From positions 1 through 64,000 of the IMG/VR virus record IMGVR_UViG_3300020576_003018: 64,000 nt of DNA; one strand, 5' to 3'. Made by a program: the position numbers and the translations under genes. This DNA comes from a virus (taxonomy: Duplodnaviria; Caudoviricetes). Positions within the stretch are counted from its first letter, which is position 1; the number at the start of each line of letters is the position of its first letter. The notes beneath the pieces are model-generated. The model was not told where the DNA came from and searched no databases. It saw nothing but the letters and a program-made list of their open reading frames with translations. Of the stretch, positions 1 through 64,000 are shown piece after piece.

Positions 1-838
1 TACCAGAGGAAAGATAAGCTTGTTTGTAAAGTTCTGCTTGATCTTCCCCGGACAAACCATTGGAAATGGCTTCTGGTGTCATAACAAGAGGATAAACGAT
101 TCCAAGTGGGGATGGAATGGTCGTTGCAGTTGAAGACCCGAGAAAATAGGCTTCTGCGTCTGTGTTGGCACTGGAAGTCAGAGCAAAGGAGGTGTTGGAG
201 AGATAAGTCACACTTGCCGAAACGTTTGCGAGACCTGTTTGTAGTTGATCATAAAAGGTGACGTAACTGCTGGACGGGGTGGATCCAAAATCAGAGAAAG
301 TCCCTTCTGCTGTGTTGACTCTTCCCATTGCCGCAAAGGTCGCAACAACTTTGGAATAAGAAGTTGGGAACCTTGGCGATCTGACAACGGTTCTCACTAT
401 TCCTACTGGAGAATCGTACAGTGCTCTATAGACAAAACTACCAGCAAATGGTGCGGAAAAACTTGCGGTAAAGCTGGAGCCGGACAATGATGAGATGAAA
501 CTGTTTACAACACTACCATCAGAAGCTGAGAGTTCCGTGATGACAACAATTGGACTGCCACCAAATAAATAATCAAACCCCACAGATGCAGTCGAAGAAG
601 GATGTGTGACAGTTACTTCCTTTTCTTCATAAGCAGCAAACAGGTTGTTTGAGTAAGTGATCTGTTGGTCAAATGGCATGGTTTTCGCGTCATCAAAAAA
701 CCTTCCATATTTTCCCGTTCGATTATCTGACGAAGTTCTCCAGACTGTTGGAAAACTTCCAGTTGTTTCTTGTTTTCTGGACAGGAGTAGTTTTGGTGGA
801 AGACCTCTTACTCTTGTTCCTTTTTGGGTTCTCGCCAT
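1..838 (-). CDS. Probable virion structural protein, partial (runs off the window edge)
   Basis: Hand translation from ATG at 838 (MARTQKGTRVRGLPPKLLLSRKQETTGSFPTVWR...) stays open to position 1. Ser/Thr/Gly-rich, same strand as the baseplate block, TACTTA motif 10 nt upstream. Absent from the supplied ORF track because it has no stop in the window. Confidence 0.75.
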   Translation of the reverse strand, partial: MARTQKGTRVRGLPPKLLLSRKQETTGSFPTVWRTSSDNRTGKYGRFFDDAKTMPFDQQITYSNNLFAAYEEKEVTVTHPSSTASVGFDYLFGGSPIVVITELSASDGSVVNSFISSLSGSSFTASFSAPFAGSFVYRALYDSPVGIVRTVVRSPRFPTSYSKVVATFAAMGRVNTAEGTFSDFGSTPSSSYVTFYDQLQTGLANVSASVTYLSNTSFALTSSANTDAEAYFLGSSTATTIPSPLGIVYPLVMTPEAISNGLSGEDQAELYKQAYLSSG

Positions 839-863
839 GTCGATGCCCTAAGTAGGAAAACCT

Positions 864-1691
864 TCAACTGCCTCGAAACAACCCTCCAAAAGCCACCGAG
901 TCCGTTCCGTAAACCGCCGCATTGCCACCATAATACGAATATCCAGCAGATGCACTCTTTTTGTCTCTTGTTTGCAAATATGAATCAGAAGGGTTGTAAG
1001 CCTCGTTGCCTTTAACAAGATCCGAGGCGCCAAGAAGGTCTGGGAAATAGCTGCCCTCACCGTTATCATCCCAAGGAGCAATTTCAGGGATCAGTTTGTT
1101 GGAAACCGTTGCACCATATGAGACAACGTTGTTTGTTGACAACACCCAAGCGCCTTGTTCCAGGAAAGGTCGGACATATCCATTTTTACGCCTGAAAACC
1201 ATCTGTTCCACTTCTGGGTTTCCAACCGAGGAAAGTGAACCGTTTTCCAAGTTGGCGTGTGTTGTTGGGCTGGGGATGATGGCTTCTTCTCTAAAACCAT
1301 TCCCAGCATTTGCGTAGGTCTTATAGGATCCAGTTGTTGGTTTAGTAGAGGAAACAAGGTAGTCTACAGTTCTTGGTATTTGGTTGGTTGATGTTTCGCC
1401 TTCAATTACCAGTGTTGAGTCAACGAAAGTCGGAGTGCCAACAATCAAAGGTGGCTGTCCAAAGCTGTTTAATAGTGATGTTTCATGTGTGATGACACCA
1501 TTCGGTTGCGTCACTGGATCGCAGAAAAAGATCTTGATTTGGTTCGAACCGTAAATGTCTTGAGTTGTTCTTAAAGAAACACCTTCTCTAAAATTGTCAA
1601 TTGCTGTTGTGTCAATACCACCAGACACAACCATTCTCCTGTTGACCTTACCATAAAAAAAGGGAATATCGTTGAACGGCTGGATTGTCAT
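864..1691 (-). CDS. Hypothetical virion-associated protein
   Basis: 275-aa ORF tightly packed in the structural block; no recognised motif. Confidence 0.7.
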   Translation of the reverse strand: MTIQPFNDIPFFYGKVNRRMVVSGGIDTTAIDNFREGVSLRTTQDIYGSNQIKIFFCDPVTQPNGVITHETSLLNSFGQPPLIVGTPTFVDSTLVIEGETSTNQIPRTVDYLVSSTKPTTGSYKTYANAGNGFREEAIIPSPTTHANLENGSLSSVGNPEVEQMVFRRKNGYVRPFLEQGAWVLSTNNVVSYGATVSNKLIPEIAPWDDNGEGSYFPDLLGASDLVKGNEAYNPSDSYLQTRDKKSASAGYSYYGGNAAVYGTDSVAFGGLFRGS

Positions 1692-1692
1692 G

Positions 1693-4600
1693 TCAGTATT
1701 TCCTCAAGATTCCTGTGAACAACTGGAGAAGTAGTTGTTCCTTCTGTTTGTTTCGATTTGATTCTCCGAGGTACATGTCTTCACTGTGATAGCGAACCTT
1801 GTTTCTTTCGAGAACGTGGCTGGTGACGACATAGTTGATACCATCGAATGACGTTTTGCCTGGGATCAGTTGTTCGATCAAGCTGCCAAGGTTCGTGTTG
1901 AACCACTTGTAGAAGTCGTAGAAGCCACGCACATTCAATTTGTTCGTAAGTCTGTTGAAGTAGATGTCTTGAAGATTCTCCAAGTCCAGATAATCCTCAG
2001 AGAACATTTGATTTGGACTTCCAATGTAGTTGTTGAACTGATCCAAAGAAGAGAACATCCCAATTATGTCTTGGTCCAAAGCGTCGGTGAGCCCGAAGTC
2101 AATACTAAACCTCCCAGTGTCCTGTGGAATCTGCTCTTGAGAGATTTCATACACAGGGGCAAGAGAAGAGTATTGAGCTTCATCACCCAAAACATTCGTC
2201 AAATCTTGATAACTTCTGACCCTGACCTTTTCTGTTGTAACGCCCTCACCAAAGTTCGGAGAAAGAAACGAGTAATAGAACCTTTGAGGAAGAACAACGG
2301 TGCTGCTTGCTGGAAACCTGGAACCCGTTGCGTGAAGGTTGTTCTGGGAAAAGTCAAACACCTCCAGGTTCCCAAGGTTTGTTGATTGCTTTGTTGGTTG
2401 ATCTGTTGACCAATCCCCTCTGAGTCTCTCAAATGAACCAGAAACCGTTGTGTCGAAGTTGAAGTTCACTTTTGGATTTGAGACACCAAGAGATTTGTAA
2501 TCTCTAACGTGTTCATTCCATTCATCCAAGGTCAACGCTTTGGTCCACCAACGGATTTGTCCTACCCTCCCAACAAAAGTTTGGAGATTGTTTTCATTCA
2601 CAAAGTTTGTGTTTGCCAGGATAGCGTTGCTCCCACTTCCTATTGCGAGAAATGGAACGCTTCCAGTTCCATCTCTGACTTGCCAGAGGTTATTGGCTGA
2701 GTTTCCATTAAAGTTATCGTCAAACAGGGAAGAGGTTGTATAAACCTCAGCAACAACACCCAAACTGTTTCTTCCAGCCCTGAGAAAGTAAGAAGAAGAC
2801 ACTTGGCCTACAAGGTCTCCTCTAACCCTACCGAAAGAAATATTCCAGGGTTGTCCATCCATAATACTTGGAACACCCAGAGACATTGTAAGAACAGACG
2901 AGTTCATTGCAGAGTTTGGTCTTGCAATGAGTGTCAAACCGGAACCAGATGTTGCGATCACATTGACAAGAATGTTTTCATCGGCAGTAGACCCGGTTGA
3001 CATAACTCGAACCAAACTTTGAACCGAACTTGTTGTTGGCAGCCCAGGAAAGTTGTAGATGGCTTCAAACGTCCAAGAACCACTGGTAAACAAACCATCA
3101 CTTGTGTTGTTTGTGTCGGTTGGTTTACCGTTGGAATCATAAACAAATGAACCAACTGGAGGAGGTGTTCCAGGCTCAATTCTACTTCCCGAAAGTTCTG
3201 GCGAGCGGATATAACCTCCACTCAAAAAACTCAACATCGCTCCGACTTCATTTCTGGTTTCACGGAGTCCTGTCAGTGTTCTTTGCGTTGGTCCGCCGTA
3301 TTCTCTGAACCTGAAAACATTGTCTCCTTCGATGCCAACTGCTCTCAACAACGCTTTAATTCCATGAACGGTTCCCTTGCTCTTGAGAATGTCATTTGCG
3401 TTAATGAGAATCCTTCTCCAAACCTGATTTTGAAGATATTGCAGAGAGTTTTCGGAATTTACGATTTCCGGGGTGATGTTTGATCCATTGATAAATTGAT
3501 TGATTGTTGAATTGGTAAACAGGGGAGGAAGTTCCAGCCCATAAAATTTCGCCAGTTGCATCAAAAAGGCATCTGGCACAGTATCATCCGAATCATAGTC
3601 AACGTGCCTCAATGTTGAAAAAGCATCGAGAAAGAGTTTTAGTTCATCGAAGAATCCAGCCCAAAGATAAAGCAGAGAAAGAATAGATTGCGTGCCACCG
3701 AGTCTTGCGGTGTTTGGTTCAGAACCATATTCCAGAGTGGTGATTCCACCTTCTTCTGTTTCAAGCGCATCTTCTTCTTGTCCCATTGTGAGAAAGTGTT
3801 TTGGAACAAGTTTGATGATGATGTTTGGATTGTAGGAATCATAGGAAGTGGCATCCTCCAGAAGTGTTTCTCTGTAAGAAACAACAGAAGGTTGATCTGG
3901 AAAAAGAATTGGACACTTTCTTTCATCTTCATAGATCATTGGGCTTGCTCCAAAGTAAGCCCCTGTTGCGATATTTCTGACCTTCAACGTGGAAAGAGCG
4001 TATGAGTTCAGGGTTCCGTGCATACCTTGTCCGCTATGATCCAAGACAAGGTTGGTGGAACTTCCGCTGGGCTCATTGAATTTGAAATACAAAGCCAAAT
4101 CTGGTTGTGCATAAACACTTCCACTCTGATTCAACACCATTTCCGATGGTGAGACAACCTTCTTCCAATATCTGAACTCATCAATGGCTCCAGAAAATGT
4201 TTGCTGCGGCTCAAACAGCGGAGTGGCGATATTGCTCCCAGAGCCCAGGATAGAACTTGCAGAGGTTATTCCAAGGCTTCTGATGGTTACTTGACTGCTG
4301 CTGGCAATCAACGATCCACTGACATACCCGAAAATCCTGTTGTTGCCGCTTTGGCGATTCCAAACAAATGAAACCGGCGTCCAAACTCCTTTGACCACGG
4401 GCAGAGAAGCCAACATTGTTGACACGGAACCCGAAGCAACAAAAAAGGTAAGATCCGCGGTGAGAGGATTTGAACTTTGTGAAAGAAAACAACCAAACCC
4501 TTGTTCCAGCGCCGGGTTGTATTTTTGAAACACAATTTGATTTAGGTTTGAGCCAGTTGCAACACAAATCTGCATCTCAAAACTAATGGAACTGGTTGTT

Positions 4601-5121
4601 GGATCCAGTCTTGATGCTCCATTGGGAACTCTTGTCAGCAGAGGAAAAGAAGACCCTGCCGAATCTTTGACAGTGACAAAGGTTCCTCTGCCACTTGCAT
4701 CCCCAGGATTTGATCCAGAAAAGAAGAGATATCCTTTGTTTTTTGGCAGGTTGGAATAGACGTAATTCTCATACCCAGTCATTCCATCAAAAAACAACTC
4801 TGTTTCTCTTCTGTTTCCATCGAAGGGATACCTGTCGAAAATCTTGTTGAAAGCAGCATTCACCTTCACTTCGGCTGAGTTGAAAAAAACATGGTTTTCG
4901 AACACGGACCAATCGACGTTCAATTGTTGTGTTGACTTGATCCCAGAACCAATCGGATCATATCGGAACGATCCTGTTTCTCCAATTGCAGAATCAACAA
5001 CGTATTGTCCGTTCTCGGAAGAAAAGGAAGACAAGCCCCCGTCCGGGTTTGTTACTCCACGAACAACAGAAGGACTAAACAAACTTGGCTTCAGTTTTAG
5101 CAATCTCTGAATAGGTGTCAT
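1693..5121 (-). CDS. Large virion structural protein with probable LamG/ConA-like beta-sandwich domains (baseplate/tail-associated)
   Basis: 1142 aa, S/T/G-rich. Two segments resemble laminin-G-like domains (FSGAIDEFRYW...LALYFKFNE; FVGRVGQIRWW). Lies next to baseplate genes. Confidence 0.65.
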   Translation of the reverse strand: MTPIQRLLKLKPSLFSPSVVRGVTNPDGGLSSFSSENGQYVVDSAIGETGSFRYDPIGSGIKSTQQLNVDWSVFENHVFFNSAEVKVNAAFNKIFDRYPFDGNRRETELFFDGMTGYENYVYSNLPKNKGYLFFSGSNPGDASGRGTFVTVKDSAGSSFPLLTRVPNGASRLDPTTSSISFEMQICVATGSNLNQIVFQKYNPALEQGFGCFLSQSSNPLTADLTFFVASGSVSTMLASLPVVKGVWTPVSFVWNRQSGNNRIFGYVSGSLIASSSQVTIRSLGITSASSILGSGSNIATPLFEPQQTFSGAIDEFRYWKKVVSPSEMVLNQSGSVYAQPDLALYFKFNEPSGSSTNLVLDHSGQGMHGTLNSYALSTLKVRNIATGAYFGASPMIYEDERKCPILFPDQPSVVSYRETLLEDATSYDSYNPNIIIKLVPKHFLTMGQEEDALETEEGGITTLEYGSEPNTARLGGTQSILSLLYLWAGFFDELKLFLDAFSTLRHVDYDSDDTVPDAFLMQLAKFYGLELPPLFTNSTINQFINGSNITPEIVNSENSLQYLQNQVWRRILINANDILKSKGTVHGIKALLRAVGIEGDNVFRFREYGGPTQRTLTGLRETRNEVGAMLSFLSGGYIRSPELSGSRIEPGTPPPVGSFVYDSNGKPTDTNNTSDGLFTSGSWTFEAIYNFPGLPTTSSVQSLVRVMSTGSTADENILVNVIATSGSGLTLIARPNSAMNSSVLTMSLGVPSIMDGQPWNISFGRVRGDLVGQVSSSYFLRAGRNSLGVVAEVYTTSSLFDDNFNGNSANNLWQVRDGTGSVPFLAIGSGSNAILANTNFVNENNLQTFVGRVGQIRWWTKALTLDEWNEHVRDYKSLGVSNPKVNFNFDTTVSGSFERLRGDWSTDQPTKQSTNLGNLEVFDFSQNNLHATGSRFPASSTVVLPQRFYYSFLSPNFGEGVTTEKVRVRSYQDLTNVLGDEAQYSSLAPVYEISQEQIPQDTGRFSIDFGLTDALDQDIIGMFSSLDQFNNYIGSPNQMFSEDYLDLENLQDIYFNRLTNKLNVRGFYDFYKWFNTNLGSLIEQLIPGKTSFDGINYVVTSHVLERNKVRYHSEDMYLGESNRNKQKEQLLLQLFTGILRKY

Positions 5122-6722
5122 TGTTGAATCACCTTGAAAATAAACCCTTTGTTTTGAACGAGATTTGCTTCACCATTCTCTTTGATCAAGAACTCAATCT
5201 CATAAACTCTGTTGATTGGTAGATCTTCCATATAGACCTTGAAGTACATGCCTTGTCCATCCGCAGACAGTTTGGTGCCAACCTCGTCAAAGGGAATAAT
5301 GACTTCCTTGGAGAATGGATCAATAATTCTCCACTGCATGTTTTCAAACAGCTTGGGTTTGACTTGGTAAGGACTATAAAAGCTCGTCAAGGTTGTATCG
5401 AAATCAACCGTAAGAACTCTCATGGTTGCAACATCTGAGTTCCCATACACTTCTTGAAGATTCACAACGTTTGTAACGTAGTTTCTTGAACCAGCAACAG
5501 AAGTTTTCCCCTGTTGAGGGAAGAAGGTTAGGGATGGGCCTACATCGAACGTAACGGCATTATCCGGCGACTTCCAGACCGGGATCATATCAACGGAGCC
5601 ATCAGGCTTCAAGACCCCAGATAAGCCTGCTGCTGTCTTCTGAATAAACACGTCGGCATAGTAGCTACCCGTTTGGTAAATCCCGTTACCAGCAAAAGAA
5701 ATTTGAGAGCCAGTGAAACTTTGTGAGAAATAGTTCCAACTGGAGGAGGTGTAGGTGATGGTTCGTTGATGACTGAAACTGTATGTTGTTGCGGCAACAA
5801 AAGAACTTTGGCTTGCAATCAATTCCAGAATGATGCTACCGGAACCAGAAACAGGTGTGCTGCCAGAAACAAAGTTGGCTGGGGATCCGAATACCTTGTT
5901 GTAGAAACCGATTTTGTTGTTCCTGTCCAAAAACAGTTGCGCTTGGTTGTCAAAAAAAGTGTCGTTGTATTTGACGACAAGAGTTGGGTGAAGGTTGCTG
6001 TTCCTGGATTGCCTGCTGCTGAACCTTTTTACAAATCTTGTCACTGTGTCTGTTTCTTGAGAACCACTGAAGGCAATTCGAAAACCATGATTTGGAACTG
6101 CCCCAGCCAGTGAAACACTGACGAAAGATGTAATGTCAACAAGGAGGTCTTCATCTCCTCTGGCAAAGCTTTGGGAGAAGGTTAGTGGAACATAACCAAA
6201 AGAGGGAGAAGAAAGATGAGTGATATAGTCAGCACTTCCATCAGAGGCTTCTGCTCCATAGGCAATACCTCCGCTGGTCCAAGGTGTTACAACACCTCCA
6301 TCAATCGAAGCTGTAAACCAATTCACAGCATCCAGGTCTCTAAAACCAATAACGTCATTTCCCCTGCCTTCTGAAAAAGCCTTACCCAAAGGGTTGACAA
6401 CAAGGGAAAAGTTCGATGGAACAGTTTGACCACCAAACACATTCTTCATTGACAAGAAGCACTTGAAAGAAGAGTTGTTTGGATTGATTACTGAACTTGT
6501 TAGTGTAGAAATTGAGTCGAGGTTGAAATGGATGACCGCCCTGGAGAGTTCTACGCCGGAAGTTCCAGAAGGAACGGGAGTGGCATTGTAAAGCTTGAAA
6601 AGATCAAGGGTTCCAGCTTGCCCAACATTGGCATCCGTTGACCTGGAAAGGGTTGGTCTGCTGCTGTTGACAATTTTATTGGTGACATATCCGTCCTTGT
6701 CAGCTTTTATTTTTCGGTACAT
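5118..6722 (-). CDS. Conserved hypothetical virion protein
   Basis: 534 aa, beta-rich composition, overlaps the downstream gene by 4 nt, TATTTA motif 13 nt upstream. Confidence 0.65.
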   Translation of the reverse strand: MYRKIKADKDGYVTNKIVNSSRPTLSRSTDANVGQAGTLDLFKLYNATPVPSGTSGVELSRAVIHFNLDSISTLTSSVINPNNSSFKCFLSMKNVFGGQTVPSNFSLVVNPLGKAFSEGRGNDVIGFRDLDAVNWFTASIDGGVVTPWTSGGIAYGAEASDGSADYITHLSSPSFGYVPLTFSQSFARGDEDLLVDITSFVSVSLAGAVPNHGFRIAFSGSQETDTVTRFVKRFSSRQSRNSNLHPTLVVKYNDTFFDNQAQLFLDRNNKIGFYNKVFGSPANFVSGSTPVSGSGSIILELIASQSSFVAATTYSFSHQRTITYTSSSWNYFSQSFTGSQISFAGNGIYQTGSYYADVFIQKTAAGLSGVLKPDGSVDMIPVWKSPDNAVTFDVGPSLTFFPQQGKTSVAGSRNYVTNVVNLQEVYGNSDVATMRVLTVDFDTTLTSFYSPYQVKPKLFENMQWRIIDPFSKEVIIPFDEVGTKLSADGQGMYFKVYMEDLPINRVYEIEFLIKENGEANLVQNKGFIFKVIQQ

Positions 6723-6751
6723 CGGGTTGTCCCGATAAATACAACCCCCTA

Positions 6752-8602
6752 CTAACTGACTCTTCCTATCAAGTCAAAGGCGGGGAATTTGAGTTCAAAC
6801 ATTCCTCCCATTGGAGGAATCAAAATGGAGCCGTTTGCTAAGTTGGTATCAACGTTGTAACTCACTGAGCTATACTCTCTGCCACCAACATTCCCAGTCA
6901 AATTCCTCACCGTGATTCCCCTAACCGCCAAAACCCCAATGTTGTTGTAAATGATGTTTCTCACATCATCCAAAAACAAAGGTTGATCCATTTGAAAGTT
7001 GTTGGTGTTGAAATATTGAATCAGTTTGCTTTGAACGTTTTGGAGGATTTGTTGTCGATTTTGGCTTGGATCGACTGTGATGTCATAGTTGATCTGAAGG
7101 TTTACAACCCTACCATCCAGAACATCAATTGCATCTGATATCATTCGGTATTGATTCAAATACGTTGCAAGGTTATCCTTCAACATATCAGGAGCCACTG
7201 TCAGTTGACCTAAATCGTTTCTGCACAATAAAAACAGCAATGCGGCATTTGGATTGTCTGGGTTGGTTCTAATGCTTGCCCTGTAAACCCTCCCGAATGT
7301 CGCTGGGAGGGAATAAACCCTGGCGAGCAAATCTTCTTTGGAAACAATCCTTGATTGTGAATTCCTTGCGGAAGGAATTTGGAGACGCAACTCGTCGAGG
7401 GTCGGAGGATCATCACCACCTTTTCCTCTTTCATTGTTGTTTGCATCGGCAGAAGCTCTAACCGCCGATGCAACAGCAGCCGAAGGGTTGTTGGGAAACT
7501 CCATGATCAGGGTAGAAATCTCAGAAATGTTGTTTGGTGGAATGTTGTGATTGAGTCCACCTCCATGACGATAAGTCACAGTGATAGAAACATCTGGGGC
7601 AATCGCACCCAATGTCGATGTTCTTAAAAGGTTGTTGGGATCAATAGAAAACCTGGAAAAACTCGTCTTGCCAAACAAAGGCAAAGCAGCTTCACTTGGG
7701 TCAGGGACCCAATCATCATCCATCGTTGCCCCAGAACCACCACCGAACGTCAACGTTGTCAATCTGGTTGATAGTGATGTTGTTTTGAAAAACCTGTAAG
7801 GGGCTGGGAGGATTTCCAGATTAGATTCGACATATTGTTGAGTTGTGCTTGTTTCTTCCCGCGGGATGCTGTTGGCAATAGACTTAAACACAGTGTCTTG
7901 TGTTAGAAACTCAACTTCATAGTAAGTGTTACCATCACTATCAACAACAGAAAGAATCTCGGTTACATCGCGGTTTGCGAGGGTATAAGTCTTAAATGGC
8001 TCAAAACCAGAGACGGTGAAAGTTTCTGATGTTGTTGTGCTGGAGAGGCATGTTCCGTTGGCTGAGAAGATGTAGTTGACAGGATTTCCATTGTTGTCAA
8101 CCTCTCCAATTGAATAAGAGATACCTGCGGCTGGAGTTCCATCACTCTTTGTCAAGTGCATTTCAACATCCGAAAGAAGTTGAAATGGGATGCCTGGATT
8201 TGAGTTTACAATTGTTCCTTCTTTGAAAACTGGGAGAGCGGTTGTGTCGTAAGAACCTTGTGAGTTTGCAGGGATCCTTGCATAAAAAGTCACCGGAAGA
8301 ACGGCTGGGGCTGCACCCACAACAGGAACTCCCGCTTCCCTCAAAAGCTTCTCAAGATTCTTTGATTCAACAGCAGTTTCAGCATTCAGTTCTCCAAACT
8401 GGTGATCCAGATAAAGTGATTGAACGTCTCCGACATAAGCAGCAAGCTCGATAAGCAAGCCACCAAAACCGTTTGGAGAAAAATCTTGAATTTGGTTGGG
8501 AAAAAAGGTTCGGGCGTACTCTTCAAGGTCTGCCCTGAATGAATCAAAATCTTTGTTGACGTATTTTCTTGCCCTGATGGGTTGATTGTTGCGTGTATCC
8601 AC
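6752..8602 (-). CDS. Baseplate wedge protein (T4 gp6 / baseplate J-like)
   Basis: N-terminal KDFDSFRADLEEYARTFFP...DFS...GGLLIELAAYVGD, central TYRHGGGLNHN, and Q.RIVSKEDL are typical of the gp6/J family. Adjacent to a gp25-like gene. GTG start. Confidence 0.85.
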   Translation of the reverse strand: MDTRNNQPIRARKYVNKDFDSFRADLEEYARTFFPNQIQDFSPNGFGGLLIELAAYVGDVQSLYLDHQFGELNAETAVESKNLEKLLREAGVPVVGAAPAVLPVTFYARIPANSQGSYDTTALPVFKEGTIVNSNPGIPFQLLSDVEMHLTKSDGTPAAGISYSIGEVDNNGNPVNYIFSANGTCLSSTTTSETFTVSGFEPFKTYTLANRDVTEILSVVDSDGNTYYEVEFLTQDTVFKSIANSIPREETSTTQQYVESNLEILPAPYRFFKTTSLSTRLTTLTFGGGSGATMDDDWVPDPSEAALPLFGKTSFSRFSIDPNNLLRTSTLGAIAPDVSITVTYRHGGGLNHNIPPNNISEISTLIMEFPNNPSAAVASAVRASADANNNERGKGGDDPPTLDELRLQIPSARNSQSRIVSKEDLLARVYSLPATFGRVYRASIRTNPDNPNAALLFLLCRNDLGQLTVAPDMLKDNLATYLNQYRMISDAIDVLDGRVVNLQINYDITVDPSQNRQQILQNVQSKLIQYFNTNNFQMDQPLFLDDVRNIIYNNIGVLAVRGITVRNLTGNVGGREYSSVSYNVDTNLANGSILIPPMGGMFELKFPAFDLIGRVS

Positions 8603-8610
8603 AGGATTAG

Positions 8611-9093
8611 TTATGAGACCGCAAACGTTACCTGGAGAGTTGTAGATGGAACCAAAGCTCTGGGAATACTATAAAAAACAGTGATCCTTACGATTCCCAA
8701 TCCATCTGCTGAACCTCCCTCAACAAACACACTTTCATAGGTTTCCAATTCAACAAATGGCATGTACTTTGCAACAGCCGTTCTAATTCTCATAACCGCT
8801 TCATCATCAAACCAATCTTTGCCTCTCTCATACTCCGCAGCCAGTGGAAGAAGATTAGCTCCGTAATCAAAAAGACCAACTCTCTCACCCCAGTTGGTCA
8901 AAATCAAATCTCTCAGATTGTTCTTCATTTGGTCTGCAACCGAGAAGTGCATGTCTAAGATACCACTGCCATTTGTTCCTTGACGCAATGGTGTTTTGAT
9001 TCCAACTGGCTTTGGCGCTGGGGCAACGGCTTGCCTCTGTGTTGAAAGATCTGCACCAGTTATCCCAGAACTCTTGAAACTTCTCGTTGTCAT
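8611..9093 (-). CDS. Baseplate wedge subunit gp25/GpW-like
   Basis: QMKNNLRDLILTNWGERV...DYGANL...IRTAVAKYMPFVEL matches the gp25 pattern (ILT..GER....FG). Confidence 0.85.
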   Translation of the reverse strand: MTTRSFKSSGITGADLSTQRQAVAPAPKPVGIKTPLRQGTNGSGILDMHFSVADQMKNNLRDLILTNWGERVGLFDYGANLLPLAAEYERGKDWFDDEAVMRIRTAVAKYMPFVELETYESVFVEGGSADGLGIVRITVFYSIPRALVPSTTLQVTFAVS

Positions 9094-9860
9094 AGACCAA
9101 AACCTCTCCTCAAATCATTTGCAAACTCCTCCACTGAGGCATTCCCAGAAGGTGATGTTTCTGTTTCTGTTGTTGTTCTTCCTGGTGAAGGAGAAATATC
9201 CCTGGAAGGCAAGGAAGTGGGAACAACTTGTATTATTCCCTCCCTTTGGTCTCTCTTCTGGTTATCTTCCACTACCCCAGAAAACCCAGACGTTCTGGAG
9301 ATGTATTCTTCAAAAGATTCTCCAACTTCGGAAATCGCTCCAGGAGGATTATTACTGCCACCAAAATCTCCAGATGGCCCCGTGGTCGGTTGAACCACTT
9401 GAAGGCTCTCTATATTCCCCACAGCGCCAGCAAATGCCATGCTGGCTTGGTTCAACCTGATATTGTCAGGGTCGGAGTTATCAGACCCAACTCCATCCGG
9501 GTCGTTGGGGCACAACGGGAAAAAAGAACCAATGAAAGGCAGTGGATTCAAAAGCGATTTGATAAAACACCACAAGGCTTTCAAAATGGAGAAAGCCATC
9601 GCATAAGCCATTAGCTTGATCGGATCCGCTGAAGTTGGAGCGGGTTGCCTCACTCCAGTTACAGGAAATTTGAACGCAGCATAAAGACCATCACCCAAAA
9701 TCCTTGTTGCGGCATTTACAGGCGCTGGGAGTGCCGTAATGGCCGTTGAAACAGCAGCAAGTTTTGCCGTGTTGGCTGCAACATTTGCAGAGTTTTGAGT
9801 ATCCCTAAAAGTTTGAGCGGTTGATTCTGCTCTGATCCTCGCCAAATCATCTTGTGACAT
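9090..9860 (-). CDS. Hypothetical protein; low-complexity C-terminal half carries repeat copy A in frame
   Basis: 256-aa ORF coupled to the gp25-like gene; contains VEDNQKRDQREG. Confidence 0.65.
   Translation of the reverse strand: MSQDDLARIRAESTAQTFRDTQNSANVAANTAKLAAVSTAITALPAPVNAATRILGDGLYAAFKFPVTGVRQPAPTSADPIKLMAYAMAFSILKALWCFIKSLLNPLPFIGSFFPLCPNDPDGVGSDNSDPDNIRLNQASMAFAGAVGNIESLQVVQPTTGPSGDFGGSNNPPGAISEVGESFEEYISRTSGFSGVVEDNQKRDQREGIIQVVPTSLPSRDISPSPGRTTTETETSPSGNASVEEFANDLRRGFGL
9241..9273 (+). repeat. Dispersed repeat copy A (core cttctggttatcttccact at 9255-9273)
   Basis: 19-mer identical to 15926-15944 and 55198-55216, one mismatch to 27010-27028. Confidence 0.9.
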
Positions 9861-9878
9861 TGAGAGTTTTCCTTTCCT

Positions 9879-11654
9879 TCATTGCCCAAAGATTTTCGAG
9901 CTACGGCTTCGATAAACAGCTTGGTTGGTTGCAACCCTGTGTTGGTTGATGGCTGTTCTCAGGTTGTTTCTTCTGAGCGTAATGTTGGGATTAAGGGTTG
10001 CCCATGCCGTGTCCGGACCACCAGGAGAACAAACACTCAACTGCCCAGCCGTTTTCATGTCTTCAACAAGAGAAGAATAAGCTGTCTGCAAAGCATCAAT
10101 CTGGCGTTGCAAACCCTCCACAACCTTTTTGAACTCTGTCCATTTGATGTAAGGCTCCAAACCGGCAAACCTGTTCTCTTCTCCAACAGTCAGTTCCGCC
10201 GTTGATCCTTCCGGGTTTCTTGGTCTGTCGGGCGGAGGTTGTTGATTCCCGTTGTTGAGAGGATTCAGAGAAGCTCCACCAAGGAAAATCTGCAAACCAT
10301 CAACCTGAACTCTTCCTTCTGGAGACATATACAAGTAAGCCAATGAGTCATTTGGAGGTGCCCCAGCGTTTGCACTGTCCGGGGTTCTGTTCTTCCCTTC
10401 TTTCAAAATCAGAACACTTCCACTGATCGGTTCAACTGCATTATCTGAAGGCAACGAACGCCTTGCAACCAAACGAACATGATCAGCTTTCCCAACAAGG
10501 TATGAATTTCCCGCTCCATTGCTGGATGATGGAAATTGAATTGGAAAAAGACTGTTGGATGAAAAATTCAGTCCAGAGGTTTGCATTGCGTTGTTTGCAG
10601 CGCCAGTTGCAGTTCTTTGGAGCCTGAAGTTTTTATCTCCTTCTGTTTTCATGGAAAGGGTTAGCCTGACGGCATCTCTTGCCAAATCTGGTTCACCTTC
10701 GTTGAGATTTTCCCCTGGTTTACCATTCAACTTTGGTGTTTTATCCGTTTCCAGCAAGCTCCTGGAGTTGAAGGCTGTGAGGGGAGAGGAAGTTGTGGAA
10801 GTGGCTGTTGCTGGTTCGAGAAGGTACCTTCCGCGCCCTGCGACCATATCAATGCACCCGACATAAGGACGAACCTCCGCGGGCTGTAATAAGCCTCCTG
10901 GGCGGTCCTGCCCCAGGACAATCAAGGTGTTGTTCATCCCCTGAATGACAAATTCTTGTGGATGTTTTGTCCACCTTGGAACAACTTCGTATGTGTGTTT
11001 GACTGAGCCTGAGATTGACTTCTGATAAAGAAGGTCGAAGGGATTGGTTGAACCAGCCTGGGGAAGTGTTGTTGTTTCTTCTGTTCCTCCTCCGTTGGGA
11101 AAACCTGGGGAGAAACTTCCTGGACGTGCTGTTTGTCTTGCGAGAGAAGAGCTTGTTCTTAAAACACCATTGATTGTTTCAACGAAAAAACGTCTGTCGC
11201 CATGAGTGAAGTTGGTATCCTCAACCATGTATCCTTCTGGAGTTCTTGTGATCCACTTCCCACTTCTGTAACCAAACTTGTGAAAATCTTCAAAAACAAC
11301 AGTGATTTGCTCGCCAATTTGAACTGGGAGCATGAAATGGCTTTGAAAAAAGGGAGAAAGAAGGACTCTTGTTGCTGTGGCATCGCTGACACCATCAGAA
11401 GTGATCAGAGCAACAACACTGTTTGCTGCGACATTTTCAACAGACTCTGGGTTGACGACCAGGGCACGAAGCCTGTCTTTTTCCAGGGAATTTAGCGCTC
11501 TTGGATTCCAGACAATCTCTTCGACAACCCCCTTTTGGAAGGTTGGAGGAGTTCCGGAAGAAATAAGGTCAACGGTTGGTTTGGCAAGATCGAGAACTGG
11601 TGTGGTTGCACCAGCAAGAACACGACCAACGTTAATGTTTGTGTGAGATGACAT
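9879..11654 (-). CDS. Putative baseplate hub/spike protein (gp5/VgrG-like OB-fold N-terminus)
   Basis: SPFFQSHFMLPVQIGEQITVVFE resembles the gp5 OB-fold motif (P..GE.V.V.F). Position next to gp25/gp6; TATTTA 10 nt upstream. Confidence 0.55.
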   Translation of the reverse strand: MSSHTNINVGRVLAGATTPVLDLAKPTVDLISSGTPPTFQKGVVEEIVWNPRALNSLEKDRLRALVVNPESVENVAANSVVALITSDGVSDATATRVLLSPFFQSHFMLPVQIGEQITVVFEDFHKFGYRSGKWITRTPEGYMVEDTNFTHGDRRFFVETINGVLRTSSSLARQTARPGSFSPGFPNGGGTEETTTLPQAGSTNPFDLLYQKSISGSVKHTYEVVPRWTKHPQEFVIQGMNNTLIVLGQDRPGGLLQPAEVRPYVGCIDMVAGRGRYLLEPATATSTTSSPLTAFNSRSLLETDKTPKLNGKPGENLNEGEPDLARDAVRLTLSMKTEGDKNFRLQRTATGAANNAMQTSGLNFSSNSLFPIQFPSSSNGAGNSYLVGKADHVRLVARRSLPSDNAVEPISGSVLILKEGKNRTPDSANAGAPPNDSLAYLYMSPEGRVQVDGLQIFLGGASLNPLNNGNQQPPPDRPRNPEGSTAELTVGEENRFAGLEPYIKWTEFKKVVEGLQRQIDALQTAYSSLVEDMKTAGQLSVCSPGGPDTAWATLNPNITLRRNNLRTAINQHRVATNQAVYRSRSSKIFGQ

Positions 11655-11679
11655 CTAAGGCTCCTAAATAGCCAAAACG

Positions 11680-12117
11680 TCATCCTCGCATATTGTTCTT
11701 GAGTTGTTGAAACAGATTACCCGTTGTAGGAAGTTCATCTGCTTCTTGCTTCTCCTTGGCTTTGTAAACCAACTCAGCAAGCTTCAACAACTGGGCATTC
11801 GCCTTTTCCATGCGCTCAAGATATTTGCTTAGATGATCTCCATGAATAACATGCTGCTCCGGATTGCCAAGAACAATGGTATAAAGATCCAGCCAGATGA
11901 TGTGTGCATTCCTGCGATCTTCAAGACTGTTCCTGTAAATTTGTTTCCAAAGCATTCTTAGCTTCTCATCAATTGTTGTGAGAGAATCCAAGAGAACCGA
12001 GAACTCATTCAAATCTTCTTCGGTGTCTCGAATTGTTTTCTTGATGTCTGATTTCGGTGAGGATAGTTCTCCCACCAAATCAATGTTGGCAAGAATGGTT
12101 TTTGTTTCCGTTGTCAT
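11680..12117 (-). CDS. Hypothetical helical protein
   Basis: 145-aa ORF coupled to the sigma-like gene. Confidence 0.7.
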   Translation of the reverse strand: MTTETKTILANIDLVGELSSPKSDIKKTIRDTEEDLNEFSVLLDSLTTIDEKLRMLWKQIYRNSLEDRRNAHIIWLDLYTIVLGNPEQHVIHGDHLSKYLERMEKANAQLLKLAELVYKAKEKQEADELPTTGNLFQQLKNNMRG

Positions 12118-12920
12118 GGCTGGGAGTCCAGATGTTCTTTTTCTTTGTCAGCATCGGAAGATGATTGGGGCAACCTTTCACCCTCTTGGATCTCAAGCTG
12201 CTCCTTTGCGGTTTTGTAATACTTCTTCAAAACCGTGAGAACACTGCTCAGTTGCTTGGGGTTCTTCAAAGTTGTAATTTCCCGCAGATAAAGCATCACA
12301 GCACGCTTGTTCAAAAAGTCCAAGTCTTCAAGGTTATCAAACAACACACGAATACCCTTAAATGCTTCTACTTCATTTTCCGTTGCAGTTTGCTCTTGAA
12401 TTAACTGAAGCAGACGAGCCAGTTTTTTTTCGTTGTGTTCGTTGATCAACGCATCTTCTGGTGACAGAGCAACGTTGTGATTTTCTATTGTCTCCAGATC
12501 ATGAGCAGAGAGGGTTTCCCTGTCATCCAATGAAGTGAAAGTGTTTATGATTCTATGGCTTTGTTTGCTTCGGCAAATGAGAAAGTTTTTCGCAACAACG
12601 TTGAAGTATGAAAAGGCTTTGGTTCCTTTTGATGGATCGAACTTTGCCAGTGCTCCATAAAGGAATTGAACCGTTTCTGCTTGAAGGTCATGCCTGCTTT
12701 CATATTGGATTTGAAAACCATAAACGTTGATAAGGTTTTCTACCAGTTTGTTGAAGGCAGGGAGAATTCCTTCAACGAAAATCTTGGTTTTTGCCTTGGG
12801 ATCCTTTTCGTTGTTAAACTCAACGATGGAATCTTGCGTTCCTGCGTTGAAGTAGAATTCTTGAGGAGTTGCGCCACCTTTTGGTTTGCGCTTGATGATT
12901 TTTCTTCCGGCTGGTGGCAT
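12114..12920 (-). CDS. Phage RNA polymerase sigma factor (late, gp55-like region 2)
   Basis: DLQAETVQFLYGALAKFDPSKGTKAFSYFNVVAKNFL matches sigma region 2 (KFDP.KG..FS.Y). Confidence 0.75.
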   Translation of the reverse strand: MPPAGRKIIKRKPKGGATPQEFYFNAGTQDSIVEFNNEKDPKAKTKIFVEGILPAFNKLVENLINVYGFQIQYESRHDLQAETVQFLYGALAKFDPSKGTKAFSYFNVVAKNFLICRSKQSHRIINTFTSLDDRETLSAHDLETIENHNVALSPEDALINEHNEKKLARLLQLIQEQTATENEVEAFKGIRVLFDNLEDLDFLNKRAVMLYLREITTLKNPKQLSSVLTVLKKYYKTAKEQLEIQEGERLPQSSSDADKEKEHLDSQP

Positions 12921-12921
12921 G

Positions 12922-13242
12922 TTATTCGGCCTCTACGTTTTCTTCTAGTCTGATATATCGTTGCTTGCTACGTTGTGTGAAGTTGTAAACCAACTTCTGT
13001 GTTGCTGTTTGACAAACTTTGACATTTTCCAACGCCTCTGTTGCTGCTCTTTTCACTTCGGGCGCATCAAAAAACATTGGTGTCTTCAAAATGGCTTCTA
13101 GTGTTGCAGCCGTTCTCTCGTGAATTTCAATCGCCTCAGACAAGTCGTCTTCCAGAAGAAAAATGATCTTGGCCCATCTAACAGCAAAGAAACCAGCAAA
13201 ACCAGTTGCAACAGCAAGAATCAGAAGAAAAACATACAACAT
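12922..13242 (-). CDS. Small membrane-anchored protein
   Basis: Probable start MLYVFLLILAVATGFAGFFAVRW (one hydrophobic helix) at ATG 13242, overlapping the upstream TGA. Confidence 0.65.
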   Translation of the reverse strand: MLYVFLLILAVATGFAGFFAVRWAKIIFLLEDDLSEAIEIHERTAATLEAILKTPMFFDAPEVKRAATEALENVKVCQTATQKLVYNFTQRSKQRYIRLEENVEAE

Positions 13243-14459
13243 CAGGAACTCCCCAAAACGCCACCAAGGGCTTTTGAGTAAATACTGGATACCGCGTCGA
13301 ACGAGTATTCTTTCTGAATCACACAAGCCAAATCCTTGGCCCACTGCTTCGGCATAGAAGAAGATTCAAAAAACTTCTTAAACCTTCTTTTCGCATCAAA
13401 CTCAATTGGGTTTGCCCATTTCATTCCTGCAAGGAAGATTTGTCCATCAACCCTTGACGCAGGAATCTCACCCAACATCCGATCAACTGGAATGAATTTA
13501 CCGTGCTTCAGAAATTCAAGATGCCCACTCCAGTTTGTTGCAATCACTGGAAGACCACAAGCAGCCGCTTCGAGAATTGGAAGACCGTAACCTTCCCCAT
13601 GCGTCAGAGAAACCAACGCAGCAATATCTTTGTGCCGATACAACCGATTCATCTCTTCATCAGTCATGTGACCATGAAGCAGGTAAAACGTAGGACCAGG
13701 AACCCCAGCAGGCTGAATCTCTGCAACCAACTTCGTGAAAATCCCCTCGATGTTTTTCTTGTCAAATTGTGTCTGAGCACCAGCATTCGTCTTGACAATC
13801 ACACCAACGTCCTTATTCCCCGCAAATGTCTCTGCAATCCATTTGAGGGTATAAGGAAGGTTCTTCCTGTCGTTTTCAGGATTGGTTCCGGTCAACTGAC
13901 CAACAACCAGCAAATTAAATTTCGTTGTCAATCCCAGGTCCAGGTCTGGATCTTCTGGAATGAGTTGATTCTCCATTCGCATTGCATCAGGAAAAGCTTC
14001 AGGGATCACAACAACAGGAACTTTGATTTCTCCTGTTGCCATGAAAGTCTCTTTGGTGAAGGTGCTGGGGACAACAACCATGTCCATTCTGTTGATACAA
14101 TCAATCCAAGCTGGATTGCATTTGTCTGTCTCAACTCCAGCAGTCACTCCGATGTTAAAGTTCCCCAAGAAAGGATTCCATTCGTTTGGAAGTTGGACTT
14201 GGATTGTCACATCGTAGAAGGACTTCTTGTTGCCAGAAGCTTGAAGTATCTGACCAATCAAGCCGTCTTCGGCTTCTGGATCGACAAGGAGGTGTGTATC
14301 TCCCCAAGGAAGTGGCTCGGTTGTAATGTCAAGGTTGTGTTGTTCAGACGCAACCCGAAACAGCCAACGAGCAATTTGACGGGTATGCACGCCGTAACCG
14401 GCATGTACCAACAATGGACCCCTAAGCAAAACGGTTTTCTTTGTTGTGGTGTTCATCAT
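13242..14459 (-). CDS. Glycosyltransferase family 4 (GT-B)
   Basis: GYGVHTRQ at the N-terminus and the C-terminal HGEGYGLPILEAAACGLPVIATNWSGH motif. Confidence 0.9.
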   Translation of the reverse strand: MMNTTTKKTVLLRGPLLVHAGYGVHTRQIARWLFRVASEQHNLDITTEPLPWGDTHLLVDPEAEDGLIGQILQASGNKKSFYDVTIQVQLPNEWNPFLGNFNIGVTAGVETDKCNPAWIDCINRMDMVVVPSTFTKETFMATGEIKVPVVVIPEAFPDAMRMENQLIPEDPDLDLGLTTKFNLLVVGQLTGTNPENDRKNLPYTLKWIAETFAGNKDVGVIVKTNAGAQTQFDKKNIEGIFTKLVAEIQPAGVPGPTFYLLHGHMTDEEMNRLYRHKDIAALVSLTHGEGYGLPILEAAACGLPVIATNWSGHLEFLKHGKFIPVDRMLGEIPASRVDGQIFLAGMKWANPIEFDAKRRFKKFFESSSMPKQWAKDLACVIQKEYSFDAVSSIYSKALGGVLGSS

Positions 14460-14470
14460 CTGTAGGTTGC

Positions 14471-15784
14471 TCACTTGTTGTTGAGTTTGGAGCATGTCCA
14501 ACGTTTTGGCGGGTTGTTCCTAAAATCTGTGATCAATTTGCTCAACGTCCTGTCCCACTCTGAAATCATTTGTTCGTAGCCAAACTCATGTTCTGCGTAA
14601 GCAATGTTCTTCTTTGCAAGCAATTCCTTCTCTTCTGGAGACATGGAATAGACCTTGTGAAAAGCCGCCGTCAAATCTTCATGCTTGAAATGATCGTCGA
14701 AGATGTAAGGAACCATTTGTGAACCAACGAGAACACGACAAGCTGGATCAATTGCAACGCCATGTTCCGAGCCATCCCGATAATCAACAACTTGACGTGT
14801 CATTCCACCTGTCTTCAATGCGATAATCGGTTTCCCAACCATCAATGCTGACAAGGTTGCCAACCCAAACCCTTCTGCCTTCGACACATTCACAACAAAA
14901 TCAACCGAGTTGTAAAGCGCATTCATGTCGTTGAAATCAACCTTTTGAGTGGAAAACACAACATTTCCAGCAAGGCCGAGATTTTCAACAGTCGCAAAAA
15001 GGTTTGGACCTTCGGTATCCTGTGGATCGGTGTGCATCACAAGCATTGCTTTCCTGTGACCTTCCTTCCTCTCCAACTCATCCAAAAACATCTTCCAGGA
15101 CATCAACACATCATTTGGCATCTTCCTGGTTGCGTTCCTGTTAACCCAAGCCCCAATAAACCAGTCAGCACGATCCTTGTAATTCACAAGCCTCAATTGT
15201 TTCACCGTATCCGCTGGAAGTGGGCAATAAACCTCCTTCGGAAACGCATGGGGAATGTAATTCGTTTTCTCTGGGAAATGAGGCTTGACAAGATCGTAGG
15301 TCTTGTGAGAAAGGCAGTTGATCAAGTCTGTTGATTTGTACCAAACATCGTTGAAGGCTGGGTATGGATCATTGTCCCAGACGTGCCAATAAGCAATGGG
15401 ACACACTTGATGCACTTCGTCTTCCATCTCCCAAAGCCACATAAACTGTCTTGGATCAGTGAATAGGAGGACCGCATCCGGTCTTTCATTGATCAGAAGA
15501 TTTCTGATCATGTTTCTATCACCGAAACCGTCAACGGGTTTGATAATGAAGTCTGGATTTACTACAATTGGATCATAGTTCGGATGTTTGATTGCTCCTC
15601 CAAGACAACGAAAGGAATACCTCCCGGTTGCAACAAGGCCGTGAATAAGAAAGCGACTTTGTGTACCGACACCTGAAGTACACAATGGATGATCCCCCAG
15701 CATCAAGATTTTGTGCTTCCTAGCAGGAAAACTTGGAATTTGCATGTTCATATTCAACTCTGGTTTTACCACTTCCGACTTCAT
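14471..15784 (-). CDS. Glycosyltransferase family 4 (GT-B)
   Basis: SGVGTQ N-terminal motif, VNRNATRK, and KAEGFGLATLSALMVGKPIIALKTGG. Confidence 0.9.
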   Translation of the reverse strand: MKSEVVKPELNMNMQIPSFPARKHKILMLGDHPLCTSGVGTQSRFLIHGLVATGRYSFRCLGGAIKHPNYDPIVVNPDFIIKPVDGFGDRNMIRNLLINERPDAVLLFTDPRQFMWLWEMEDEVHQVCPIAYWHVWDNDPYPAFNDVWYKSTDLINCLSHKTYDLVKPHFPEKTNYIPHAFPKEVYCPLPADTVKQLRLVNYKDRADWFIGAWVNRNATRKMPNDVLMSWKMFLDELERKEGHRKAMLVMHTDPQDTEGPNLFATVENLGLAGNVVFSTQKVDFNDMNALYNSVDFVVNVSKAEGFGLATLSALMVGKPIIALKTGGMTRQVVDYRDGSEHGVAIDPACRVLVGSQMVPYIFDDHFKHEDLTAAFHKVYSMSPEEKELLAKKNIAYAEHEFGYEQMISEWDRTLSKLITDFRNNPPKRWTCSKLNNK

Positions 15785-15790
15785 TGGATA

Positions 15791-16711
15791 CTAACTCTTT
15801 TGTCTAACTGCCGATGGACTAGATGCCCAATCCCAATTGGCTCGAACTTCCTTGTTTCTTTCCCAAACCGCCTTGAAAATCTTAGACGAGGGGGAAGGAG
15901 TATTAAGAGCCCCCTTTGGATCCCTCTTCTGGTTATCTTCCACTGAGCAATCTTCTTGACAACTTTCAATCGTTGAAACAAGGGCGTTGATGTCTTTGGG
16001 GAAACAGGTGCCACCAAATCCATAATCTCCATCGGGGCCAGGGACTTTTGTGTGGCTGGGACCAATTCTCTTATCGGAGACAACACCGGCAACAACATTT
16101 TCGTAGGTTGCGCCCATTTTTTCAGCCAGGAACTTTATCTCGTTGAAGAACATGGTCTTGGTTGCCAGGAAACAGTTCGCAGAGTATTTTACAAGCTCGC
16201 TGTCGGTGCTGGACATGGTGAGGGTGGGAACATGAGGGAACTCGCCCGCATAAAGCTCCTGGAGCGATTGAAGGGCATCCTGGTCATCCCCACCCAAAAC
16301 GGTTCGGTCTGCATTGAGGAAGTCTTGGTTGGCTCTTGCTGCTGTCAAAAACTCTGGGTTATGAACAAGTCTCAATCCCGGAAATTGCTTCTGGAGTCTT
16401 TTCGTTGTTCCCACTGGAACGGTTGATTTGATAACGAAAATTGAAGAAGAGGGGATTGGGTGGTTGGAGGCTTGAGAGAAAAAGGATTCAATGATGGAGA
16501 GATTTGCTTCTCCACCTTCTGCGCTTACCATTGGAGTTGGAAGACAGACAAAGATGAACTTTGACTGGAGGGCTTCTTCCAAAGAACACGTTGATCTTTT
16601 CGGATCAATGTCGTAAACTTTTGGATTGAGTCTTGAGAAACCATTGGCAACTGCTCCACCCACAAAACCATTACCAATCACACTGATTGTTTTTTCATTG
16701 TTGCTAGACAT
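15791..16711 (-). CDS. ugd: UDP-glucose/GDP-mannose 6-dehydrogenase (short phage type), with in-frame repeat insertion
   Basis: IGNGFVG Rossmann motif, VCLPTP, IKSTVPVGT, HNPEFL, ELVKY..N and GFGGTCFPKD catalytic Cys motif. Confidence 0.9.
   Translation of the reverse strand: MSSNNEKTISVIGNGFVGGAVANGFSRLNPKVYDIDPKRSTCSLEEALQSKFIFVCLPTPMVSAEGGEANLSIIESFFSQASNHPIPSSSIFVIKSTVPVGTTKRLQKQFPGLRLVHNPEFLTAARANQDFLNADRTVLGGDDQDALQSLQELYAGEFPHVPTLTMSSTDSELVKYSANCFLATKTMFFNEIKFLAEKMGATYENVVAGVVSDKRIGPSHTKVPGPDGDYGFGGTCFPKDINALVSTIESCQEDCSVEDNQKRDPKGALNTPSPSSKIFKAVWERNKEVRANWDWASSPSAVRQKS
15889..15944 (+). repeat. Dispersed repeat copy B with AGGGGG...CCCCCT stem
   Basis: 15916-15944 is 28/29 identical to 27000-27028; preceded by a 6-bp inverted repeat. 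Confidence 0.9.
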
Positions 16712-16713
16712 TT

Positions 16714-16738
16714 ACCCACGACTATTGATTTCGTGGGT
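16714..16738. promoter_or_regulatory. Perfect 8-bp stem-loop immediately upstream of the ugd start codon
   Basis: acccacga-ctattgatt-tcgtgggt; ends 2 nt before the ATG at 16711. Confidence 0.55.
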
Positions 16739-16778
16739 TGTTTTTGTATTGAGGCTCAAAGGCCCCAACAACTGGTTT

Positions 16779-17318
16779 TCATGCTTGCAAAAGCCAAAAC
16801 GCCGTTTTCCAATCTTGGTGTTTTGGTTCTTTGAAGACTTGTTTTTTACAAGTCTTCAGCAGTTCATTTGTTTCCGGCCACGACCCCAATCCTGGGACGG
16901 TTGCTTGCTCATAATTGTCGGCAATTATGATTCCATTGGGTTTGATAGCTTGAAGCGCGTATTTGGCACATTCATCTCTCCACTCTACTGGTTCACCATC
17001 AATGATTATGCAATCGAACAAACCATCAGCAATCAATGTTAAAGGGGCAGAGAGGAATTCAGCCTTGTCTTTCGTGTAAATGGCGTTTGCCCTTTTCGCC
17101 CATTCTGAATTTGAATCTACTGAACGAACAAGTTGGGCGTTTTTTCGCCACCAAGTTGTCGAATTTCCAGCCCCGTATTCGAACACTTTCCACTGTTTTG
17201 TGTCCCACATTATCAACTCCCTTAAAAAGGGACGTGTGTACCACGGAAACAACGTAGAGCATTGACTATCGAACGACAACCAGTTGTCCAACTCAACAAT
17301 CCGTTCTTTGTCAACCAT
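16779..17318 (-). CDS. Class I SAM-dependent methyltransferase-like protein
   Basis: VFEYGAGNST, FDCIIIDG and GIIIADN motifs; probable start MVDKER at 17318. Confidence 0.75.
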   Translation of the reverse strand: MVDKERIVELDNWLSFDSQCSTLFPWYTRPFLRELIMWDTKQWKVFEYGAGNSTTWWRKNAQLVRSVDSNSEWAKRANAIYTKDKAEFLSAPLTLIADGLFDCIIIDGEPVEWRDECAKYALQAIKPNGIIIADNYEQATVPGLGSWPETNELLKTCKKQVFKEPKHQDWKTAFWLLQA

Positions 17319-17802
17319 TGGCAAAGGCTCCAATAAGAATTGGATCATTCGTAAAGACAGCAGTATAGGGAACAATCCCATTGTAAACGAATTCGAAATA
17401 ATCTTTTGGCTTTTGAATCAAATGCCAACGATAACTGGGTGTTTCGTAGTCGTGAGTGACAATAGTGCTGCATTTGCCAAAAAAGCGATTGATGATTTCC
17501 GGTCGTGAGTCTCCATGACCATCCACGAAAACCAAATCATATCCCAAATCAGAAATTTCAAGTTTCTCGAATTCGTTGGGACCAATAGCCAAGTGTGCCT
17601 CCCATTTTGAATTGTCTTTCAAGGATTGATACACTTTTTCGTACCAATCCTTTGACTGCATTTCAACTGAAGTCAAGTGTTCACAGTTCTGCAATAAAAA
17701 CGGCGTTGAGCCAAAACCAAGACCAAATTCCAAAATTCTTGGGAAGTTTTTCACCGCGAACAATTTTTCGAAAACGGGGATGTGTGTTGAATATTTGTCC
17801 AT
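17311..17802 (-). CDS. Class I SAM-dependent methyltransferase-like protein
   Basis: ILEFGLGFGST and DLVFVDG motifs. Confidence 0.7.
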   Translation of the reverse strand: MDKYSTHIPVFEKLFAVKNFPRILEFGLGFGSTPFLLQNCEHLTSVEMQSKDWYEKVYQSLKDNSKWEAHLAIGPNEFEKLEISDLGYDLVFVDGHGDSRPEIINRFFGKCSTIVTHDYETPSYRWHLIQKPKDYFEFVYNGIVPYTAVFTNDPILIGAFANG

Positions 17803-17811
17803 TTTTGTTTA

Positions 17812-18531
17812 TTACCTTGGGACTTTCGTTTGGATTAGTTGCATAGCGAGATCGTCAATGGCTTTTTTGTATTTTACATATGGCCTAAGCAGGTGACTGT
17901 CCACATATTTGCCAGACTGGATCAGACTTGGATCGTACTGCCAGTTGGACCTATCAATTCTATCTTGAGAGTAGTCTCTCAAAGAAAGACTCTTTAGTTT
18001 TGAATATTTCTGGAGTTGGTCGTACAAAAAATGTTCGTCTGTGTTCCATGCAGTTCCATATCGGGCATGGACAGACTCATAAAATGATGTGAGATCATCC
18101 TGCAAACCAAGAGCGGTCTGCATGGTTTTGCAGTTTGCCAAGATATAACAGATTGGGTAGTATGGAACATTCCCGTATGGTTGATTGCTGTAACTTAAAA
18201 TTTGGTCATCTTCGAGATTTGAAATGGGTTTCCTGAAATAGTCAGCGTTCAAAGGCATCATGTCTATATCGGACGTTAGCAAGGAGATGTTGGTGAAGTA
18301 TTTGAAAGCATAAAGTCTAATCAACTGTGCTTGCCAACTGGTTGGAAAGCGAGGATCGGCCTTAACCTTCTTCAAGAGTCCAAATTTGTTTTGGACGAAA
18401 TCTGTTTCTTCGTTTGTGATGTGAAACATTAAAACTTTGATGCCAAGATGATTCCAAGCGATTGAAACGGGTTTGTAGAAATCCAGATAGTGCGAGTTGT
18501 CAGACGAAATGATTGCATAGTCAATTTTCAT
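17812..18531 (-). CDS. Putative GT-A-fold glycosyltransferase (DxD)
   Basis: LTSDIDMMP DxD motif and a late TDE motif; located in the glycan cluster. Confidence 0.5.
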   Translation of the reverse strand: MKIDYAIISSDNSHYLDFYKPVSIAWNHLGIKVLMFHITNEETDFVQNKFGLLKKVKADPRFPTSWQAQLIRLYAFKYFTNISLLTSDIDMMPLNADYFRKPISNLEDDQILSYSNQPYGNVPYYPICYILANCKTMQTALGLQDDLTSFYESVHARYGTAWNTDEHFLYDQLQKYSKLKSLSLRDYSQDRIDRSNWQYDPSLIQSGKYVDSHLLRPYVKYKKAIDDLAMQLIQTKVPR

Positions 18532-18532
18532 T

Positions 18533-19411
18533 TTAGACCTTCTCCTTCAAAATCTCCATTAACTGTTTGGCTCTCACGTCGTAGGTGTGATTCGCTCTGA
18601 CGTGTTCATATCCAGAAGAGGCAATCTCTTCAATCACTTCTGGTTTCCTCAGAAGGAAATGTAGCTTCTCAACGAGTTCTTGTTGGTTGTTGTAAGTCAT
18701 CAAGTGTTTGTCCGGGACAAACAGCTTGTCAAGCCCAGGAACACTATTGGTAAGCAAACAGGTTTTTGTTCCAAGAGTTTCGAACACTCGGTAGTTGATA
18801 TCATCCAGCAAGCTTTGATTCAGAGCAACCTTGTATGAGTTGATAGCTTCCACCATCCCTTTACCCAGAACCCCAACATCCCGTCTAATCGCCTTATTAG
18901 AGGCAGAGGAAATGTTTTCCAACCACCGATCCCTTCCGCCAATCAACGACCCGCAAAAGCCAACGTCGTGCGATTTGGAGGCATGTGGGATATGATCAAT
19001 CAGATCATCGGGATAAGCATTCGGAAACCAAAGACAAGTGGGAGAATGGCGTTGGAAGTGTTTCAGATATCCTTCTGTGCTGTTGAGGTGCAAATCAAAC
19101 TTGGCTCGTTTGGAAAAGAAAACATGTTGCCCCAAAGCGAGATGTGAGTCGATGCTCCAGAACACCTTGAATTTGTTTGTGATTTGAGAAAGGTCCGGGA
19201 GCCAGCCTGATTCATCATAATTCTCCATGACAAAGATCACGTCAAAGTCTTTGATCATTTCATGAAATGGAGTTGAAAAGGTTGGTTGGTTTATTCCCCA
19301 GACCTCAGACTCAACACCAATGCGCTTGAAAGAACGTCGAAAGTTTTCACTTTCACGGAATTCTCTGTTTGCTTCATGCCTGCCACGTTCCTGAATCATG
19401 AGGATCTTCAT
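18533..19411 (-). CDS. CgeB-like glycosyltransferase (Glyco_trans_1_2)
   Basis: DVGFCGS, INYRVFETLGTKTCLLTN and ASSGYEHVRANHTYDVRAKQL. Confidence 0.8.
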   Translation of the reverse strand: MKILMIQERGRHEANREFRESENFRRSFKRIGVESEVWGINQPTFSTPFHEMIKDFDVIFVMENYDESGWLPDLSQITNKFKVFWSIDSHLALGQHVFFSKRAKFDLHLNSTEGYLKHFQRHSPTCLWFPNAYPDDLIDHIPHASKSHDVGFCGSLIGGRDRWLENISSASNKAIRRDVGVLGKGMVEAINSYKVALNQSLLDDINYRVFETLGTKTCLLTNSVPGLDKLFVPDKHLMTYNNQQELVEKLHFLLRKPEVIEEIASSGYEHVRANHTYDVRAKQLMEILKEKV

Positions 19412-20058
19412 TGGGGAATAGCCTTCCAATACTCTGGGTGTCTTACATCGCTCGAATCAAACACATCACCAACAAACTCTGTGCCAACTCTTTGTGTTGG
19501 GAATGGTTTGTTCTCGAAGAATGGATCGTGAACTTTTGCTCGGTGTTTGATGAGCGGGTAAATCTTTTCTCGAAGGAAGTTTTGATCAACTTGCCAAAAG
19601 TCTCCTGCTGGGTATTCGTCGATCAGACTCTTCATCTCGGAGAGGAAACCGCCTCTTGCTCCCCACATCCCACCAAGAATTTCTGTTTTGTGTGCTGGAT
19701 GATCTCTCATGATGTGAAACACCTTGTCGGGTTCTGAAAGCCACTCATCAACAGCGGCCTTCTCTCTCAGTGAGAGTCTCGAATCTGTATCTCTTGATAA
19801 CATCACTTCGACATCAGGCTCACCAGCAGGATAAAACCTCCAGAACATTCCTCTCCAATCTCCAGGTTCGGGCATGTTGACGACTTCTGCCCCTGCACGA
19901 AGAAGTTGTTTTGTCACGGCTGGGGAAGTGGAAGATCCAACGTAAAACCTTGGGATCCAACCTGGATAAACCGTCTTGGCAAGCTCTGCGTTTCTTAACG
20001 CTCCTATGGTGTACTTTGGATCATTCCCCCAAAGACAAAATGAGATGATCTTTTTCAT
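19408..20058 (-). CDS. Glycan-cluster conserved protein (possible GT-A fold)
   Basis: KIISFCLWG..PKY..GA..NA, SRDTDSR, ILGGMWG and DQNFL motifs, as seen in viral glycosylation clusters. Confidence 0.6.
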   Translation of the reverse strand: MKKIISFCLWGNDPKYTIGALRNAELAKTVYPGWIPRFYVGSSTSPAVTKQLLRAGAEVVNMPEPGDWRGMFWRFYPAGEPDVEVMLSRDTDSRLSLREKAAVDEWLSEPDKVFHIMRDHPAHKTEILGGMWGARGGFLSEMKSLIDEYPAGDFWQVDQNFLREKIYPLIKHRAKVHDPFFENKPFPTQRVGTEFVGDVFDSSDVRHPEYWKAIPQ

Positions 20059-20777
20059 CGCGGGAATCCAGCCGCCTTTCTTTGAAGATAAACCGCAGCA
20101 TCTTGCCTTTCAAAAGGCAAATTCTTCATAAAAGTCTCATCCAAGCCGATATTAGTCGTGGTTGGATGAATTTGTTGGAACAGCGTTTTGGTTGCTGGAT
20201 CTCTCTGAATCCAGTCTGGATGGACGTGACGAATAATCACCTTGTCAATGAATGTTTGCTTGCCAAGAGAATTGGCAACTTCAGTAAACTCATTGTCAGA
20301 CCAGAAGGATTTGTAATCTGGGTGATAGATGTACCCAAACCGCTGGTAGTATTTCCTTCCAAGAATACAAAGAGTGTTGAAGTCTTTTCGGTATCCATCA
20401 AAAAACCAGAGAACTCCATCGGTGTCTGGATACAGTTCTTCCATTTTCCCTCTGATGATCTCGTCATAACCTCTTTCTTCTGGAATCATGTCGTCGGAGG
20501 CAAGCAAGAGGATATCATATTCTCCAGCTTTATCCATGTCAGCATTCACAGCTTCGATTTTTGTTTTTGAGTTTCCAAAACAAACTTCAAGGTTCTGATA
20601 TTGAGAAAACTTCTGCTTCACTGCATCGTTGTTCATGCTGGGATCATCCAGATCACAGGACACGAGAAACTTTGTTGCGTTCTTTTTCTTGGAGCCGTAG
20701 TAATACCTGTCCAACACGGGAAAAAATCTGTCCGGCCTTCCTCTTGTTGGAAACTTCACCAAAACAGTCATTGTCAT
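20055..20777 (-). CDS. Glycosyltransferase family 2-like
   Basis: VKFPTRGRP, ILLLASDDMIP and FWSDNEF motifs. Confidence 0.75.
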   Translation of the reverse strand: MTMTVLVKFPTRGRPDRFFPVLDRYYYGSKKKNATKFLVSCDLDDPSMNNDAVKQKFSQYQNLEVCFGNSKTKIEAVNADMDKAGEYDILLLASDDMIPEERGYDEIIRGKMEELYPDTDGVLWFFDGYRKDFNTLCILGRKYYQRFGYIYHPDYKSFWSDNEFTEVANSLGKQTFIDKVIIRHVHPDWIQRDPATKTLFQQIHPTTTNIGLDETFMKNLPFERQDAAVYLQRKAAGFPR

Positions 20778-21730
20778 TTCTTCTTCAACTCCTCTTTGAT
20801 CCAATCCGTCAGTTTAACAGATGGTTGATAATTCAGCCATACATTTGCAACAGAAATATCGGCTTGAGTGTGTCGAACCTCGTTTCTTCTTTCGGGCACA
20901 TGAACGATTTCTCCACCGATCATTTCAGCCAGATAAAGGATACTGCACCTTTCCATTGTCCCAAGATTGATTGGATACTTCCTAACACTCTCTGGAATGA
21001 AGTTGTTAACATCACCAGCCGCGATTGTCCCAGCAACAATGTCATCAACGTGGGTAAAATCTCTGGTTTGCTTTCCATCACCGACAACTGTCAAAGGCTT
21101 CCCCTCTGCTTTTTGACGCAGGAACAATCCAACCACGGGAGCATATTGTCCTTTGATTGGTTGCCTTGATCCATAAACGTTGAAGTATCTCAACACAACC
21201 GTCTGAAGCTCATCTTCTGCACCAGTTGTATCATAGGAGAAACAAGCAAGTTCACCACCAACCTTTCCAGCCGCATAAGGTGTAGAACACTTTGTTGGCG
21301 TGTAATGAGTGAAAGGAATAGAGGCATTCCCATAAGCTGAAGATGTGGAAGAATAAACAAACCTGTTCGCCTTCAATTCCCTTGCAACTTCCAACATGGA
21401 AACAGTCCCCATCACATTGGTCTTAAACACCAAATCCTTTTTGGTAAAGGAAGGTTGAATCCTTGCTTCCGCTGCAAGGTGATAAACCGTCTCAATGTGC
21501 AGGTTTTTCTCTTTGGCGATCCAACGAACATCTGAAAGAATGTTGTCTTGATGACAAACATTCCCTTTGATGTTGTAAGCCTCTGGATTCCAGTAAAACT
21601 GTGAATTACTTTCCGCTGACTCGTTGTCGATACAAATGACTTTGGTGTCTTTGGCGATCAAAGCATCAACGAGATTGCTTCCGATGAATCCAGCACCGCC
21701 CGTAACAATCGCTGCCCTGTTCTTTTTCAT
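20774..21730 (-). CDS. NAD-dependent nucleotide-sugar epimerase/dehydratase (extended SDR)
   Basis: VTGGAGFIGS, YSSTSSAYG, YAAGK (YxxxK), LRYFNVYG and GDGKQTRDF. Confidence 0.92.
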   Translation of the reverse strand: MKKNRAAIVTGGAGFIGSNLVDALIAKDTKVICIDNESAESNSQFYWNPEAYNIKGNVCHQDNILSDVRWIAKEKNLHIETVYHLAAEARIQPSFTKKDLVFKTNVMGTVSMLEVARELKANRFVYSSTSSAYGNASIPFTHYTPTKCSTPYAAGKVGGELACFSYDTTGAEDELQTVVLRYFNVYGSRQPIKGQYAPVVGLFLRQKAEGKPLTVVGDGKQTRDFTHVDDIVAGTIAAGDVNNFIPESVRKYPINLGTMERCSILYLAEMIGGEIVHVPERRNEVRHTQADISVANVWLNYQPSVKLTDWIKEELKKK

Positions 21731-22494
21731 TTTCCCTCTTGTTCCTTGTACCATTCTCTCGTGATATAACCCGCAACAGCTTCTGGTGAAAGATTAGCCT
21801 TGTAGAACTCTTTGCAAGATTTGGAACGTTCTTTCAACACCATTGGATCCGTGTTGATAAGCCAGGAAGCAAGTCCTGGAAGTTCATCCCATGTTTGCAA
21901 CCAAAAGGCTGTTTTATGGTCCGGATCATACCACTGACGTTCTTTTCTGTTTAGCATCACTGGAATGCACCCAGCCTTCAAAGCCTCTGTCATCCTGAAA
22001 GACTCGTAACTTCCTCCAGGTGGACAGATTGCCAACATGGTGTTGCACATCACTTCGCTATATTCCTGCCTTGTCAACCCTTTTGAGAAACCCTCGCTAG
22101 GACGAATATAGATCCGCTTGTATTGCCCTTGCAGGGCGGACATAGCATTGACAGCCTGTTGCCTCCGCATATCACCCACAAAACCAGCAAACGACATCAT
22201 GTACTTCCTGTCGTTGAAAGACAAGTGATCTGTTAAATCTCCCTTGAACCCAGAAGCAAATGGAAGCGGAATGGGTCTTTCATTGGCTGCTGGCTTTGAA
22301 GGAAAATAGTTCCTGAAAACTATGCAGTTCTTAAAATCAACGGGCTGGTGTGACTCATCAGACAGAAGAATGACAAGCTGCCTCATTCCTCCGGAATAAT
22401 CTCTTTTTTCTCTGGGACCGAGGGGGGATTGGTAAATGACAACAGGCTCCTCTGGGAGAAGAGGAATCAGTTTATCAAGAAATTCTGTTTCCAT
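21727..22494 (-). CDS. Exostosin/GT47-like glycosyltransferase
   Basis: MSFAG...ICPPGGSYESFRMTEALKAGCIPV. Confidence 0.7.
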   Translation of the reverse strand: METEFLDKLIPLLPEEPVVIYQSPLGPREKRDYSGGMRQLVILLSDESHQPVDFKNCIVFRNYFPSKPAANERPIPLPFASGFKGDLTDHLSFNDRKYMMSFAGFVGDMRRQQAVNAMSALQGQYKRIYIRPSEGFSKGLTRQEYSEVMCNTMLAICPPGGSYESFRMTEALKAGCIPVMLNRKERQWYDPDHKTAFWLQTWDELPGLASWLINTDPMVLKERSKSCKEFYKANLSPEAVAGYITREWYKEQEGK

Positions 22495-22508
22495 GTTTTA
22501 TGTTTCCT

Positions 22509-23486
22509 TCAGGGACAGTGAGGCGTGTTGGCATAAGGACAGAACCGACAGTTTTGTCGGTTTTTGGGGAAGATCTTCCTTTTGACGTGTCCAAGCATTG
22601 AATCAACGGTTTCCAGGGCATTGCTAAGTGCTTTTGGTCCAACTGACACTGGGACATATTCACAGTTTCCAGGTTTCTTGGATCTGCGGAGAATGACGAA
22701 GGCACAACGGATCTTATCCAGAGGTATACCTGTCTTCTTGGAATAGAAGTGTTTGTAGAGAACCAATTGCATCGTCTTGTTTGGATCTGTTTTTTTGGAA
22801 ACAGGCCAAAAGTAACCAGAGGTTTTCCAGTCTATCAAGTGAGTGATTTCCTCACCTTTCTTATTGGTTGCAGTGATCACACCATCAATGAAACCTTTGA
22901 AAAGATGGCTGTGCCCATCAATTGGTTCCATCAATGGAAATTCACTGGCGACGTATTTCCAATCTTCTCCGAATGTTTCATTCATGAATGCTGGGACTTC
23001 TGACAGGATTGGTTCAATGACACCGTGCCATTCTTCTTCTTTCAGGGAAGCAACGTTTGGAAGTTCGCTAAATGCGTAAGAAAGACCAACTTTGATATCA
23101 TCGTAGGATGGCATCTTTCTGGTTTCCAGGAACACTTCAAGGGCTGTGTGAATCACATGACCGAATTCTGTGTGTTCGGATGGACCATCCAAAGCTCCAC
23201 CATTGATCTTGTCCAGATATTTCAACTTGTGACGGAAAGCACACGTTCTCCAGGTAGAAAGCTCGGAGAACGAGATGTTTCCACGGATTGAAAGATAATC
23301 CATGTTGGTTGGAGCAGAGAAATCTAACCCAACAGGCTCAATCTTGGTTTTTCCTTCGAGAAGAGAATCAATCGAATCAGAAGTACGAATGTTTTCCGTG
23401 CTTGTCTGAATGATTTTTAGATGCTTTTTTGTGAGATTGGGAGGAGATTCGGAACTAGGCTTTGGTTTTTTTGGTGAGGCGCTCAT
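22509..23486 (-). CDS. PD-(D/E)XK nuclease, Cas4/RecB-like, with Fe-S cysteines
   Basis: ISFSELSTWRTC, FGHVIH, GFIDGV...IDWKTS, QLVLY and C-terminal CRFCPY...HC. Confidence 0.85.
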   Translation of the reverse strand: MSASPKKPKPSSESPPNLTKKHLKIIQTSTENIRTSDSIDSLLEGKTKIEPVGLDFSAPTNMDYLSIRGNISFSELSTWRTCAFRHKLKYLDKINGGALDGPSEHTEFGHVIHTALEVFLETRKMPSYDDIKVGLSYAFSELPNVASLKEEEWHGVIEPILSEVPAFMNETFGEDWKYVASEFPLMEPIDGHSHLFKGFIDGVITATNKKGEEITHLIDWKTSGYFWPVSKKTDPNKTMQLVLYKHFYSKKTGIPLDKIRCAFVILRRSKKPGNCEYVPVSVGPKALSNALETVDSMLGHVKRKIFPKNRQNCRFCPYANTPHCP

Positions 23487-23509
23487 GCTAAGAACACCAT
23501 ACACCAACA

Positions 23510-24313
23510 CTACTTCTTTGTCTTTGACTTATTTTTGCGCTGTTTCTTTTTAGCAGGGAGAACTACTCCCTTGCCATCATCTTCCTCTTTTTCTCCCAGA
23601 GGATCATCAACAGGGACAATGTTCGACAGTGGATGTTCCGAAACAATGCCGCGCCAGTGCGCTGGTTGCTTATCAAAGTCTTCTTCGGTTGGAAAGGTTC
23701 CACTAGGAGTGTTGTGTCGAATGACTCTTACATGCCTCTTGGAGTCATAGGGAATATCCTCCGGGTCCATCCCCGTTAAGAGATCTCCAAGTGATTTCTT
23801 TAACGGGGATGGAAATGCTGCATCTTCTTCCATGAAACAACCACAGCCGCAAACATCACATCCAAGTTGTTCATCTGGCTCGCAGTCACCTTCGCACCCA
23901 CACACGTCACAAACGCCACAGGAGCCTTTTCCTTGCCCTTGGATTTCTTCAACGGGTTCCTGGTCGTCTTCCTCGTCTTCGTCGATTGTAAAAGCTTCTG
24001 GGGCCTCTGGCGGCTGTGTTGGCGAGCCACCAACATCAACACTTTTGCCTGGGGTTGTTTCATCACCACAAGAGTCATCACACATGTGAGCATCAGGGCT
24101 GTGATCACAACAAGGAGCCATGACCTTTTTAAGTTCATCAACAGCAAGATCAATTGCTTCGTGAACGTCGGTGAGGCTGGTGATCATATCTCTCGACATC
24201 TGCCCGGTCTTTTCCACTTCCTCAAGCATGTCGTGCATGTCTCCGAAAAGAGATTTCAGTCCACCAATGAAAAGACGTGCTTTTAGTGGATGGTTGGTTT
24301 TTGCTTTTGTCAT
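23510..24313 (-). CDS. Acidic, Cys-rich hypothetical protein
   Basis: Probable start MTKAKTNH at 24313; contains CGVCDVCGCEGDC and GCDVCGCGC clusters and a basic tail. Confidence 0.65.
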   Translation of the reverse strand: MTKAKTNHPLKARLFIGGLKSLFGDMHDMLEEVEKTGQMSRDMITSLTDVHEAIDLAVDELKKVMAPCCDHSPDAHMCDDSCGDETTPGKSVDVGGSPTQPPEAPEAFTIDEDEEDDQEPVEEIQGQGKGSCGVCDVCGCEGDCEPDEQLGCDVCGCGCFMEEDAAFPSPLKKSLGDLLTGMDPEDIPYDSKRHVRVIRHNTPSGTFPTEEDFDKQPAHWRGIVSEHPLSNIVPVDDPLGEKEEDDGKGVVLPAKKKQRKNKSKTKK

Positions 24314-24329
24314 GATGTTGCTTTTCTGA

Positions 24330-25340
24330 TTACCTTCCTCGGATACCGAATGTGATGTTTTCTCGGAAGTCATTTGTGGATGTTGCGCCAATATAGGAGT
24401 ACGCTGACTGCAAACCACCTTTGAGAAGTTCCACAATTTCTTTTGCTGAAGGTTTTTTGGAAACGAGAATAGTCTCGCCTTCCGGCGTTGGAAGTGTGTC
24501 AACACTCCGCACTTTGACCGCTGCTTCGGAACTAGCCATGCCACGATAAATCACCTCACCCTTTTCTGTTGTTCCACCAACACATGGAGCTTCTGGACAT
24601 CCGGCAAAAAAGTATCCGGACATCACAGCAGTCGCCCCAGCACCAATCGCTTTGGCAACATCTCCATATTCTCTTGCTCCACCATCCGCAATGACTGGGA
24701 TTCCCCATCGACTAGCTCGTTGAGAACACTCCAACACTGTTGAAAACATTGGAGTGACAACGCCCGTCACATTCTTCGTCAAACAAACCTTTCCACCACC
24801 AATTCCAACCTTGATTGCATCAACCTTCCAATCTCGCATGGAATCAACAGCCCAAGAAGTTCCCACATTCCCAGCAACAATAAAAATATCCCTGCCATAA
24901 GTCCTTCTTAGCCATTTAACCGTGTTTTCCATCATGGAACTGTGTCCATGAGCAATGTCAACAATGAAAAACCTTGCACCGGCTGTGTAAAGTGCCTCGG
25001 CCCGCTCATGCCAGTTCCCATTCACACCCAAAGAAACAAAGCAATTTGCTTGAGCACGTTGAACTTCACAAAACTCAGCAACAGCTTCTGGAATAGAATT
25101 GAACCGATGGAGCGCACCGATTGCCCCAGCTTGCCATAGAGCAATTGCCATTTGAGATCCCGTGACAGTATCCATGTTCGCAGAAACAACTGGAACCATG
25201 AGGGAAAGACTCAATTTGCTGTTTGGGCTTCCAAGAATAACTTCGGTGTTGACTTGCTTTCTGGAAGTCACATCAGAGAAGTTTGGAACGATGAAAACAT
25301 CGGAGTATTCGTATGAGGGCGTTGTTAAAATATTAGCCAT
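24330..25340 (-). CDS. IMP dehydrogenase/GMP reductase family enzyme (no CBS domain)
   Basis: [39 protein letters not shown] and [12 protein letters not shown]. Confidence 0.9.
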
Positions 25341-25394
25341 GAGTTCAAGCCTACGCTGGCATATTCCCCCAGTCTAGTTATTTCCACCTGCTCC

Positions 25395-25769
25395 ATGAAA
25401 CTCACCAAAGAAAACCTGGAAATCATCAAACGGTTCATTCAACACTGTGCCAAGGAGCTTGATTTGCATGGAAAAATAACCATCACCCTGTCCGAGAGAC
25501 AAACAACTGGAATGCCAACTGCTGGATATTGTGATCCGCATGGCATGACAGTTTTTGTTGCTATCAAGAACAGGGCAATGGCTGACTGCTTGAGAACGTT
25601 GGCTCATGAGTTGACTCATTGCAAACAAGCTCAAAGGGGCGTTGTTTTTCCAAACGATGATGAAGGTTTGCAACCTTACGAAAACGAAGCGAATGTTGAG
25701 GCTGGAAAGTTGGTTAGGTTTTGGGGGCGTGAGAACAGAGTGATCTATGAGGATCTGAAATCCGGTTAG
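25395..25769 (+). CDS. Zincin-like metallopeptidase (HExxH)
   Basis: RTLAHELTHCKQ...YENEAN. Confidence 0.65.
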   Translation: MKLTKENLEIIKRFIQHCAKELDLHGKITITLSERQTTGMPTAGYCDPHGMTVFVAIKNRAMADCLRTLAHELTHCKQAQRGVVFPNDDEGLQPYENEANVEAGKLVRFWGRENRVIYEDLKSG

Positions 25770-25773
25770 ATTT

Positions 25774-26850
25774 TCATTTCATGGAGAGGTAAACATCAGA
25801 AACATACTTGAGGGCAACACGTCCGTGTTTTGAATCAAATCTTTCAGCCCGATTCAACTTCACAACAACACCCTCACGAACAACCTGACCGGGAAACAAA
25901 GTCTCCTTCGCTTCCGCCAATTCAGAAAGATTTACTTCTGAAAGCTTCCCGCGGAACAAAACTGGAACAACTTCCTTCATCCCTTCTGAGTAAGCTGGAT
26001 TGTCCAACATCTCTCCATTAGAAACCCAGCGACCGTTTTCCATCACGTCAAAGGCGGCAAAACCATATTCGCCATTCTTTTTCCCGTATGAGAATTGTCC
26101 CCCCTGAACGTTGGGACCATAAATCTCTCCGTAAAGAACAGCCTTGGGATGTGCTCGGCACCAATCCTCAATCCAAGGGTTCTGTCGAATAGCTTCCCAC
26201 CACAAGCAGGACTCGGGCCCAATAACCTTTGTAACTTCCTCACCTTCCTTGTTTGTGTAGGTGATTTGCCGAGGCTCAACCCCACTTGGATTCCTCTTCC
26301 AAGTCTTGTGACTCCCAGCGTGCATCTTCTCACCATCAAAAACAAATCGTGCGTTGGTTCCATGAATCTTCACGGAAACATTCACTTCATCTTCTGGATT
26401 GAAAAGACGATGATATTTCCTGAAATTCTCCAGTTTGTAAACTGGGGCTTCGACATACTCTGGGCCTTGGGTTGCAACTCCAGCCTTGGTTCCACTGAAG
26501 AAAGTTGGAGGATCGTAATGCTCCACTTCCAGTTGCTCCATGACATCATCTCCCTCAACAGCACCTTCGGGAGCTTTGATCAAAAGCCCATAGGAAGGCT
26601 CCCCGCGGAGACGAACAACCGTGAGACGATGACGTTCGCGGCCCTTGCCCTTGTCCAAGTGCTGGAATTCAGGGCGAGAAAGCTTAACCGTGTTGTCCGG
26701 TTCAATGAACGCAGCCAAATCACCGACTTGGAATTGTCCCTTTCGAACGACTGCTTGGTATCCCCAAACAGGAATGATTTCGAGAGCATCGGCATTGGGA
26801 TGTTTTTTTACTTCTTCAACCCGAATCACTTTTACTTCGTGTGTGCTCAT
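25774..26850 (-). CDS. ATP-dependent RNA ligase (DRB0094/Rnl5-like, with N-terminal OB-like domain)
   Basis: HPNADALE N-terminus, motif I KIHGTN, YGEIYG, AFDV, EGVVVK and C-terminal KYVS..YL. Confidence 0.88.
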   Translation of the reverse strand: MSTHEVKVIRVEEVKKHPNADALEIIPVWGYQAVVRKGQFQVGDLAAFIEPDNTVKLSRPEFQHLDKGKGRERHRLTVVRLRGEPSYGLLIKAPEGAVEGDDVMEQLEVEHYDPPTFFSGTKAGVATQGPEYVEAPVYKLENFRKYHRLFNPEDEVNVSVKIHGTNARFVFDGEKMHAGSHKTWKRNPSGVEPRQITYTNKEGEEVTKVIGPESCLWWEAIRQNPWIEDWCRAHPKAVLYGEIYGPNVQGGQFSYGKKNGEYGFAAFDVMENGRWVSNGEMLDNPAYSEGMKEVVPVLFRGKLSEVNLSELAEAKETLFPGQVVREGVVVKLNRAERFDSKHGRVALKYVSDVYLSMK

Positions 26851-26886
26851 GTTTTTGTTATCTCGCTATCTTGATGTTGTGTTGGG

Positions 26887-26915
26887 ATCATACAATGGGA
26901 TGAAGGTTGTGTCAA
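26887..26915 (-). promoter_or_regulatory. Sigma70-like promoter for the RNA ligase gene
   Basis: TTGACA (26915-26910), 17 nt, TATGAT (26892-26887) on the minus strand. Confidence 0.8.
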
Positions 26916-26943
26916 GGATTTTCCCAGACCTTCTCCTGGCCGG

Positions 26944-26959
26944 GCCGGGGGAGGCCCCC
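26944..26959 (+). repeat. GC-rich 16-mer gccgggggaggccccc (also at 55262-55277)
   Basis: Exact 16-nt match; can form a G5/C5 stem. Confidence 0.8.
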
Positions 26960-26990
26960 TTGAGGTTCCAAAACACCTTATCCTATAGGA

Positions 26991-27029
26991 TTCCCTCTCT
27001 TGGATCCCTCTTCTGGTTATCCTCCACTA
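26991..27029 (+). repeat. Dispersed repeat copy C
   Basis: Its reverse complement reads VEDNQKRDPREGI versus VEDNQKRDQREGI in copy A. Confidence 0.9.
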
Positions 27030-27088
27030 ACGGGAGGAGCATCCCCCACAAGGCAAGGGTCATGCCAATACTTACCGAAGGAGTTCAA

Positions 27089-27526
27089 GTGCTTAATCTA
27101 AAGCGGTTTCTTTATCTCGGAGAACAAGTTGTGGAGGATGCTCCTCCAGAGTCTGAATCCGAAAAGCCTTTTGCAGTTTTCGCATTGGCGAGGGTTGGTT
27201 CTGGTGGGTATGCAGCCACAACACGTCCAGCAGATCGTGGTCAAGCTGGGAAAATAGGGTTGCCTGGGGGGAAGCTAGATCCTGGGGAAGATCCTTTGGA
27301 GGCTGTTTTGCGCGAATGTGAGGAAGAGGGTTGGTCTGTTCGGATCAGCAACCGCGAACCAATTCAAAAGCTTATGGTCGATGGGAAAATGGTTTGGTGG
27401 TACCAAGCTGATCCTAACCCAAAGATTCTAACCCAATACAAAGAAAAGCACAGAATCGTTCCTGTTGTTGTTTCAAAGGATGCTGTTCTCACATCTGGAT
27501 ATGGGAATGAAAGATTGCCGCTATGA
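27089..27526 (+). CDS. Nudix hydrolase
   Basis: Nudix box GGKLDPGEDPLEAVLRECEEEGW. Probable GTG start at 27089 after AAGGAG and TACTTA (ATG 27062 is the alternative). Confidence 0.85.
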   Translation: MLNLKRFLYLGEQVVEDAPPESESEKPFAVFALARVGSGGYAATTRPADRGQAGKIGLPGGKLDPGEDPLEAVLRECEEEGWSVRISNREPIQKLMVDGKMVWWYQADPNPKILTQYKEKHRIVPVVVSKDAVLTSGYGNERLPL

Positions 27527-27912
27527 AAATCAAAATTGAAGAGATGCTGTTCGAGTCGGTAGAAAGCGAAACGCTGATTTTTGAGGCTTGTTTAGAAGAA
27601 GACAACTCTCCAGTGTGTGAAGGTTGTTTGGTTACTTATCCTAATGAACACATGGATGTTTTGGAAGAGGCTGAATATCAAGGGCGCAAGGTTCCTCTTG
27701 GAAAACCAACGAGGGGAGATGTAAAAAAGTTCAAGGTGTTTGTGAAAGACCCCAAAACAGGAAACGTGAAGAAGGTGAACTTTGGAGATCCCAACATGAG
27801 GATTCGGAAGAGTGACCCTGAAAGAAGGAAAAGCTTCCGAGCGAGACACAACTGTGACAACCCAGGTCCAAAAACCAAGGCAAGGTATTGGTCGTGCCGC
27901 AAGTGGGAATAA
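27523..27912 (+). CDS. Conserved phage protein (FGDPNM...RRKSFRARH.C...ARYWSC family)
   Basis: Motif recalled as common in large DNA viruses; basic C-terminal domain. Confidence 0.7.
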   Translation: MKIKIEEMLFESVESETLIFEACLEEDNSPVCEGCLVTYPNEHMDVLEEAEYQGRKVPLGKPTRGDVKKFKVFVKDPKTGNVKKVNFGDPNMRIRKSDPERRKSFRARHNCDNPGPKTKARYWSCRKWE

Positions 27913-28352
27913 GAAAAAAGGCTCGCTCCACAACTACCCCAGCGAAGAAGAGACGAAAGCGGAAGCACTACAAAACAGGAATTCATCATTCTCCGAAGTG
28001 CAGCACACCGATTCATTATCGTTCGGGTTGGGAGAAAACGGTCGCAGAGTTCCTGGACAGCAATCCAGAAGTGGTCTCGTATGAATATGAGAGCCTTATG
28101 GTGCCTTATGTGATGGCTGGGAGGGGTCACACCTACTACCCAGATTTTCTGGTCCGCTATAAGTCAGGCAGAACCGTTATTGTCGAAGTCAAAAGACAAG
28201 ACAAGCTCGCAACAAAAAAGGTCATGCTGAAAAACGCCGCTGTTCGTTCCTGGATTATCAAAGAGGGAAAGGGTTGGGAGTTTGAGGTTTGGACTGATGC
28301 TGTTGTGATGGGTTTCAGGAAACTGGTTGACGCCAAAAAAGCTGGATGTTAA
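27888..28352 (+). CDS. TnsA-N / T4 gp4-like PD-(D/E)XK endonuclease
   Basis: YRSGWE...YEYE...Y.PDFLV...IVEVK. Confidence 0.8.
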   Translation: MVVPQVGIRKKARSTTTPAKKRRKRKHYKTGIHHSPKCSTPIHYRSGWEKTVAEFLDSNPEVVSYEYESLMVPYVMAGRGHTYYPDFLVRYKSGRTVIVEVKRQDKLATKKVMLKNAAVRSWIIKEGKGWEFEVWTDAVVMGFRKLVDAKKAGC

Positions 28353-28362
28353 ACATGCTCTC

Positions 28363-28950
28363 ATGAGCACAACCACAAAACCCAATTCCATTCCTCTCAT
28401 CGTTGGCACCAACAAAGAAATTCATCAAGTCACTTCTCATCAATCTGCTCTCGACCTTCTCAGCAAAAGACTGATTGAGAAGAATCGAATTGAAAACATG
28501 TTTGAGCTTAGGAGTGTTTCCAGAGGAACTCCCTGGTACATTCAAATGGGCCTCGGCACAGATTCAATGGTTTTCTACACAATCGATGGAATAATCTGGC
28601 TGGAATCTATTCTTGCGAAGTGGACAGAAAACGATCTGAAGGCTTTTCAGAACAAGTTTGTTGTCACAAAGCCGACCCACCGAATGACTGTTCCATTTGG
28701 AAAACCCAAGACTAAGGACACAAAGAAGAGCAACAATGCAGTGCTGCTTGCTTGCAATGTTTCAGATAGGATTCAAGAGATTTTCAGGAGCCAGTTTGGT
28801 GTTGAGTTCTGGAATCCAGAGGATGCTGTGTTGAGCAAAGACGTACTGGTTAAAACTGGTGTGCTGGACTATAAGATTTCCAACCTTACGCCACTGGCGA
28901 AGAACAAGCTGGAGAAGTATTACGGTTGTCATTTCCGAGAGATGGACTGA
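28363..28950 (+). CDS. Hypothetical protein
   Basis: About 195-aa ORF in a plus-strand run; start uncertain (28327 or 28363). Confidence 0.65.
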   Translation: MSTTTKPNSIPLIVGTNKEIHQVTSHQSALDLLSKRLIEKNRIENMFELRSVSRGTPWYIQMGLGTDSMVFYTIDGIIWLESILAKWTENDLKAFQNKFVVTKPTHRMTVPFGKPKTKDTKKSNNAVLLACNVSDRIQEIFRSQFGVEFWNPEDAVLSKDVLVKTGVLDYKISNLTPLAKNKLEKYYGCHFREMD

Positions 28951-28964
28951 AACAATAACTTGGT

Positions 28965-29297
28965 GTGAAAACCACCCCAAAAAAATCCTCCTCTTCGACC
29001 AAGACGGCAAACATCAAAACCTTGGTTCCTGGTGCTCTTGTATATCTCCAAAAGTTTTCTGGGGGGTTGACTTCGTTTAATGTTTTGTCGATGGGCAAGG
29101 GAGATTTCCCAGCCTATGAAGAACCCTTCATGTTTCTTCGCTTGTTGGAGTACAGAGTGAGTGACGACAAACTGGATCATCAATCGAATCCTCTAGTTTG
29201 GTTCCAAGGGTTGAATGCAAGGGGAAAAGTTTTCACTTGCATGGAATTGGTTGTATGTTTGAAGATGTGTGATTTGGAGATCAGCAGTGAAGTCTAG
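28965..29297 (+). CDS. Small paralog-family protein
   Basis: LVPGALVY...FMFL...NARGKV...LEI pattern. Confidence 0.6.
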   Translation: MKTTPKKSSSSTKTANIKTLVPGALVYLQKFSGGLTSFNVLSMGKGDFPAYEEPFMFLRLLEYRVSDDKLDHQSNPLVWFQGLNARGKVFTCMELVVCLKMCDLEISSEV

Positions 29298-29595
29298 CGA
29301 GTTTGTTCCTGGGGTTTTGTTTCGAATAGATTATGGATATCCTGGCTTCGCAACTACCCCAAGCAAATATTGGGACACGAACAGCATTTTCATGTTGTTG
29401 AGTTTCTCACTTCATTTTGAATTTGAAACCATGAACATTCATTCTCTCGCTGGTGCGTTTCAATTTATGCCAGGGGGGCCTTCCTCCGCAACACGAGTCA
29501 AAGTGACCGCACTGGGCCCAGAAGGTGACACAGTTTATATGACTGGAAGTGTTAAGATGTTTTTGAAGGTGGGAACATCAACAACAGATGAGTGA
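29287..29595 (+). CDS. Small paralog-family-like protein
   Basis: FVPGVLFR...IFMLL...LGPEG pattern; GTG start overlapping the upstream stop region. Confidence 0.55.
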   Translation: MKSSEFVPGVLFRIDYGYPGFATTPSKYWDTNSIFMLLSFSLHFEFETMNIHSLAGAFQFMPGGPSSATRVKVTALGPEGDTVYMTGSVKMFLKVGTSTTDE

Positions 29596-29637
29596 GTGTC
29601 AAAGGACTGCTGGGTGGTTATTTACCACTCAACACCC

Positions 29638-30885
29638 ATGACACTTACTACCTTCCTCTTCTCCACCACTTCCCAATTCCAAGACATTCTCCTTGAATCC
29701 AAACAAATGCTGATGAAGCTGGGATACCCAGAGATTATCGCTTCGTTGTTTTATGAGAAGTTTGGAAAGAGGGCACCTTTGTTGGCAAAGTGGTATAAAG
29801 AAACCAACGCGAATGATCCAGCCGATGAGAATTGGTGGAGGAGTGCTTCACATGGTTTTGAGAAAATAAACGCAGCCGTTCTTTCGAGACTGTATGATGC
29901 CACCAAGCAATTTGCCGAAGGAGAGATTTCACTAGAGCAGTATAATGAAGTTCGTGATCGGCTTGACTTTGCTTCCTTTGACGAAAAAGACGATCCAAAG
30001 ATTGAGTTGATAAGAATAAAGGGATACACTACCGAGGAGTTTTTCAAGGAACTATTCTTCAAAAGGCCCCTGATCAGAGATATTGTTTCTGGGAAGCTTG
30101 TTGATCTTGCTCCATATTCTAGGCTTCCTTATCAAAAAGCAAGTGACAAGTATGAAGAGAAGTTCTTGTTCTCTGACAGAACACCAATCAAAACTTATGA
30201 AAACGGTTGGATGTGGATTGATGCTGGTGATAAATGTGATCTTCTTGGAAAGAAGATGAAAAACTGTGGGAGTGTTGGGGTTATGGGCACCGATCCGAAC
30301 CGAACAATGATCAGTTTGTTCGATTCCAACAAAAACCCACATGTTGTTGTGACCTATTCTCCAACAGAAAAAAGAATCTCTGGAATTGAAGGGCGGGGCG
30401 GCACCGAACCGAAAGATGAGTACCTTGATTACATCATTGACCTTTCCAGGGCTCTCAATACTCCAATTGACGCATACAACATCAAGTCAACCGCTTTGAA
30501 ATTAAAAGCACTGCTGAGTCCGGTCAAGTTCCAAAGGATTCAAAAGCCATCAACAAGTGGTTTTGCTCATGATGCTTACTTTCTGTTCCAACTTCCCAAC
30601 GGCAAGAGTTATTACACTGATGGCAGAGATGCTGCACCAAAAGAACAAGTTGATTCCGTCACTCTTCGAAATCCACCAGCAGACATTTACGAGCGTCTCA
30701 AAAGCGTGTTTGACTATTATCAGAAGGATGAAATCCTGCGTGCAAACCCAGGCTTCACCTATGAAAAAATCTTCGACATGGCATCAAACCCAGTCAACGA
30801 AAGAGTGATCAAACGCATGGTGAAAGAATCTCTGAAATCAACCTGGAAGAGTGTGTTACAACAAAAGAATGACAAGCACCCCTGA
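29638..30885 (+). CDS. Probable virion-packaged protein, possible PcfJ-like domain
   Basis: TATTTA upstream, ILLE N-terminal motif, and MKNCG...ISLFD...PHVVVTY...IEGR segment. Confidence 0.55.
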   Translation: MTLTTFLFSTTSQFQDILLESKQMLMKLGYPEIIASLFYEKFGKRAPLLAKWYKETNANDPADENWWRSASHGFEKINAAVLSRLYDATKQFAEGEISLEQYNEVRDRLDFASFDEKDDPKIELIRIKGYTTEEFFKELFFKRPLIRDIVSGKLVDLAPYSRLPYQKASDKYEEKFLFSDRTPIKTYENGWMWIDAGDKCDLLGKKMKNCGSVGVMGTDPNRTMISLFDSNKNPHVVVTYSPTEKRISGIEGRGGTEPKDEYLDYIIDLSRALNTPIDAYNIKSTALKLKALLSPVKFQRIQKPSTSGFAHDAYFLFQLPNGKSYYTDGRDAAPKEQVDSVTLRNPPADIYERLKSVFDYYQKDEILRANPGFTYEKIFDMASNPVNERVIKRMVKESLKSTWKSVLQQKNDKHP

Positions 30886-31453
30886 AAACAAAAAGTCCTG
30901 TTTGGTTGGCCTTGATATCTCCACTTCCTGCACAGGAATCAGTATCATCGACTCAAAAACAGAAGAGCTAATCCTTCTGGATTACATCAAAGTCCCAGCA
31001 GATCTCTCCCTGTTCGAAAAAGCCGACTTCGTTATTGACGAGGTTGCCGGGTGTTTGACGAGAAATGGCATTGGTAAGCCAGAGAAGGTGTTTGTAGAGG
31101 AAAACGCAAAGATGTTTGCTGGTGGTTTGAGCAGTGCAGACGTGCTTATGACTCTTGCAAAGTTCAATGCACTGATTTCTTACCTCTGCCACAAACAACT
31201 CACCCCAAACGTGTCTTCTGTCAACGTCACCAAAGCTCGTGGAGCCATTGGTTTCAAAAACACCAAAGCAGACAAACGACCAGTGAAAGACAAAGTGTTT
31301 GAGTTTGTTCAAACACTTCATCCCGAATTCCCTTGGAAAACTTACATCCCCAAAGCTGGAAAATCAAAAGGGAAAGAAATCTCCATTCCAGAGATGAAGG
31401 ATGCTGCTGATGCTTGGGTTGTTGTTGTTGGTGGTAAGAGACTAGGCTTGTGA
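30869..31453 (+). CDS. RuvC-like Holliday junction resolvase
   Basis: VGLDISTSCTG, VFVEE and DAADA acidic motifs. Confidence 0.8.
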   Translation: MTSTPENKKSCLVGLDISTSCTGISIIDSKTEELILLDYIKVPADLSLFEKADFVIDEVAGCLTRNGIGKPEKVFVEENAKMFAGGLSSADVLMTLAKFNALISYLCHKQLTPNVSSVNVTKARGAIGFKNTKADKRPVKDKVFEFVQTLHPEFPWKTYIPKAGKSKGKEISIPEMKDAADAWVVVVGGKRLGL

Positions 31454-32023
31454 AAGCAGTTGTTTCAACAAAGAAACATTGACAAGAGCAGGATTTCTTC
31501 CAAAGAAACCATCATCTGCCGGGATAGACACCACAAACCCGCTAAACTCTACCGGCCCAAAAGAAACAACTTCCTGTTCATGTTCCCTTGAAGTTCCTTG
31601 AGCTAGATTTCCCGGCTCTCCAGCGAAATCATTGCGACCGTTTCCTGTCTCCGCTACAAAGACAATCACAACCTCGCCGCCCTCCTCTCCGCTTCTTTCT
31701 GGATCAACTGCAAACTGGATGGCAACTCCTGGGTGTACTGTCCAGCTTTGAATGTCTCCCGAACCTGGAACCATTCCTTTTCCTTTGAAGAGTTTGTACT
31801 CGGTTCCATTGCGGTCTGTTTCCTCCCTTGAAAACACCAGACCTTCACCAAGGGCTCTATACGCCTTTTCTGTGACTTTAATTCCACGATAGACCCTGAG
31901 CCCGTCTGGAGATTTTGGAAGCCTGGAAAACACCTTCCTGAGCGATTCTTTGTTGTTGTTCTCAAAGAAGTCTTTGAGTGCTGATGAGATTTCGTTGGGA
32001 AAGAGGATTTCGGAAAGTTTCAT
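31442..32023 (-). CDS. Putative ADP-ribosyltransferase (R-S-E clade)
   Basis: VYRG, QSWT...A..FA and HEQEVV motifs. Confidence 0.7.
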   Translation of the reverse strand: MKLSEILFPNEISSALKDFFENNNKESLRKVFSRLPKSPDGLRVYRGIKVTEKAYRALGEGLVFSREETDRNGTEYKLFKGKGMVPGSGDIQSWTVHPGVAIQFAVDPERSGEEGGEVVIVFVAETGNGRNDFAGEPGNLAQGTSREHEQEVVSFGPVEFSGFVVSIPADDGFFGRNPALVNVSLLKQLLSQA

Positions 32024-32025
32024 GA

Positions 32026-32619
32026 TTATCTGTTTGTTGGATAGCGTCGAACGAGTGTTCTTGATTCAATGAGTTGTTTCCAAGTTGGTGTGTTGACTGC
32101 ATCCCAGATATCCTTACCAACTCCATCAACAATCACTTTCCGACTGATCAACCTTGTTCCGTGTGAATAGTCTTTGTAGGAAGCAGAATGGATTGAACTT
32201 TCAGGTTGGATTGGTTTTCCATTTGTTCTATGCCAACCATAAATCACTACCTTTTCCGTTGGAATCCTGCTGCTCAGCACAATGTCTTTTTTATGCCCAG
32301 CAACCAAAACAAACTCACGGCTGTTGATTTGCTGATTGATGAGATTGTTGTGTTGGATCAGTGTTGCTTGACTTCCTCTGTTGGTTGAAATGGTTTGAGG
32401 TTCCAGTTTCAAATCTGCTTTCTCCCATATCAAGTCAACAAGTCTTGGGGAAGGAAGAACACATTGGAGAACATCAGCAAGGTTTTGTGCTTCCCAAGGA
32501 AAGAGAGAAAGACGAACGCCCATGTTGTCCATGAGATAGTCTGAACTTACGGACAATTCAATCTTTCCGTCTCCAACAACCACAGGAACCATTTCTATGT
32601 TTGTTGGTTTTGCAATCAT
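32026..32619 (-). CDS. Conserved uncharacterised domain protein (AGHKKD...IYGWH...PIQP...H...Y.DYSHG)
   Basis: Motif-rich 197-aa ORF; function unknown. Confidence 0.65.
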   Translation of the reverse strand: MIAKPTNIEMVPVVVGDGKIELSVSSDYLMDNMGVRLSLFPWEAQNLADVLQCVLPSPRLVDLIWEKADLKLEPQTISTNRGSQATLIQHNNLINQQINSREFVLVAGHKKDIVLSSRIPTEKVVIYGWHRTNGKPIQPESSIHSASYKDYSHGTRLISRKVIVDGVGKDIWDAVNTPTWKQLIESRTLVRRYPTNR

Positions 32620-33110
32620 GGGGTTGTTCTTTGTCTCAGGAGATAAACGTGTTCTTCGTGTTTGTCAGCAATCGCCGCAAGCATGTTTTCAAGACCAGAA
32701 GTCAAACAGTCTGCTTCGCTCAACTTGGCCATTACAAAATGAACAATTTTGAGATATGCTTGCTCGGCTTCCAGACTGACTTGGCAATAGGGTTTTCCGG
32801 TTGAAACCATGTCGAAAAACTTCTGCCACACTTTGATTCTTGCGAAGTAGTTTGTCAGTGCTGGTTTCGCAGAAACACCAACGAGTTTTTCTCCCACAAG
32901 ATCAATTTCTGTTTGAAGTTGTTCGTATAGACGTTGGAAGAGAAGGTGATCGGAATAAGCTTCTGGTCCAGTGGTCTGCCAGTGATGAGAATGGTGAACA
33001 ATCTGTAAGGCTTCTGTGCAAGCCAGAAAAATGGCAAGCGGCGTGTGCTTGTCGTGATTAAAAAGTCCCGCCATTTCTTCACAACATCTTTCCAAGTCGA
33101 GTTCAATCAT
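32616..33110 (-). CDS. Ferritin/Dps-like four-helix protein
   Basis: HHSHHWQTTG...DHLLFQRLYE...D.VGE...HEEHVY.L iron-ligand pattern. Confidence 0.8.
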   Translation of the reverse strand: MIELDLERCCEEMAGLFNHDKHTPLAIFLACTEALQIVHHSHHWQTTGPEAYSDHLLFQRLYEQLQTEIDLVGEKLVGVSAKPALTNYFARIKVWQKFFDMVSTGKPYCQVSLEAEQAYLKIVHFVMAKLSEADCLTSGLENMLAAIADKHEEHVYLLRQRTTP

Positions 33111-33150
33111 TTGTTTGTTCCAGTTCCTTTGATGGATAGGTATTGAATGG

Positions 33151-33179
33151 TTGACACCACAAACAAAACACAGTAAGAT
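33151..33179 (+). promoter_or_regulatory. Sigma70-like promoter, 6 nt from ATG
   Basis: TTGACA, 17 nt, TAAGAT, 6 nt, ATG 33186. Confidence 0.8.
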
Positions 33180-33185
33180 AGGAGC

Positions 33186-33515
33186 ATGATGGATGATCTA
33201 CCCTTTCCGATTGGTTCGCTTGTTAGACGCAAGACAAGTCCTATTCTAAGTCTGCGAAAAAGGGGCGTTCCAACTTCAGTGCAACAGACTGCTCACGTCT
33301 GGGTTTTCTCACGCAGTTTGGAAAAACTCGAAATCAACGGATCAAGAACACTGAAATTCATTCAGCCAGTTGTGTTCCTTGGAAAATTCAAGGGGAAAAA
33401 CCACGAGAGTTTTTGTTTTCTCCTTCCAGGAGGAGAATATGGCTTGATGTCTGCCCAAGAAAACATTTCTGAGTTGTTTGAGGTAGTTACAGATAACGAA
33501 AATGCAATATCCTGA
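33186..33515 (+). CDS. Small paralog-family protein
   Basis: PIGSLVRR...VVFLG...LLPGGEYG...FEVV. Confidence 0.65.
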   Translation: MMDDLPFPIGSLVRRKTSPILSLRKRGVPTSVQQTAHVWVFSRSLEKLEINGSRTLKFIQPVVFLGKFKGKNHESFCFLLPGGEYGLMSAQENISELFEVVTDNENAIS

Positions 33516-33918
33516 TCCTGGATACAACCACACTCCCGCATACCAAATTTCTGGTATTCCATATGTCACTTCTTCAACAGCAGCAGCGGGACAACCAATT
33601 CTGTTGAACTTTCCCTATGTCACTAAGTTTGTGACTGTTGCTGCAACCGGAGGAGCAACCACTATTGCTTTTACAAGCAATGGTTTGCTAGGCAACAATA
33701 AATTCACAGTTCCTTCTGGTCAAACACTGACACTTGAAGTTCGTGTGAAAAAGATGTGGGTTACAGGTTCCACATTCTCTGTTGCTGCTGGACTCACAGG
33801 GATTCCAACAGCGAGTATCCCAAACCTTACAAGTTCATTTGCTTTCAGCAGTTCAGATCCTTACTTCACTGGAAGTAATGCTTACTCCAACGTCATTGTT
33901 TATGACGGCGTTGGCTGA
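33502..33918 (+). CDS. Small beta-rich, probably virion-associated protein
   Basis: AYQISG.PYVTSS...FPYVTKFVTV...LEVRVKKMW...AGLTGI; T/S/G-rich composition. Confidence 0.55.
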   Translation: MQYPDPGYNHTPAYQISGIPYVTSSTAAAGQPILLNFPYVTKFVTVAATGGATTIAFTSNGLLGNNKFTVPSGQTLTLEVRVKKMWVTGSTFSVAAGLTGIPTASIPNLTSSFAFSSSDPYFTGSNAYSNVIVYDGVG

Positions 33919-33922
33919 TCCG

Positions 33923-34186
33923 TTATCTCCCACCCGACTGCATTCTAGCTTTCTCTTTGCTCGCTTCTAGCATTGTTGACACCCAACCGGGCGTCTCCTC
34001 TTTGATTTGCTGGAGGACAACTTTTCCTCCAACAACTCCAGCATGAGCATCGGCGTCATCTCGATACCGATAAATCCCAGCAACCTTCGTTCCCTCCAAA
34101 ACCACAAAAACATCCCTGCACTCTACCGCTGATCCATTCCCATAATTCGATTGACGTTTTCCATATCTGACCATGATCTTATTCAC
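33923..34186 (-). CDS. Hypothetical protein
   Basis: 87-aa ORF convergent on the previous gene. Confidence 0.5.
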   Translation of the reverse strand: MNKIMVRYGKRQSNYGNGSAVECRDVFVVLEGTKVAGIYRYRDDADAHAGVVGGKVVLQQIKEETPGWVSTMLEASKEKARMQSGGR

Positions 34187-34310
34187 CTTTTGTTGTTCGC
34201 TCTTGACACGAGAAGGGGCCTTCCAGGCTTCCGAATTGTTTGGACGACCTGAGACCCGTTAAATTGTTTGCGGGCACTATAAAGCATCCTGAGCCCGTGT
34301 AGGATTTTTC

Positions 34311-34339
34311 TTGACCTTGAGACAGGTGCGTGGTAGATT
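34311..34339 (+). promoter_or_regulatory. Sigma70-like promoter with extended -10
   Basis: TTGACC, 17 nt, (TGg)TAGATT, 10 nt, ATG 34350. Confidence 0.75.
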
Positions 34340-34349
34340 CTTCATCATC

Positions 34350-34997
34350 ATGAAGATTTTTCACGCATCTGACCTTCACGCCGACTTACACCCGTTGACC
34401 ACCATCGACAAAGATGTGGACGTTGTGGTGTCGTCAGGTGATTTTTTCCCTAACCTTACCAGAGGGAATATTAACATTGAACCCAATTTCCAAAGGGAAT
34501 GGTTCAAGAAGCACTCGCAAGACATCTTCAGGTATCTAGCTGGCCGTCCTACTATTATCGTCAATGGCAACCATGATTACATTTGCTTGGCCGAGATGAT
34601 GGTAGAACATGGATACGCTGGAAAAGTTCTTCTCTTGACACCAGACAAGGTTGTTGAGTTTGGTGGGAAACGCTGGGTTGGTCATGGATTCATTCCATAC
34701 ATCTACGGTGATTGGAATGGCGAGTTGCAACCGCACGATCTTGCTGTTGTTTCAAAACAGTTGTTTCAACATGAGAATGTTGATGTGTTGGTGACGCATG
34801 TTCCACCGAAGGGTATTTTGGCAAGTGAATGGGGTTGCCCTACACTCGCACAATGCTTTGCATATCATCCTGGAGCATCCAGCATCAAACATCACTTCTT
34901 TGGTCATGTTCATTCTTCTGGTGGTGAGACTGCCGAAGTGTTTGGCATAAAGTTCTTCAACTCTGCTTGTATCCCACAAATTGTGAAGATTCCATGA
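34350..34997 (+). CDS. Metallophosphoesterase (calcineurin-like)
   Basis: SDLH, GDFF, GNHD, THVPP and FGHVH motifs. Confidence 0.9.
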   Translation: MKIFHASDLHADLHPLTTIDKDVDVVVSSGDFFPNLTRGNINIEPNFQREWFKKHSQDIFRYLAGRPTIIVNGNHDYICLAEMMVEHGYAGKVLLLTPDKVVEFGGKRWVGHGFIPYIYGDWNGELQPHDLAVVSKQLFQHENVDVLVTHVPPKGILASEWGCPTLAQCFAYHPGASSIKHHFFGHVHSSGGETAEVFGIKFFNSACIPQIVKIP

Positions 34998-35063
34998 AAA
35001 GAAAACTCGTCATTGCCAATGAAACGTTCTTTGATAAATCTTACTTGGCTCAATGATAAAAAC

Positions 35064-35382
35064 ATGGAGAAGAACAACTACAAGCTTGTTGATCCTTACC
35101 TTGTTGGGTTCCATCCGGATCTTCTTGCAGAAAATTGGGTGAAGCGAAGTGATACGATCAGACTCTTTGACTATTTTGACCTATCAACCATTTACTTCCC
35201 GAAAGGTGCGGTGTTTTTGGTTTATGCAACTTTTGATCATGGACTCTTAGAAACCCCCCTACTTGGAAGTAATTGGACCAAACGGCGAAAAACATTCTTA
35301 CACCGTTCGGTATAACAACGAAACAGATAAGGAAAAATTCATCTTCATTCCCATCAATGTTTCGGTGGATTCAGAACCATGA
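35064..35382 (+). pseudogene. Small protein interrupted by a +1 frameshift in a C6 tract
   Basis: Removing one C at 35254-35259 gives ETPYLEVIGPNG...DSEP*, whose TGA overlaps the next ATG (35379). Confidence 0.6.
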
Positions 35383-35696
35383 CACCAACAACATACGGTT
35401 CATTTTCTCCTGGTGATTTGGTGGTTCCGAATCTGTCAACCAAAGTGTGGAAAAAAGAGATTGCCCATTTGCTTGCTGTGGAATTCTATAGTAAGAATCG
35501 TGACAATTGGGCCAACACGCTTATCAGCTACAAGTACAAACATTATCCGTTCAACTCGATTTTCCTTGTCACAGATTGTTTTCTCACAGGCGACTATCAT
35601 GGCGAGTATTGGGTTATCGAAACCGTCTGCCCCGATGGAGCAATTTTGGTCTTTTCGGAAAACTATTTTGAGTTGTTTAAGGAAGCAGCACCATGA
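35379..35696 (+). CDS. Small paralog-family protein (CPDG subgroup)
   Basis: FSPGDLVV...IFLV...VCPDGAI...FELF. Confidence 0.75.
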   Translation: MTPTTYGSFSPGDLVVPNLSTKVWKKEIAHLLAVEFYSKNRDNWANTLISYKYKHYPFNSIFLVTDCFLTGDYHGEYWVIETVCPDGAILVFSENYFELFKEAAP

Positions 35697-35977
35697 GCAA
35701 TCACAATTTCAAACCGGGAGATTTGGTACGCGGAACACCAAACTGTGAAGAAAAGCTGTTTCGGTTTATGGATGCGGAATGTACCGGAACAAGGCTTAAT
35801 GCGTATACTGTCCGGCAATACCCAGGAGACTCATTGTTTATTGTCTTGGAATGCCTGTTTGTTTCAAACGCGAAATTTGGGTTACAACTCAACAATTTTT
35901 TGGCTGTTCGAGTTGCTTGTCCCGATGGAAGAATTGCGATTGCCACACAAGGGTATTTCACAAAGTTTGAGCCATGA
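35693..35977 (+). CDS. Small paralog-family protein (CPDG subgroup)
   Basis: FKPGDLVR...YPGDSLFIV...VACPDGRI. Confidence 0.75.
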   Translation: MSNHNFKPGDLVRGTPNCEEKLFRFMDAECTGTRLNAYTVRQYPGDSLFIVLECLFVSNAKFGLQLNNFLAVRVACPDGRIAIATQGYFTKFEP

Positions 35978-36008
35978 CCAGCAATTCTTTCAGAAGGAAA
36001 TCAAATCA

Positions 36009-36257
36009 ATGAACAACAGGAATGGCCGAGCAGTGGTTGGAGATTTGTTGGCACTTGGACACGGACAAAAGGATGTGTTTGATTATTCAACAGCCTCGTT
36101 TCGCACCTACCCAGCCAACTCACTGTTCTTGATTTGTGCGCTGGATGCCAGTTGGGGCAACGAAGCACTCTTACTTTGCCCAGACGGCAATTTAATTCGT
36201 GGGGAACTTACCCCTTTCAAAAAAGCAAAAGATTCCAAAAATGATGAGCAACATTAA
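36009..36257 (+). CDS. Small paralog-family protein (CPDG subgroup)
   Basis: VVGDLLA...YPANSLFLI...LLCPDGNL. Confidence 0.7.
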   Translation: MNNRNGRAVVGDLLALGHGQKDVFDYSTASFRTYPANSLFLICALDASWGNEALLLCPDGNLIRGELTPFKKAKDSKNDEQH

Positions 36258-36612
36258 AGTTGGAGATTTGGTTTGTTTCAAGGATGAGTATGGAAGTCAT
36301 AACGAACGAGAAGTCCGCATTCTTCCAAGACCTTCAGATTCTGGCAAGGGTCACTACTGCATCTTCAATTACGTTAACGACAAGTGGATCGTGGTGCCGA
36401 GCAGGGAAGGAATTGACCCCGTTGTTGGGCGCCACGCATTTGATTACTTCCTTATCATTGAAACCCACCCAGCAGAGAACAAGTTCCAAACCAACTTCAT
36501 TTCCTTGCTTTTTTCAGATGGAAGTGTGATTTTAGCAAACGCGGATGATCTTGATGAAGAAAGGACGATCCATGCAAATTCTGAGGAAGAACTCGTACAG
36601 GAAACCCCCTGA
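36241..36612 (+). CDS. Small paralog-family protein
   Basis: IKVGDLVC...YFLII...LFSDGSV. Confidence 0.7.
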   Translation: MMSNIKVGDLVCFKDEYGSHNEREVRILPRPSDSGKGHYCIFNYVNDKWIVVPSREGIDPVVGRHAFDYFLIIETHPAENKFQTNFISLLFSDGSVILANADDLDEERTIHANSEEELVQETP

Positions 36613-36886
36613 AGTCGGACAACTTGTTCGGTTGCGAGGAGAACTCGATGAAGAGTTCTGGGCCAGGATGGATGGTAGACCTTTCGATCCTGAAAACCCG
36701 AAGATGACAACAATTGACTATCGTGGGCACGGACGGATTTACTTTGGCCAAAACGATCTTTTCGTGCTTCTTGACTCCTATAGCCTTTTTGATAGGGTTA
36801 TGGCTCTTTTGTTGACTCAGGAGGGTAAAAAGATTCTGGTTGTTATGAGCGCAGTTGACAGCACTCCCATTCTCATGGTAGAGTAG
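36572..36886 (+). CDS. Small paralog-family protein
   Basis: PEVGQLVR...NDLFVLL...LTQEGK. Confidence 0.7.
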   Translation: MQILRKNSYRKPPEVGQLVRLRGELDEEFWARMDGRPFDPENPKMTTIDYRGHGRIYFGQNDLFVLLDSYSLFDRVMALLLTQEGKKILVVMSAVDSTPILMVE

Positions 36887-36890
36887 CTTC

Positions 36891-37184
36891 ATGGCAACAT
36901 CGCTGAAAGAGCCCGAAATCGGCAAACTGTATTGGATTCGTCAATTCCCAGAGCCCTTTCTCAACAACTCAACCATCCCGCTGAGTGATTGTTTTGGAAA
37001 ACAGTTTCGCTTTACACCTAACCTGGACCCGGGTTTGTGTTGCGGCTCTTTCCTTTTCTTGACACCCGATGGCAAACAGTTTGAATGGTACATCAAGGTT
37101 CTCGACAAATCACTCGAATCTGCCAGCACCTTTCCAATCACGGGACTTTATCTCGAAGAAGTGAAGGATTTAGATGATGAATGA
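36891..37184 (+). CDS. Small paralog-family protein (GKLY subgroup)
   Basis: PEIGKLYW...FLTPDGK...YLEEV. Confidence 0.75.
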   Translation: MATSLKEPEIGKLYWIRQFPEPFLNNSTIPLSDCFGKQFRFTPNLDPGLCCGSFLFLTPDGKQFEWYIKVLDKSLESASTFPITGLYLEEVKDLDDE

Positions 37185-37536
37185 TAAGCAAAAAGAAAAG
37201 GTTGAGGTTGTTTCAACTGATCCTGTTCCGGATAAGCTGTACCGTCTCATGAATAGAGGAATGGACAAACGAATCCGAGGTTATCACCCGAAATCAATGC
37301 GGTTTGGGCGTTCTTTCATCTTTGATGACGAAAATGCTTTTCTTCTTTGCATCCCGCCCAGAAATACGGAAGAGAATAGGCAGTTTTGCCCGACTTTTGT
37401 TTGCTCTGACTCCGGTGAAATCTTCACTTGGAGTTTGAAGGTACTCCCAGTGAACTATCAACCGAAATCCGGCGAGGAAACTTTCGGATGGAGTTGTTGG
37501 TTGGTTGAAGTGGAGTGTGACAAAGACAATGAGTGA
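37174..37536 (+). CDS. Small paralog-family protein (GKLY subgroup)
   Basis: PVPDKLYRL...FLLCIP...FVCSDSGEIFTW...WLVEV. Confidence 0.75.
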   Translation: MMNDKQKEKVEVVSTDPVPDKLYRLMNRGMDKRIRGYHPKSMRFGRSFIFDDENAFLLCIPPRNTEENRQFCPTFVCSDSGEIFTWSLKVLPVNYQPKSGEETFGWSCWLVEVECDKDNE

Positions 37537-37807
37537 CAACGACAATCACCAACCAATTTCTGGCAAGCTGTACCGTGTGGCGAATTGTGCCTGGAAATCT
37601 CTCTCAACTCACGAGGGACCAGTGATTGAATTTGATTCCGCAACACAATTTCTTCTTTGTCTTCCCCGAAGAAAAAACTTGCCAGGGTTTGACTTTTTTC
37701 TGGTAAGTGGCACCGTTCATATATTCGCTTGGTTGGGTCCGAAAACAGAGGAGAGCATTTCCGACGTTTGGTTGCAAGAAGTGAAACCGGAGGAAACCGA
37801 TGGATAA
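37529..37807 (+). CDS. Small paralog-family protein (GKLY subgroup)
   Basis: PISGKLYRV...FLLCLP...FLVSG...WLQEV. Confidence 0.75.
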   Translation: MSDNDNHQPISGKLYRVANCAWKSLSTHEGPVIEFDSATQFLLCLPRRKNLPGFDFFLVSGTVHIFAWLGPKTEESISDVWLQEVKPEETDG

Positions 37808-38129
37808 TCGACCCTTTCCAACACCCGGAAAACTATATCGTCTAATGCCAACAACCACCATACAAATTTTTTCGTTTGTTAGTCTTGACAGGCCATACGG
37901 CGATCCCTTCGAAATAGATTCACAGGTAAATCTATTTGCTTGCTTGCCGAATTTGGAGAACAAGAAAAAAGGGCAGCACTATCAAATGTTTTTGGTCAGC
38001 GGCATTGGTAAATTGGTTGCATTTGGTTTATACGAATCAGAGGTTGTCTTCCCTTTGCGAGTTGGACAGGATCCGAAAAATCCTTTGACCTTTCATTTGG
38101 TTGAAGTCGAGGAAGAAGAAGAAGAATGA
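37800..38129 (+). CDS. Small paralog-family protein (GKLY subgroup)
   Basis: PTPGKLYRL...LFACLP...FLVSG...HLVEVEEEEE. Confidence 0.75.
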   Translation: MDNRPFPTPGKLYRLMPTTTIQIFSFVSLDRPYGDPFEIDSQVNLFACLPNLENKKKGQHYQMFLVSGIGKLVAFGLYESEVVFPLRVGQDPKNPLTFHLVEVEEEEEE

Positions 38130-38506
38130 GAACAATGGAATGGTTGTTGTGGAACGAAGAGGGAGAAAGAGAATGTTTTCGAACAGAGGAGATGGATAAA
38201 CAAGCTTTGTTTGAGAAGATTTATGATGTTGTTGTAGAGGAAGGTGGAGATGGAGACATGGCTGTCGTGTTTTCTCCCGAAACTCATTGCCATCGAGAAA
38301 TCGCAAATGATTTTCAAGTGTTTCTTGAAGAGAAAGACCCAGGTGAGTGGCACCGATGGAACATGAGGGTTGGAAGTGACATTCACTTTTCCCGAGATCA
38401 AGAGCGGTTTACGTTTGCTAATGACGATCATTTTTGTGAATATGGCGAACAGTTGACAGGGTTCCAACCCGTCTCAAACAAGGTTGTTGTTTATGAATCC
38501 CTCTGA
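38126..38506 (+). CDS. Acidic hypothetical protein
   Basis: 126-aa ORF coupled on both sides. Confidence 0.65.
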   Translation: MRTMEWLLWNEEGERECFRTEEMDKQALFEKIYDVVVEEGGDGDMAVVFSPETHCHREIANDFQVFLEEKDPGEWHRWNMRVGSDIHFSRDQERFTFANDDHFCEYGEQLTGFQPVSNKVVVYESL

Positions 38507-38756
38507 GATTTTTGCCACGAATCCAGTTGTTGGTCGGTTGTACCATGTGCGTGCTAATCCACTTTTACTACCATCAAGTGTGAAAATGGTTGTGGTTTGT
38601 TACCTTGACAATGGCGAATATTTGGCTGCTGGGAGTGGGAAATCAATGACCTATTCCGGTCTCTGTGTTTTCGAACCTGGGGTCGTTGAAAAGAGTGGAT
38701 ACGAAATCCCACACACGATGATTTGGCTGGAGGAAGTGAAAACGGAGGAAGAGTAG
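38493..38756 (+). CDS. Small paralog-family protein (GKLY subgroup)
   Basis: PVVGRLYH...WLEEV. Confidence 0.7.
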   Translation: MNPSEIFATNPVVGRLYHVRANPLLLPSSVKMVVVCYLDNGEYLAAGSGKSMTYSGLCVFEPGVVEKSGYEIPHTMIWLEEVKTEEE

Positions 38757-39064
38757 TGAAAACAGAACACAGGCCAGTTCCTGGGAGGCTTTATCGGGTT
38801 ATGAAATGCCCCGATAGTCACAATGATCACATAAAATTGCTTGCTTTTGAGGGACCGGCGCGGATTTATGGGACCGAGTTCATTTTCAATTGGAAGGAGG
38901 GCTTCTTTCTTTGCTTGCCTCACAGAAAAGATTTGCCCGACTGTGACATGTTTTTGGTAAGCGGCACCATCAACACAGTTGTTTGGTATGGTCTTACAAC
39001 GAAGCCTAGACAGGATTGGCTGTGGCTAGAGGAGGTTTCTGTTGAAGAAGAAGAAGAAGAATAA
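38756..39064 (+). CDS. Small paralog-family protein (GKLY subgroup)
   Basis: PVPGRLYRV...FFLCLP...FLVSG...WLEEV. Confidence 0.75.
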   Translation: MKTEHRPVPGRLYRVMKCPDSHNDHIKLLAFEGPARIYGTEFIFNWKEGFFLCLPHRKDLPDCDMFLVSGTINTVVWYGLTTKPRQDWLWLEEVSVEEEEEE

Positions 39065-39368
39065 AAATCTTCCCGAAGTTGGAAAGTTGTATCGACTTTT
39101 TTGCGAGTCGGACGACGGTGTGAAGCTTTCTGTGGCTTATGGATTGAATTTGGAGGAGAATCTCCTGGTTTGCATTCCAAACGTTGTTACCAATGGAAGG
39201 CCAACGCAATCATTTTTGGTTTCGGGGACGGGTGAATTTTTTCATTGGTGCTTTGTGGACACGGAACCTGACAAACACCATCAACTGGAAGTGTGGGTCA
39301 AAAAATCCATCCATCCCAGTGGCTATACAACTTGGCTGGAGGAGGAGGTTGACACCGATGTTGAATAA
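39042..39368 (+). CDS. Small paralog-family protein (GKLY subgroup)
   Basis: PEVGKLYRL...LLVCIP...FLVSG...WLEEEV. Confidence 0.75.
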   Translation: MKKKKKNKNLPEVGKLYRLFCESDDGVKLSVAYGLNLEENLLVCIPNVVTNGRPTQSFLVSGTGEFFHWCFVDTEPDKHHQLEVWVKKSIHPSGYTTWLEEEVDTDVE

Positions 39369-39753
39369 GGTCCGGGAACACTTTTGGTTTGTTTATGCAA
39401 CGAAGGAAAAGGCATTGGAGCAGTATGGTCAATTTGTTCACGAACATGAAGACCCATATGTTTGGCTCGCTTATGTGAGTGAATCGGAACACTGGGCTAA
39501 TAATTGGATTGGCCACAAGAATAAGACACATAACAGCAACATTATTGGTCTTTTGGTTCCTGGCGACAATTTTATCGTTTTGGGAAAGGTCACAAGAGCC
39601 CACCACGAATCTCTGCGGACTGATACAATTGTTCGTGTGTTGTCGGGCAATGGGTTGGTCGGCTGGGTAATCCAGCCTCACACACATGAAGGCAGTTCTT
39701 CTTTTTTTGAGGAGATTGAGGTGTCTGACGACGAGGGCGAGTGGGGGAGTTGA
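39358..39753 (+). CDS. Small paralog-family-like protein
   Basis: PGDNFIVLG...RVLSGNGLVGWV...FEEI. Confidence 0.65.
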   Translation: MLNKVREHFWFVYATKEKALEQYGQFVHEHEDPYVWLAYVSESEHWANNWIGHKNKTHNSNIIGLLVPGDNFIVLGKVTRAHHESLRTDTIVRVLSGNGLVGWVIQPHTHEGSSSFFEEIEVSDDEGEWGS

Positions 39754-39777
39754 ACGAGTATTTACTTCCAACCAACA

Positions 39778-41236
39778 ATGTCTGCATCACCACACAGCCT
39801 TCAAACACTTCTGAAAGCCTTCATTGTCCTTGAAGCAACCAGATTCAAAAGAGAAACCAAGTCACGACTTCCCAGGTGGACTGAGAGGTTGATTGCATAC
39901 GAGCAACAAAAATCGTGTGGATGGAAACCTGTTCATTCACTTTTCAAGGTTTCCGAAAATGGGACTTTACCTCAAAAACTCATACAACACCCCAATTGGC
40001 TTCTACGCCTATCCACTCATTGACGAATCAATCAGTTCCTTTGCCGTTGAAAGACCTTTCATGATCATCGTTAAACCCAAACCGGAAGCAAGGCTTTTGG
40101 ATTTATCGAGGTATACAGAAGAACAGTTGAAACAGGATGGGGAGAAGCTGAAAACTGCTGGGTTTGATCCAAATGTTGTTGACGAGGCAACAGAAAAAAC
40201 AAAAAACTTCTGGGATTTGTCTGGGGAATCTTCTGGTTTCCCTGGTAAGAAGATTTGGGATCTCACAAGGATTTTATCTGGAACGAAGGTTGGAGAAGAC
40301 GAAGATGGTAATGATGTGACAAATCCACTTTCTTCGGGAAAGGAGGGTGGAGGTCCAACGGCACGGTGGTCTTACATTTTCTGGAAGGTGCTTGGATATG
40401 ATGGAGTGGTTGACAATAACAGTATTGGAATCATTCACCCCAACGAACCAAACCAAGCTGTGTTTTTCAACACGACGAAACTGGAAATTGTTGATGTGAT
40501 TGAGAAGGAGGGTAAGGAAGAAGGCTCATACTACCCAGCCCATAAACTTTTTTCAAAACCACAGCAAGCTATTTCTGGCGATGACTATTCTAACCAAGAA
40601 ATTGATGATTTGCAACTGACAAACGCGATGGTTCTTGGAACCGACTTCACCAACTCGACAATCAAAAATTCCAAGATGATCTTTTCTCGTCTTGGAGGCT
40701 CCAAGTTCATCAACGCCAAACTCAACAACGTTGTTTTCACCAACTCCAACCTCGCAAAAGTTAAGCTTGTTGGAGCGAGTTGCTATGAATGCTTCTTTGA
40801 TTCCTCCCAGTTTTTTCAGACTAAAGCTCGTGGTGCAAGGTTTACACACTGTAATTTCACTCGAACAACCAATAGTGAGTCTGATTTCTCCAACACGGAA
40901 ATTCGTCAGTGTTCTTTCTTGGAAGCAAATTGTTCCTACACCAGTTTTGAGAATGCCAAATTTATTGGCACGAAGATATCTGGGGGGGCTTTTCAAAACT
41001 GCAATTTCACAAATGCGGACATGAGAGGAATAAACACCGATGGGAGCGTTGGATTTGTCAATTCGAGATTCGCTGGTGCTGATTTGAGGGGCGTTGACAT
41101 GAGTGGTTGGATTTTGTATGGATCATCCTTGACAAACCTACCAAACAGGTTCGCAAAAGCCATCTACAACTCCAGTACGAAGTTTCCACCCAACCTTGAT
41201 CCAGCCGAAGAGGGCATGAGACTGGTAGACGATTAG
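39778..41236 (+). pseudogene. ART-like domain + pentapeptide-repeat fusion protein, split by a +1 frameshift in an A5 tract
   Basis: The 39778 ORF (TATTTA upstream, IVLE N-terminus) joins the 39893 ORF if one A is removed at 39908-39912. FIHFS/PIGFYAYP/GYDGVV/NEP.QAVFF motifs are followed by about 20 pentapeptide repeats. Confidence 0.7.
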
Positions 41237-41238
41237 GG

Positions 41239-41267
41239 TTGACATGAGCAAGCGGTGCTGGTACTCT
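41239..41267 (+). promoter_or_regulatory. Sigma70-like promoter, 7 nt from ATG
   Basis: TTGACA, 17 nt, (TGg)TACTCT, 7 nt, ATG 41275. Confidence 0.8.
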
Positions 41268-41274
41268 CCAGACC

Positions 41275-42144
41275 ATGAAGGAAATCCTGATCCCATCCGA
41301 CGAATATCAGATTCGTTTCTACTGTAACACCAAAACTTCCAAAACCTGCTGGTTTGATTGCAACCCAAAAGAAGACGGAACTTACATTGAAATGACCCTG
41401 TGTGAAGCGTTCCGATATGCTTCTGAGGATCGTTCGGTAAAGTGTCCCCACTGTGGCACAAGAATGCAACCAGATTCTCACATCCGACACAAAGAAAAGA
41501 CTCAGGCAGAAATCCTGGAATCAGAGCTTTGGCAGTTGACTGATGATGAGGTAGTGGAAAGTTGGTTAGATGATTACAGGGAGGCAACTAGGGCTCACAT
41601 GGACTCTCTTTCAGATGATGAGTTTTTGAAACAGGTTCTTCCGCATGAGCTTGTTTTTGTTTACGGAACCCTCAAACGAGGTTTTGGAAACCATTCATAT
41701 TTGAACGGTTCTGAGTTCCTTGGCATTGGGGTTCTTAGAGACTCAAGGATGGAACTTGTTAGTTTGGGTTTCTGCCCAGCGGTTGTGAAAGTTCATGAAG
41801 AGAAAGGGAATGGAGTTGCTGGGGAATTGTATTCTGTAAATCACAAAACCCTTCGCCGCCTTGACGCTCTTGAGGGTAATGGATTTCTATATGCCCGAGA
41901 ACAGTTCGAGGTTGATTATTACTGCCACAAAACAGAAACAACGAAGGCTGCTGTGGCCTGGGTTTATGTCCTCCTGGAAAACAACCTCGAACCACTGACG
42001 AGCGATGATCGTGTCAAGCACGTTGCTGTTGCTGACAATTCTTTCTTGTCAAGGTCTTCAAGCTGTGTTGGTCTTGATGATGCTGGGATTCAACACTGGA
42101 TCAAACAAGAGGAACTCAAAGAACCTTTTGAGTTGACCGAATAG
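41275..42144 (+). CDS. Gamma-glutamylcyclotransferase (AIG2-like) with Cys-rich N-terminal domain
   Basis: VFVYGTLKRGFGNH, VAGELY and LDALEG...Y.R motifs; N-terminal C...C...CPHC. Confidence 0.85.
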   Translation: MKEILIPSDEYQIRFYCNTKTSKTCWFDCNPKEDGTYIEMTLCEAFRYASEDRSVKCPHCGTRMQPDSHIRHKEKTQAEILESELWQLTDDEVVESWLDDYREATRAHMDSLSDDEFLKQVLPHELVFVYGTLKRGFGNHSYLNGSEFLGIGVLRDSRMELVSLGFCPAVVKVHEEKGNGVAGELYSVNHKTLRRLDALEGNGFLYAREQFEVDYYCHKTETTKAAVAWVYVLLENNLEPLTSDDRVKHVAVADNSFLSRSSSCVGLDDAGIQHWIKQEELKEPFELTE

Positions 42145-42176
42145 TAGTTACAAAAACAGGAGTATTTGAAGAACAA

Positions 42177-43514
42177 ATGAGTATGGAACAATACCGGAAG
42201 CAAATTCGTGAAATGGTTAAGAAAGAGTTTGTTTCTCGATTCACAGTGGTGAAAGAGGCTGTTTATCGCGGAAGCAACTATCCAGAGTTTTGGAATGAGT
42301 TTCCAACGGGAACCCCAACGAAAGAGGTTACACCGTCCGTGACAAAGCATGATTTTGTTCGGCGTGTGATGAAGGAGCTTAACAGCCCAACAAACACACC
42401 AGCATCCAGAATCTATCTGGAGCCGGAAGCAAGGGCAAATGCAATAGCAAGGCTCACTCCTCTCATGGATAATCCCGATCAGTTTATTGAAGAGTTGAAC
42501 AAGGAACGTGAATTGTTTTTTGGTGGTGGAAGTCTTCGTTCTTCTCCCGATCCTGTTGCAACAATTCTCCAACAGTACGCAGCAGACAAGTCTGTTTTGA
42601 AAAGTTTGTCTTCCAAGGCTGTGGCAAACTACAAACTTCGCGGTGGAGAAGAAGAGGAAGAAGAAACATCCCAGACAACTGGGTCGGAGGGATCAGGTTT
42701 TGGAGATGATGACAAACCCGCAACCGGGCACGGTGAAGGTGACAAAATCATTCGAAACATTCGTGACATGATTGCAGCAGATCCAACCGAAGTTGGAACA
42801 ACGCAAGGCGTTCACAGTCGGTTGAAGAAAGCCAAAACACTTCTCAGCAAACCAGAAGTCTTCCAGCTTATGATGTTCTTGAAAAACAAGAACGTTTCTG
42901 AGGAAGACAAGACTGATGCGCTGGCGGATCTTCAAGTGGTGAATTCTCTGGCTGACGAAGCCACAGGCAACTACACTGAATTGTTTGTGGATTCTATGCT
43001 TCCCTCACTGAAAAACATCGCTGATGTTGATAACGACGATGAGCGTTACTCTGCACTTGAAAAAGGAATTCAAACCTTTGTTGCTGGTCTGAAAAAACAA
43101 GGTGTGAAAGAGTTCAACAACAACGAACTTCCTGTGTTTGTTGATGCGCTTTCAAAAGAACATGGAGAATTTACCGTCCTTGACCTGTTGATTCTTGTTG
43201 CCAAAAACCCTGGAAAGAGTTCCCAGCACTGGCAAACTGCATTTGAGTCTTTGAAGGATTCATTCTCCAAAGAGGCAGACAAACAAACAAACTTCAACTC
43301 TCTGGGAGAGTTTATTGACGCTGACCCAGAAATGAAATCTGCAAGGAAGGAATTGTTCGACACGATTGTGAGCGTTGGTAGGCCAACAATGTCCGATGAA
43401 GAAAAGGCTGCTGCGAAAGCTGCCAGAGATCAAAAAAAGGCTGCTGAAAAGGCTGCTGAAAAAGCCGCAAGCGATGCAAGGTATGCAGCATACCTTGCCT
43501 CCAAAAAACGCTGA
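42177..43514 (+). CDS. Large helical hypothetical protein, possibly virion-packaged
   Basis: 445 aa, acidic, with a KAAEKAAEK tail. Confidence 0.7.
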   Translation: MSMEQYRKQIREMVKKEFVSRFTVVKEAVYRGSNYPEFWNEFPTGTPTKEVTPSVTKHDFVRRVMKELNSPTNTPASRIYLEPEARANAIARLTPLMDNPDQFIEELNKERELFFGGGSLRSSPDPVATILQQYAADKSVLKSLSSKAVANYKLRGGEEEEEETSQTTGSEGSGFGDDDKPATGHGEGDKIIRNIRDMIAADPTEVGTTQGVHSRLKKAKTLLSKPEVFQLMMFLKNKNVSEEDKTDALADLQVVNSLADEATGNYTELFVDSMLPSLKNIADVDNDDERYSALEKGIQTFVAGLKKQGVKEFNNNELPVFVDALSKEHGEFTVLDLLILVAKNPGKSSQHWQTAFESLKDSFSKEADKQTNFNSLGEFIDADPEMKSARKELFDTIVSVGRPTMSDEEKAAAKAARDQKKAAEKAAEKAASDARYAAYLASKKR

Positions 43515-43520
43515 TAGGAC

Positions 43521-43889
43521 GTGAAGTCAACCGTCATGCTTTCAAATGTTCTGAAACGTTTGTTCCCTTCACTTGTTGATGGGATCGACACAACCCTTCT
43601 TCACAACCTTCAATCAGATGGGCAACACTGCTCCTTTGACTTGAAGTTTGAAACGAAAGAGGATATGAACAACATGATGTTTTACATCATGAGTCTCCAT
43701 CACGACAAGACTGTCCATCTCCATTTGAAAATTGTTGGTGATGATGTGTTGCACGTTGTTGTAGAACACAAACCAGACGCCTCCAAGGATCTGTTGGAGA
43801 TTTTGGTTTACGACATTTGTGACAAAGCAAACAAAGTCTCTGCGATTCATCTTCCTTCTTCCTCTCAACCTCCAACCCTCCGACTCTAA
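43521..43889 (+). CDS. Hypothetical protein
   Basis: 122-aa ORF in a plus-strand run. Confidence 0.6.
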   Translation: MKSTVMLSNVLKRLFPSLVDGIDTTLLHNLQSDGQHCSFDLKFETKEDMNNMMFYIMSLHHDKTVHLHLKIVGDDVLHVVVEHKPDASKDLLEILVYDICDKANKVSAIHLPSSSQPPTLRL

Positions 43890-43918
43890 ACCCACAACCC
43901 AAAAGGATTGAATTTCTC

Positions 43919-44479
43919 ATGAAAGTCCAGATTGACAATCAGGGCAATCGCTTCTATGTTTCAGATGGAACCCCAGAAATCGTTTCGCCAGAGCAACCTC
44001 CTCTTCCTCCTGTGAAATCAGAAACAGAGCCTCTCAGGGCTTTGTTTTTTAACAGTGCCAAGGATTGTAGGGCTTGGTTGAAGGAATCAAAAGAGATTCC
44101 TTTGGCAAATGGTGGCGGTTACAGGGATTTTATTCCTCCAACCGTCTCCACTGATTCTCCATTGGCGGAAGTAATCCTAAACAGCTTCAAGCTCGACGAA
44201 AAAAAAGAACACGACACACTTTTTACTGTTTGTTTGTTTGATGGAGTCGTAGACACAAAGTCTCTAAGCGAAATCTACAAATCCAAGGCAAGAAATAGTG
44301 GTTCTACCGAGGCAAGACTGTTTGTCTGTTTTTCTGGATGGAGTGGAGTGGAGTTTGGCGTGTTTGAGGTTAGTTTTATGTTCTGGCATCGGTTTTCTGC
44401 CACGCCAATCAAAGAAACACCTGGGTTGTTTCAAGTAGATTTCATGTGTCGCGTTAGAAACCACTGGCTCGACTTCTGA
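43919..44479 (+). CDS. Hypothetical protein
   Basis: 186-aa ORF with AAGGA RBS. Confidence 0.6.
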   Translation: MKVQIDNQGNRFYVSDGTPEIVSPEQPPLPPVKSETEPLRALFFNSAKDCRAWLKESKEIPLANGGGYRDFIPPTVSTDSPLAEVILNSFKLDEKKEHDTLFTVCLFDGVVDTKSLSEIYKSKARNSGSTEARLFVCFSGWSGVEFGVFEVSFMFWHRFSATPIKETPGLFQVDFMCRVRNHWLDF

Positions 44480-44503
44480 TAAGGAGGATGGCTATTTAGG
44501 GTC

Positions 44504-44977
44504 ATGACTCTGAGAAAATCAATCATCGCCCTAACCCTCCTGGAAGCCGTGCAAGCCCTTCAAGAGCAACAAGCACCTCCACCACCTCCACCTGAACCAG
44601 CGGCCCCTGCTGCGCCTCCTGAGCCTGTTGCGGGGGCACCAGAAACCCCTTCCTCCGGTGGAGTTGCAACCGACGCAGAAACGGGAGAAGCCCTCACTCT
44701 TGATGCAATCCTCGAAAGGCTGAACATTATTCGTTCTGGGAAGAGTTTCTCTGATCCGGCTGTTTATGCCAATCTCTCAAACTGGTATCAAAAACTTCCA
44801 CCTGACGAACAAACAAAGCTGAATGAGTCACTGAAAACCATTGGTGCAATTGTTCAAAACCAGCAGCCGGAAATTGCTCAACCACCCGCACCCGAACAAC
44901 CGGCTGCTCCTCCAACACCTCCACCAGCAGCACCAGCAGCGTCGCCTTCTCCTCTTCCTCCACCAGCACAACAATGA
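44504..44977 (+). CDS. Pro-rich probable late/virion protein
   Basis: TATTTA upstream; TLLE N-terminus; core LERLNIIRSGKSFSD flanked by Pro/Ala linkers. Confidence 0.65.
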   Translation: MTLRKSIIALTLLEAVQALQEQQAPPPPPPEPAAPAAPPEPVAGAPETPSSGGVATDAETGEALTLDAILERLNIIRSGKSFSDPAVYANLSNWYQKLPPDEQTKLNESLKTIGAIVQNQQPEIAQPPAPEQPAAPPTPPPAAPAASPSPLPPPAQQ

Positions 44978-45234
44978 AATCACTGAGCGAAGTCCTTTAC
45001 AAGAAAACCTTCGTGAGAAGGAAACCTCAAGGAGAGGAAAACTTCGTTTATGGAGACAAGACTGTTGGTGTTGAAACCAAGAAACACTACGAAATGCTTT
45101 GCAAGACTTTGATGCACCTGGAAGCTTTGAAGAGTGTCTATCCCAGAGGTTCAGCCAACAGACACATCCTTTCTCAAACTTGCTCGCGGCTGAAAAGATT
45201 GATTGCGAGACTTGAGAAAAACCTTCTTGACTGA
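44974..45234 (+). CDS. Hypothetical protein
   Basis: 86-aa ORF coupled by ATGA overlap. Confidence 0.6.
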   Translation: MKSLSEVLYKKTFVRRKPQGEENFVYGDKTVGVETKKHYEMLCKTLMHLEALKSVYPRGSANRHILSQTCSRLKRLIARLEKNLLD

Positions 45235-45255
45235 TGGGTGAGGTTGTGGTACTCA
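45227..45255 (+). promoter_or_regulatory. Sigma70-like promoter, 6 nt from ATG
   Basis: TTGACT, 17 nt, (TGg)TACTCA, 6 nt, ATG 45262. Confidence 0.7.
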
Positions 45256-45261
45256 CGCTGC

Positions 45262-45600
45262 ATGAGTTCACTCACCCCAGAAACAGTCGTTCTCAACAAT
45301 AAAGTCTATCAGGTTGTCGCTCGGTTCTACAACGATCCAGAAATGACTGCCATCCCCTGTTTCCCACAAAACGTAAATGACTTGCCCGTTCGGACTCAAC
45401 TCGATCCAAAAACCATTGTGGAGTTTGTTGCGTTTGATGGTGAGTTCTATGTTGTCCAGCCAATGCTGGAACTCGAATTAGAGTTCGACAAGAACAAAAT
45501 TGCTATTACTCGTTACAAACGCTATGAGAATTTTGGCGGCACTGTTCTGGTTCACAAGAACTTCTTGAAGTTCTTTCTCTTGTTTAAGCCTGGGCGATAA
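45262..45600 (+). CDS. Small hypothetical protein
   Basis: 112-aa ORF after a leaderless-type promoter. Confidence 0.65.
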   Translation: MSSLTPETVVLNNKVYQVVARFYNDPEMTAIPCFPQNVNDLPVRTQLDPKTIVEFVAFDGEFYVVQPMLELELEFDKNKIAITRYKRYENFGGTVLVHKNFLKFFLLFKPGR

Positions 45601-45612
45601 GGAGATCCCAAA

Positions 45613-45909
45613 ATGGAATTGCAAGCTGGTGGTTTGTATGAGTCTTATCGCAAGGATATTTTTTTACGTCACCCCAGTAAACTCGCTTGGCAACTCGGTA
45701 AAATAGGTTGCAGATTTGTTGTGTTGGAGAAACAAGGAATTGGCAAGCAAGATTGGGTTTGGTGGCATTGTTACCATGATTCCATTCACTACTCTGTGTT
45801 GGCCATTATCGGCAGACAACATTTTGTGAAATTGACTCTTACTGTTCATGGGGACGCGGCTGACTTTAAGTTGCTGTGTGAGGGAGCAAAAGAAACCAAT
45901 GTTCATTAA
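45613..45909 (+). CDS. Small paralog-family protein (GGLY subgroup)
   Basis: LQAGGLYE...RFVVLE. Confidence 0.7.
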   Translation: MELQAGGLYESYRKDIFLRHPSKLAWQLGKIGCRFVVLEKQGIGKQDWVWWHCYHDSIHYSVLAIIGRQHFVKLTLTVHGDAADFKLLCEGAKETNVH

Positions 45910-46174
45910 AGGCGGTTTGTATGAAGTCATGGATGGCGCCTTTGAAGTCCGTTCGTCTGCTGATGGTTCCTTTCTGAGCAAATTGAATCCTGGGGACAAG
46001 TTTCTCTTCATTTCCATGTGGTGTAAAGATTCTTGTGGGTATATTTCCGGAATCAATGTTCTGACCCCAGAAATCACGGGTTTGGTTGTTTTGGTTCACT
46101 TTAACCGGATGAATCCAAAATATTGGGGTTCTCGTGTTCGTCTTTTGGCAAAACCTCATGATGAGGGACAATGA
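45899..46174 (+). CDS. Small paralog-family protein (GGLY subgroup)
   Basis: FIKGGLYE...PGDKFLFI...NVLTPE. Confidence 0.7.
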   Translation: MFIKGGLYEVMDGAFEVRSSADGSFLSKLNPGDKFLFISMWCKDSCGYISGINVLTPEITGLVVLVHFNRMNPKYWGSRVRLLAKPHDEGQ

Positions 46175-46425
46175 TGTCCGCTAGACCCAAAATAGGTGGA
46201 CTATACCGTTCCATCACATCGTCTCTCGAACTCCATCCGAGCGATGAATTTGGATTATACCGCTTCCCCAAGCTGGGTGAGATGTTTGTATTTTTGAGGC
46301 GTGAACCACAATTCCATAGAAGTGGTGTGTACCTTGTTTTGAGAGTTGTTGACGGAAAAACGTATTTGTGGTGCGGAAACCTTCAATTTCGATTTGAACC
46401 TGTTGAGACAGAGGAAATACTTTGA
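46171..46425 (+). CDS. Small paralog-family protein (GGLY subgroup)
   Basis: PKIGGLYR...GEMFVFL...VVDGK...FEPV. Confidence 0.7.
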   Translation: MMSARPKIGGLYRSITSSLELHPSDEFGLYRFPKLGEMFVFLRREPQFHRSGVYLVLRVVDGKTYLWCGNLQFRFEPVETEEIL

Positions 46426-46913
46426 TGCCAATTCTAACACGAACAACGCCAATCCCCAAGACGCAAGAGGATTACTACAATTTCCTCAATGCACATTACT
46501 TCAATCTTTTCGGGAATCATTACCCAGACGCTTGTGTCCCACTCGGCTGGCATAAGATCATCCTGTTTCTCTGCGAACAAACACAAAGAATGATTTGTGG
46601 GTATGGAATGCCGCGCAACATAGTGCTCTTTGAGCAGATCAAGGAAAAGTTTGGGAGCCTCAGAGTTTATGTTTGCATTCAGGTTGACAACAACCCAGAA
46701 GACGTGGTAGAAGGTGTGCCTCTGCCTGAAACTGTCGAACACCTTCGACTGCATGTTCATGATCTCATCAAGGTTGCGGAGAGAATGGCAGACAAAACCT
46801 GCGTTGGTTGTGGCGAAGATGACCAGCCAGTAAAATCATCCAGTTTTGGCACTTACTGTCAGGATTGTTGGCAACTCATAAACTCTCAAAGAAAGAAGGC
46901 ATTCATCCCATGA
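46422..46913 (+). CDS. Conserved phage protein (QIKEKFG.LR.Y family)
   Basis: GWHKII...EQIKEKFGSLRVY...KTCVGCG...YCQDC. Confidence 0.75.
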   Translation: MMPILTRTTPIPKTQEDYYNFLNAHYFNLFGNHYPDACVPLGWHKIILFLCEQTQRMICGYGMPRNIVLFEQIKEKFGSLRVYVCIQVDNNPEDVVEGVPLPETVEHLRLHVHDLIKVAERMADKTCVGCGEDDQPVKSSSFGTYCQDCWQLINSQRKKAFIP

Positions 46914-47965
46914 AGATTCTGGTTGGCATGTCTGGTGGTGTTGACTCTGCGGTTGTTGCTGCTCTTCTCAAGCGAGATGGGCACGAAGTTTATGGGTATA
47001 CCCTCAAGCTTCTCGAAACCACCAAGGGCGACGAAAGCGAGGGTTGCTGCACCTTCAAGGATATTCGTGATGCTCAGATGGTTTGTGATACCATTGGCAT
47101 TGAGTATCTTGTCACCAACTGGAAGAAGGTTTTCAAGACCAATGTGATTGATCAGTATGTTGCTGGGGCCAAGGAAGGGATTGCTTACAATCCTTGTGTT
47201 ACCTGCAATTCAACCGTGAAGCTTCCTGTGCTTTTTGCTGTTGCTAACCATCTCCACTGTGACATGGTTGCAACTGGTCATTACGCTCGGATCAAGAATG
47301 GCCGAATTGCTCGTGCAGCAAATCTCGCAAAGGATCAAAGCTATTTCCTTTGGGAAGCTGACCCGAAGATTCTTGAGCGGTTTGTTTTTCCTCTCGGTGA
47401 CATTCCCAGCAAGGATGACACCCGGAAGCTCGCAGAAGAGTTTGGTCTGACTTCTGTTTCAAAGAAGAAGGATAGTCATGATCTTTGTTTCTTCGAAGGC
47501 GGAACCAAGACAGAGTTTCTGGAGAAGCACATTCCTCCAGCCACGGGAAAGTTTGTTGACAACAGCACTGGCAAGGTTGTTGGAACCCATGAAGGTTTTT
47601 CCAACTTTGTTCCTGGGCAGCGGGCAAAGATTGCTGGTTCTTCTTCTCCTCGGTTTGTCTTGAAGGTTCTTCCTTCCAGCAACGAGGTGTTGGTTGGGTC
47701 GAAGGAGGATGCTGGTGTGACTGAGGTCATCATCAATCGCTCCAGGATCGTTTCTGGTGCCACGGATATTCCTCTGTGGGGTGTGATGAGGTACCGAGGT
47801 GTTCCCGCCCCTATTAAGGCGATTAGGCCTCTTCCTGGTGATCTGGACAATTCCAGGATGGTGGTTGAGTTTCAGGAGATGGTTTTTGGTGTTTCTCCTG
47901 GTCAGAGTTTGGTGTTCTATGGTGAGGATGACACCGTGTTCGGTGGTGGAGTGATCGAAAAGTAG
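46910..47965 (+). CDS. mnmA: tRNA-specific 2-thiouridylase MnmA
   Basis: GMSGGVDS PP-loop, GCC, NPCVTCN, ATGHYARI, KDQSYFL, KKDSHDLCF, GQR and PGQSLVFY...GGGVI. Confidence 0.95.
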   Translation: MKILVGMSGGVDSAVVAALLKRDGHEVYGYTLKLLETTKGDESEGCCTFKDIRDAQMVCDTIGIEYLVTNWKKVFKTNVIDQYVAGAKEGIAYNPCVTCNSTVKLPVLFAVANHLHCDMVATGHYARIKNGRIARAANLAKDQSYFLWEADPKILERFVFPLGDIPSKDDTRKLAEEFGLTSVSKKKDSHDLCFFEGGTKTEFLEKHIPPATGKFVDNSTGKVVGTHEGFSNFVPGQRAKIAGSSSPRFVLKVLPSSNEVLVGSKEDAGVTEVIINRSRIVSGATDIPLWGVMRYRGVPAPIKAIRPLPGDLDNSRMVVEFQEMVFGVSPGQSLVFYGEDDTVFGGGVIEK

Positions 47966-47983
47966 TTCAACCACATAATTCTC

Positions 47984-48012
47984 TTGTGGTTGGGTTCGGG
48001 ACATGATAGAGT
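47984..48012 (+). promoter_or_regulatory. Sigma70-like promoter (weak -35), 6 nt from ATG
   Basis: TTGTGG, 17 nt, (TGa)TAGAGT, 6 nt, ATG 48019. Confidence 0.6.
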
Positions 48013-48018
48013 CTCATC

Positions 48019-48309
48019 ATGAACCACGCCAAGACAGTGAAATACGTTCGGAAGATGGCTCTTGCCCTTCTTGCCTATGTGCAAGGATATGGTGGCAACG
48101 AGCCATTTTCTGTTGATGGTTTGGTATTCAACGGCAAGTCGTTCAACTATCTCGGAAACACAATCGGATTTTTGGATTTTGACACGCAGGAACTTCACTT
48201 GAATGTCAACAGCAGTTACTCGTGTCCTTTGATGCGAGATGTTCTCAACCAGTTTGGTTATTTTTTGGAGACTTCGTTTGAGGGTTGGAAGGTGATCTAC
48301 CATGTCTGA
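48019..48309 (+). CDS. Hypothetical protein
   Basis: 96-aa ORF. Confidence 0.6.
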   Translation: MNHAKTVKYVRKMALALLAYVQGYGGNEPFSVDGLVFNGKSFNYLGNTIGFLDFDTQELHLNVNSSYSCPLMRDVLNQFGYFLETSFEGWKVIYHV

Positions 48310-48762
48310 GACCAATACCATTTTCAGCAAGTTCATTTTGGAGGCAATCAAATTGTCTCGTGAGCATGAGTATGAACCTAACCTCCAGGCTTATCTGACG
48401 GCGTTGATTGTTTCAGGCGGGAAGATTCTGTCTGTTGGTTTTAATGGCCGGGATAAGGCATCCTCTGGCCTTCAGCGACGTTATTCCCAGCACAACTCTC
48501 ATCGTGCTTCCAAGCCTTGCACGATTCACGCTGAGATTGATGCTGTTTTGAACTGTCGGAAGAAGATTGATCTGACCGGCAGCAAAATCTTTGTGATTCG
48601 TCGGTTGCGTTTAGATTCTGTTGAGAATCCTTTGATTGCAATGGCGAAGCCTTGTCCGATGTGTCAGGCAGTGCTGTTCTCTCTTATGGTATTCGTCGTG
48701 CAACTTACACGATTTCCAATGATGAGTTTGGTGTGCTGAACATCACTGATCCCAGGAAGTGA
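48302..48762 (+). pseudogene. Zn-dependent CMP/dCMP-type deaminase with a frameshifted C-terminus
   Basis: HAEIDAV and KPCPMC motifs. Removing one CT at 48679-48684 restores SYGIRRATYT..., the usual deaminase tail, ending at TGA 48762. Confidence 0.75.
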
Positions 48763-48772
48763 AGTGGTTAAA

Positions 48773-49036
48773 ATGTTGAAGAGTGGTGGTTTGTTCCAAG
48801 TGGCTCGCATAACGATCGCCGTTTGGAGTATTTCCGATTTTGCTGATTTTCGCAGGGCTTCCACGTTGGAAGCGGGGGATTTTTTCATTCTTCTCAAGCC
48901 AAACAGTTCGTTTGGCTTTCATGTGAATTATTCAGAAATTCTGGTCTCTAAAGATGGCAAACGTGGTTTTATTGCGAACCTTGTCCTAAACATCCAAAAC
49001 GGTTTTGTTGTTGAAGTAAAGGAATTAGAACAATGA
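48773..49036 (+). CDS. Small paralog-family protein (KDGKRGFI triplet)
   Basis: GGLFQ...GDFFILL...ILVSKDGKRGFI...VVEV. Confidence 0.75.
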   Translation: MLKSGGLFQVARITIAVWSISDFADFRRASTLEAGDFFILLKPNSSFGFHVNYSEILVSKDGKRGFIANLVLNIQNGFVVEVKELEQ

Positions 49037-49302
49037 AGATTGGTAGTCTATATCGGGTTGTTTTAGGTTCGAAACCCTGGCTCCGCGGCCATGCCATTTG
49101 GGAGACTGATGAGATCGGCTCCGACGATGATGCTAAGATAGTCAGCAGGCTGTGCCGAGGAGATCACTTTGTTTTTCTTGGCAAAGGTCGGAATGGTTTC
49201 GATGAAATCCTAGTTTCCAAAGACGGTCAACGTGGCTTTATTCATGGTGTGGACGGGTTGTTGCAGGGGGGCGTGGTGGCAAAAGTGGAGACAGAGAAAT
49301 GA
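49033..49302 (+). CDS. Small paralog-family protein (KDGKRGFI triplet)
   Basis: IGSLYR...GDHFVFLG...ILVSKDGQRGFI. Confidence 0.75.
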   Translation: MKIGSLYRVVLGSKPWLRGHAIWETDEIGSDDDAKIVSRLCRGDHFVFLGKGRNGFDEILVSKDGQRGFIHGVDGLLQGGVVAKVETEK

Positions 49303-49532
49303 AAACTGGGGGTTTGTATCGGGCGATTGACAAAGATTCCAACTGGATTGTGTGGTGGAATGCCGATCCAACAGATAGAACAACGGTTTCTGTTTTGAGA
49401 GAGGGTGATCTGTTTGTTTATCTTGGCGAAGGACTAAACGACTACTCGAAGGTTCTCATTGTGAAAGATGGTAAACGTGGTTTTATTAGAATCAACAATG
49501 AACACGTTGTAGAAATGGACACTGATGAATGA
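49299..49532 (+). CDS. Small paralog-family protein (KDGKRGFI triplet)
   Basis: TGGLYR...GDLFVYLG...LIVKDGKRGFI. Confidence 0.75.
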   Translation: MKTGGLYRAIDKDSNWIVWWNADPTDRTTVSVLREGDLFVYLGEGLNDYSKVLIVKDGKRGFIRINNEHVVEMDTDE

Positions 49533-49807
49533 AAATCGGAGGGTTATTCCGGATTGTTGGCGGAGGAACTTGGGGCGTGTATTCGAACACTACAATTTCC
49601 GCCGAAGTAGCTTTCTGCATGAATGAGGGCGATTGCTTTGTTGTCCTGGAATGCGTCGAGCTAACCAAACGTCATACGGTTTCAAAAATTCTGGTGGTTG
49701 GCAGTTGTTTGAGCGGCTACATCTATTCCTCAGATCGTTCTGACTCCGTTTATTTGAAAGAATTGACAGACAGAGAGGAAGGTGTTGGTGATGGCAACTC
49801 CGTATAA
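49529..49807 (+). CDS. Small paralog-family protein
   Basis: IGGLFR...GDCFVVLE...YLKEL. Confidence 0.7.
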   Translation: MKIGGLFRIVGGGTWGVYSNTTISAEVAFCMNEGDCFVVLECVELTKRHTVSKILVVGSCLSGYIYSSDRSDSVYLKELTDREEGVGDGNSV

Positions 49808-50129
49808 TCCAAATTCCAGATATGTTCCTTGGCGAATCAAGATTGGAGATCTTGTGTTGATTCGTGCCAGTTTGGTTTATCATCCTGCTTCTGATGATGA
49901 CTATATTCTTGCCGTATTGGTAGAAATAAAAGAAGAAGGGGTTGATTTTATCAACCCCTGCAAGATCGTCTTTCTCTCCCCAAAACATGACAAAATTGCC
50001 ATCTTTCTCTCCCCAAAACATGACAAAATTGCCATCTTTCTGGACGTTGTGGAAAACGAGGTTGTTGTGTCAAAAGCAAACAGATACCTCATCAGACGCG
50101 CACCAAAAGACGAAAATGAAACAGGTTAA
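49791..50129 (+). CDS. Small paralog-family protein with an 11-aa internal duplication
   Basis: IKIGDLVL; FLSPKHDKIAI occurs twice. Confidence 0.65.
   Translation: MATPYNPNSRYVPWRIKIGDLVLIRASLVYHPASDDDYILAVLVEIKEEGVDFINPCKIVFLSPKHDKIAIFLSPKHDKIAIFLDVVENEVVVSKANRYLIRRAPKDENETG
49969..50041 (+). repeat. Perfect 33-nt tandem duplication with 7-nt flanking microhomology (tctttct)
   Basis: 49969-50001 = 50002-50034, followed by tctttct. Confidence 0.95.
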
Positions 50130-50418
50130 ACCATGTACGAATTTGACTCCTGGCAAACTCTACAGTGTTGTTAGATTGCCGTCCACCAATCGAAAGTTTT
50201 CCAACATTATTGAATTGGTCGGGGTTGATCATTTCACGCAAGAATTTGTTGACATTTCACCTGGAGACATTCTCATGTTTATTACCACGGTGGGACCGTC
50301 AAGTGACGCCTGTGCGGCATTAAACCTGTTTTTGTTTCAGAACAAACTGGTTCAAGTGGGTGCGTATATTCTAATACATGGTTTTTGGCTGGAGGAGGTT
50401 CAAAATGCTCATGAGTGA
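50116..50418 (+). CDS. Small paralog-family protein
   Basis: LTPGKLYS...PGDILMFI...WLEEV. Confidence 0.7.
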   Translation: MKQVKPCTNLTPGKLYSVVRLPSTNRKFSNIIELVGVDHFTQEFVDISPGDILMFITTVGPSSDACAALNLFLFQNKLVQVGAYILIHGFWLEEVQNAHE

Positions 50419-50644
50419 TCTTGTGGCCGGAACATTATGTGCTCACAAGGATTACGAAAATTATTTCCTTGTCATTCTGGGGAGGGATACAGAACAGGTA
50501 GAGGATTGCATTTATTGTTTCTTTTATTGTTTGGAGACATGGAGGGGAAAAAATGGACCAGACATAGAAGCAAGGCGTGTCTTTGCCCCATACATTCTTA
50601 GAAAATTCGACTTGGTTGCAACTCCACAGGAGGAATCAGAATGA
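50405..50644 (+). CDS. Small paralog-family-like protein
   Basis: LVAGTLC...FLVILG...YCLETW...FDLV. Confidence 0.65.
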   Translation: MLMSDLVAGTLCAHKDYENYFLVILGRDTEQVEDCIYCFFYCLETWRGKNGPDIEARRVFAPYILRKFDLVATPQEESE

Positions 50645-50895
50645 TCGAAACATACAGAAATCTTGTGATTGGAGGTCTTTACAAAATTAAAGATTGCTTT
50701 CTGCTTGTGCTTGGAGGTCTTTACAAAATTAAAGATTGCTTTCTGCTTGTGCTTGGACCTTCTGAAGAATACCCGAAAGATCGCGTTTATTGCATTGAAT
50801 CTTGGAAAACACAAGAGGGTATTCGTGTTGAGTTGGGCCATGTTCTAATCACCACCATTCTCAGGCATTACAAACTCGTTTCAACGGAGGAATAA
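50641..50895 (+). CDS. Small paralog-family protein with a 14-aa internal duplication
   Basis: GGLYKIKDCFLLVL occurs twice. Confidence 0.7.
   Translation: MIETYRNLVIGGLYKIKDCFLLVLGGLYKIKDCFLLVLGPSEEYPKDRVYCIESWKTQEGIRVELGHVLITTILRHYKLVSTEE
50669..50757 (+). repeat. Perfect 42-nt tandem duplication with 5-nt flanking microhomology (ttgga)
   Basis: 50669-50710 = 50711-50752, followed by ttgga. Confidence 0.95.
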
Positions 50896-50899
50896 AAGG

Positions 50900-51133
50900 A
50901 TGGAGTTGCGCTATCCTGACGACATGCCACTAGAAAAGGGTTGCCCTTATCCGATCATTGGTGGATTGTACCAACATCTCTTTTTTCCCGACACGTTTCT
51001 CCTTGTTGTTGAACACCATTCCGGTTCGGTTTTTACTTGCCTGGAGACAAGCGTTGGGAGGGATCCGATAATTTGTCACCTTTACGCCAGTTCCATTCAT
51101 CAGTACACCACTCTCGTCACCGATTTTGGTTGA
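50900..51133 (+). CDS. Small paralog-family protein
   Basis: PIIGGLYQ...FLLVV...TCLET. Confidence 0.7.
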   Translation: MELRYPDDMPLEKGCPYPIIGGLYQHLFFPDTFLLVVEHHSGSVFTCLETSVGRDPIICHLYASSIHQYTTLVTDFG

Positions 51134-51158
51134 CTCTGGCTCGAAGGCGGGGTAGAGT
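51130..51158 (+). promoter_or_regulatory. Sigma70-like promoter, 6 nt from ATG
   Basis: TTGACT, 17 nt, TAGAGT, 6 nt, ATG 51165. Confidence 0.75.
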
Positions 51159-51164
51159 CTGGTC

Positions 51165-51413
51165 ATGCTTCATCGAATGCCAAAACCGGGAGATGTGATC
51201 CAGCGCCGCACAGCGCAGTGCCGAGTTCTTTTTGTTCTTTCGAGTTTCGATGAAAAAATTGACAAGAAGTTGCATGAGGACAATTCACACTGTCGGATTG
51301 AGGCATTGGCACCTAACGGGACAAAGATCGAAGTCGTAGTAATCTTCTACGACAGTTGGATTTTCTTCATTGATTCAGAAGTTTCGGATAGAACCAACAA
51401 AATAGAGGAGTGA
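51165..51413 (+). CDS. Small paralog-family protein
   Basis: PKPGDVI...LFVL...EALAPNG. Confidence 0.65.
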   Translation: MLHRMPKPGDVIQRRTAQCRVLFVLSSFDEKIDKKLHEDNSHCRIEALAPNGTKIEVVVIFYDSWIFFIDSEVSDRTNKIEE

Positions 51414-51910
51414 AAGAGGATAACATGGAAGAGACGACTATTACAGAGAAGAAGGTTACGGTTCAGATCAAGGAGAATCCGCGGGACGTGTACTACATGC
51501 GTGGTCAGCAAACCCGAGATCATCTCAAGGCCAGAATGGAAGCCTTGAACGCTGGATATGATTACGACAATCCAGATTTTGACAAGATTCGAGAGTTTCT
51601 TGGGACTCTTCAAGTGGGTGACACGATTGGTCTTGACGACACAGCTTACAAGGTGGCAAAAGTTAACATTCCCGAGTGTTCTCTTTCCTTGTTCAATCTA
51701 ACACTGGCAAAACGTGGCAATCCACCAGCCGTGGATATTGCTTCGGAAACGATTGGGTTTGCTCTTGCGTGTGGGTTTGCTGAGATCCTTTATCGGGATG
51801 ACAAGCCTTACGGAATTGAGCTTGAGAAGGAATACACCATCAAGATTGTCAAGCGCGAAAAGGAGGAATCTGAAGATGGCACTGACGAAGAAGCAGAAAG
51901 TGATTCTTGA
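51410..51910 (+). CDS. Acidic hypothetical protein
   Basis: 166-aa ORF. Confidence 0.65.
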   Translation: MKEDNMEETTITEKKVTVQIKENPRDVYYMRGQQTRDHLKARMEALNAGYDYDNPDFDKIREFLGTLQVGDTIGLDDTAYKVAKVNIPECSLSLFNLTLAKRGNPPAVDIASETIGFALACGFAEILYRDDKPYGIELEKEYTIKIVKREKEESEDGTDEEAESDS

Positions 51911-52073
51911 TCGGTTTTGTTCTGGCACCACCAGGACTTCCGTGGTAGAGTACGAAGACCTTCCAGCCCATGTTCGTGAAGAGCTTGAGGGTGGGAAGCT
52001 GTGGGAATCACTTTGGTGTGATGCCACTCGATATGTGAATGATTCCCTGAACCCCAACAGAAAGAAAATGTAA
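51876..52073 (+). CDS. Small hypothetical protein
   Basis: MALTKKQK... with AAGGAGG upstream. Confidence 0.5.
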   Translation: MALTKKQKVILDRFCSGTTRTSVVEYEDLPAHVREELEGGKLWESLWCDATRYVNDSLNPNRKKM

Positions 52074-52159
52074 CTGATGACGAAGGTTGAACTCGCTTTC
52101 ATTCAACACTTCCTTTCTCTCTTCCTTGCTCTTTCCACAAACACTGCCAGGAAACACAA

Positions 52160-52555
52160 ATGACTGAAGCTGAGATCCTTCTGCTGCTTCCTTCTGTTTT
52201 CTCTATTCTGGAGAGCAGAAAGGAAAAGATCCTGGCAGAGTATAAAACCTTTGAGGAAGATGAGGATATCGACCCGAAAAAACTTTGGAGTCTTCTTGTA
52301 GACTCAAAGAGTTGGTTCGTTGCAGATGTTCACGAACTTCCAATTCAAGAGTTGGTGATGGTTGTTGATGATCTGCAAGCCATTCCAGATTGGTGTTGTG
52401 GCATGACTTATGTTTGCGTTCCTCCCTCTCAGTTGAAAGGAAATGAAATCGTGAAAACTTGGGTTTTTGAGTCAAAGCACGAAGAAGTCGATGAAGGCTT
52501 CGACTTGGTTGTTTGGACGGCTGACGACGCCATCGTTGCATGGGATTTCCGATGA
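52160..52555 (+). CDS. Acidic hypothetical protein
   Basis: 131-aa ORF coupled to the exonuclease gene. Confidence 0.6.
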   Translation: MTEAEILLLLPSVFSILESRKEKILAEYKTFEEDEDIDPKKLWSLLVDSKSWFVADVHELPIQELVMVVDDLQAIPDWCCGMTYVCVPPSQLKGNEIVKTWVFESKHEEVDEGFDLVVWTADDAIVAWDFR

Positions 52556-53127
52556 TTGAAACAAACAACAAAACATATCGTTGTTTTCTCGACACTGAAA
52601 CAACCGGACTGAACACTCGAAAGGATCAGATCATTGAGATTTGTTTGGTGCTGGAAGAATTTGATCCAGACCATCGTCACCTTCGTGGAAACATCGTTAG
52701 GACATTCACAACCAAGGTAAAGCCAACAATCAAAGTTGCTGAAAAGGCAGCGGTAATCAACGGATACACTCCAAAAGCCTGGGAGTATGCTCCTTACTTC
52801 TATGAGATTGCAGATAAGGTCGCAGAGATTTTAAGTCTTGCCATTGAGATTGTTGGGCACAACATCTCTTATGACAGAGCAATCATTGAAGAAGCAATGA
52901 TTCGTTGTTCTGGGCATGAGGATTTCAGCTTTTATCACACGATTGATACTGCAACCTTGGCTTATGAACATTGGGTGGTTCCCGGTTACATCCCCAAGCA
53001 AAGCTTGCCTGTTGTTACAAAGTATCTTGGAATCGAGCATTCCAAGGCTCATAGTGCCGAATCAGATACTCTTGCCTGCCGAGAAGTTTTTTATCGGGCT
53101 TTGAGTGAAGTAAACTGGAAACCGTGA
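52552..53127 (+). CDS. DEDDh 3'-5' exonuclease (DnaQ-like)
   Basis: FLDTETTG, VGHNISYD, IDT and AHSAESD motifs. Confidence 0.92.
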   Translation: MIETNNKTYRCFLDTETTGLNTRKDQIIEICLVLEEFDPDHRHLRGNIVRTFTTKVKPTIKVAEKAAVINGYTPKAWEYAPYFYEIADKVAEILSLAIEIVGHNISYDRAIIEEAMIRCSGHEDFSFYHTIDTATLAYEHWVVPGYIPKQSLPVVTKYLGIEHSKAHSAESDTLACREVFYRALSEVNWKP

Positions 53128-53402
53128 AGGAGTTCAATGGCACAATGATGTATTTTGTGACGACTGCATGGAGAGGTTCTCTCAACATTTCGAATGCTCG
53201 CATGTTTACTGACCTTGATGAAGCATTGAAACACTATCGTGTTCTGGCAAAAATGGAAGAACCTTTTTTGTCTGAGGATGGAACTGGTTGTTTTATTCGA
53301 ATTTATGAGAGTAAAGCGGGTGAACCTATCAAGCTGATGCCGGTAAAAGTGCTTAGGGCTGCAATGGCCAAGATCATCAAGAACGAATCCTCTTCTTCCT
53401 AA
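53124..53402 (+). CDS. Hypothetical protein
   Basis: 92-aa coupled ORF. Confidence 0.6.
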   Translation: MKEFNGTMMYFVTTAWRGSLNISNARMFTDLDEALKHYRVLAKMEEPFLSEDGTGCFIRIYESKAGEPIKLMPVKVLRAAMAKIIKNESSSS

Positions 53403-53405
53403 TCG

Positions 53406-54179
53406 TCATTCTCCTCCGAGAATGACCTTCTTCAAAACATCTTTCAGGTTTGCTGACTCGTTGACTCGATCTCTTCCGAGGTTTGGATCAAATGTTCCAG
53501 TTGGTGTTGACTTGCTTTGTGCGTAGTTCAATGCTTGCTGGGACATTCTTTGTGTTGGAGCAGCACGAGGAACTCTTCCAGAAACTCCGAAAGCTGGGGG
53601 AGAAGGGGTTACTCTAGCAGCACTACGAATTTCATCCGGGGTTTGGCTTGCAGCCATTGGTTGTGTTTCATTTGATCTCGTTGCACCAAGCTCAGAAGTT
53701 CCCATGTGTTTTGTTGGGTTGCTTGCTGGGTTAGCAACGGCATTTGGAGTTACTGCTGGCAAAACCTTCCCTTGAGGAATTGTTGGTGCTGTTGCAACAT
53801 CGCTTTTTGGAAGTGGAGGAGGAGGATTCCCAGCAGAAACCGCTTTCGCAACAGTTGAAGAGTGTTTTGCTGTATCCTTGTCCAGCTTCATCCCTGGTGG
53901 TTCTCCCATAAATTTGATTGAGCCAAGAGCACCAATGTCAGATTCAACATCGTCAATTGCGTCATAAGCTTTTTGGAAGTCTGGGAGTTTTGATCCTGGA
54001 CTTCTGACTGTCATTCCGATGTTGTTGAGTTTGCGAAGGGTTGCTCCTTTCAAGGCATCGACAACGGGAGAGTTTTTGATTGAGAATTCTTGTTTCCCAG
54101 AAGGAGATGGAGTGCTGTATTGCTCAGGCAAAAACTTCTCCAGAATGATCCAGTCTTTAATGAGGTTTTTCAAGGACAT
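53406..54179 (-). CDS. Low-complexity Pro/Ala/Thr-rich probable late/virion protein
   Basis: TATTTA 13 nt upstream of ATG 54179; N-terminus MSLKNLIKDWIILE. Confidence 0.65.
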   Translation of the reverse strand: MSLKNLIKDWIILEKFLPEQYSTPSPSGKQEFSIKNSPVVDALKGATLRKLNNIGMTVRSPGSKLPDFQKAYDAIDDVESDIGALGSIKFMGEPPGMKLDKDTAKHSSTVAKAVSAGNPPPPLPKSDVATAPTIPQGKVLPAVTPNAVANPASNPTKHMGTSELGATRSNETQPMAASQTPDEIRSAARVTPSPPAFGVSGRVPRAAPTQRMSQQALNYAQSKSTPTGTFDPNLGRDRVNESANLKDVLKKVILGGE

Positions 54180-54228
54180 AGGTGTTGTCATGTAAATACT
54201 GACACCTGGGCAACAAAGATAAACAGGT

Positions 54229-55125
54229 ATGCCCAACATCGAGTTTTATGTTCCAAACAACGCCGAAGTGATTTTCGTTGAGGATTTTTTCGTGGATGAG
54301 ATTCTGGGAGGTGCCGAGCTGACCTCTGATGCCATTATCCAGGCCGCCGATAGGATGGTATGCCACCTTCACTCACGCTCCCTCACCGAGCGCCTTGTTA
54401 AAGCTCACAGAGCCAAGAAATGGGTGTTTGGAAATCAAACCCAGGTTCCCCACTGGATCCTTAACCTCTTCCTTGAACTCAACGTCGAATATCATTTCTT
54501 TGAGTACGACTACAAACCATGTGTCTATCGCTCAACCAAAAAACATGAATCCATCACTGGAAAACCATGCGACTGCAATCAATCCCAGCACGGCCAATGG
54601 ATGGCCCACTGGATGACAAGCGCAAAAACATTGTTCTGGTGCTCTGGAAAACAACGAGACAAGTTCTATTCCGAATATCCTCATCTCGCCGGTAAAACAC
54701 GAGACTTTGTTCAAGGATCCACCTTCTATCCAGAAACAATCAAAAAGATTCGTGCTGTCAGAGAACAAAATCTCCCAGCACAAGATCATTGGTGCATCCT
54801 CGATTCCGATAGCTGGATCAAGGGAACCTCTGACGCTGTTGATTTCTGCAACCAAAATGGAATGAAGTTCGTGCTGCTTAAAAATCTCAGCAACGAAGAC
54901 TTTCTAAAACAACTAAGCTCCAGCAAGGGTCTTATCTTCTTTCCCAGAGACATGGACGTTGGTAGCAGAATCACAATTGAATCAAAACTCCTGGGGAGAG
55001 AAGTTATCCTGAACTGCAACGTCCTCGTCCAGTTTGAACCCTGGTTCTCTGGGAGCTTGGAAGGCATCGAAGAGTATTTCCTCGACGGACCAATGAGATT
55101 TTGGAAAACAATCCGCGGCTCCTAA
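54229..55125 (+). CDS. GT-B-like glycosyltransferase (isolated from the main cluster)
   Basis: GGAE N-terminal motif; C-terminal LKQLSSSKGLIFFP..MD.GSRITIESKLLG resembles a GT4 signature. Confidence 0.55.
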   Translation: MPNIEFYVPNNAEVIFVEDFFVDEILGGAELTSDAIIQAADRMVCHLHSRSLTERLVKAHRAKKWVFGNQTQVPHWILNLFLELNVEYHFFEYDYKPCVYRSTKKHESITGKPCDCNQSQHGQWMAHWMTSAKTLFWCSGKQRDKFYSEYPHLAGKTRDFVQGSTFYPETIKKIRAVREQNLPAQDHWCILDSDSWIKGTSDAVDFCNQNGMKFVLLKNLSNEDFLKQLSSSKGLIFFPRDMDVGSRITIESKLLGREVILNCNVLVQFEPWFSGSLEGIEEYFLDGPMRFWKTIRGS

Positions 55126-55174
55126 CTCTTCCCTTCTTGAGAACCACTCTCACCTTCTTGACCATCCTCTTCTT

Positions 55175-55217
55175 TAAGAGATGCCTCCTTCAATCCCCTT
55201 CTGGTTATCTTCCACTA
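55175..55217 (+). repeat. Dispersed repeat copy D
   Basis: Core 55198-55216 is identical to copies A and B; the upstream ttaagag..cc.cctt flank is shared with copy B. Confidence 0.9.
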
Positions 55218-55261
55218 GGCAAGAAAGTTGATCAAGGAAACCCCTAGATTCTCTGGGGGAA

Positions 55262-55277
55262 GCCGGGGGAGGCCCCC
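55262..55277 (+). repeat. GC-rich 16-mer, second copy
   Basis: Identical to 26944-26959. Confidence 0.8.
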
Positions 55278-55290
55278 CTGACGATTTTTC

Positions 55291-55320
55291 TTGACGTATG
55301 GTCATTCGGCATGGTACCTT
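55291..55320 (+). promoter_or_regulatory. Sigma70-like promoter, 6 nt from ATG
   Basis: TTGACG, 18 nt, (TGg)TACCTT, 6 nt, ATG 55327. The upstream gatttttcttgac is shared with the 34311 promoter. Confidence 0.7.
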
Positions 55321-55326
55321 TTGGTC

Positions 55327-55827
55327 ATGATGACGAACAACTTGGGGCTGCTGGAAAAGCAGGTGATTTTGATGTTGGGTGTTCCTGGTGCTGGGAAGAG
55401 CACCTATATTCGAGGGATTCCTGGGGAAGTGGTTGTGGCATCTGCCGACCATTATTTCATTGACCGTGAGACGGGCCAGTACCTTTTTGACGGCTCTCAA
55501 CTGGGTCGGGCACACTCAGAGTGCTTGGCCAAGTTCAAGGCCGCTGTTATTCGTCCTGGAGCGATTACGGTGGTGGTAGACAACACCAACACCCAACTGA
55601 AGGCACTGGTTCCCTACGTCGAGTTTGCAAACCAACACGGAATCATTCCAACTCTGGTTCACATCGTTGCAGATCCCAAGGTTGCAGCAGCGCGAAATGT
55701 CCACGGAGTTCCCGAGGACAGCGTGATGAACATGCACAACAGGCTTCAAACCCTCGTGTCTATCCTCAAGGGAAGCAATCACTTTCCGAACAAGCCCGAA
55801 TGGAGGTATAACTTTGTTGAAGTCTAA
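55327..55827 (+). CDS. P-loop polynucleotide kinase (AAA_33 / N4BP2-like)
   Basis: GVPGAGKST, SADHYF, VVDNTN and RNVHGVP motifs. Confidence 0.88.
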   Translation: MMTNNLGLLEKQVILMLGVPGAGKSTYIRGIPGEVVVASADHYFIDRETGQYLFDGSQLGRAHSECLAKFKAAVIRPGAITVVVDNTNTQLKALVPYVEFANQHGIIPTLVHIVADPKVAAARNVHGVPEDSVMNMHNRLQTLVSILKGSNHFPNKPEWRYNFVEV

Positions 55828-55996
55828 AACATGTCCCGAATGCAAGCAGGAAACCCGTTTGGTTGAGGAGTATCACAATGACAAATATGATGCTTACTTT
55901 TGTGAGCACTGTGGGGAGTGGGCCGAAGAGCGTTGCACTGATCCCGATTGTGATTTTTGTTGTTATCGCCCTCTTCATCCTCCGAAGAAAGAATAA
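55814..55996 (+). CDS. Small Cys-rich zinc-finger protein
   Basis: CPEC...CEHC...C.DPDCDFC. Confidence 0.65.
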   Translation: MLKSKTCPECKQETRLVEEYHNDKYDAYFCEHCGEWAEERCTDPDCDFCCYRPLHPPKKE

Positions 55997-56009
55997 AGAA
56001 AGAAAGACC

Positions 56010-57341
56010 ATGAAATTTGGTGTTGAAATTGAGTGTTTGATTCCAACTACTCCGCAAGATCCCAACCACCTCACCACTTTCAAAGCGGGCTTTATCCCTG
56101 CAATGCAAGGCAAGAAGGTTCCAGTAACCCGGAATGAATATGCCAGGGGGAATTCTGCTTGGCAAGTGAGGTTGGATGGTTCAATCAGGCCCCACAGCTC
56201 AGATTACGCTGGGATTGAGATTGTTTCGAGAATTCTCGATGCCAGCAAACCTTCTCATTGGAAAGAGATTCAGCATGTTTGTGAATATCTCCAATCAGTA
56301 GGGGCATATGCGAATTATTCCTGTGGTCTGCACATCCACATTGGACTTGGCGCAAAAAACCTGGAGAGAAAAGAAACGCTGAAGTTGGTTCAGCGATTGT
56401 TTTTGAGGTATGCAAGGGCAGAAAAAATCTTCGATGCGTTCGTTCCTGAAAACCGTCGAAACAACAAACTTGAGTATGCCCATTCGTGCAACAACAACAA
56501 GATGCTTCAGATGGTTTTGGGAGAAGAGAAAGACGCTCTCATCCTTTCTTACAACATTGATTCCAAATATTGGAAGGTAAACCTAAACTCTATCGAAAAG
56601 TTTGGAACGGTTGAGTTCCGGCACTTTGCCGGAACTGTCGATGCAGCAACAATCCAGACCTGGGCTCGCTTCCTCCTTGAGTTCGTCGAACAAACCAAAA
56701 AGATTGTGGATCTACCCGATTCTGTTGTTGCTCAGGAGGTTGGTCAAAACGTTGCTGCTGATTATGGGATGACGAAAGGCATGTATAACCTTTGGCAGTA
56801 CCTTTGTCATGCTTATGAAGATGCTGTGAAGAACCGTATTGGTCTTCCCCTGCAAGCGGACAAACCAGTAGCGATGGTAGCGATGTCTATGCTTGACTAT
56901 TACGGTAACAAGTCTAAAGAAGTCATGGTTGGCATTCCTGTAGAACTCATTGCTCAAAGCACGGGTTTGTCGGTCAAATATATCACAGGAGCAACTCTTC
57001 GCCGCAAGTTTCAAAACTTGTGTGTTGGGCAAGATTCCATCCCGCAGTTTGAGTTTGAGCGTGCTGACTCCAATACCTTTCACTATTCACATGGAAGGCA
57101 TCGTCCCATCCCGAGTATTCTTAAAGAAACCTTTGCATCTGATACGGATATGCGGTTGCTGAAAATCACAAGCAATCCCGCTGAATGGTTCAGGCCCATC
57201 ATCAAACTGGATTCTTTCAGGAAGTATTCTCTTTGGGATGGAATCTCCCCCAACATCAAATCCAAATTGCTCGAACGTGCTTCGGCATTGAACTCTGGTG
57301 ATGCCGTTCTCCTCAGCCAAGTTCTTAGCTGTACTTGCTAA
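56010..57341 (+). CDS. Putative amidoligase (COOH-NH2 ligase family)
   Basis: FGVEIE, DGSI, EIVS, SCGLHIHIG, KY..VN and TVEFRHFAGT motifs. Confidence 0.85.
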   Translation: MKFGVEIECLIPTTPQDPNHLTTFKAGFIPAMQGKKVPVTRNEYARGNSAWQVRLDGSIRPHSSDYAGIEIVSRILDASKPSHWKEIQHVCEYLQSVGAYANYSCGLHIHIGLGAKNLERKETLKLVQRLFLRYARAEKIFDAFVPENRRNNKLEYAHSCNNNKMLQMVLGEEKDALILSYNIDSKYWKVNLNSIEKFGTVEFRHFAGTVDAATIQTWARFLLEFVEQTKKIVDLPDSVVAQEVGQNVAADYGMTKGMYNLWQYLCHAYEDAVKNRIGLPLQADKPVAMVAMSMLDYYGNKSKEVMVGIPVELIAQSTGLSVKYITGATLRRKFQNLCVGQDSIPQFEFERADSNTFHYSHGRHRPIPSILKETFASDTDMRLLKITSNPAEWFRPIIKLDSFRKYSLWDGISPNIKSKLLERASALNSGDAVLLSQVLSCTC

Positions 57342-57532
57342 AGGAAAGGATCCAATACATCATGCGGTATAGGTGGGCTTGTAATGATGCTTTTCTTGTC
57401 AACGATAAAGTTGACAAGATCAACGACTGGCTGAAACAGATGAATGAGGAGTTGAGAACTTCGATCCAGAGTTAATCATCTCGAAGAAGAAAACATGCTG
57501 CTCAAAGCAAATTTGCTGGCCAAGAGCAAAAC

Positions 57533-57853
57533 ATGAACAACATTTTCGTTGGTGACTTGATCAGGGTGAGTTACGAAGCGTCGTCGAAACTTTGGGGAGA
57601 TTACTGGATAAGGGGCGACAAAGGAATCCCAGCCGGAATTCACGGCACCAGAATCAGTGATATTGATGATGATATGAGAACGCACTTTATCCCGGACGGT
57701 ACAATACTACCAGTTCTGAGCATCAAAACGATAAAAGACGAGGACCGCTCTCTATTTGAAACGTTTCTCGTACTAGATTCCAGTGGACGACTTCTCTGGG
57801 TCGATGAATCATTCGTAGAAAAATATCAACCCGAACTCAAAGAAACCCAATGA
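57533..57853 (+). CDS. Small paralog-family protein
   Basis: IFVGDLIR...LVLDSSG.LLWV. Confidence 0.7.
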   Translation: MNNIFVGDLIRVSYEASSKLWGDYWIRGDKGIPAGIHGTRISDIDDDMRTHFIPDGTILPVLSIKTIKDEDRSLFETFLVLDSSGRLLWVDESFVEKYQPELKETQ

Positions 57854-58140
57854 ACAACAACAACAATGAGTTGAAAGTTGGAGGTTTGGTTGAGGTTTAT
57901 TCCTCCCGATTCATAACCGTTGGTGGAACCCCCATTGACATTTCTCAGCCAATGAAAGCCGTCAAAATTGGTGAAGTTGGAGTTGTGCTTGGATTTTTCA
58001 GATCTTTTCCTTCTTCTTCCAGGGCTTGGGTTCCTGTTTTATTTGCCAGCACGGGCGAAACGCTCCTGGTGAGAAAGGAATATCTCCGACAAATTCCCAC
58101 ATCAACAGATGAAGAGTATCCTAGCAATGCGACTGTTTGA
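57850..58140 (+). CDS. Small paralog-family protein
   Basis: LKVGGLVE...GEVGVVLG...WVPVLFASTG. Confidence 0.7.
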   Translation: MNNNNNELKVGGLVEVYSSRFITVGGTPIDISQPMKAVKIGEVGVVLGFFRSFPSSSRAWVPVLFASTGETLLVRKEYLRQIPTSTDEEYPSNATV

Positions 58141-58420
58141 AACCGGAACACTGGTTGCAGCAAAACCACTAGAGAATCTAGCCAAATCCGTCTCTGGATT
58201 TTTACCCAATCCCTTTGGTGGGGTAGAGAAGATTCCTGTCGGTAGCTTGGGCTTTGTTCTCAAGCAAGATGAAAGATGGATTTCTGTTTTGTTTGCTTGC
58301 ATCGGTTTGACTCTTTGGGTTTGGCACAGCGATCTCCTTCCGATGCCACCAGACGCCTCAGCAGAGCCCGAGAATATCCAGAACGACCCGGAGGACACCA
58401 AAACAGTTCAGGGGCCTTAA
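58127..58420 (+). CDS. Small paralog-family protein
   Basis: FETGTLV...GSLGFVL...WISVLFACIG. Confidence 0.7.
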   Translation: MRLFETGTLVAAKPLENLAKSVSGFLPNPFGGVEKIPVGSLGFVLKQDERWISVLFACIGLTLWVWHSDLLPMPPDASAEPENIQNDPEDTKTVQGP

Positions 58421-58450
58421 AAAGCATCCTGGAGCGATTGAAGGGTATGT

Positions 58451-58795
58451 GTGACAATGACGTGGGAGTATGACAAGGTTGAAGTTGGAGAACTGTTTTT
58501 CTGGAAAGGGGGCAGTTTTTCTGTGTTGAAGGGGGAGAACCTGTTGAATATCTTTTCTGTTCCTGGGTTAGCTGGGACCGATGTGCTATCACAAAAAGCA
58601 ACAGAGGTTGAATTGATGGATGGAATGTCTTTGTTGGTGTTGGAGAAGAGGTATACGAACACGAGGAATCCTTGGGTTAGAGTGCTGCTGTCAACCCCCG
58701 AAAAGACTTGGGAAGGTTGGGTCTCACAACACAGAATTCGTTGTCATGTCGGAAAAACAGATGGAGAAGTGGTATTGTGGATCAAAAGTTCATAA
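58451..58795 (+). CDS. Small paralog-family protein
   Basis: VEVGELF...LLVLE...WVRVLLSTPE...EGWV. Confidence 0.7.
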   Translation: MTMTWEYDKVEVGELFFWKGGSFSVLKGENLLNIFSVPGLAGTDVLSQKATEVELMDGMSLLVLEKRYTNTRNPWVRVLLSTPEKTWEGWVSQHRIRCHVGKTDGEVVLWIKSS

Positions 58796-59107
58796 ATCCA
58801 ATTAATGAACCAGAAAAACTGGTTGTTGGTGGTCTTTACGAAGTTAGGTTTATTGACCACACAACAAAGATGGTTTACGCTCATCAGAATAGCAGTGGAA
58901 ATTACATCCATGATCTTTTGAGAGTCGGAGACCTTTTTTGTGGTTATGGAACCCTGGGACAAGGAAAGGGCAACTCAACAACGGAAGTGCTGGTTTTCCA
59001 GAGTGAATGCTCCCGGATTTATTACAACCTCGACACGGTATTTGGTAGGCGCCAGAAGTTTTTTGGTTCTTCAAATTGTCGGTGATGATGAAGAAGGAGG
59101 AAAATGA
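58777..59107 (+). pseudogene. Small paralog-family protein with a +1 frameshift in a T6 tract
   Basis: LVVGGLYE. Removing one T at 58934-58939 restores GDLFVV and a TGA overlapping the next ATG (59104). Confidence 0.7.
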
Positions 59108-59397
59108 GTGACAAAAACAAACTCGAACCTTTCCCATTTTTGGAAATTGGCGGGTTGTATACCATTGTTGAACTCGAGAGAAAGTTGAGAGAGCTCAACT
59201 ATTGTGTTTGGTTATGCTGGGAAAATAAACACATTGTTCTGCCGATATCAACCATGATCTTTTACCTCGGGAACCATAGGTTTATGGCCCCTTGTGGGCA
59301 AAAAGGGTATCTCATTTTTTCAGGTTTTAGATCAGAAATTGGCATCAAAAACCAACTTGTCAAGATTGAAACAACGGCTGTTGAAGATGGCGCATGA
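59104..59397 (+). CDS. Small paralog-family protein
   Basis: LEIGGLYT...IFYLG...APCGQKGYL. Confidence 0.7.
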   Translation: MSDKNKLEPFPFLEIGGLYTIVELERKLRELNYCVWLCWENKHIVLPISTMIFYLGNHRFMAPCGQKGYLIFSGFRSEIGIKNQLVKIETTAVEDGA

Positions 59398-59705
59398 TGA
59401 ACAAGGTTGTTGTTGGAGGCTTGTACCGACTGAACCAATATGCTTTGAACAAGCAAAATCGCAGAGAACACAGAACACATTACAAGCGCAAAAACGGCAG
59501 TGGAGTTTATGGCGTTGTAGATGGCACAATGCTGCTAACTTGCTTATCCCAGACAATCGGACTTTTTGGCGAAGACGCTTCGTTGTTCCTGGAGCCAGAT
59601 CTTGGTGTTATCAGGCTGATTACGACCAAGGCTTGGTTCGAGATGTATTTTGAACTCGTTGAAACAAACATGGAGGAGAATGATCAGCCGCCAGAAAACC
59701 CTTGA
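59394..59705 (+). CDS. Small paralog-family protein
   Basis: VVVGGLYR...FELV. Confidence 0.7.
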   Translation: MMNKVVVGGLYRLNQYALNKQNRREHRTHYKRKNGSGVYGVVDGTMLLTCLSQTIGLFGEDASLFLEPDLGVIRLITTKAWFEMYFELVETNMEENDQPPENP

Positions 59706-59730
59706 CCTTGTTTGGCAGCCATGCTAGAGT
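59702..59730 (+). promoter_or_regulatory. Sigma70-like promoter, 6 nt from ATG
   Basis: TTGACC, 17 nt, (TGc)TAGAGT, 6 nt, ATG 59737. Confidence 0.8.
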
Positions 59731-59736
59731 CTGGGT

Positions 59737-60873
59737 ATGTTCACCACTCCGATCCATCCCGCGCTTTCTTTCTCCTTCCAGGATTTGGTCCAGGGCCTTG
59801 AAACCTGGGTCCAGGAAGGTTCCATTCTTCGTTCGGATTCTATCCAGGCAAATGGCAAGGTGCTTTCGATCTACAACTACTCCAAGGGTTGTCAGTTCGC
59901 TCGCAACTGGAACCAATGGACTGTCATGGCTCGTGGTTTGATCCTGGAGCATGAGTCCGTTGATAACCGTACCACTGGCCGAATCGTCGCGATTCCTTTC
60001 CCGAAATTTTTCAACGCAACCGAACAAGAAGGCGCAAAGTCTGTTCGTTTTGACGATTCTGGATTCGACATCTTCAAGAAGATGGATGGAAGCCTTGGGA
60101 TCGTTTACCATTATGATGGTTCGTGGCGTGTTGCCACTCGTGGTTCTTTGAACAGTGATCAAGCTGTCTGGGCAACCAACTGGATCAACGAGCGTCCACA
60201 AATTCTTGCTGCTCTTGACAAGGATGTGACTTATCTTTGTGAGATCATCTATGAAGCCAACCGCATTGTCATTTCTTACGACTTTGAAGGTCTTGTGATG
60301 CTGGGAGCTTACAACCGTGTCACTGGTCACGAGCTTTCCTATGACTCACTTGATGGGTTGTGTGGAAAGGTTGGAATGCAGATTGCCCAGCGTTACAACT
60401 ACACCACTTTCGAGCAGATCGTTGATGTGTTGAAGGTTCTTCCTGGGACTGAGGAAGGTTTTGTTATTCGATTCCGGGAGACTGGTGATCGAGTAAAGAT
60501 GAAGGGTGAGGAATACTGTGTTCTTCACCGCTTGATTTCCAACATCACTCCTCTGTCGATCTGGAACCTTTTGGTTCTTGGTCATGATATGGATTCTTAC
60601 AAGGCTTCAATGCCTGAAGAGTTTTGGGGTGATATCGACAACATGCTCTCGTTCTTCATGCGGAAGCGGGACGAGATTTTCCAGGCTGTTCTTGTTGCTG
60701 CCAAGTCTGTTGAGCATCTCTCCGACAAGGAGCTTGGATTGTTCTTGAAGAGTGAATCCAGTCGCAAGGAAATTCCTTGGAGCCTTGTTTTCCCACTGAG
60801 GAAGAAGGGTGAAGAGGCTGTGAAGCAGACCATCCTCCAGCATATCCGTCCCACAGGAAATGTCTGTGCTTAG
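59737..60873 (+). CDS. T4 Rnl1-like RNA ligase
   Basis: IYNYS, ARGLI, PFPKFFN, motif I KMDGS, ATRGS, LCEI...NRIV and EGFVI...RVKMKG.EY. Confidence 0.92.
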   Translation: MFTTPIHPALSFSFQDLVQGLETWVQEGSILRSDSIQANGKVLSIYNYSKGCQFARNWNQWTVMARGLILEHESVDNRTTGRIVAIPFPKFFNATEQEGAKSVRFDDSGFDIFKKMDGSLGIVYHYDGSWRVATRGSLNSDQAVWATNWINERPQILAALDKDVTYLCEIIYEANRIVISYDFEGLVMLGAYNRVTGHELSYDSLDGLCGKVGMQIAQRYNYTTFEQIVDVLKVLPGTEEGFVIRFRETGDRVKMKGEEYCVLHRLISNITPLSIWNLLVLGHDMDSYKASMPEEFWGDIDNMLSFFMRKRDEIFQAVLVAAKSVEHLSDKELGLFLKSESSRKEIPWSLVFPLRKKGEEAVKQTILQHIRPTGNVCA

Positions 60874-60907
60874 ATTTCTCCACCATTACTGTTGGCGCCG
60901 CCTTAAA

Positions 60908-61171
60908 ATGGCAAGAATGAAGCCGCAAGCGATGGTCGGCAAACTGTATACCAATAAACGACTCCTCTCCCCCAGTTTCATTTGGCGAGAGATAGAAAAC
61001 GGGCAGTTTGAAGAAGATTGGATTCATCTTAAAACCTTTGTTGTCGTGGGGTTCTTTTTGAAGAAGGAATTGGTTTTTCGCCTTTTGACAAGAGAGGGGG
61101 AACTCGTTCGAATATTGTGGAGTCCATATCACGAATGGATTGAACTCAAAGATACCGAGGGGAATTCATGA
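60908..61171 (+). CDS. Small paralog-family protein
   Basis: MVGKLYT...FVVVG...LLTREG...WIEL; start could be 60860. Confidence 0.7.
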   Translation: MARMKPQAMVGKLYTNKRLLSPSFIWREIENGQFEEDWIHLKTFVVVGFFLKKELVFRLLTREGELVRILWSPYHEWIELKDTEGNS

Positions 61172-61359
61172 CAACAAGAAAACTGCAACCAGCATTCCTG
61201 GTTTTGTATGTGATTGGTCCAATCACCCTTGGTCCTCACACACTAACCCGGCGCACCCCTGCATTAGAAAAGAAATTCCCAGCGAAGTATAAAGGAGAAT
61301 ATTGGGAGTATGTTACTCCATCAGGAGAAATTGGGAGCTGCTTCTTCAGTTTGAACTGA
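61168..61359 (+). CDS. Small hypothetical protein, possibly with a frameshifted tail
   Basis: YVTPSGEIG resembles the family motif; an alternative frame continues to 61397. Confidence 0.45.
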   Translation: MTTRKLQPAFLVLYVIGPITLGPHTLTRRTPALEKKFPAKYKGEYWEYVTPSGEIGSCFFSLN

Positions 61360-61399
61360 TTCGTGTTATCGAGTCTGAAGAAGATTTGGTGATTTAGAC

Positions 61400-61723
61400 G
61401 TGCCGAAGAAAACAAAGAGCCCAAGACCTCCTGCCAAAGCAAAAAACCTCGTGGGCAAACTCATGTGTTCGACACATCGTTTGAATCTTTACATTGGCTA
61501 CAAAGGCCCTGGAAGTAATTGGAAACCGGGATTTTTGTATGCAGGACAGAATTTTGTTGTTTTGCGTGCGACGCCACACAAGCAGAAACTTATTCGTGAC
61601 GGTAACGTTTCTGCCTATTTCCTTTACGATTTGGAGATCCTTGCGGCAGGCACAGACACTCCAGCCGCGCTGTTGAGTGTGGATTTGAAACATTTCAAGG
61701 AAGTGACAATTGGTGATGAATAA
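61400..61723 (+). CDS. Small paralog-family protein
   Basis: LVGKLMC...NFVVL...HFKEV. Confidence 0.7.
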   Translation: MPKKTKSPRPPAKAKNLVGKLMCSTHRLNLYIGYKGPGSNWKPGFLYAGQNFVVLRATPHKQKLIRDGNVSAYFLYDLEILAAGTDTPAALLSVDLKHFKEVTIGDE

Positions 61724-62024
61724 CTTGGAGGCAACCCGACACTCCTTGATTGGAAAGCTGGTCAGAGCAAACTTTTTCTCCTTCCCAGTGAACAGGCATA
61801 AATTGGTTATATCGAGCCATGTGCCTTTTGAAACCAGTTTTTTGCTTTTTTCATCTTGTTTCGTTGTGTTGGAAGTTGAGGAAATACCTGAAGGCGCACC
61901 GCGCAAGAGCACTCACCCAGGTGCATTCATGTTAAAAGTCTTGACTGTTCCCGAAGGAATCATTGGTTGGCTTTATTGCTGCGACCCAGCTTGGTTGGTG
62001 GAAATCACAGAGGAAAAACCGTGA
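61716..62024 (+). CDS. Small paralog-family protein
   Basis: LIGKLVR...FVVLE...KVLTVPEGIIGWL...WLVEI. Confidence 0.7.
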   Translation: MNNLEATRHSLIGKLVRANFFSFPVNRHKLVISSHVPFETSFLLFSSCFVVLEVEEIPEGAPRKSTHPGAFMLKVLTVPEGIIGWLYCCDPAWLVEITEEKP

Positions 62025-62366
62025 AGGACAACAAAGATCCGATTGCTGAAAAGATTGCAGAGATGGAAGCCGAGTATCTGGCAAAGAGAGAGAAAACGGC
62101 CTTTACCAGAAGCTGGAAGATTGTATCGAGTTTCTTCTGGTTCCAGCCCAGGAGACTTTTGGCCAAGATGCGCTTACGTTCTGCACCCGAATCCGTCAAT
62201 TGAACGTGATCGAATCACGTTGAACGAAGGCGATTACGTTCACGTTCTCGATTCCACTCCTTCTCACTTTGGCAAACATGCTGTGACCAAAGTTATCACG
62301 CCTTGTGGAAGGATCGCATATATGTCCTCAGTGCTCCTTGAAAGAAATCCAGTGGAAACAGAATGA
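62021..62366 (+). pseudogene. Small paralog-family protein with a frameshift in an AG/A tract
   Basis: GTG 62021 MKDNKDPIAEK... joins KRPLPEAGRLYRV if one A is removed at 62093-62096. Confidence 0.65.
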
Positions 62367-62572
62367 CAACCAACTCAGAACAAAAACGCTTGACAGAGAA
62401 GTTTGTTGGGAAGCTTGTTTGCAGCACCTGCACTTTCCCAAGACTCTGGAACTATAGCGCCACCACATCAACAGAGATTTTGGTCGCCGGTTTTATTCGT
62501 TTTGGCTGGCTCATTCACCCGAACACCAAACTCACTCTACTCTGCCCAGCAAACTCCAATGATGTTCTCTGA
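62363..62572 (+). CDS. Small paralog-family-like protein (short)
   Basis: FVGKLVC; 69 aa. Confidence 0.55.
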   Translation: MTTNSEQKRLTEKFVGKLVCSTCTFPRLWNYSATTSTEILVAGFIRFGWLIHPNTKLTLLCPANSNDVL

Positions 62573-62837
62573 TCCACTCATCCCAGGAAAACTGTATTAC
62601 CTCACAACTCATTCAAAATATAACATCCGGGTCTATCAATACCCACATTCAAAGAACAAAACGAGAGATGAAGATGAACTGGTTGGTGAAATTAGCGTCC
62701 TTGACAGCTTTGTTTATCTTGGCAAAAGCCCAGAAGGTTTAGAACTGGTCTTGCTGGGAGATGGAACGTTTGGCTATATGGATGTTTGGTGTGAATATCA
62801 TCACTTCAAAGAAGTGGTAACAACGGAAGAAGAATGA
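62559..62837 (+). CDS. Small paralog-family protein
   Basis: LIPGKLYY...SFVYLG...LLGDGTFGY...HFKEV. Confidence 0.7.
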   Translation: MMFSDPLIPGKLYYLTTHSKYNIRVYQYPHSKNKTRDEDELVGEISVLDSFVYLGKSPEGLELVLLGDGTFGYMDVWCEYHHFKEVVTTEEE

Positions 62838-63441
62838 TGTGGATTGTTAATGGGTTGTATGAAAATCGCTGCACCGCATATTCCATCAGCGAGGGTTTGA
62901 TCCAGACGGACGGAACCACTTGGGAAAACTCTCGACATCTTGGAAACTTGATGAAAGGTGAGAAATTCGTGTTGCTTGATTGGCAACATGCTCGCCTGAG
63001 CGGGGTTATTCCTCGACGGTCCCACTATAACGTTTTGTTGTTGCGGGTGATGACGTTGGATGGTACAATCGGCTGGATCAGGACAAACGACTCTTACTTC
63101 CACACTGGCTTTGAACTCCTTGCAAGGCCCAATGACAACGAACAACACCAAAAAAAAACGAAGTTCCTTGAACCTTTTCAGCCGTTTGTTGGAAAGTTGG
63201 TGATATGGATAGATGATTGGGGAAGAAATTTGTGGCTTACAGAAGGCTCCACAGGAAACCATTTATGCGGCTCCTTGGAGCCAGACGATTTATTTGTTGT
63301 TCTTTCTCTGGAATTTGCCCGTGACTGTGATGGTGAAGTGTCCAAATTAAAATCCTACACCCCAAATTCGGCGCCGTGTTTGTCGATGTGGTGTATCCAG
63401 ATGATCTCGCCGTTATTTCTTCAGATGAGGAATCAGAATGA
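62834..63441 (+). other. Two paralog-family genes apparently fused by an A9 slip, the second with a GT-duplication frameshift
   Basis: The ORF contains two family units (VNGLYE... and FVGKLVI...). There is an internal ATG at 63132 before the A9 tract, and removing GT at 63338-63341 gives VQIKILHPKFG...ESE* overlapping ATG 63438. Confidence 0.55.
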
Positions 63442-63728
63442 CACAATCCAACAATCCGTTTGAAAAGTTCACAGGGAAGCTTGTGAGATGCTCCTACGCT
63501 GTTCGTTTGGAGACAGATTATTCTGGTGGATATGACAGAATCCCAGCTCAAACCATCTTTCTTGTTCTTGATACGAGTGATGTTGGGTACTGCTGGGAAG
63601 AAGAAGCAAGTCCGGGTGATTTACGATGGGGGTTCGGTTTGAAGGTTTTGACTGCCGAAGGAGTTTTTGAAACCCAAGAAGTCATTCTTGAGTCACTCAC
63701 CATCGTAGAAACAGAAGACAAGGAATAA
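63438..63728 (+). CDS. Small paralog-family protein
   Basis: FTGKLVR...IFLVL...KVLTAEG...LTIV. Confidence 0.7.
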   Translation: MTQSNNPFEKFTGKLVRCSYAVRLETDYSGGYDRIPAQTIFLVLDTSDVGYCWEEEASPGDLRWGFGLKVLTAEGVFETQEVILESLTIVETEDKE

Positions 63729-63735
63729 GCCAACA

Positions 63736-64000
63736 ATGCCACCAGCCAAAACAAACAAATCCGGAATCAGGAAAGTTAGAGTTTCCAAAAAAGAGATCGA
63801 AGCTTCTCAATCGAAAACCAAAGAAGAATTGTTGTTGGTTTCCTACCACAGACCAACAACTCCGGACGGCAGACTCAGGGATGACTTTTCAACAGACCCC
63901 GCAATCATGTTTTTTGAAGCCTTGTCTTTTGGCAAAAACCTCACACTAAGAGCAGAATCTATTTGTAGCGGTTCTCTCGTTCTTTCAATTGGCAGAATTA
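63736..64000 (+). CDS. Hypothetical protein, partial
   Basis: ATG 63736 (MPPAKTNKSG...) is open to the window end. Confidence 0.55.
   Translation, partial: MPPAKTNKSGIRKVRVSKKEIEASQSKTKEELLLVSYHRPTTPDGRLRDDFSTDPAIMFFEALSFGKNLTLRAESICSGSLVLSIGRI

Follow-up and report, generated by a model that had tools for sequence, protein, structure and literature searches.

Repeat unit and gene context

The window, a stretch of 64,000 nucleotides from IMG/VR virus record IMGVR_UViG_3300020576_003018 (Caudoviricetes), contains five exact copies of a 14-nt core, TGGTTAT[C/G][T/C]TCCAC, against 0.05 expected, which rules out a chance origin (Table 1). The core belongs to a unit of about 45 nt in which a small A/T box is followed by 8-30 nt of pyrimidines, then by the core and the edge. 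Similarity on the left is graded, extending over about 31-45 nt, while the right edge is sharp, falling after CCAC[T/A] (CCACT in the copies first described), with a purine favoured just 3' of CCACTA. An extended AT-rich unwinding region beside the site was ruled out, the A/T box being only 20 nt. The window genome carries the lineage-specific arm TTGGATCCCT, and arms form subfamilies per genome, with a GGATCC arm in G000-G003 and a C-rich arm in G004, G006 and G007.

Table 1. Positions of the repeat copies and of the neighbouring GC-rich 16-mer in the window.
Feature	Position	Strand	Remarks
Copy E	6182-6233	-	Core TGGTTATGTTCCAC at 6185-6198, preceded by the pyrimidine run
Copy A	9227-9275	+	Core at 9259-9272
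Copy B	15896-15945	+	Core at 15930-15943
GC-rich 16-mer	26944-26959		Near copy C; separate small repeat
Copy C	26979-27030	+	Core TGGTTATCCTCCAC at 27014-27027; intergenic
Copy D	55169-55218	+	Core at 55202-55215; intergenic
GC-rich 16-mer	55262-55277	+	Near copy D; terminator-like stem-loop, then a T run

The preliminary description had built the repeat on a 19-mer, which is present as reported: exact at 9255-9273, 15926-15944 and 55198-55216, all on the plus strand (0.03 expected by chance), and with one mismatch at 27010-27028 on the same strand. The match between copies B and C is 28 of 29 positions, and the reverse complements of copies A and C read VEDNQKRDQREGI and VEDNQKRDPREGI. Assembly chimerism is excluded, since among the public metagenome runs, examined as assembled contigs, contigs of four independent studies bridge copies A, B and C.

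Copy E lies within a baseplate-like gene (5118-6722) and is read in sense as SSPSFGYVPLT, with orthologous copies in G001 and G003. The antisense reading of copy A, VVEDNQKRDQREGI, falls in the variable C-terminal linker of a 256-aa protein of no known family (9090-9860); the copy is kept in the L022 orthologue and absent from the 36%-identical L020 orthologue. Copy B is read in antisense as SVEDNQKRDPKG in a loop of a short UDP-glucose dehydrogenase (UGDH)-like protein (15791-16711), and the L020 homologue, 65% identical, has the variant GTGGAACATAACCAAGAG at the matching place. Copy C separates the divergent RNA ligase (25774-26850, minus strand) and Nudix (27062-27526, plus strand) genes, the former with a near-consensus sigma70 promoter (TTGACA-17-TATGAT, 26915-26887, minus strand). 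Copy D is positioned 44-77 nt past the stop of the plus-strand gene 54229-55125 and ahead of a terminator-like hairpin and a PNK-like gene (55291-55827, plus strand).

The two intergenic copies had been placed beside promoters, which holds only loosely: the sigma70-like promoter sits between the RNA ligase gene and copy C, and the terminator-like hairpin separates copy D from the PNK-like gene. The 16-mer they were said to share, GCCGGGGGAGGCCCCC, is exact at both places but lies outside the repeat unit, as it is found 50 nt upstream of the repeat at copy C and 46 nt downstream at copy D.

Distribution among related viruses

Scanning relatives for the core recovered at least 10 related viral contigs with the motif, at about one copy per 16-46 kb and 3-15 cores per contig, compared with 0-1 for a reversed control. 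The carriers are uncultured T4-like phages of about 370 kb with portal and baseplate proteins, from wastewater and freshwater; cultured relatives gave only a weak match, in Microcystis phage Mel-JY01. None of 185,579 prokaryote genomes contained the motif, ruling out a host-derived repeat, and a literature search for it returned unrelated primer matches only. The copies in the window are one set of a short DNA signal common to the whole group of ~370-kb phages.

Each of the five window sites has its copy in G001 and G003 (82% identity), and L022 has copies A and B within the part it covers. On gene calls made in the relatives with a crude script, copies also occupy matching sites in proteins only 30-65% identical, including a PolA-like loop, GroEL-like, portal, baseplate-like and UGDH-like proteins. 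The PolA-like loop site extends over six genomes of five lineages at 30-47% identity, the GroEL-like site over three genomes, and the start of a 373-aa protein bears the site in four genomes, with the start codon upstream of the core and the core translated. In G010 and L231 the baseplate-like gene lacks the usual site and has a copy elsewhere within the gene. The copy in the PolA-like loop is flipped between lineages, carrying the lineage-specific GGATCC arm in the G001 lineage and a plain pyrimidine run in G008.

Selection on the DNA letters

The repeat had been noticed inside proteins as VEDNQKRD, and copies A and B are indeed read in the same frame in two unrelated minus-strand proteins. 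A functional VEDNQKRD peptide was nonetheless ruled out, since one stretch of letters is translated in four or more frames or orientations. The core yields VE[DH]NQ, WKITR, GLPEE/SGTQP or GY[VLP]PL depending on the site, the antisense copies using three frames and the sense copies at least two. In the frame giving TAA, the stop is removed differently, as TGGTAAT in G001 and TGGTTGT in G008, and the stop-containing frame with a rescue change occurs at four sites.

In the baseplate-like protein, the codons GGT-xAT-GTT-CCA-CTA are kept across 16 dereplicated homologues of 60-68% identity, where all three invariant motif residues are single-codon, whereas only 6% of the 157 invariant columns over the whole gene are. 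Where Y is replaced by N, S or H, the third position is nevertheless unchanged, and Ser codons in the pyrimidine run are never purine-ended. Orthologues also show the nucleotide-level conservation on which the preliminary description had made its proposal depend, the element being 88-100% identical against 73-92% for the flanks between G000 and G001 or G003 (82% overall); gene conversion alone could mimic part of it. Because the site is kept at matching places, in several reading frames and also between genes, what is under selection is the DNA and not the protein. The nucleotides themselves are constrained, either direction relative to genes is allowed, and a site stays in the same gene neighbourhood over long evolutionary time.

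Orientation and spacing

All copies had been thought to face the same way, which is wrong: the minus-strand copy E, itself conserved in relatives, overturns the claim. The counts are four forward and one reverse in the window, 8 forward and 7 reverse in the 241-kb relative G001, 5 and 7 in the 260-kb relative G008, and 3 and 4 in G009. Relative to genes, sense, antisense and both intergenic orientations occur.

A polarised DNA signal, with its direction set by replication, recombination or packaging, draws on the arrangement in G001, where every copy to the left of about 91 kb is reverse and most of those to the right are forward, and on three genomes in which the structural block is flanked by copies directed outwards. 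Polarity is argued against by the exceptions at 150.6 and 174.8 kb in G001, by the order +---++---+-+ without a single switch point in G008, and by a window mixed within 50 kb, and the strand pattern largely follows which gene strand tolerates the purine-rich reading. The signal at DNA level is thus supported while its polarity is not, rendering a polarised signal very improbable. A fixed antisense-RNA role against late mRNAs, also proposed earlier, is argued against by the mixed gene orientation and the flip in the PolA-like loop. A known or structured RNA was ruled out, with no Rfam match in the window and folds no better than shuffles. Spacing is more even than random in four genomes, with coefficients of variation of 0.55, 0.56, 0.53 and 0.30 (P 0.016, 0.04, 0.12 and 0.007), the genomes being few and partly non-independent.

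Mobile element, promoter and recombination readings

One suggestion of the preliminary description was a mobile element of miniature size that proteins tolerate in frame, much like Rickettsia palindromic elements (RPEs). Such a selfish insertion element would copy itself into phage DNA and survive where it stays in frame, its uniformity arising from the needs of a mobilising enzyme or from gene conversion. In-frame presence in unrelated proteins is confirmed and wider than claimed, covering several frames and both orientations. The UGDH-like loop with copy B exceeds its counterpart in homologues by about 15-19 aa, the linker of the copy A protein is occupied only in near relatives, arm subfamilies are genome-specific, and the PolA-like loop is occupied in opposite orientations, as by a target-preferring element.

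The structural traits of RPEs and miniature elements are missing, however. Six folds of three copies on both strands gave z-scores of -0.64 to +1.47 against shuffles, revealing no hairpin or palindrome; inverted cores within 150 nt did not exceed background; there were no terminal inverted repeats or target duplications; and a paired or palindromic full site was ruled out, as no second copy lies nearby. The transposase families TnpB (PF07282), Y1 (PF01797) and rve (PF00665) were not found in five records, whose completeness of 25-81% leaves their absence unproven. Empty sites were likewise lacking in the 82%-identical G001 and G003, in L022 (A, B) and in the contigs of four metagenome studies (A, B, C). 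Copies remain intact in 30-65% identical proteins with synonymous positions frozen, and those in the stop-containing frame would each need a simultaneous rescue mutation. Alignment of homologues divides on insertion, the longer UGDH-like loop favouring it, whereas the PolA-like loop in G001 and G008 is hardly longer than normal, so the motif there replaces sequence instead of adding to it. On balance a selfish element is unlikely.

If host RNA polymerase with a phage-encoded sigma factor recognised the unit as a promoter or another transcription signal of one direction, genic copies would produce antisense or internal transcripts. The core itself offers a basis for this, with TAnnnT, the sharp end of conservation and the favoured purine after it. 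Proteins with sigma70 region 2 are encoded in G001, G008 and G009, with no region 4 detected, and window positions 12114-12920 give a sub-threshold region-2 match (E 0.014, failing the Pfam cut-off). Between genes, several copies precede a gene of the same direction by 3-117 nt (copy C to Nudix, copy D to the PNK-like gene, G001:219954 and G008:180612), and the terminator-like hairpin about 45 nt after copy D could yield a small RNA. About half of the sites, however, point against or away from neighbouring genes, so no consistent direction towards a downstream gene emerges. Conservation of sites deep within essential genes, the flipped PolA-like copy and the translated core of the 373-aa family also oppose a promoter, making it doubtful. 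Its detailed form, with TATSTT as a -10-like TAnnnT and transcription starting just after CCACTA, is to be regarded with equal reserve.

No T7-like RNA polymerase was matched, although control genomes gave no match either. Of the three large proteins beside the PolA-like gene considered as possible phage RNA polymerases, two look tail- or tape-measure-like in the protein atlas, and the third (1127 aa) has no Pfam or PHROG match. A micro-ORF (ATG, pyrimidine run, LLVIFH, stop) is confined to some copies (B, D in G001) and is not general.

A role as recombination junction is not supported. Sites fell within 3 of 6 and 2 of 6 synteny-breakpoint intervals (P 0.12 and 0.38), including a 176-bp breakpoint of G001 against G008 in which the counterpart of copy D falls, and no identity step was found at the five window sites.

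A proposed cis-acting DNA site and its known counterparts

We favour, with confidence evenly balanced, a cis-acting recognition site in the DNA that selection maintains and short-patch copying keeps uniform; it may be a place of nicking or of binding. The site would consist of the 14-bp core with the adjacent pyrimidine run, in a clade of T4-like jumbo phages, kept at intervals of about 16-46 kb wherever tolerated, namely in intergenic DNA, where genes begin, and within loops or linkers of essential proteins. A phage-encoded sequence-specific protein may bind the site or nick it at the sharp CCAC|T edge, after which repair or short-patch copying from other copies would homogenise the arm on one side. 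Such one-sided copying would account for the arm being lineage-specific, for the extra, insertion-like residues of the UGDH-like protein, and for the shifts in phase and orientation at the PolA-like loop. Against a cis-acting site, the flip at the same PolA-like loop needs re-insertion, as a mobile element would do, and against a nick site, known phage nick systems use one strand while both are used here.

Stoperators are asymmetric sites of 13-14 bp in 20-35 copies, intergenic and coding, whose genome variants follow the binding protein; their direction relative to transcription is fixed, and they belong to temperate phages with a known repressor. These L5 repressor sites of Cluster A mycobacteriophages were reportedly described by Brown and colleagues in 1997 and by Mavrich and Hatfull in 2019. 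The present sites resemble them in being short, asymmetric and dispersed, both intergenic and coding, with genome-specific variants, but their direction is free, and neither a fixed orientation nor a cognate repressor was found. Like RPEs, one nucleotide segment occurs in frame in unrelated proteins and between genes; RPEs, however, are palindromic, 100-150 bp long and thought selfish, whereas this unit is about 45 nt, unstructured, and under nucleotide-level purifying selection at matching sites across deep divergence.

Among cis-acting sites, bacterial parS is palindromic and often located inside genes with letters conserved beyond coding need, while baculovirus homologous regions (hrs) are palindromic tandem arrays between genes, dispersed, positionally conserved and more alike within than between genomes. 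The jumbo-phage unit would share the cis-acting character of both, and has the genic location of parS and the dispersal, positional conservation and within-genome likeness of hrs, but is non-palindromic, and a search for the ParB family detected no member. PeSLs are intergenic promoter and hairpin units, dispersed and able to mediate modular exchange. These promoter-early stem-loop cassettes of T4-type phages are said to have been described by Arbiol and colleagues in 2010. Dispersed short repeats are common to both, and copies C and D adjoin a GC hairpin and sigma70-like hexamers, but the core here is without a hairpin and mostly genic, and the link to synteny breakpoints is not significant.

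The localised single-strand interruptions (nicks) of T5/BF23, phiKMV-like phages and Pseudomonas phage tf all lie on one strand at consensus sequences of 7-20 nt without a pyrimidine run, and their biological role is unexplained (PMC3517423). Shared features include a conserved consensus, short and asymmetric, that recurs from a handful of times to about 14 times in each genome, similar positions among related phages, a consensus that differs between phages, and location in coding DNA. The jumbo-phage sites differ in using both strands, in the pyrimidine run and in genomes of about 370 kb.

Biological significance

Dispersed cis-acting sites that override codon choice in essential genes are rare and informative, pointing to a genome-wide process such as nicking, replication start, loading of a clamp or regulator, or chromosome organisation. 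In addition, the segment illustrates cleanly how, in nature, a single DNA sequence can be read in at least four protein frames. The clade is a large one of uncultured jumbo phages common in wastewater and freshwater, for which the motif offers a handle to fish out the protein that reads it and to recognise members in metagenomes. It also offers a way to test for what reason certain phages mark their DNA at set positions, a question that dates from the discovery of the T5 nicks.

We advance only tentatively that these T4-like jumbo phages mark their ~370-kb chromosome, on both strands and fairly regularly, with a candidate sequence-specific nick or loading site, serving as a clamp landing place for replication or late transcription or as a start of recombination-dependent replication, with nick-induced one-sided repair keeping the sites uniform. 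If so, essential genes would carry the site within their sequence, constrained at once by coding and by signal, and the site would be the jumbo-phage equivalent, on two strands, of the still unexplained nicks of T5, phiKMV and tf, for which it would provide a testable function.

Repeat copies in the window

The 19-mer CTTCTGGTTATCTTCCACT occurs at three exact sites and one single-mismatch site, all on the plus strand, against 0.03 matches expected, confirming what the preliminary description reported. Reading of the flanks delimits a unit of about 40-45 nt, arranged as ..TTGGATCCCT-CTTCTGGTTATCTTCCACT; on the right it ends sharply after CCACT, and toward the left the similarity declines gradually. 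The 14-nt core is exact five times in the window (0.05 expected), and a fifth copy, TGGTTATGTTCCAC, absent from that description, lies on the minus strand, so that the earlier claim of a single orientation for all copies does not hold. The two coding copies, A and B, do share one antisense frame in two unrelated proteins, as had been proposed.

Positions and readings of repeat copies in the window and in the loop of the family-A-polymerase-like (PolA-like) protein of related viral contigs (G-numbered)
Feature	Position	Strand	Context or reading
Copy A	9255 (19-mer)	+	antisense in a 256-aa minus-strand protein of no family, adjoining baseplate genes
Copy B	15926 (19-mer)	+	antisense in a short UDP-glucose-dehydrogenase-like (UGDH-like) minus-strand protein
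Copy C	27010 (19-mer, 1 mismatch)	+	between divergent RNA ligase and Nudix genes
Copy D	55198 (19-mer)	+	between an unnamed gene and the PNK-like kinase gene
Copy E (fifth)	6185-6198 (exact 14-nt core)	-	inside gene 5118-6722
PolA-like loop copy	G001, G005, G008		antisense frame c
PolA-like loop copy	G006		antisense frame a
PolA-like loop copy	G004, G009		sense

Source genome and relatives

The window belongs to a 77-kb IMG/VR virus record rated 21% complete, which points to a genome of roughly 370 kb. Metagenomes from at least 12 studies, covering wastewater, sludge and freshwater, contain the same DNA. Four of these studies provide contigs that bridge A, B and C; the copies are thus not chimeras, which answers the assembly check suggested earlier, and with five cores against 0.05 expected an artefact is rejected. 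Contig depth on the element is 10-14 times the flanking depth, because there are many copies per sample. No cultured relative was found; the relatives are partial metagenomic contigs throughout, with genes called by our own simple caller, and their portal, baseplate wedge and sheath proteins are of T4 type.

Several features of these genomes stand apart from the repeat. Contigs from other strains have 1244, 1003 and 317 extra letters at window positions 15684-15807, 22814-22825 and 23770-23914, respectively; these insertion polymorphisms are the size of genes and fall in the glycosylation and structural region, from the UGDH-like/glycosyltransferase gene junction onward. The UGDH-like protein (15791-16711, minus) is a member of a large family of short forms of about 280 aa, which lack the UDP-binding domain found at the C-terminus of canonical UGDH and have metagenome homologues in the thousands. 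An array of small paralogous genes contains tandem duplications of 33 nt x2 (100% identity; 49969-50034) and 42 nt x2 (98%; 50662-50745). GIY-YIG/NUMOD3 (Seg-like) homing endonuclease genes lie among the baseplate genes of relatives (contigs L020:16904-17830 and L022:20412-20894) and are missing from the corresponding position of the window. In G001, a 241-kb relative, three neighbouring proteins of 1127, 1130 and 1667 aa by the PolA-like gene (G001:120905-133182; L057:905-13182, minus) match no Pfam or PHROG family; of the two submitted to a protein atlas, the 1667-aa protein falls near tape-measure proteins and the 1130-aa protein near tail proteins. A 268-aa protein in the structural block (window 12114-12920, minus) matches Sigma70 region 2 weakly (E 0.014, below cut-off), and a 295-aa protein encoded at G001:233465-234352 (L239:1267-2154) matches it more clearly, with no sigma70 region 4 detected in either.

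The motif family across viral contigs

The wider scan for further copies that had been advised was productive: an exact scan of viral contigs finds the motif in seven additional ones, and more copies appear with mismatches. G001 carries 14 copies at ≤3 mismatches (8 forward, 6 reverse), with a profile search adding one further reverse copy and a reversed-pattern control giving 0. Scanning for the variant TTGGTTATGTTCCACT, and then searching five more jumbo contigs for the core, gives 3-12 copies per contig (control 0-1). The motif was found in none of 185,579 prokaryote species.

Alignment of 52 copies yields the general form, in which a pyrimidine run (8-30 nt) lies between a small A/T box at positions -40..-20 and the core TGGTTAT[G/C][T/C]TCCAC, and the core is followed by T or A and often by a further A. 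The arm to the left of the core is TTGGATCCCT in this genome and near relatives, C-rich in G004, G006 and G007, and CTCTTCTAAT in G009. Small inverted repeats around the A/T box differ by copy (GGGGG..CCCCC in B, CTCTT..AAGAG in D), and a perfect 12-bp palindrome, ATCCTATAGGAT, lies immediately left of copy C at 26980-26991. A structured RNA is rejected, as the repeat has no Rfam match and folds no better than shuffled sequence.

Selection on the DNA letters

The repeat is selected as DNA. Its antisense readings by site include VE[DH]NQ.., WKITRRGIQE and GLPEEGSK/SGTQPKEE, while sense readings give GY[VLP]PL or WLSST; a protein motif is rejected, since the same letters are read in several frames, sense and antisense. 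One antisense frame of the core would give TAA, and this stop is avoided through TGGTAAT (G001, G005) or TGGTTGT (G008), variants that sit in long open frames. Baseplate-like homologues were gathered via other conserved peptides, making the sample unbiased toward the motif, and GGT-xAT-GTT-CCA-CTA is kept in 16/16 dereplicated members (60-68% identity). Each of the motif's three invariant residues uses a single codon, compared with 6% of the 157 invariant columns gene-wide; third positions are unchanged even in codons where Asn, Ser or His replaces Tyr, and every Ser codon in the pyrimidine run is TCT or TCC. G001 and G003 are 82% identical to this genome overall, but identity is 88-100% in the element and 73-92% in its flanks.

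Age and matching positions of the sites

All-against-all comparison of motif-bearing open frames, together with alignments, indicates that the sites are old and remain in the same gene neighbourhood. The core occupies one shared loop of the PolA-like protein (a weak Pfam DNA_pol_A match), directly after the ..LEPRV.. motif, in six genomes of five lineages at 30-47% identity. In three lineages a GroEL-like protein reads it as ELVE[DH]NQ; in four genomes the coding sequence of a 373-aa protein opens with ATG, pyrimidine run and core; and the G001 portal protein has the core in its C-terminal tail. A 65%-identical UGDH relative has a G-type variant at the position of copy B, and where distant baseplate-like homologues lack the usual site, the gene contains a core at another position. 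In the G001 lineage the PolA site has a lineage-specific GGATCC arm, and in G008 a plain pyrimidine run; existing sites therefore appear to be overwritten from other copies.

The in-frame miniature mobile element considered earlier, of RPE or MITE type, is unlikely on these grounds: the unit has no palindrome or inverted ends, no empty site occurs among relatives at 82% identity or bridging metagenome contigs, no TnpB, Y1 or rve genes are found in five partial genomes, and old copies are intact.

Orientation, spacing and surroundings

The element lies sense or antisense within genes and in both directions between them; the antisense-coding excess in G001 is expected, given that hydrophilic residues are encoded by the purine-rich strand. 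Global polarity, implied by the earlier suggestion of a polarised DNA signal, is absent: copies along G008 run + - - - + + - - - + - +, and two copies in G001 break a single-switch pattern. Orthologous copies simply travel with gene blocks. Spacing is more even than random in four genomes (CV 0.55, 0.56, 0.53 and 0.30; P 0.016, 0.04, 0.12 and 0.007), in tests that are non-independent because the genomes share some sites. Synteny breakpoints between G001 and G008 contain a site in 3/6 and 2/6 intervals (P 0.12 and 0.38), and copy D lies inside a 176-bp breakpoint; the association is suggestive only.

The 16-mer GCCGGGGGAGGCCCCC noted beside both intergenic copies is exact at 26944 and 55262, but it is separate from the repeat unit: at C it lies upstream, at D downstream, folding in the latter position as a terminator-like hairpin. 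Copies C and D are near the RNA ligase and PNK-like genes as described, and a near-consensus sigma70 promoter belonging to RNA ligase sits between that gene and copy C. That the element itself is a promoter read via a phage sigma factor is unlikely: sigma70 region-2 proteins are encoded, the core contains TAnnnT and a purine adjoins the sharp edge, yet the element does not act like a one-directional promoter.

An open frame antisense to the entire PNK-like gene (55174-55515, minus; 113 aa) terminates in the repeat (..LVEDNQK..). Its G001 counterpart spans 234 aa stop-to-stop with openness conserved, and the frame is probably non-coding.

Comparison with known systems and proposed role

Among described systems, the localised nick sites found in T5, phiKMV-like phages and tf come closest; Cluster A mycobacteriophage stoperators are also close. 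The present repeat differs in its occurrence on both strands, pyrimidine run, genome size and freedom from any orientation rule. The nick sites have a conserved consensus that varies by phage and positions common to relatives, with every site on one strand and their function unexplained (PMC3517423).

The repeat is most likely a cis-acting DNA recognition site for a putative phage protein. A cut or nick at the edge between CCAC and T, with another copy then serving as template for repair on one side, would fit because this edge is sharp, similarity is one-sided and arms change in concert within a genome. Such a recognition site would be maintained at intervals on a very large chromosome, located wherever coding permits.

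Follow-up and report, generated by a model that had tools for sequence, protein, structure and literature searches.

An uncultivated jumbo phage with a T4-type terminase and a genome of roughly 350 kb carries a large family of small, divergent paralogs, with at least 68 members in the 77-kb contig studied (G0). Within a 48.7-kb syntenic span, 67 of the 122 genes belong to this family and make up 42% of the DNA; the array ranks among the largest single-domain gene expansions observed in phages. As an explanation of the whole, we favor, with some reservation, a clade-specific SH3-like family that grew in tandem, turns over by birth and death, and would serve as a repertoire of binders.

Extent and homology of the array

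The window, i.e. the whole stretch of DNA analyzed (64,000 nucleotides), corresponds to positions 1-64,000 of G0. Relatives were fetched using the RNA ligase gene embedded in the array as anchor; those named below are G1, G2, and L029. The open reading frames of the array are present in the region 35064-63728, and 34 members in the window are supported: 32 within this region and two outliers at 29287 and 33189. A first-pass annotation, made from the sequence alone, had estimated 40 to 45 paralogs, which is correct in order of magnitude and slightly high compared with the 34 that are provable. About ten look-alikes show no significant homology link (28965, 45613, 50405, 50900, 51177, 58127, 58457, 59104, 61400, and 62363). 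The first of these had been proposed as a third outlier; the other two outliers are supported, 29287 marginally. The array continues past 63728 up to the contig end at 77125, with 34 further members in that stretch. A 241-kb relative (66% complete) has 77 members, so that a single phage genome exceeding 200 kb contains dozens of homologous copies of one small domain. The members and the genes between them are as follows (window positions; c numbers denote sequence clusters):

29287-29595, +, outlying possible member, 102 aa; superfamily HMM 10.4 bits against 9.7 for the best decoy, marginal
33189-33515, +, outlying member, 108 aa; superfamily HMM 13.2 bits (G1 and G2 orthologs 19.0 and 20.1)
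35379-35696, 35693-35977, and 36009-36257, +, three tandem members with CPDG turn, pairwise cluster c3
36241-36612, +, member; superfamily HMM 18.5 bits
36572-36886, +, member, c82; hhsearch to c3, E 0.0049
36891-39368, +, seven members of c5/c81/c11 (36891, 37174, 37529, 37800, 38493, 38756, 39042) with FLVSG ... WLEEV and poly-E
38126-38506, +, non-member amid the c5/c81/c11 run
39358-39753, +, member, 131 aa, predicted barrel in the C-terminal half; HMM to c1 18.0 bits, hhsearch to c6 E 0.029 (residues 59-121), sub-threshold Pfam SH3_3
39959-45600, +, interspersed non-family genes including a pentapeptide-repeat protein and a GGACT-like protein (Pfam)
45899-46174, +, member, c6; hhsearch to c1, E 1.7e-5, 75 columns
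46171-46425, +, member, c19; hhsearch to c1, E 6e-5, 70 columns
46910-47965, +, MnmA-like tRNA 2-thiolase inside the array (Pfam tRNA_Me_trans, 8.8e-61)
48764-49807, +, four tandem members of c1 (48764, 49033, 49299, 49529), the best-defined SH3b-like group
49791-50129, +, member, pairwise cluster c0
50116-50418, +, marginal member; superfamily HMM 9.9 bits
50405-50644, +, unlinked look-alike
50641-50895, +, member; superfamily HMM 12.8 bits
57533-57853 and 57850-58140, +, two members; hhsearch to c0, E 0.02 over 67 columns and E 0.017 over 78 columns
58777-59085, +, member, c134; to c1 by hhsearch (E 1.1e-4) and HMM (24.1 bits)
59104-59397, +, unlinked look-alike between the c134 and c0 members
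59394-59705, +, member, pairwise cluster c0
59737-60873, +, Rnl1-type RNA ligase inside the array (Pfam RNA_lig_T4_1, 2.9e-17)
60908-61171, +, member, 87 aa; superfamily HMM 14.0 bits; ortholog absent from G1, G2, and L029
61716-62024, +, member, c15; HMM to c5 15.1 bits, hhsearch to c11 E 0.011
62043-62366, +, member, c5
62559-62837, +, member, c1; cluster/HMM links
62834-63463, +, member, 209-aa ORF with two predicted barrel units; cluster/HMM links
63438-63728, +, member; cluster/HMM links

Full linkage of these genes required relaxed filters, the sequences of the relatives, and profile-profile search, since plain BLAST and default jackhmmer within the window joined only groups of two to six. 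Pairwise comparison by phmmer yielded 115 real-real pairs of at least 10 bits compared with 1.2 among shuffled decoys. HMMs of the clusters (≥14 bits), together with hhsearch (E ≤ 0.03), merged 28 clusters into one set; at the latter threshold, at least 26 real pairs but no reversed or column-shuffled profile were found. The hub links are full-length (c0-c1, E 9e-6 over 81 columns; c1-c6, E 1.7e-5 over 75 columns), and for cluster c3, hhsearch gives a link to hub c0 (E 0.0075, 74 columns) and HMM search one to c13 (26.2 bits). Moreover, one superfamily HMM places all members and 43 additional proteins above all 2103 decoys, the best of which reaches 9.7 bits, and, of ∼150 small proteins from the rest of the 241-kb relative, scores almost none. 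The network between clusters is thin: 19 of its 32 links are bridges, and the 37-39 kb subfamily is tied to the remainder solely by an hhsearch E of 0.026 and 16 bits. Profile comparison finds mutual homology well beyond chance, and the large divergent paralog family suggested by the first reading is borne out at the pairwise, HMM, and HMM-HMM levels.

The family appears to be restricted to one clade. We found 30 matches among 1.84e9 representative proteins and 13 unnamed matches among 5.8e9. Neither T4 nor the closest known phages gave a match, and a 10-kb part of the array had no megablast hit among cultured phages. The family profile A1 hits 19-20 places in each genome of the clade and nothing at E ≤ 0.05 in T4 (NC_000866).

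Duplication, turnover, and selection

Significantly similar pairs are close together, with a mean rank distance of 3.7 compared with 23 in permutations, in agreement with the earlier remark that neighbors are more alike than distant members. Since the most similar pairs are neighbors, the family has grown by tandem duplication. Subfamily copy number differs between close relatives (5/7/11 for c1, 18/12/12 for c0, 6/2/3 for c5, and 3/5/5 for c3 across the relatives compared). The near-identical relative L029 carries one extra paralog, and G0 a deletion chimera at 68221-68700. These features agree with the gene accordion proposed at first, but the closest paralogs within the contig are only 41% identical, so that the expansion is old and a recent amplification is not seen. 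We therefore rejected the accordion in the strict sense; the pattern is one of long-term birth and death.

Turnover is visible even at ∼95% nucleotide identity as whole-gene gains and losses, a deletion joining two paralogs, a fusion of two genes, truncation by nonsense mutations, and short duplications inside genes that keep the reading frame. The ORF at 62834-63463 corresponds to two separate genes in L029, and its C-terminus is out of frame in G0. Perfect in-frame internal tandem duplications are found at 49969-50041 (33 nt × 2.2) and 50662-50757 (42 nt × 2.3). Because several copies in G0 appear broken, some of the array may be in decay and no longer functional, although assembly errors may account for apparent frameshift, nonsense, or deletion events at 62834-63463, 68221-68700, and 70717-70995.

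The dN/dS ratio of the family is 0.26-0.30 compared with 0.07 in large genes, and reaches 0.50 when pooled against a close relative; gene-wide positive selection was not detected by dN/dS. Orthologs share ∼52% identity within the family (51-52% for 29287 in G1/G2) and 82% among non-family genes. For the genes at 39959-45600, identity to the G1/G2 orthologs is 58-92%, mostly at least 80% (58-66% for 41275 and 45262), and for the RNA ligase it is 92-93%. The members are thus real, selected genes (dN/dS 0.26-0.5) that diverge much faster than the interleaved enzymes. Fast evolution is not unique to them, because other small genes of the region show a similar dN/dS of 0.21-0.24.

An expansion of this kind could be mostly non-adaptive: a duplication-prone, weakly constrained region would gain and lose a tolerant small fold, with most copies contributing little. 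We consider this improbable. The nonsense, frameshift, fusion, and chimeric copies in G0, the slippage indicated by the perfect micro-duplications, a dN/dS of up to 0.5 at short distance, and the similarly fast small genes nearby speak for it, but dN/dS stays well under 1 at every distance, and positional orthologs have been retained for 48 of 67 members across ∼50% protein divergence in a span conserved at 46-49 kb. Packaging pressure on phage genomes also makes it unlikely that 20 kb of junk would last in four relatives.

Predicted fold and genomic setting

The member proteins are free-standing and ∼96 aa long. A G-x-[LM]-hydrophobic motif within the first 35 residues is present in 85% of them (22% in other small proteins, 9% when the members are shuffled), and an acidic tail (at least three D/E in the last ten residues) in 61% compared with 18% of other small proteins. 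Both features had been recognized in the initial inspection and hold up against these controls. The median pI is 5.2 and the net charge –3. A hydrophobic stretch of at least 18 residues is absent from all 214 members, and no signal peptide, membrane segment, or fused catalytic domain was found. Because signal peptides are lacking, the members are presumably cytoplasmic.

AF2 gave two confident models in support of a small SH3-type β-barrel (five to seven strands). At least the best-modelled subfamily is predicted to form a bacterial-type SH3 (SH3b-like) barrel followed by a D/E-rich tail: its best structural matches are SH3b domains, one from a cell-wall peptidase (2evr) and one from a phage endolysin (4krt), and structural neighbors in the Atlas bear SH3_3. 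Foldseek found no strong match for the second model (best E 0.5, to a β-trefoil), whose matches include KOW, CarD-N, and Tudor domains; no Atlas model was found for a c0 member. The SH3/KOW-like barrel suggested earlier is therefore supported as SH3b-like for one subfamily, whereas the second model lacks a strong counterpart. No member reaches a Pfam gathering score (best SH3_3 14.9 bits with a cut-off of 27; best SH3_2 E 0.012), and sub-threshold hits occur among 22 subfamily members in one case for SH3_3 and in five for SH3_2. PHROGs has no family for nine of ten members and only an E of 0.035 for the tenth; PDB sequence profiles give chance-level matches at most (e.g. IspH, E 0.018) or none. 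In line with the first reading, which recognized no described family, the family is undescribed.

Most members lack any intergenic space. Sigma-70-like sites are as frequent as in shuffled sequences (22 vs 22.5 and 14 vs 11.5), and the early-type promoters assumed at first find no support. Only a handful of TGnTAGAGT-N6-ATG sites are present, heading long polycistronic runs; a search with the fixed pattern TAGAGT-N7-ATG gave no matches because the true spacing is 6.

Alternatively, the members could be small barrels of LSm/Hfq or KOW/Tudor type that bind RNA or other nucleic acids. They would then modulate the fate of mRNA or tRNA, a role suggested for the T4 early proteins GoF, MotB.1, and Frd.2, and work together with the neighboring RNA ligases, MnmA, exonuclease, and kinase. 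The interleaving with RNA-repair and tRNA-modification genes, the KOW, CarD-N, and Tudor matches of the second model, and the small family of divergent LSm-like early proteins in T4 (PMC12152347) are consistent with such a role. Yet an acidic pI and poly-D/E tails are unusual in nucleic-acid binders, the top structural matches are SH3b rather than Sm folds, the family profile has no match in T4, and ∼70 different RNA binders are hard to explain, so that this role seems quite improbable to us.

It is also very unlikely that the array consists of several unrelated small β-rich families that resemble each other through composition, β-strand periodicity, and acidic tails. The small groups joined by direct BLAST/jackhmmer search, the many single-bridge links, and the second model, which lacks a strong structural match, speak for this reading, but the silent reversed and column-shuffled profiles, the full-length hub links, the one HMM that separates all members from the decoys, and the G-x-L motif at the same place in 85% of the members argue against it.

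Cell-wall or envelope binding during lysis or adsorption, as by the SH3b modules of endolysins that provide the best structural matches, is highly improbable and was rejected for lack of an export signal; the genes also lie in an accessory region outside the lysis and structural modules, and the SH3_3 score is far under threshold. The typical SH3b context, i.e. export and fusion or partnership with a cell-wall enzyme, is replaced here by neighboring cytoplasmic enzymes. A toxin-antitoxin function (Kid/CcdB-type barrels) found no support and was rejected as well.

Proposed role and comparison with known systems

In the binder repertoire that we favor, each member would be a single-domain binder in which the barrel core is conserved, the loops vary, and the tail is acidic. 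The members would share long operons, and hence transcripts, with RNA-repair and tRNA-modification enzymes and would engage host or defense proteins during takeover. More tentatively, one may imagine that the phage has a varied library of SH3-like binders acting inside the cell, in which every member fits another host or defense protein, or a variant of one, and which is kept and reshuffled by duplication, deletion, and allele replacement. Such a library would be the phage equivalent of the multigene families that set host range in large eukaryotic viruses and, with 68 to more than 77 copies, the largest single-domain family known in phage.

Small orphan genes, commonly regarded as unrelated unknowns, account for a large share of what jumbo phages encode. 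In the 48-kb region described here, over half of the genes can be traced to a single family with one fold. This provides a single handle on ∼70 genes, one scaffold with comparable variable surfaces, and a natural experiment on the growth and pruning of gene families in phages. Should the members bind host factors, the array would list targets of takeover or counter-defense and supply compact scaffolds for binding; otherwise it still sets an upper mark for the phage DNA devoted to one small domain.

The closest fold is SH3b (Pfam SH3_3, PF08239), represented by the N-terminal domain of the Nostoc NlpC/P60 protein 2evr and the cell-wall-binding domain of the phiSM101 endolysin 4krt. The array proteins differ from it in being free-standing, without export signal, and acidic-tailed, in scoring 14.9 bits, far under the Pfam cut-off of 27, and in numbering ∼70 paralogs. 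In large eukaryotic DNA viruses, poxvirus K3L amplification and the MGF families of ASFV are tandem paralog arrays in variable regions with strain-variable copy number, linked to host interaction; accordions are recent, near-identical amplifications. Our array likewise lies in tandem in a variable genome region and varies in copy number among relatives, but unlike in accordions its closest paralogs are 41% identical.

Among phages, Bacillus phage G contains a lineage-specific expansion of a small zinc ribbon with ∼35 copies, called unprecedented in scale by its authors (Iyer et al. 2021, PMC7824862). Both are jumbo phages with dozens of copies of one small domain; our family differs in its predicted SH3-like barrel, in its copy number, which is roughly double although the genome is partial (68 in 77 kb, 77 in 241 kb), and in its documented turnover between relatives. 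GoF, MotB.1, and Frd.2 of the Tevenvirinae are early proteins with an LSm-like fold, three of them in T4 (PMC12152347). They share with our family the small size, the dissimilar sequences, the accessory nature, a small β-barrel seen only by structure prediction, and the T4-type terminase; the differences are ∼70 members instead of three, no T4 match by sequence profile, and best structural matches to SH3b, not Sm. For the binder idea, a functional precedent by analogy is TifA (Orf65) of an enterococcal phage, which counters host defense by inhibiting type IV restriction (PMC11322646). TifA is small and highly acidic, and its N-terminal domain is SH3-like; it is encoded by a single two-domain gene.

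The contig and its relatives

The studied record is linear (77,125 bp; the window is its bases 1-64000) and has an estimated completeness of 21% in IMG/VR. Beyond ~28 kb, nearly all genes up to the contig end lie on the plus strand, and the majority are small.

Genes outside the small-protein family (window positions)
Left part, minus strand: glycosyltransferases, epimerase, IMPDH/GMP-reductase-like enzyme, PD-(D/E)XK nuclease, RNA ligase
Embedded among the small genes: metallophosphoesterase, pentapeptide-repeat protein, GGACT-like protein, MnmA-like tRNA thiolase, DEDDh exonuclease, amidoligase, Rnl1-type RNA ligase
13242-15784 and 20774-21754: sugar-modification cluster (two group-1 glycosyltransferases, NAD-dependent epimerase/dehydratase)
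25774-26850 and 59737-60873: two RNA ligases of different families
39959-41236: pentapeptide-repeat protein
46910-47965: MnmA-like thiolase
48302-48739: deaminase-like gene
52552-53127: DEDDh exonuclease
55327-55827: P-loop kinase-like gene

Using the RNA ligase as anchor, we retrieved two relatives from IMG/VR, G001 (82.5 kb) and G002 (241 kb, 66% complete). A much closer relative, L029, was found as a Logan assembly with 93-97% nucleotide identity. G002 encodes a T4-type large terminase, for which the nearest known phages (Flavobacterium phage immuto, Microcystis phage Mel-JY01 and the huge phage LR756508) are only ~39-40% identical, and has at least 22 tRNA genes clustered at its end (238444-241361; locus positions L019 18444 to L020 1361). 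The source is therefore an uncultivated jumbo phage with a genome of roughly 350 kb. According to a review, large sugar-modification clusters are seen mainly in jumbo cyanophages (PMC7824862), and the cluster found here is a weak hint about the host. The two RNA ligases together with the thiolase, deaminase-like, exonuclease and kinase-like genes look like an RNA-repair/tRNA-modification toolkit scattered in the array. A second family that has expanded is that of the pentapeptide-repeat proteins (one copy in the contig, six in G001, 12 in G002), recovered as a cluster of 19 members when the three contigs were clustered.

Homology and predicted fold of the array

The gene set was derived with a codon-usage and tiling caller, and decoys were used at every homology step. 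Run on the contig's 106 small plus-strand proteins, phmmer returned 115 directed pairs of at least 10 bits, compared with 1.2 for shuffled sequences. We then grouped all 701 proteins encoded by the three contigs into clusters, scored the cluster HMMs on these proteins and on decoys, and compared the profiles with each other and with reversed and column-shuffled profiles. Edges accepted at HMM scores ≥14 bits (0.7 decoy hits) or hhsearch E≤0.03 (no decoy) unite 28 clusters with 173 proteins. The links between the hub clusters are full length: c0-c1 (E 9e-6 over 81 columns), c1-c6 (1.7e-5), c1-c19 (6e-5) and c0-c136 (6.6e-4). A single HMM built from the joined set recovered 43 extra proteins that outscore every one of the 2103 decoys (best decoy 9.7 bits). 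The first-pass annotation had described one large array of paralogs, and this significant mutual homology confirms it. The link network is thin: bridges account for 19 of its 32 inter-cluster links, and the subfamily at 37-39 kb is attached solely via E 0.026 and 16 bits. About ten more window ORFs are similar in appearance without a significant link.

The family comprises 68 members in the contig (34 within the window), 69 in G001 and 77 in G002, and makes up 67 of 122 genes and 42% of the DNA in a 48.7-kb syntenic span. Of ~150 small G002 proteins elsewhere, the single HMM matches almost none except in a smaller second array of family-like genes at a distant position (162263-164832, locus L016; 162-165 kb), so the family is not restricted to one locus. 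The median member has 96 aa and a pI of 5.2. A G-x-[LM]-hydrophobic motif occurs within the first 35 residues of 85% of members (22% of other small proteins, 9% of shuffled members), and 61% have at least three D/E among the last ten residues (18% of other small proteins). The approximate HMM consensus reads kpGdLyrv, variable, l-pgdlfvvl, variable, fvLlppdGkiglv, lelve, acidic tail. In no member is any hydrophobic stretch long enough to form a signal peptide or membrane segment.

An AlphaFold2 model of c1 (22-sequence alignment; 48764-49807 and relatives) is all-beta with a pLDDT of 86.6; its top Foldseek matches are all SH3 domains at marginal E-values, and in the Atlas's own model the structural neighbors bear SH3_3. 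The predicted SH3-like fold, proposed earlier for the whole array, is thus well supported for this subfamily and only compatible with a second.

The family is not a known one, as first suspected. Pfam gave only sub-threshold SH3_2/SH3_3 matches, PHROGs nothing usable and a PDB sequence-profile search nothing. When 1.84 billion representatives were searched exhaustively with HMMER, the c1 profile had only 30 matches at E≤1e-3, mostly of ~85 aa, and a word-indexed search of 5.8 billion clusters yielded 13 unnamed proteins from a handful of contigs. The family profile matches 19-20 places per clade genome; neither T4 nor any of the three closest known phages has a match.

Turnover and transcription signals

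Neighbors are more alike than distant members, as had been noticed from the sequence: significant pairs have a mean rank distance of 3.7 (permutations: 23), and in 29 of 41 pairs the partners are at most three genes apart. Because significant pairs cluster side by side, the pattern points to a probable origin by tandem duplication. No paralog pair in the contig exceeds 41% identity; the duplications are therefore old, and a fresh gene accordion is rejected. What stands of that earlier suggestion is the variation in copy number between relatives (c1 5/7/11, c0 18/12/12, c5 6/2/3, c3 3/5/5).

Positional orthologs of G000 (the studied contig) and G002 are 52% identical for the family, whereas non-family genes of the same span reach 82%. 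By the Nei-Gojobori method, family genes have a dN/dS of 0.26-0.30, compared with 0.21-0.24 in other small genes and 0.07 in large ones; the pooled family value against L029 is 0.50. These values indicate weak purifying selection, with no signal of gene-wide positive selection by this method. A few genes show only nonsynonymous changes against L029, in small counts.

Against a background of ~95% nucleotide identity, L029 carries an extra paralog adjoining its 68693 ortholog, and L029 counterparts of 71245-71490 and 60908-61171 were not found. The 64399 ortholog of L029 contains a stop codon, and 75742-76346 is swapped there for alleles only 52-55% identical. Three altered copies in the contig could reflect real decay or assembly errors, and three members contain perfect or near-perfect in-frame tandem duplications (unit 21-42 nt), which are recent since orthologs in relatives are shorter.

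Altered copies and internal duplications (L005, contig part past the window)
62834-63463: single frameshifted ORF, C-terminus out of frame; two genes in L029
68221-68700 (L005 4221-4700): deletion chimera of two paralogs; most of the extra copy gone, its C-terminal remnant fused here
70717-70995 (L005 6717-6995): 70717-70908 truncated by a TAG absent from L029
49969-50041: in-frame duplication, 33 nt x 2.2
50662-50757: in-frame duplication, 42 nt x 2.3
72895-72944 (L005 8895-8944): in-frame duplication, 21 nt x 2.4

As read from these comparisons, the family evolves by birth and death, with slippage and unequal deletion.

The early-type promoters initially assigned to the array are not supported: the number of sigma-70-like sites does not exceed that in shuffled sequence, and the majority of members abut or overlap neighboring genes. 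An extended -10-like TGnTAGAGT lies exactly 6 nt 5′ of ATG in a few intergenic gaps (window 34334, 36879, 48007 and 59725; contig 68209 and 71919), six sites where about one is expected. This suggests a few promoters that would head long polycistronic, possibly leaderless units. The motif also occurs in G002 at 166105 and 187986. A repeated intergenic motif around GCATCCTGGAGCGAT, often preceded by CTATAA(A/G)G, is found upstream of several genes; five matches with up to three mismatches compare with 1.2 expected, of which only 58424-58438 lies in an intergenic gap. Sites of this type were also noted in the gaps before 34350, 65097 and 75205, the latter two by eye.

Possible function and comparison with known systems

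Based on fold, acidity, the segments that vary between conserved strands, the RNA-repair/tRNA-modification neighborhood and fast turnover, the most likely reading, which we hold tentatively, is a putative repertoire of cytoplasmic proteins, each a single domain, that would bind host or defence proteins. As a precedent, type IV restriction is blocked by a small phage protein that is acidic and has an SH3-like domain (PMC11322646). The main alternative would be a role connected with RNA, like the one proposed for the LSm-like early proteins of T4 (PMC12152347); the acidity of the family proteins speaks against it. The expansion may also be largely non-adaptive.

Jumbo phages with lineage-specific expansions of a small domain are already known, including phage G, whose ~35 zinc ribbons were called unprecedented (PMC7824862), and T4 already has sequence-dissimilar small-barrel proteins (PMC12152347). 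Compared with the zinc ribbons, the array described here represents another fold and family with about twice the copies, in incomplete genomes. The turnover documented for the present array is a further difference.
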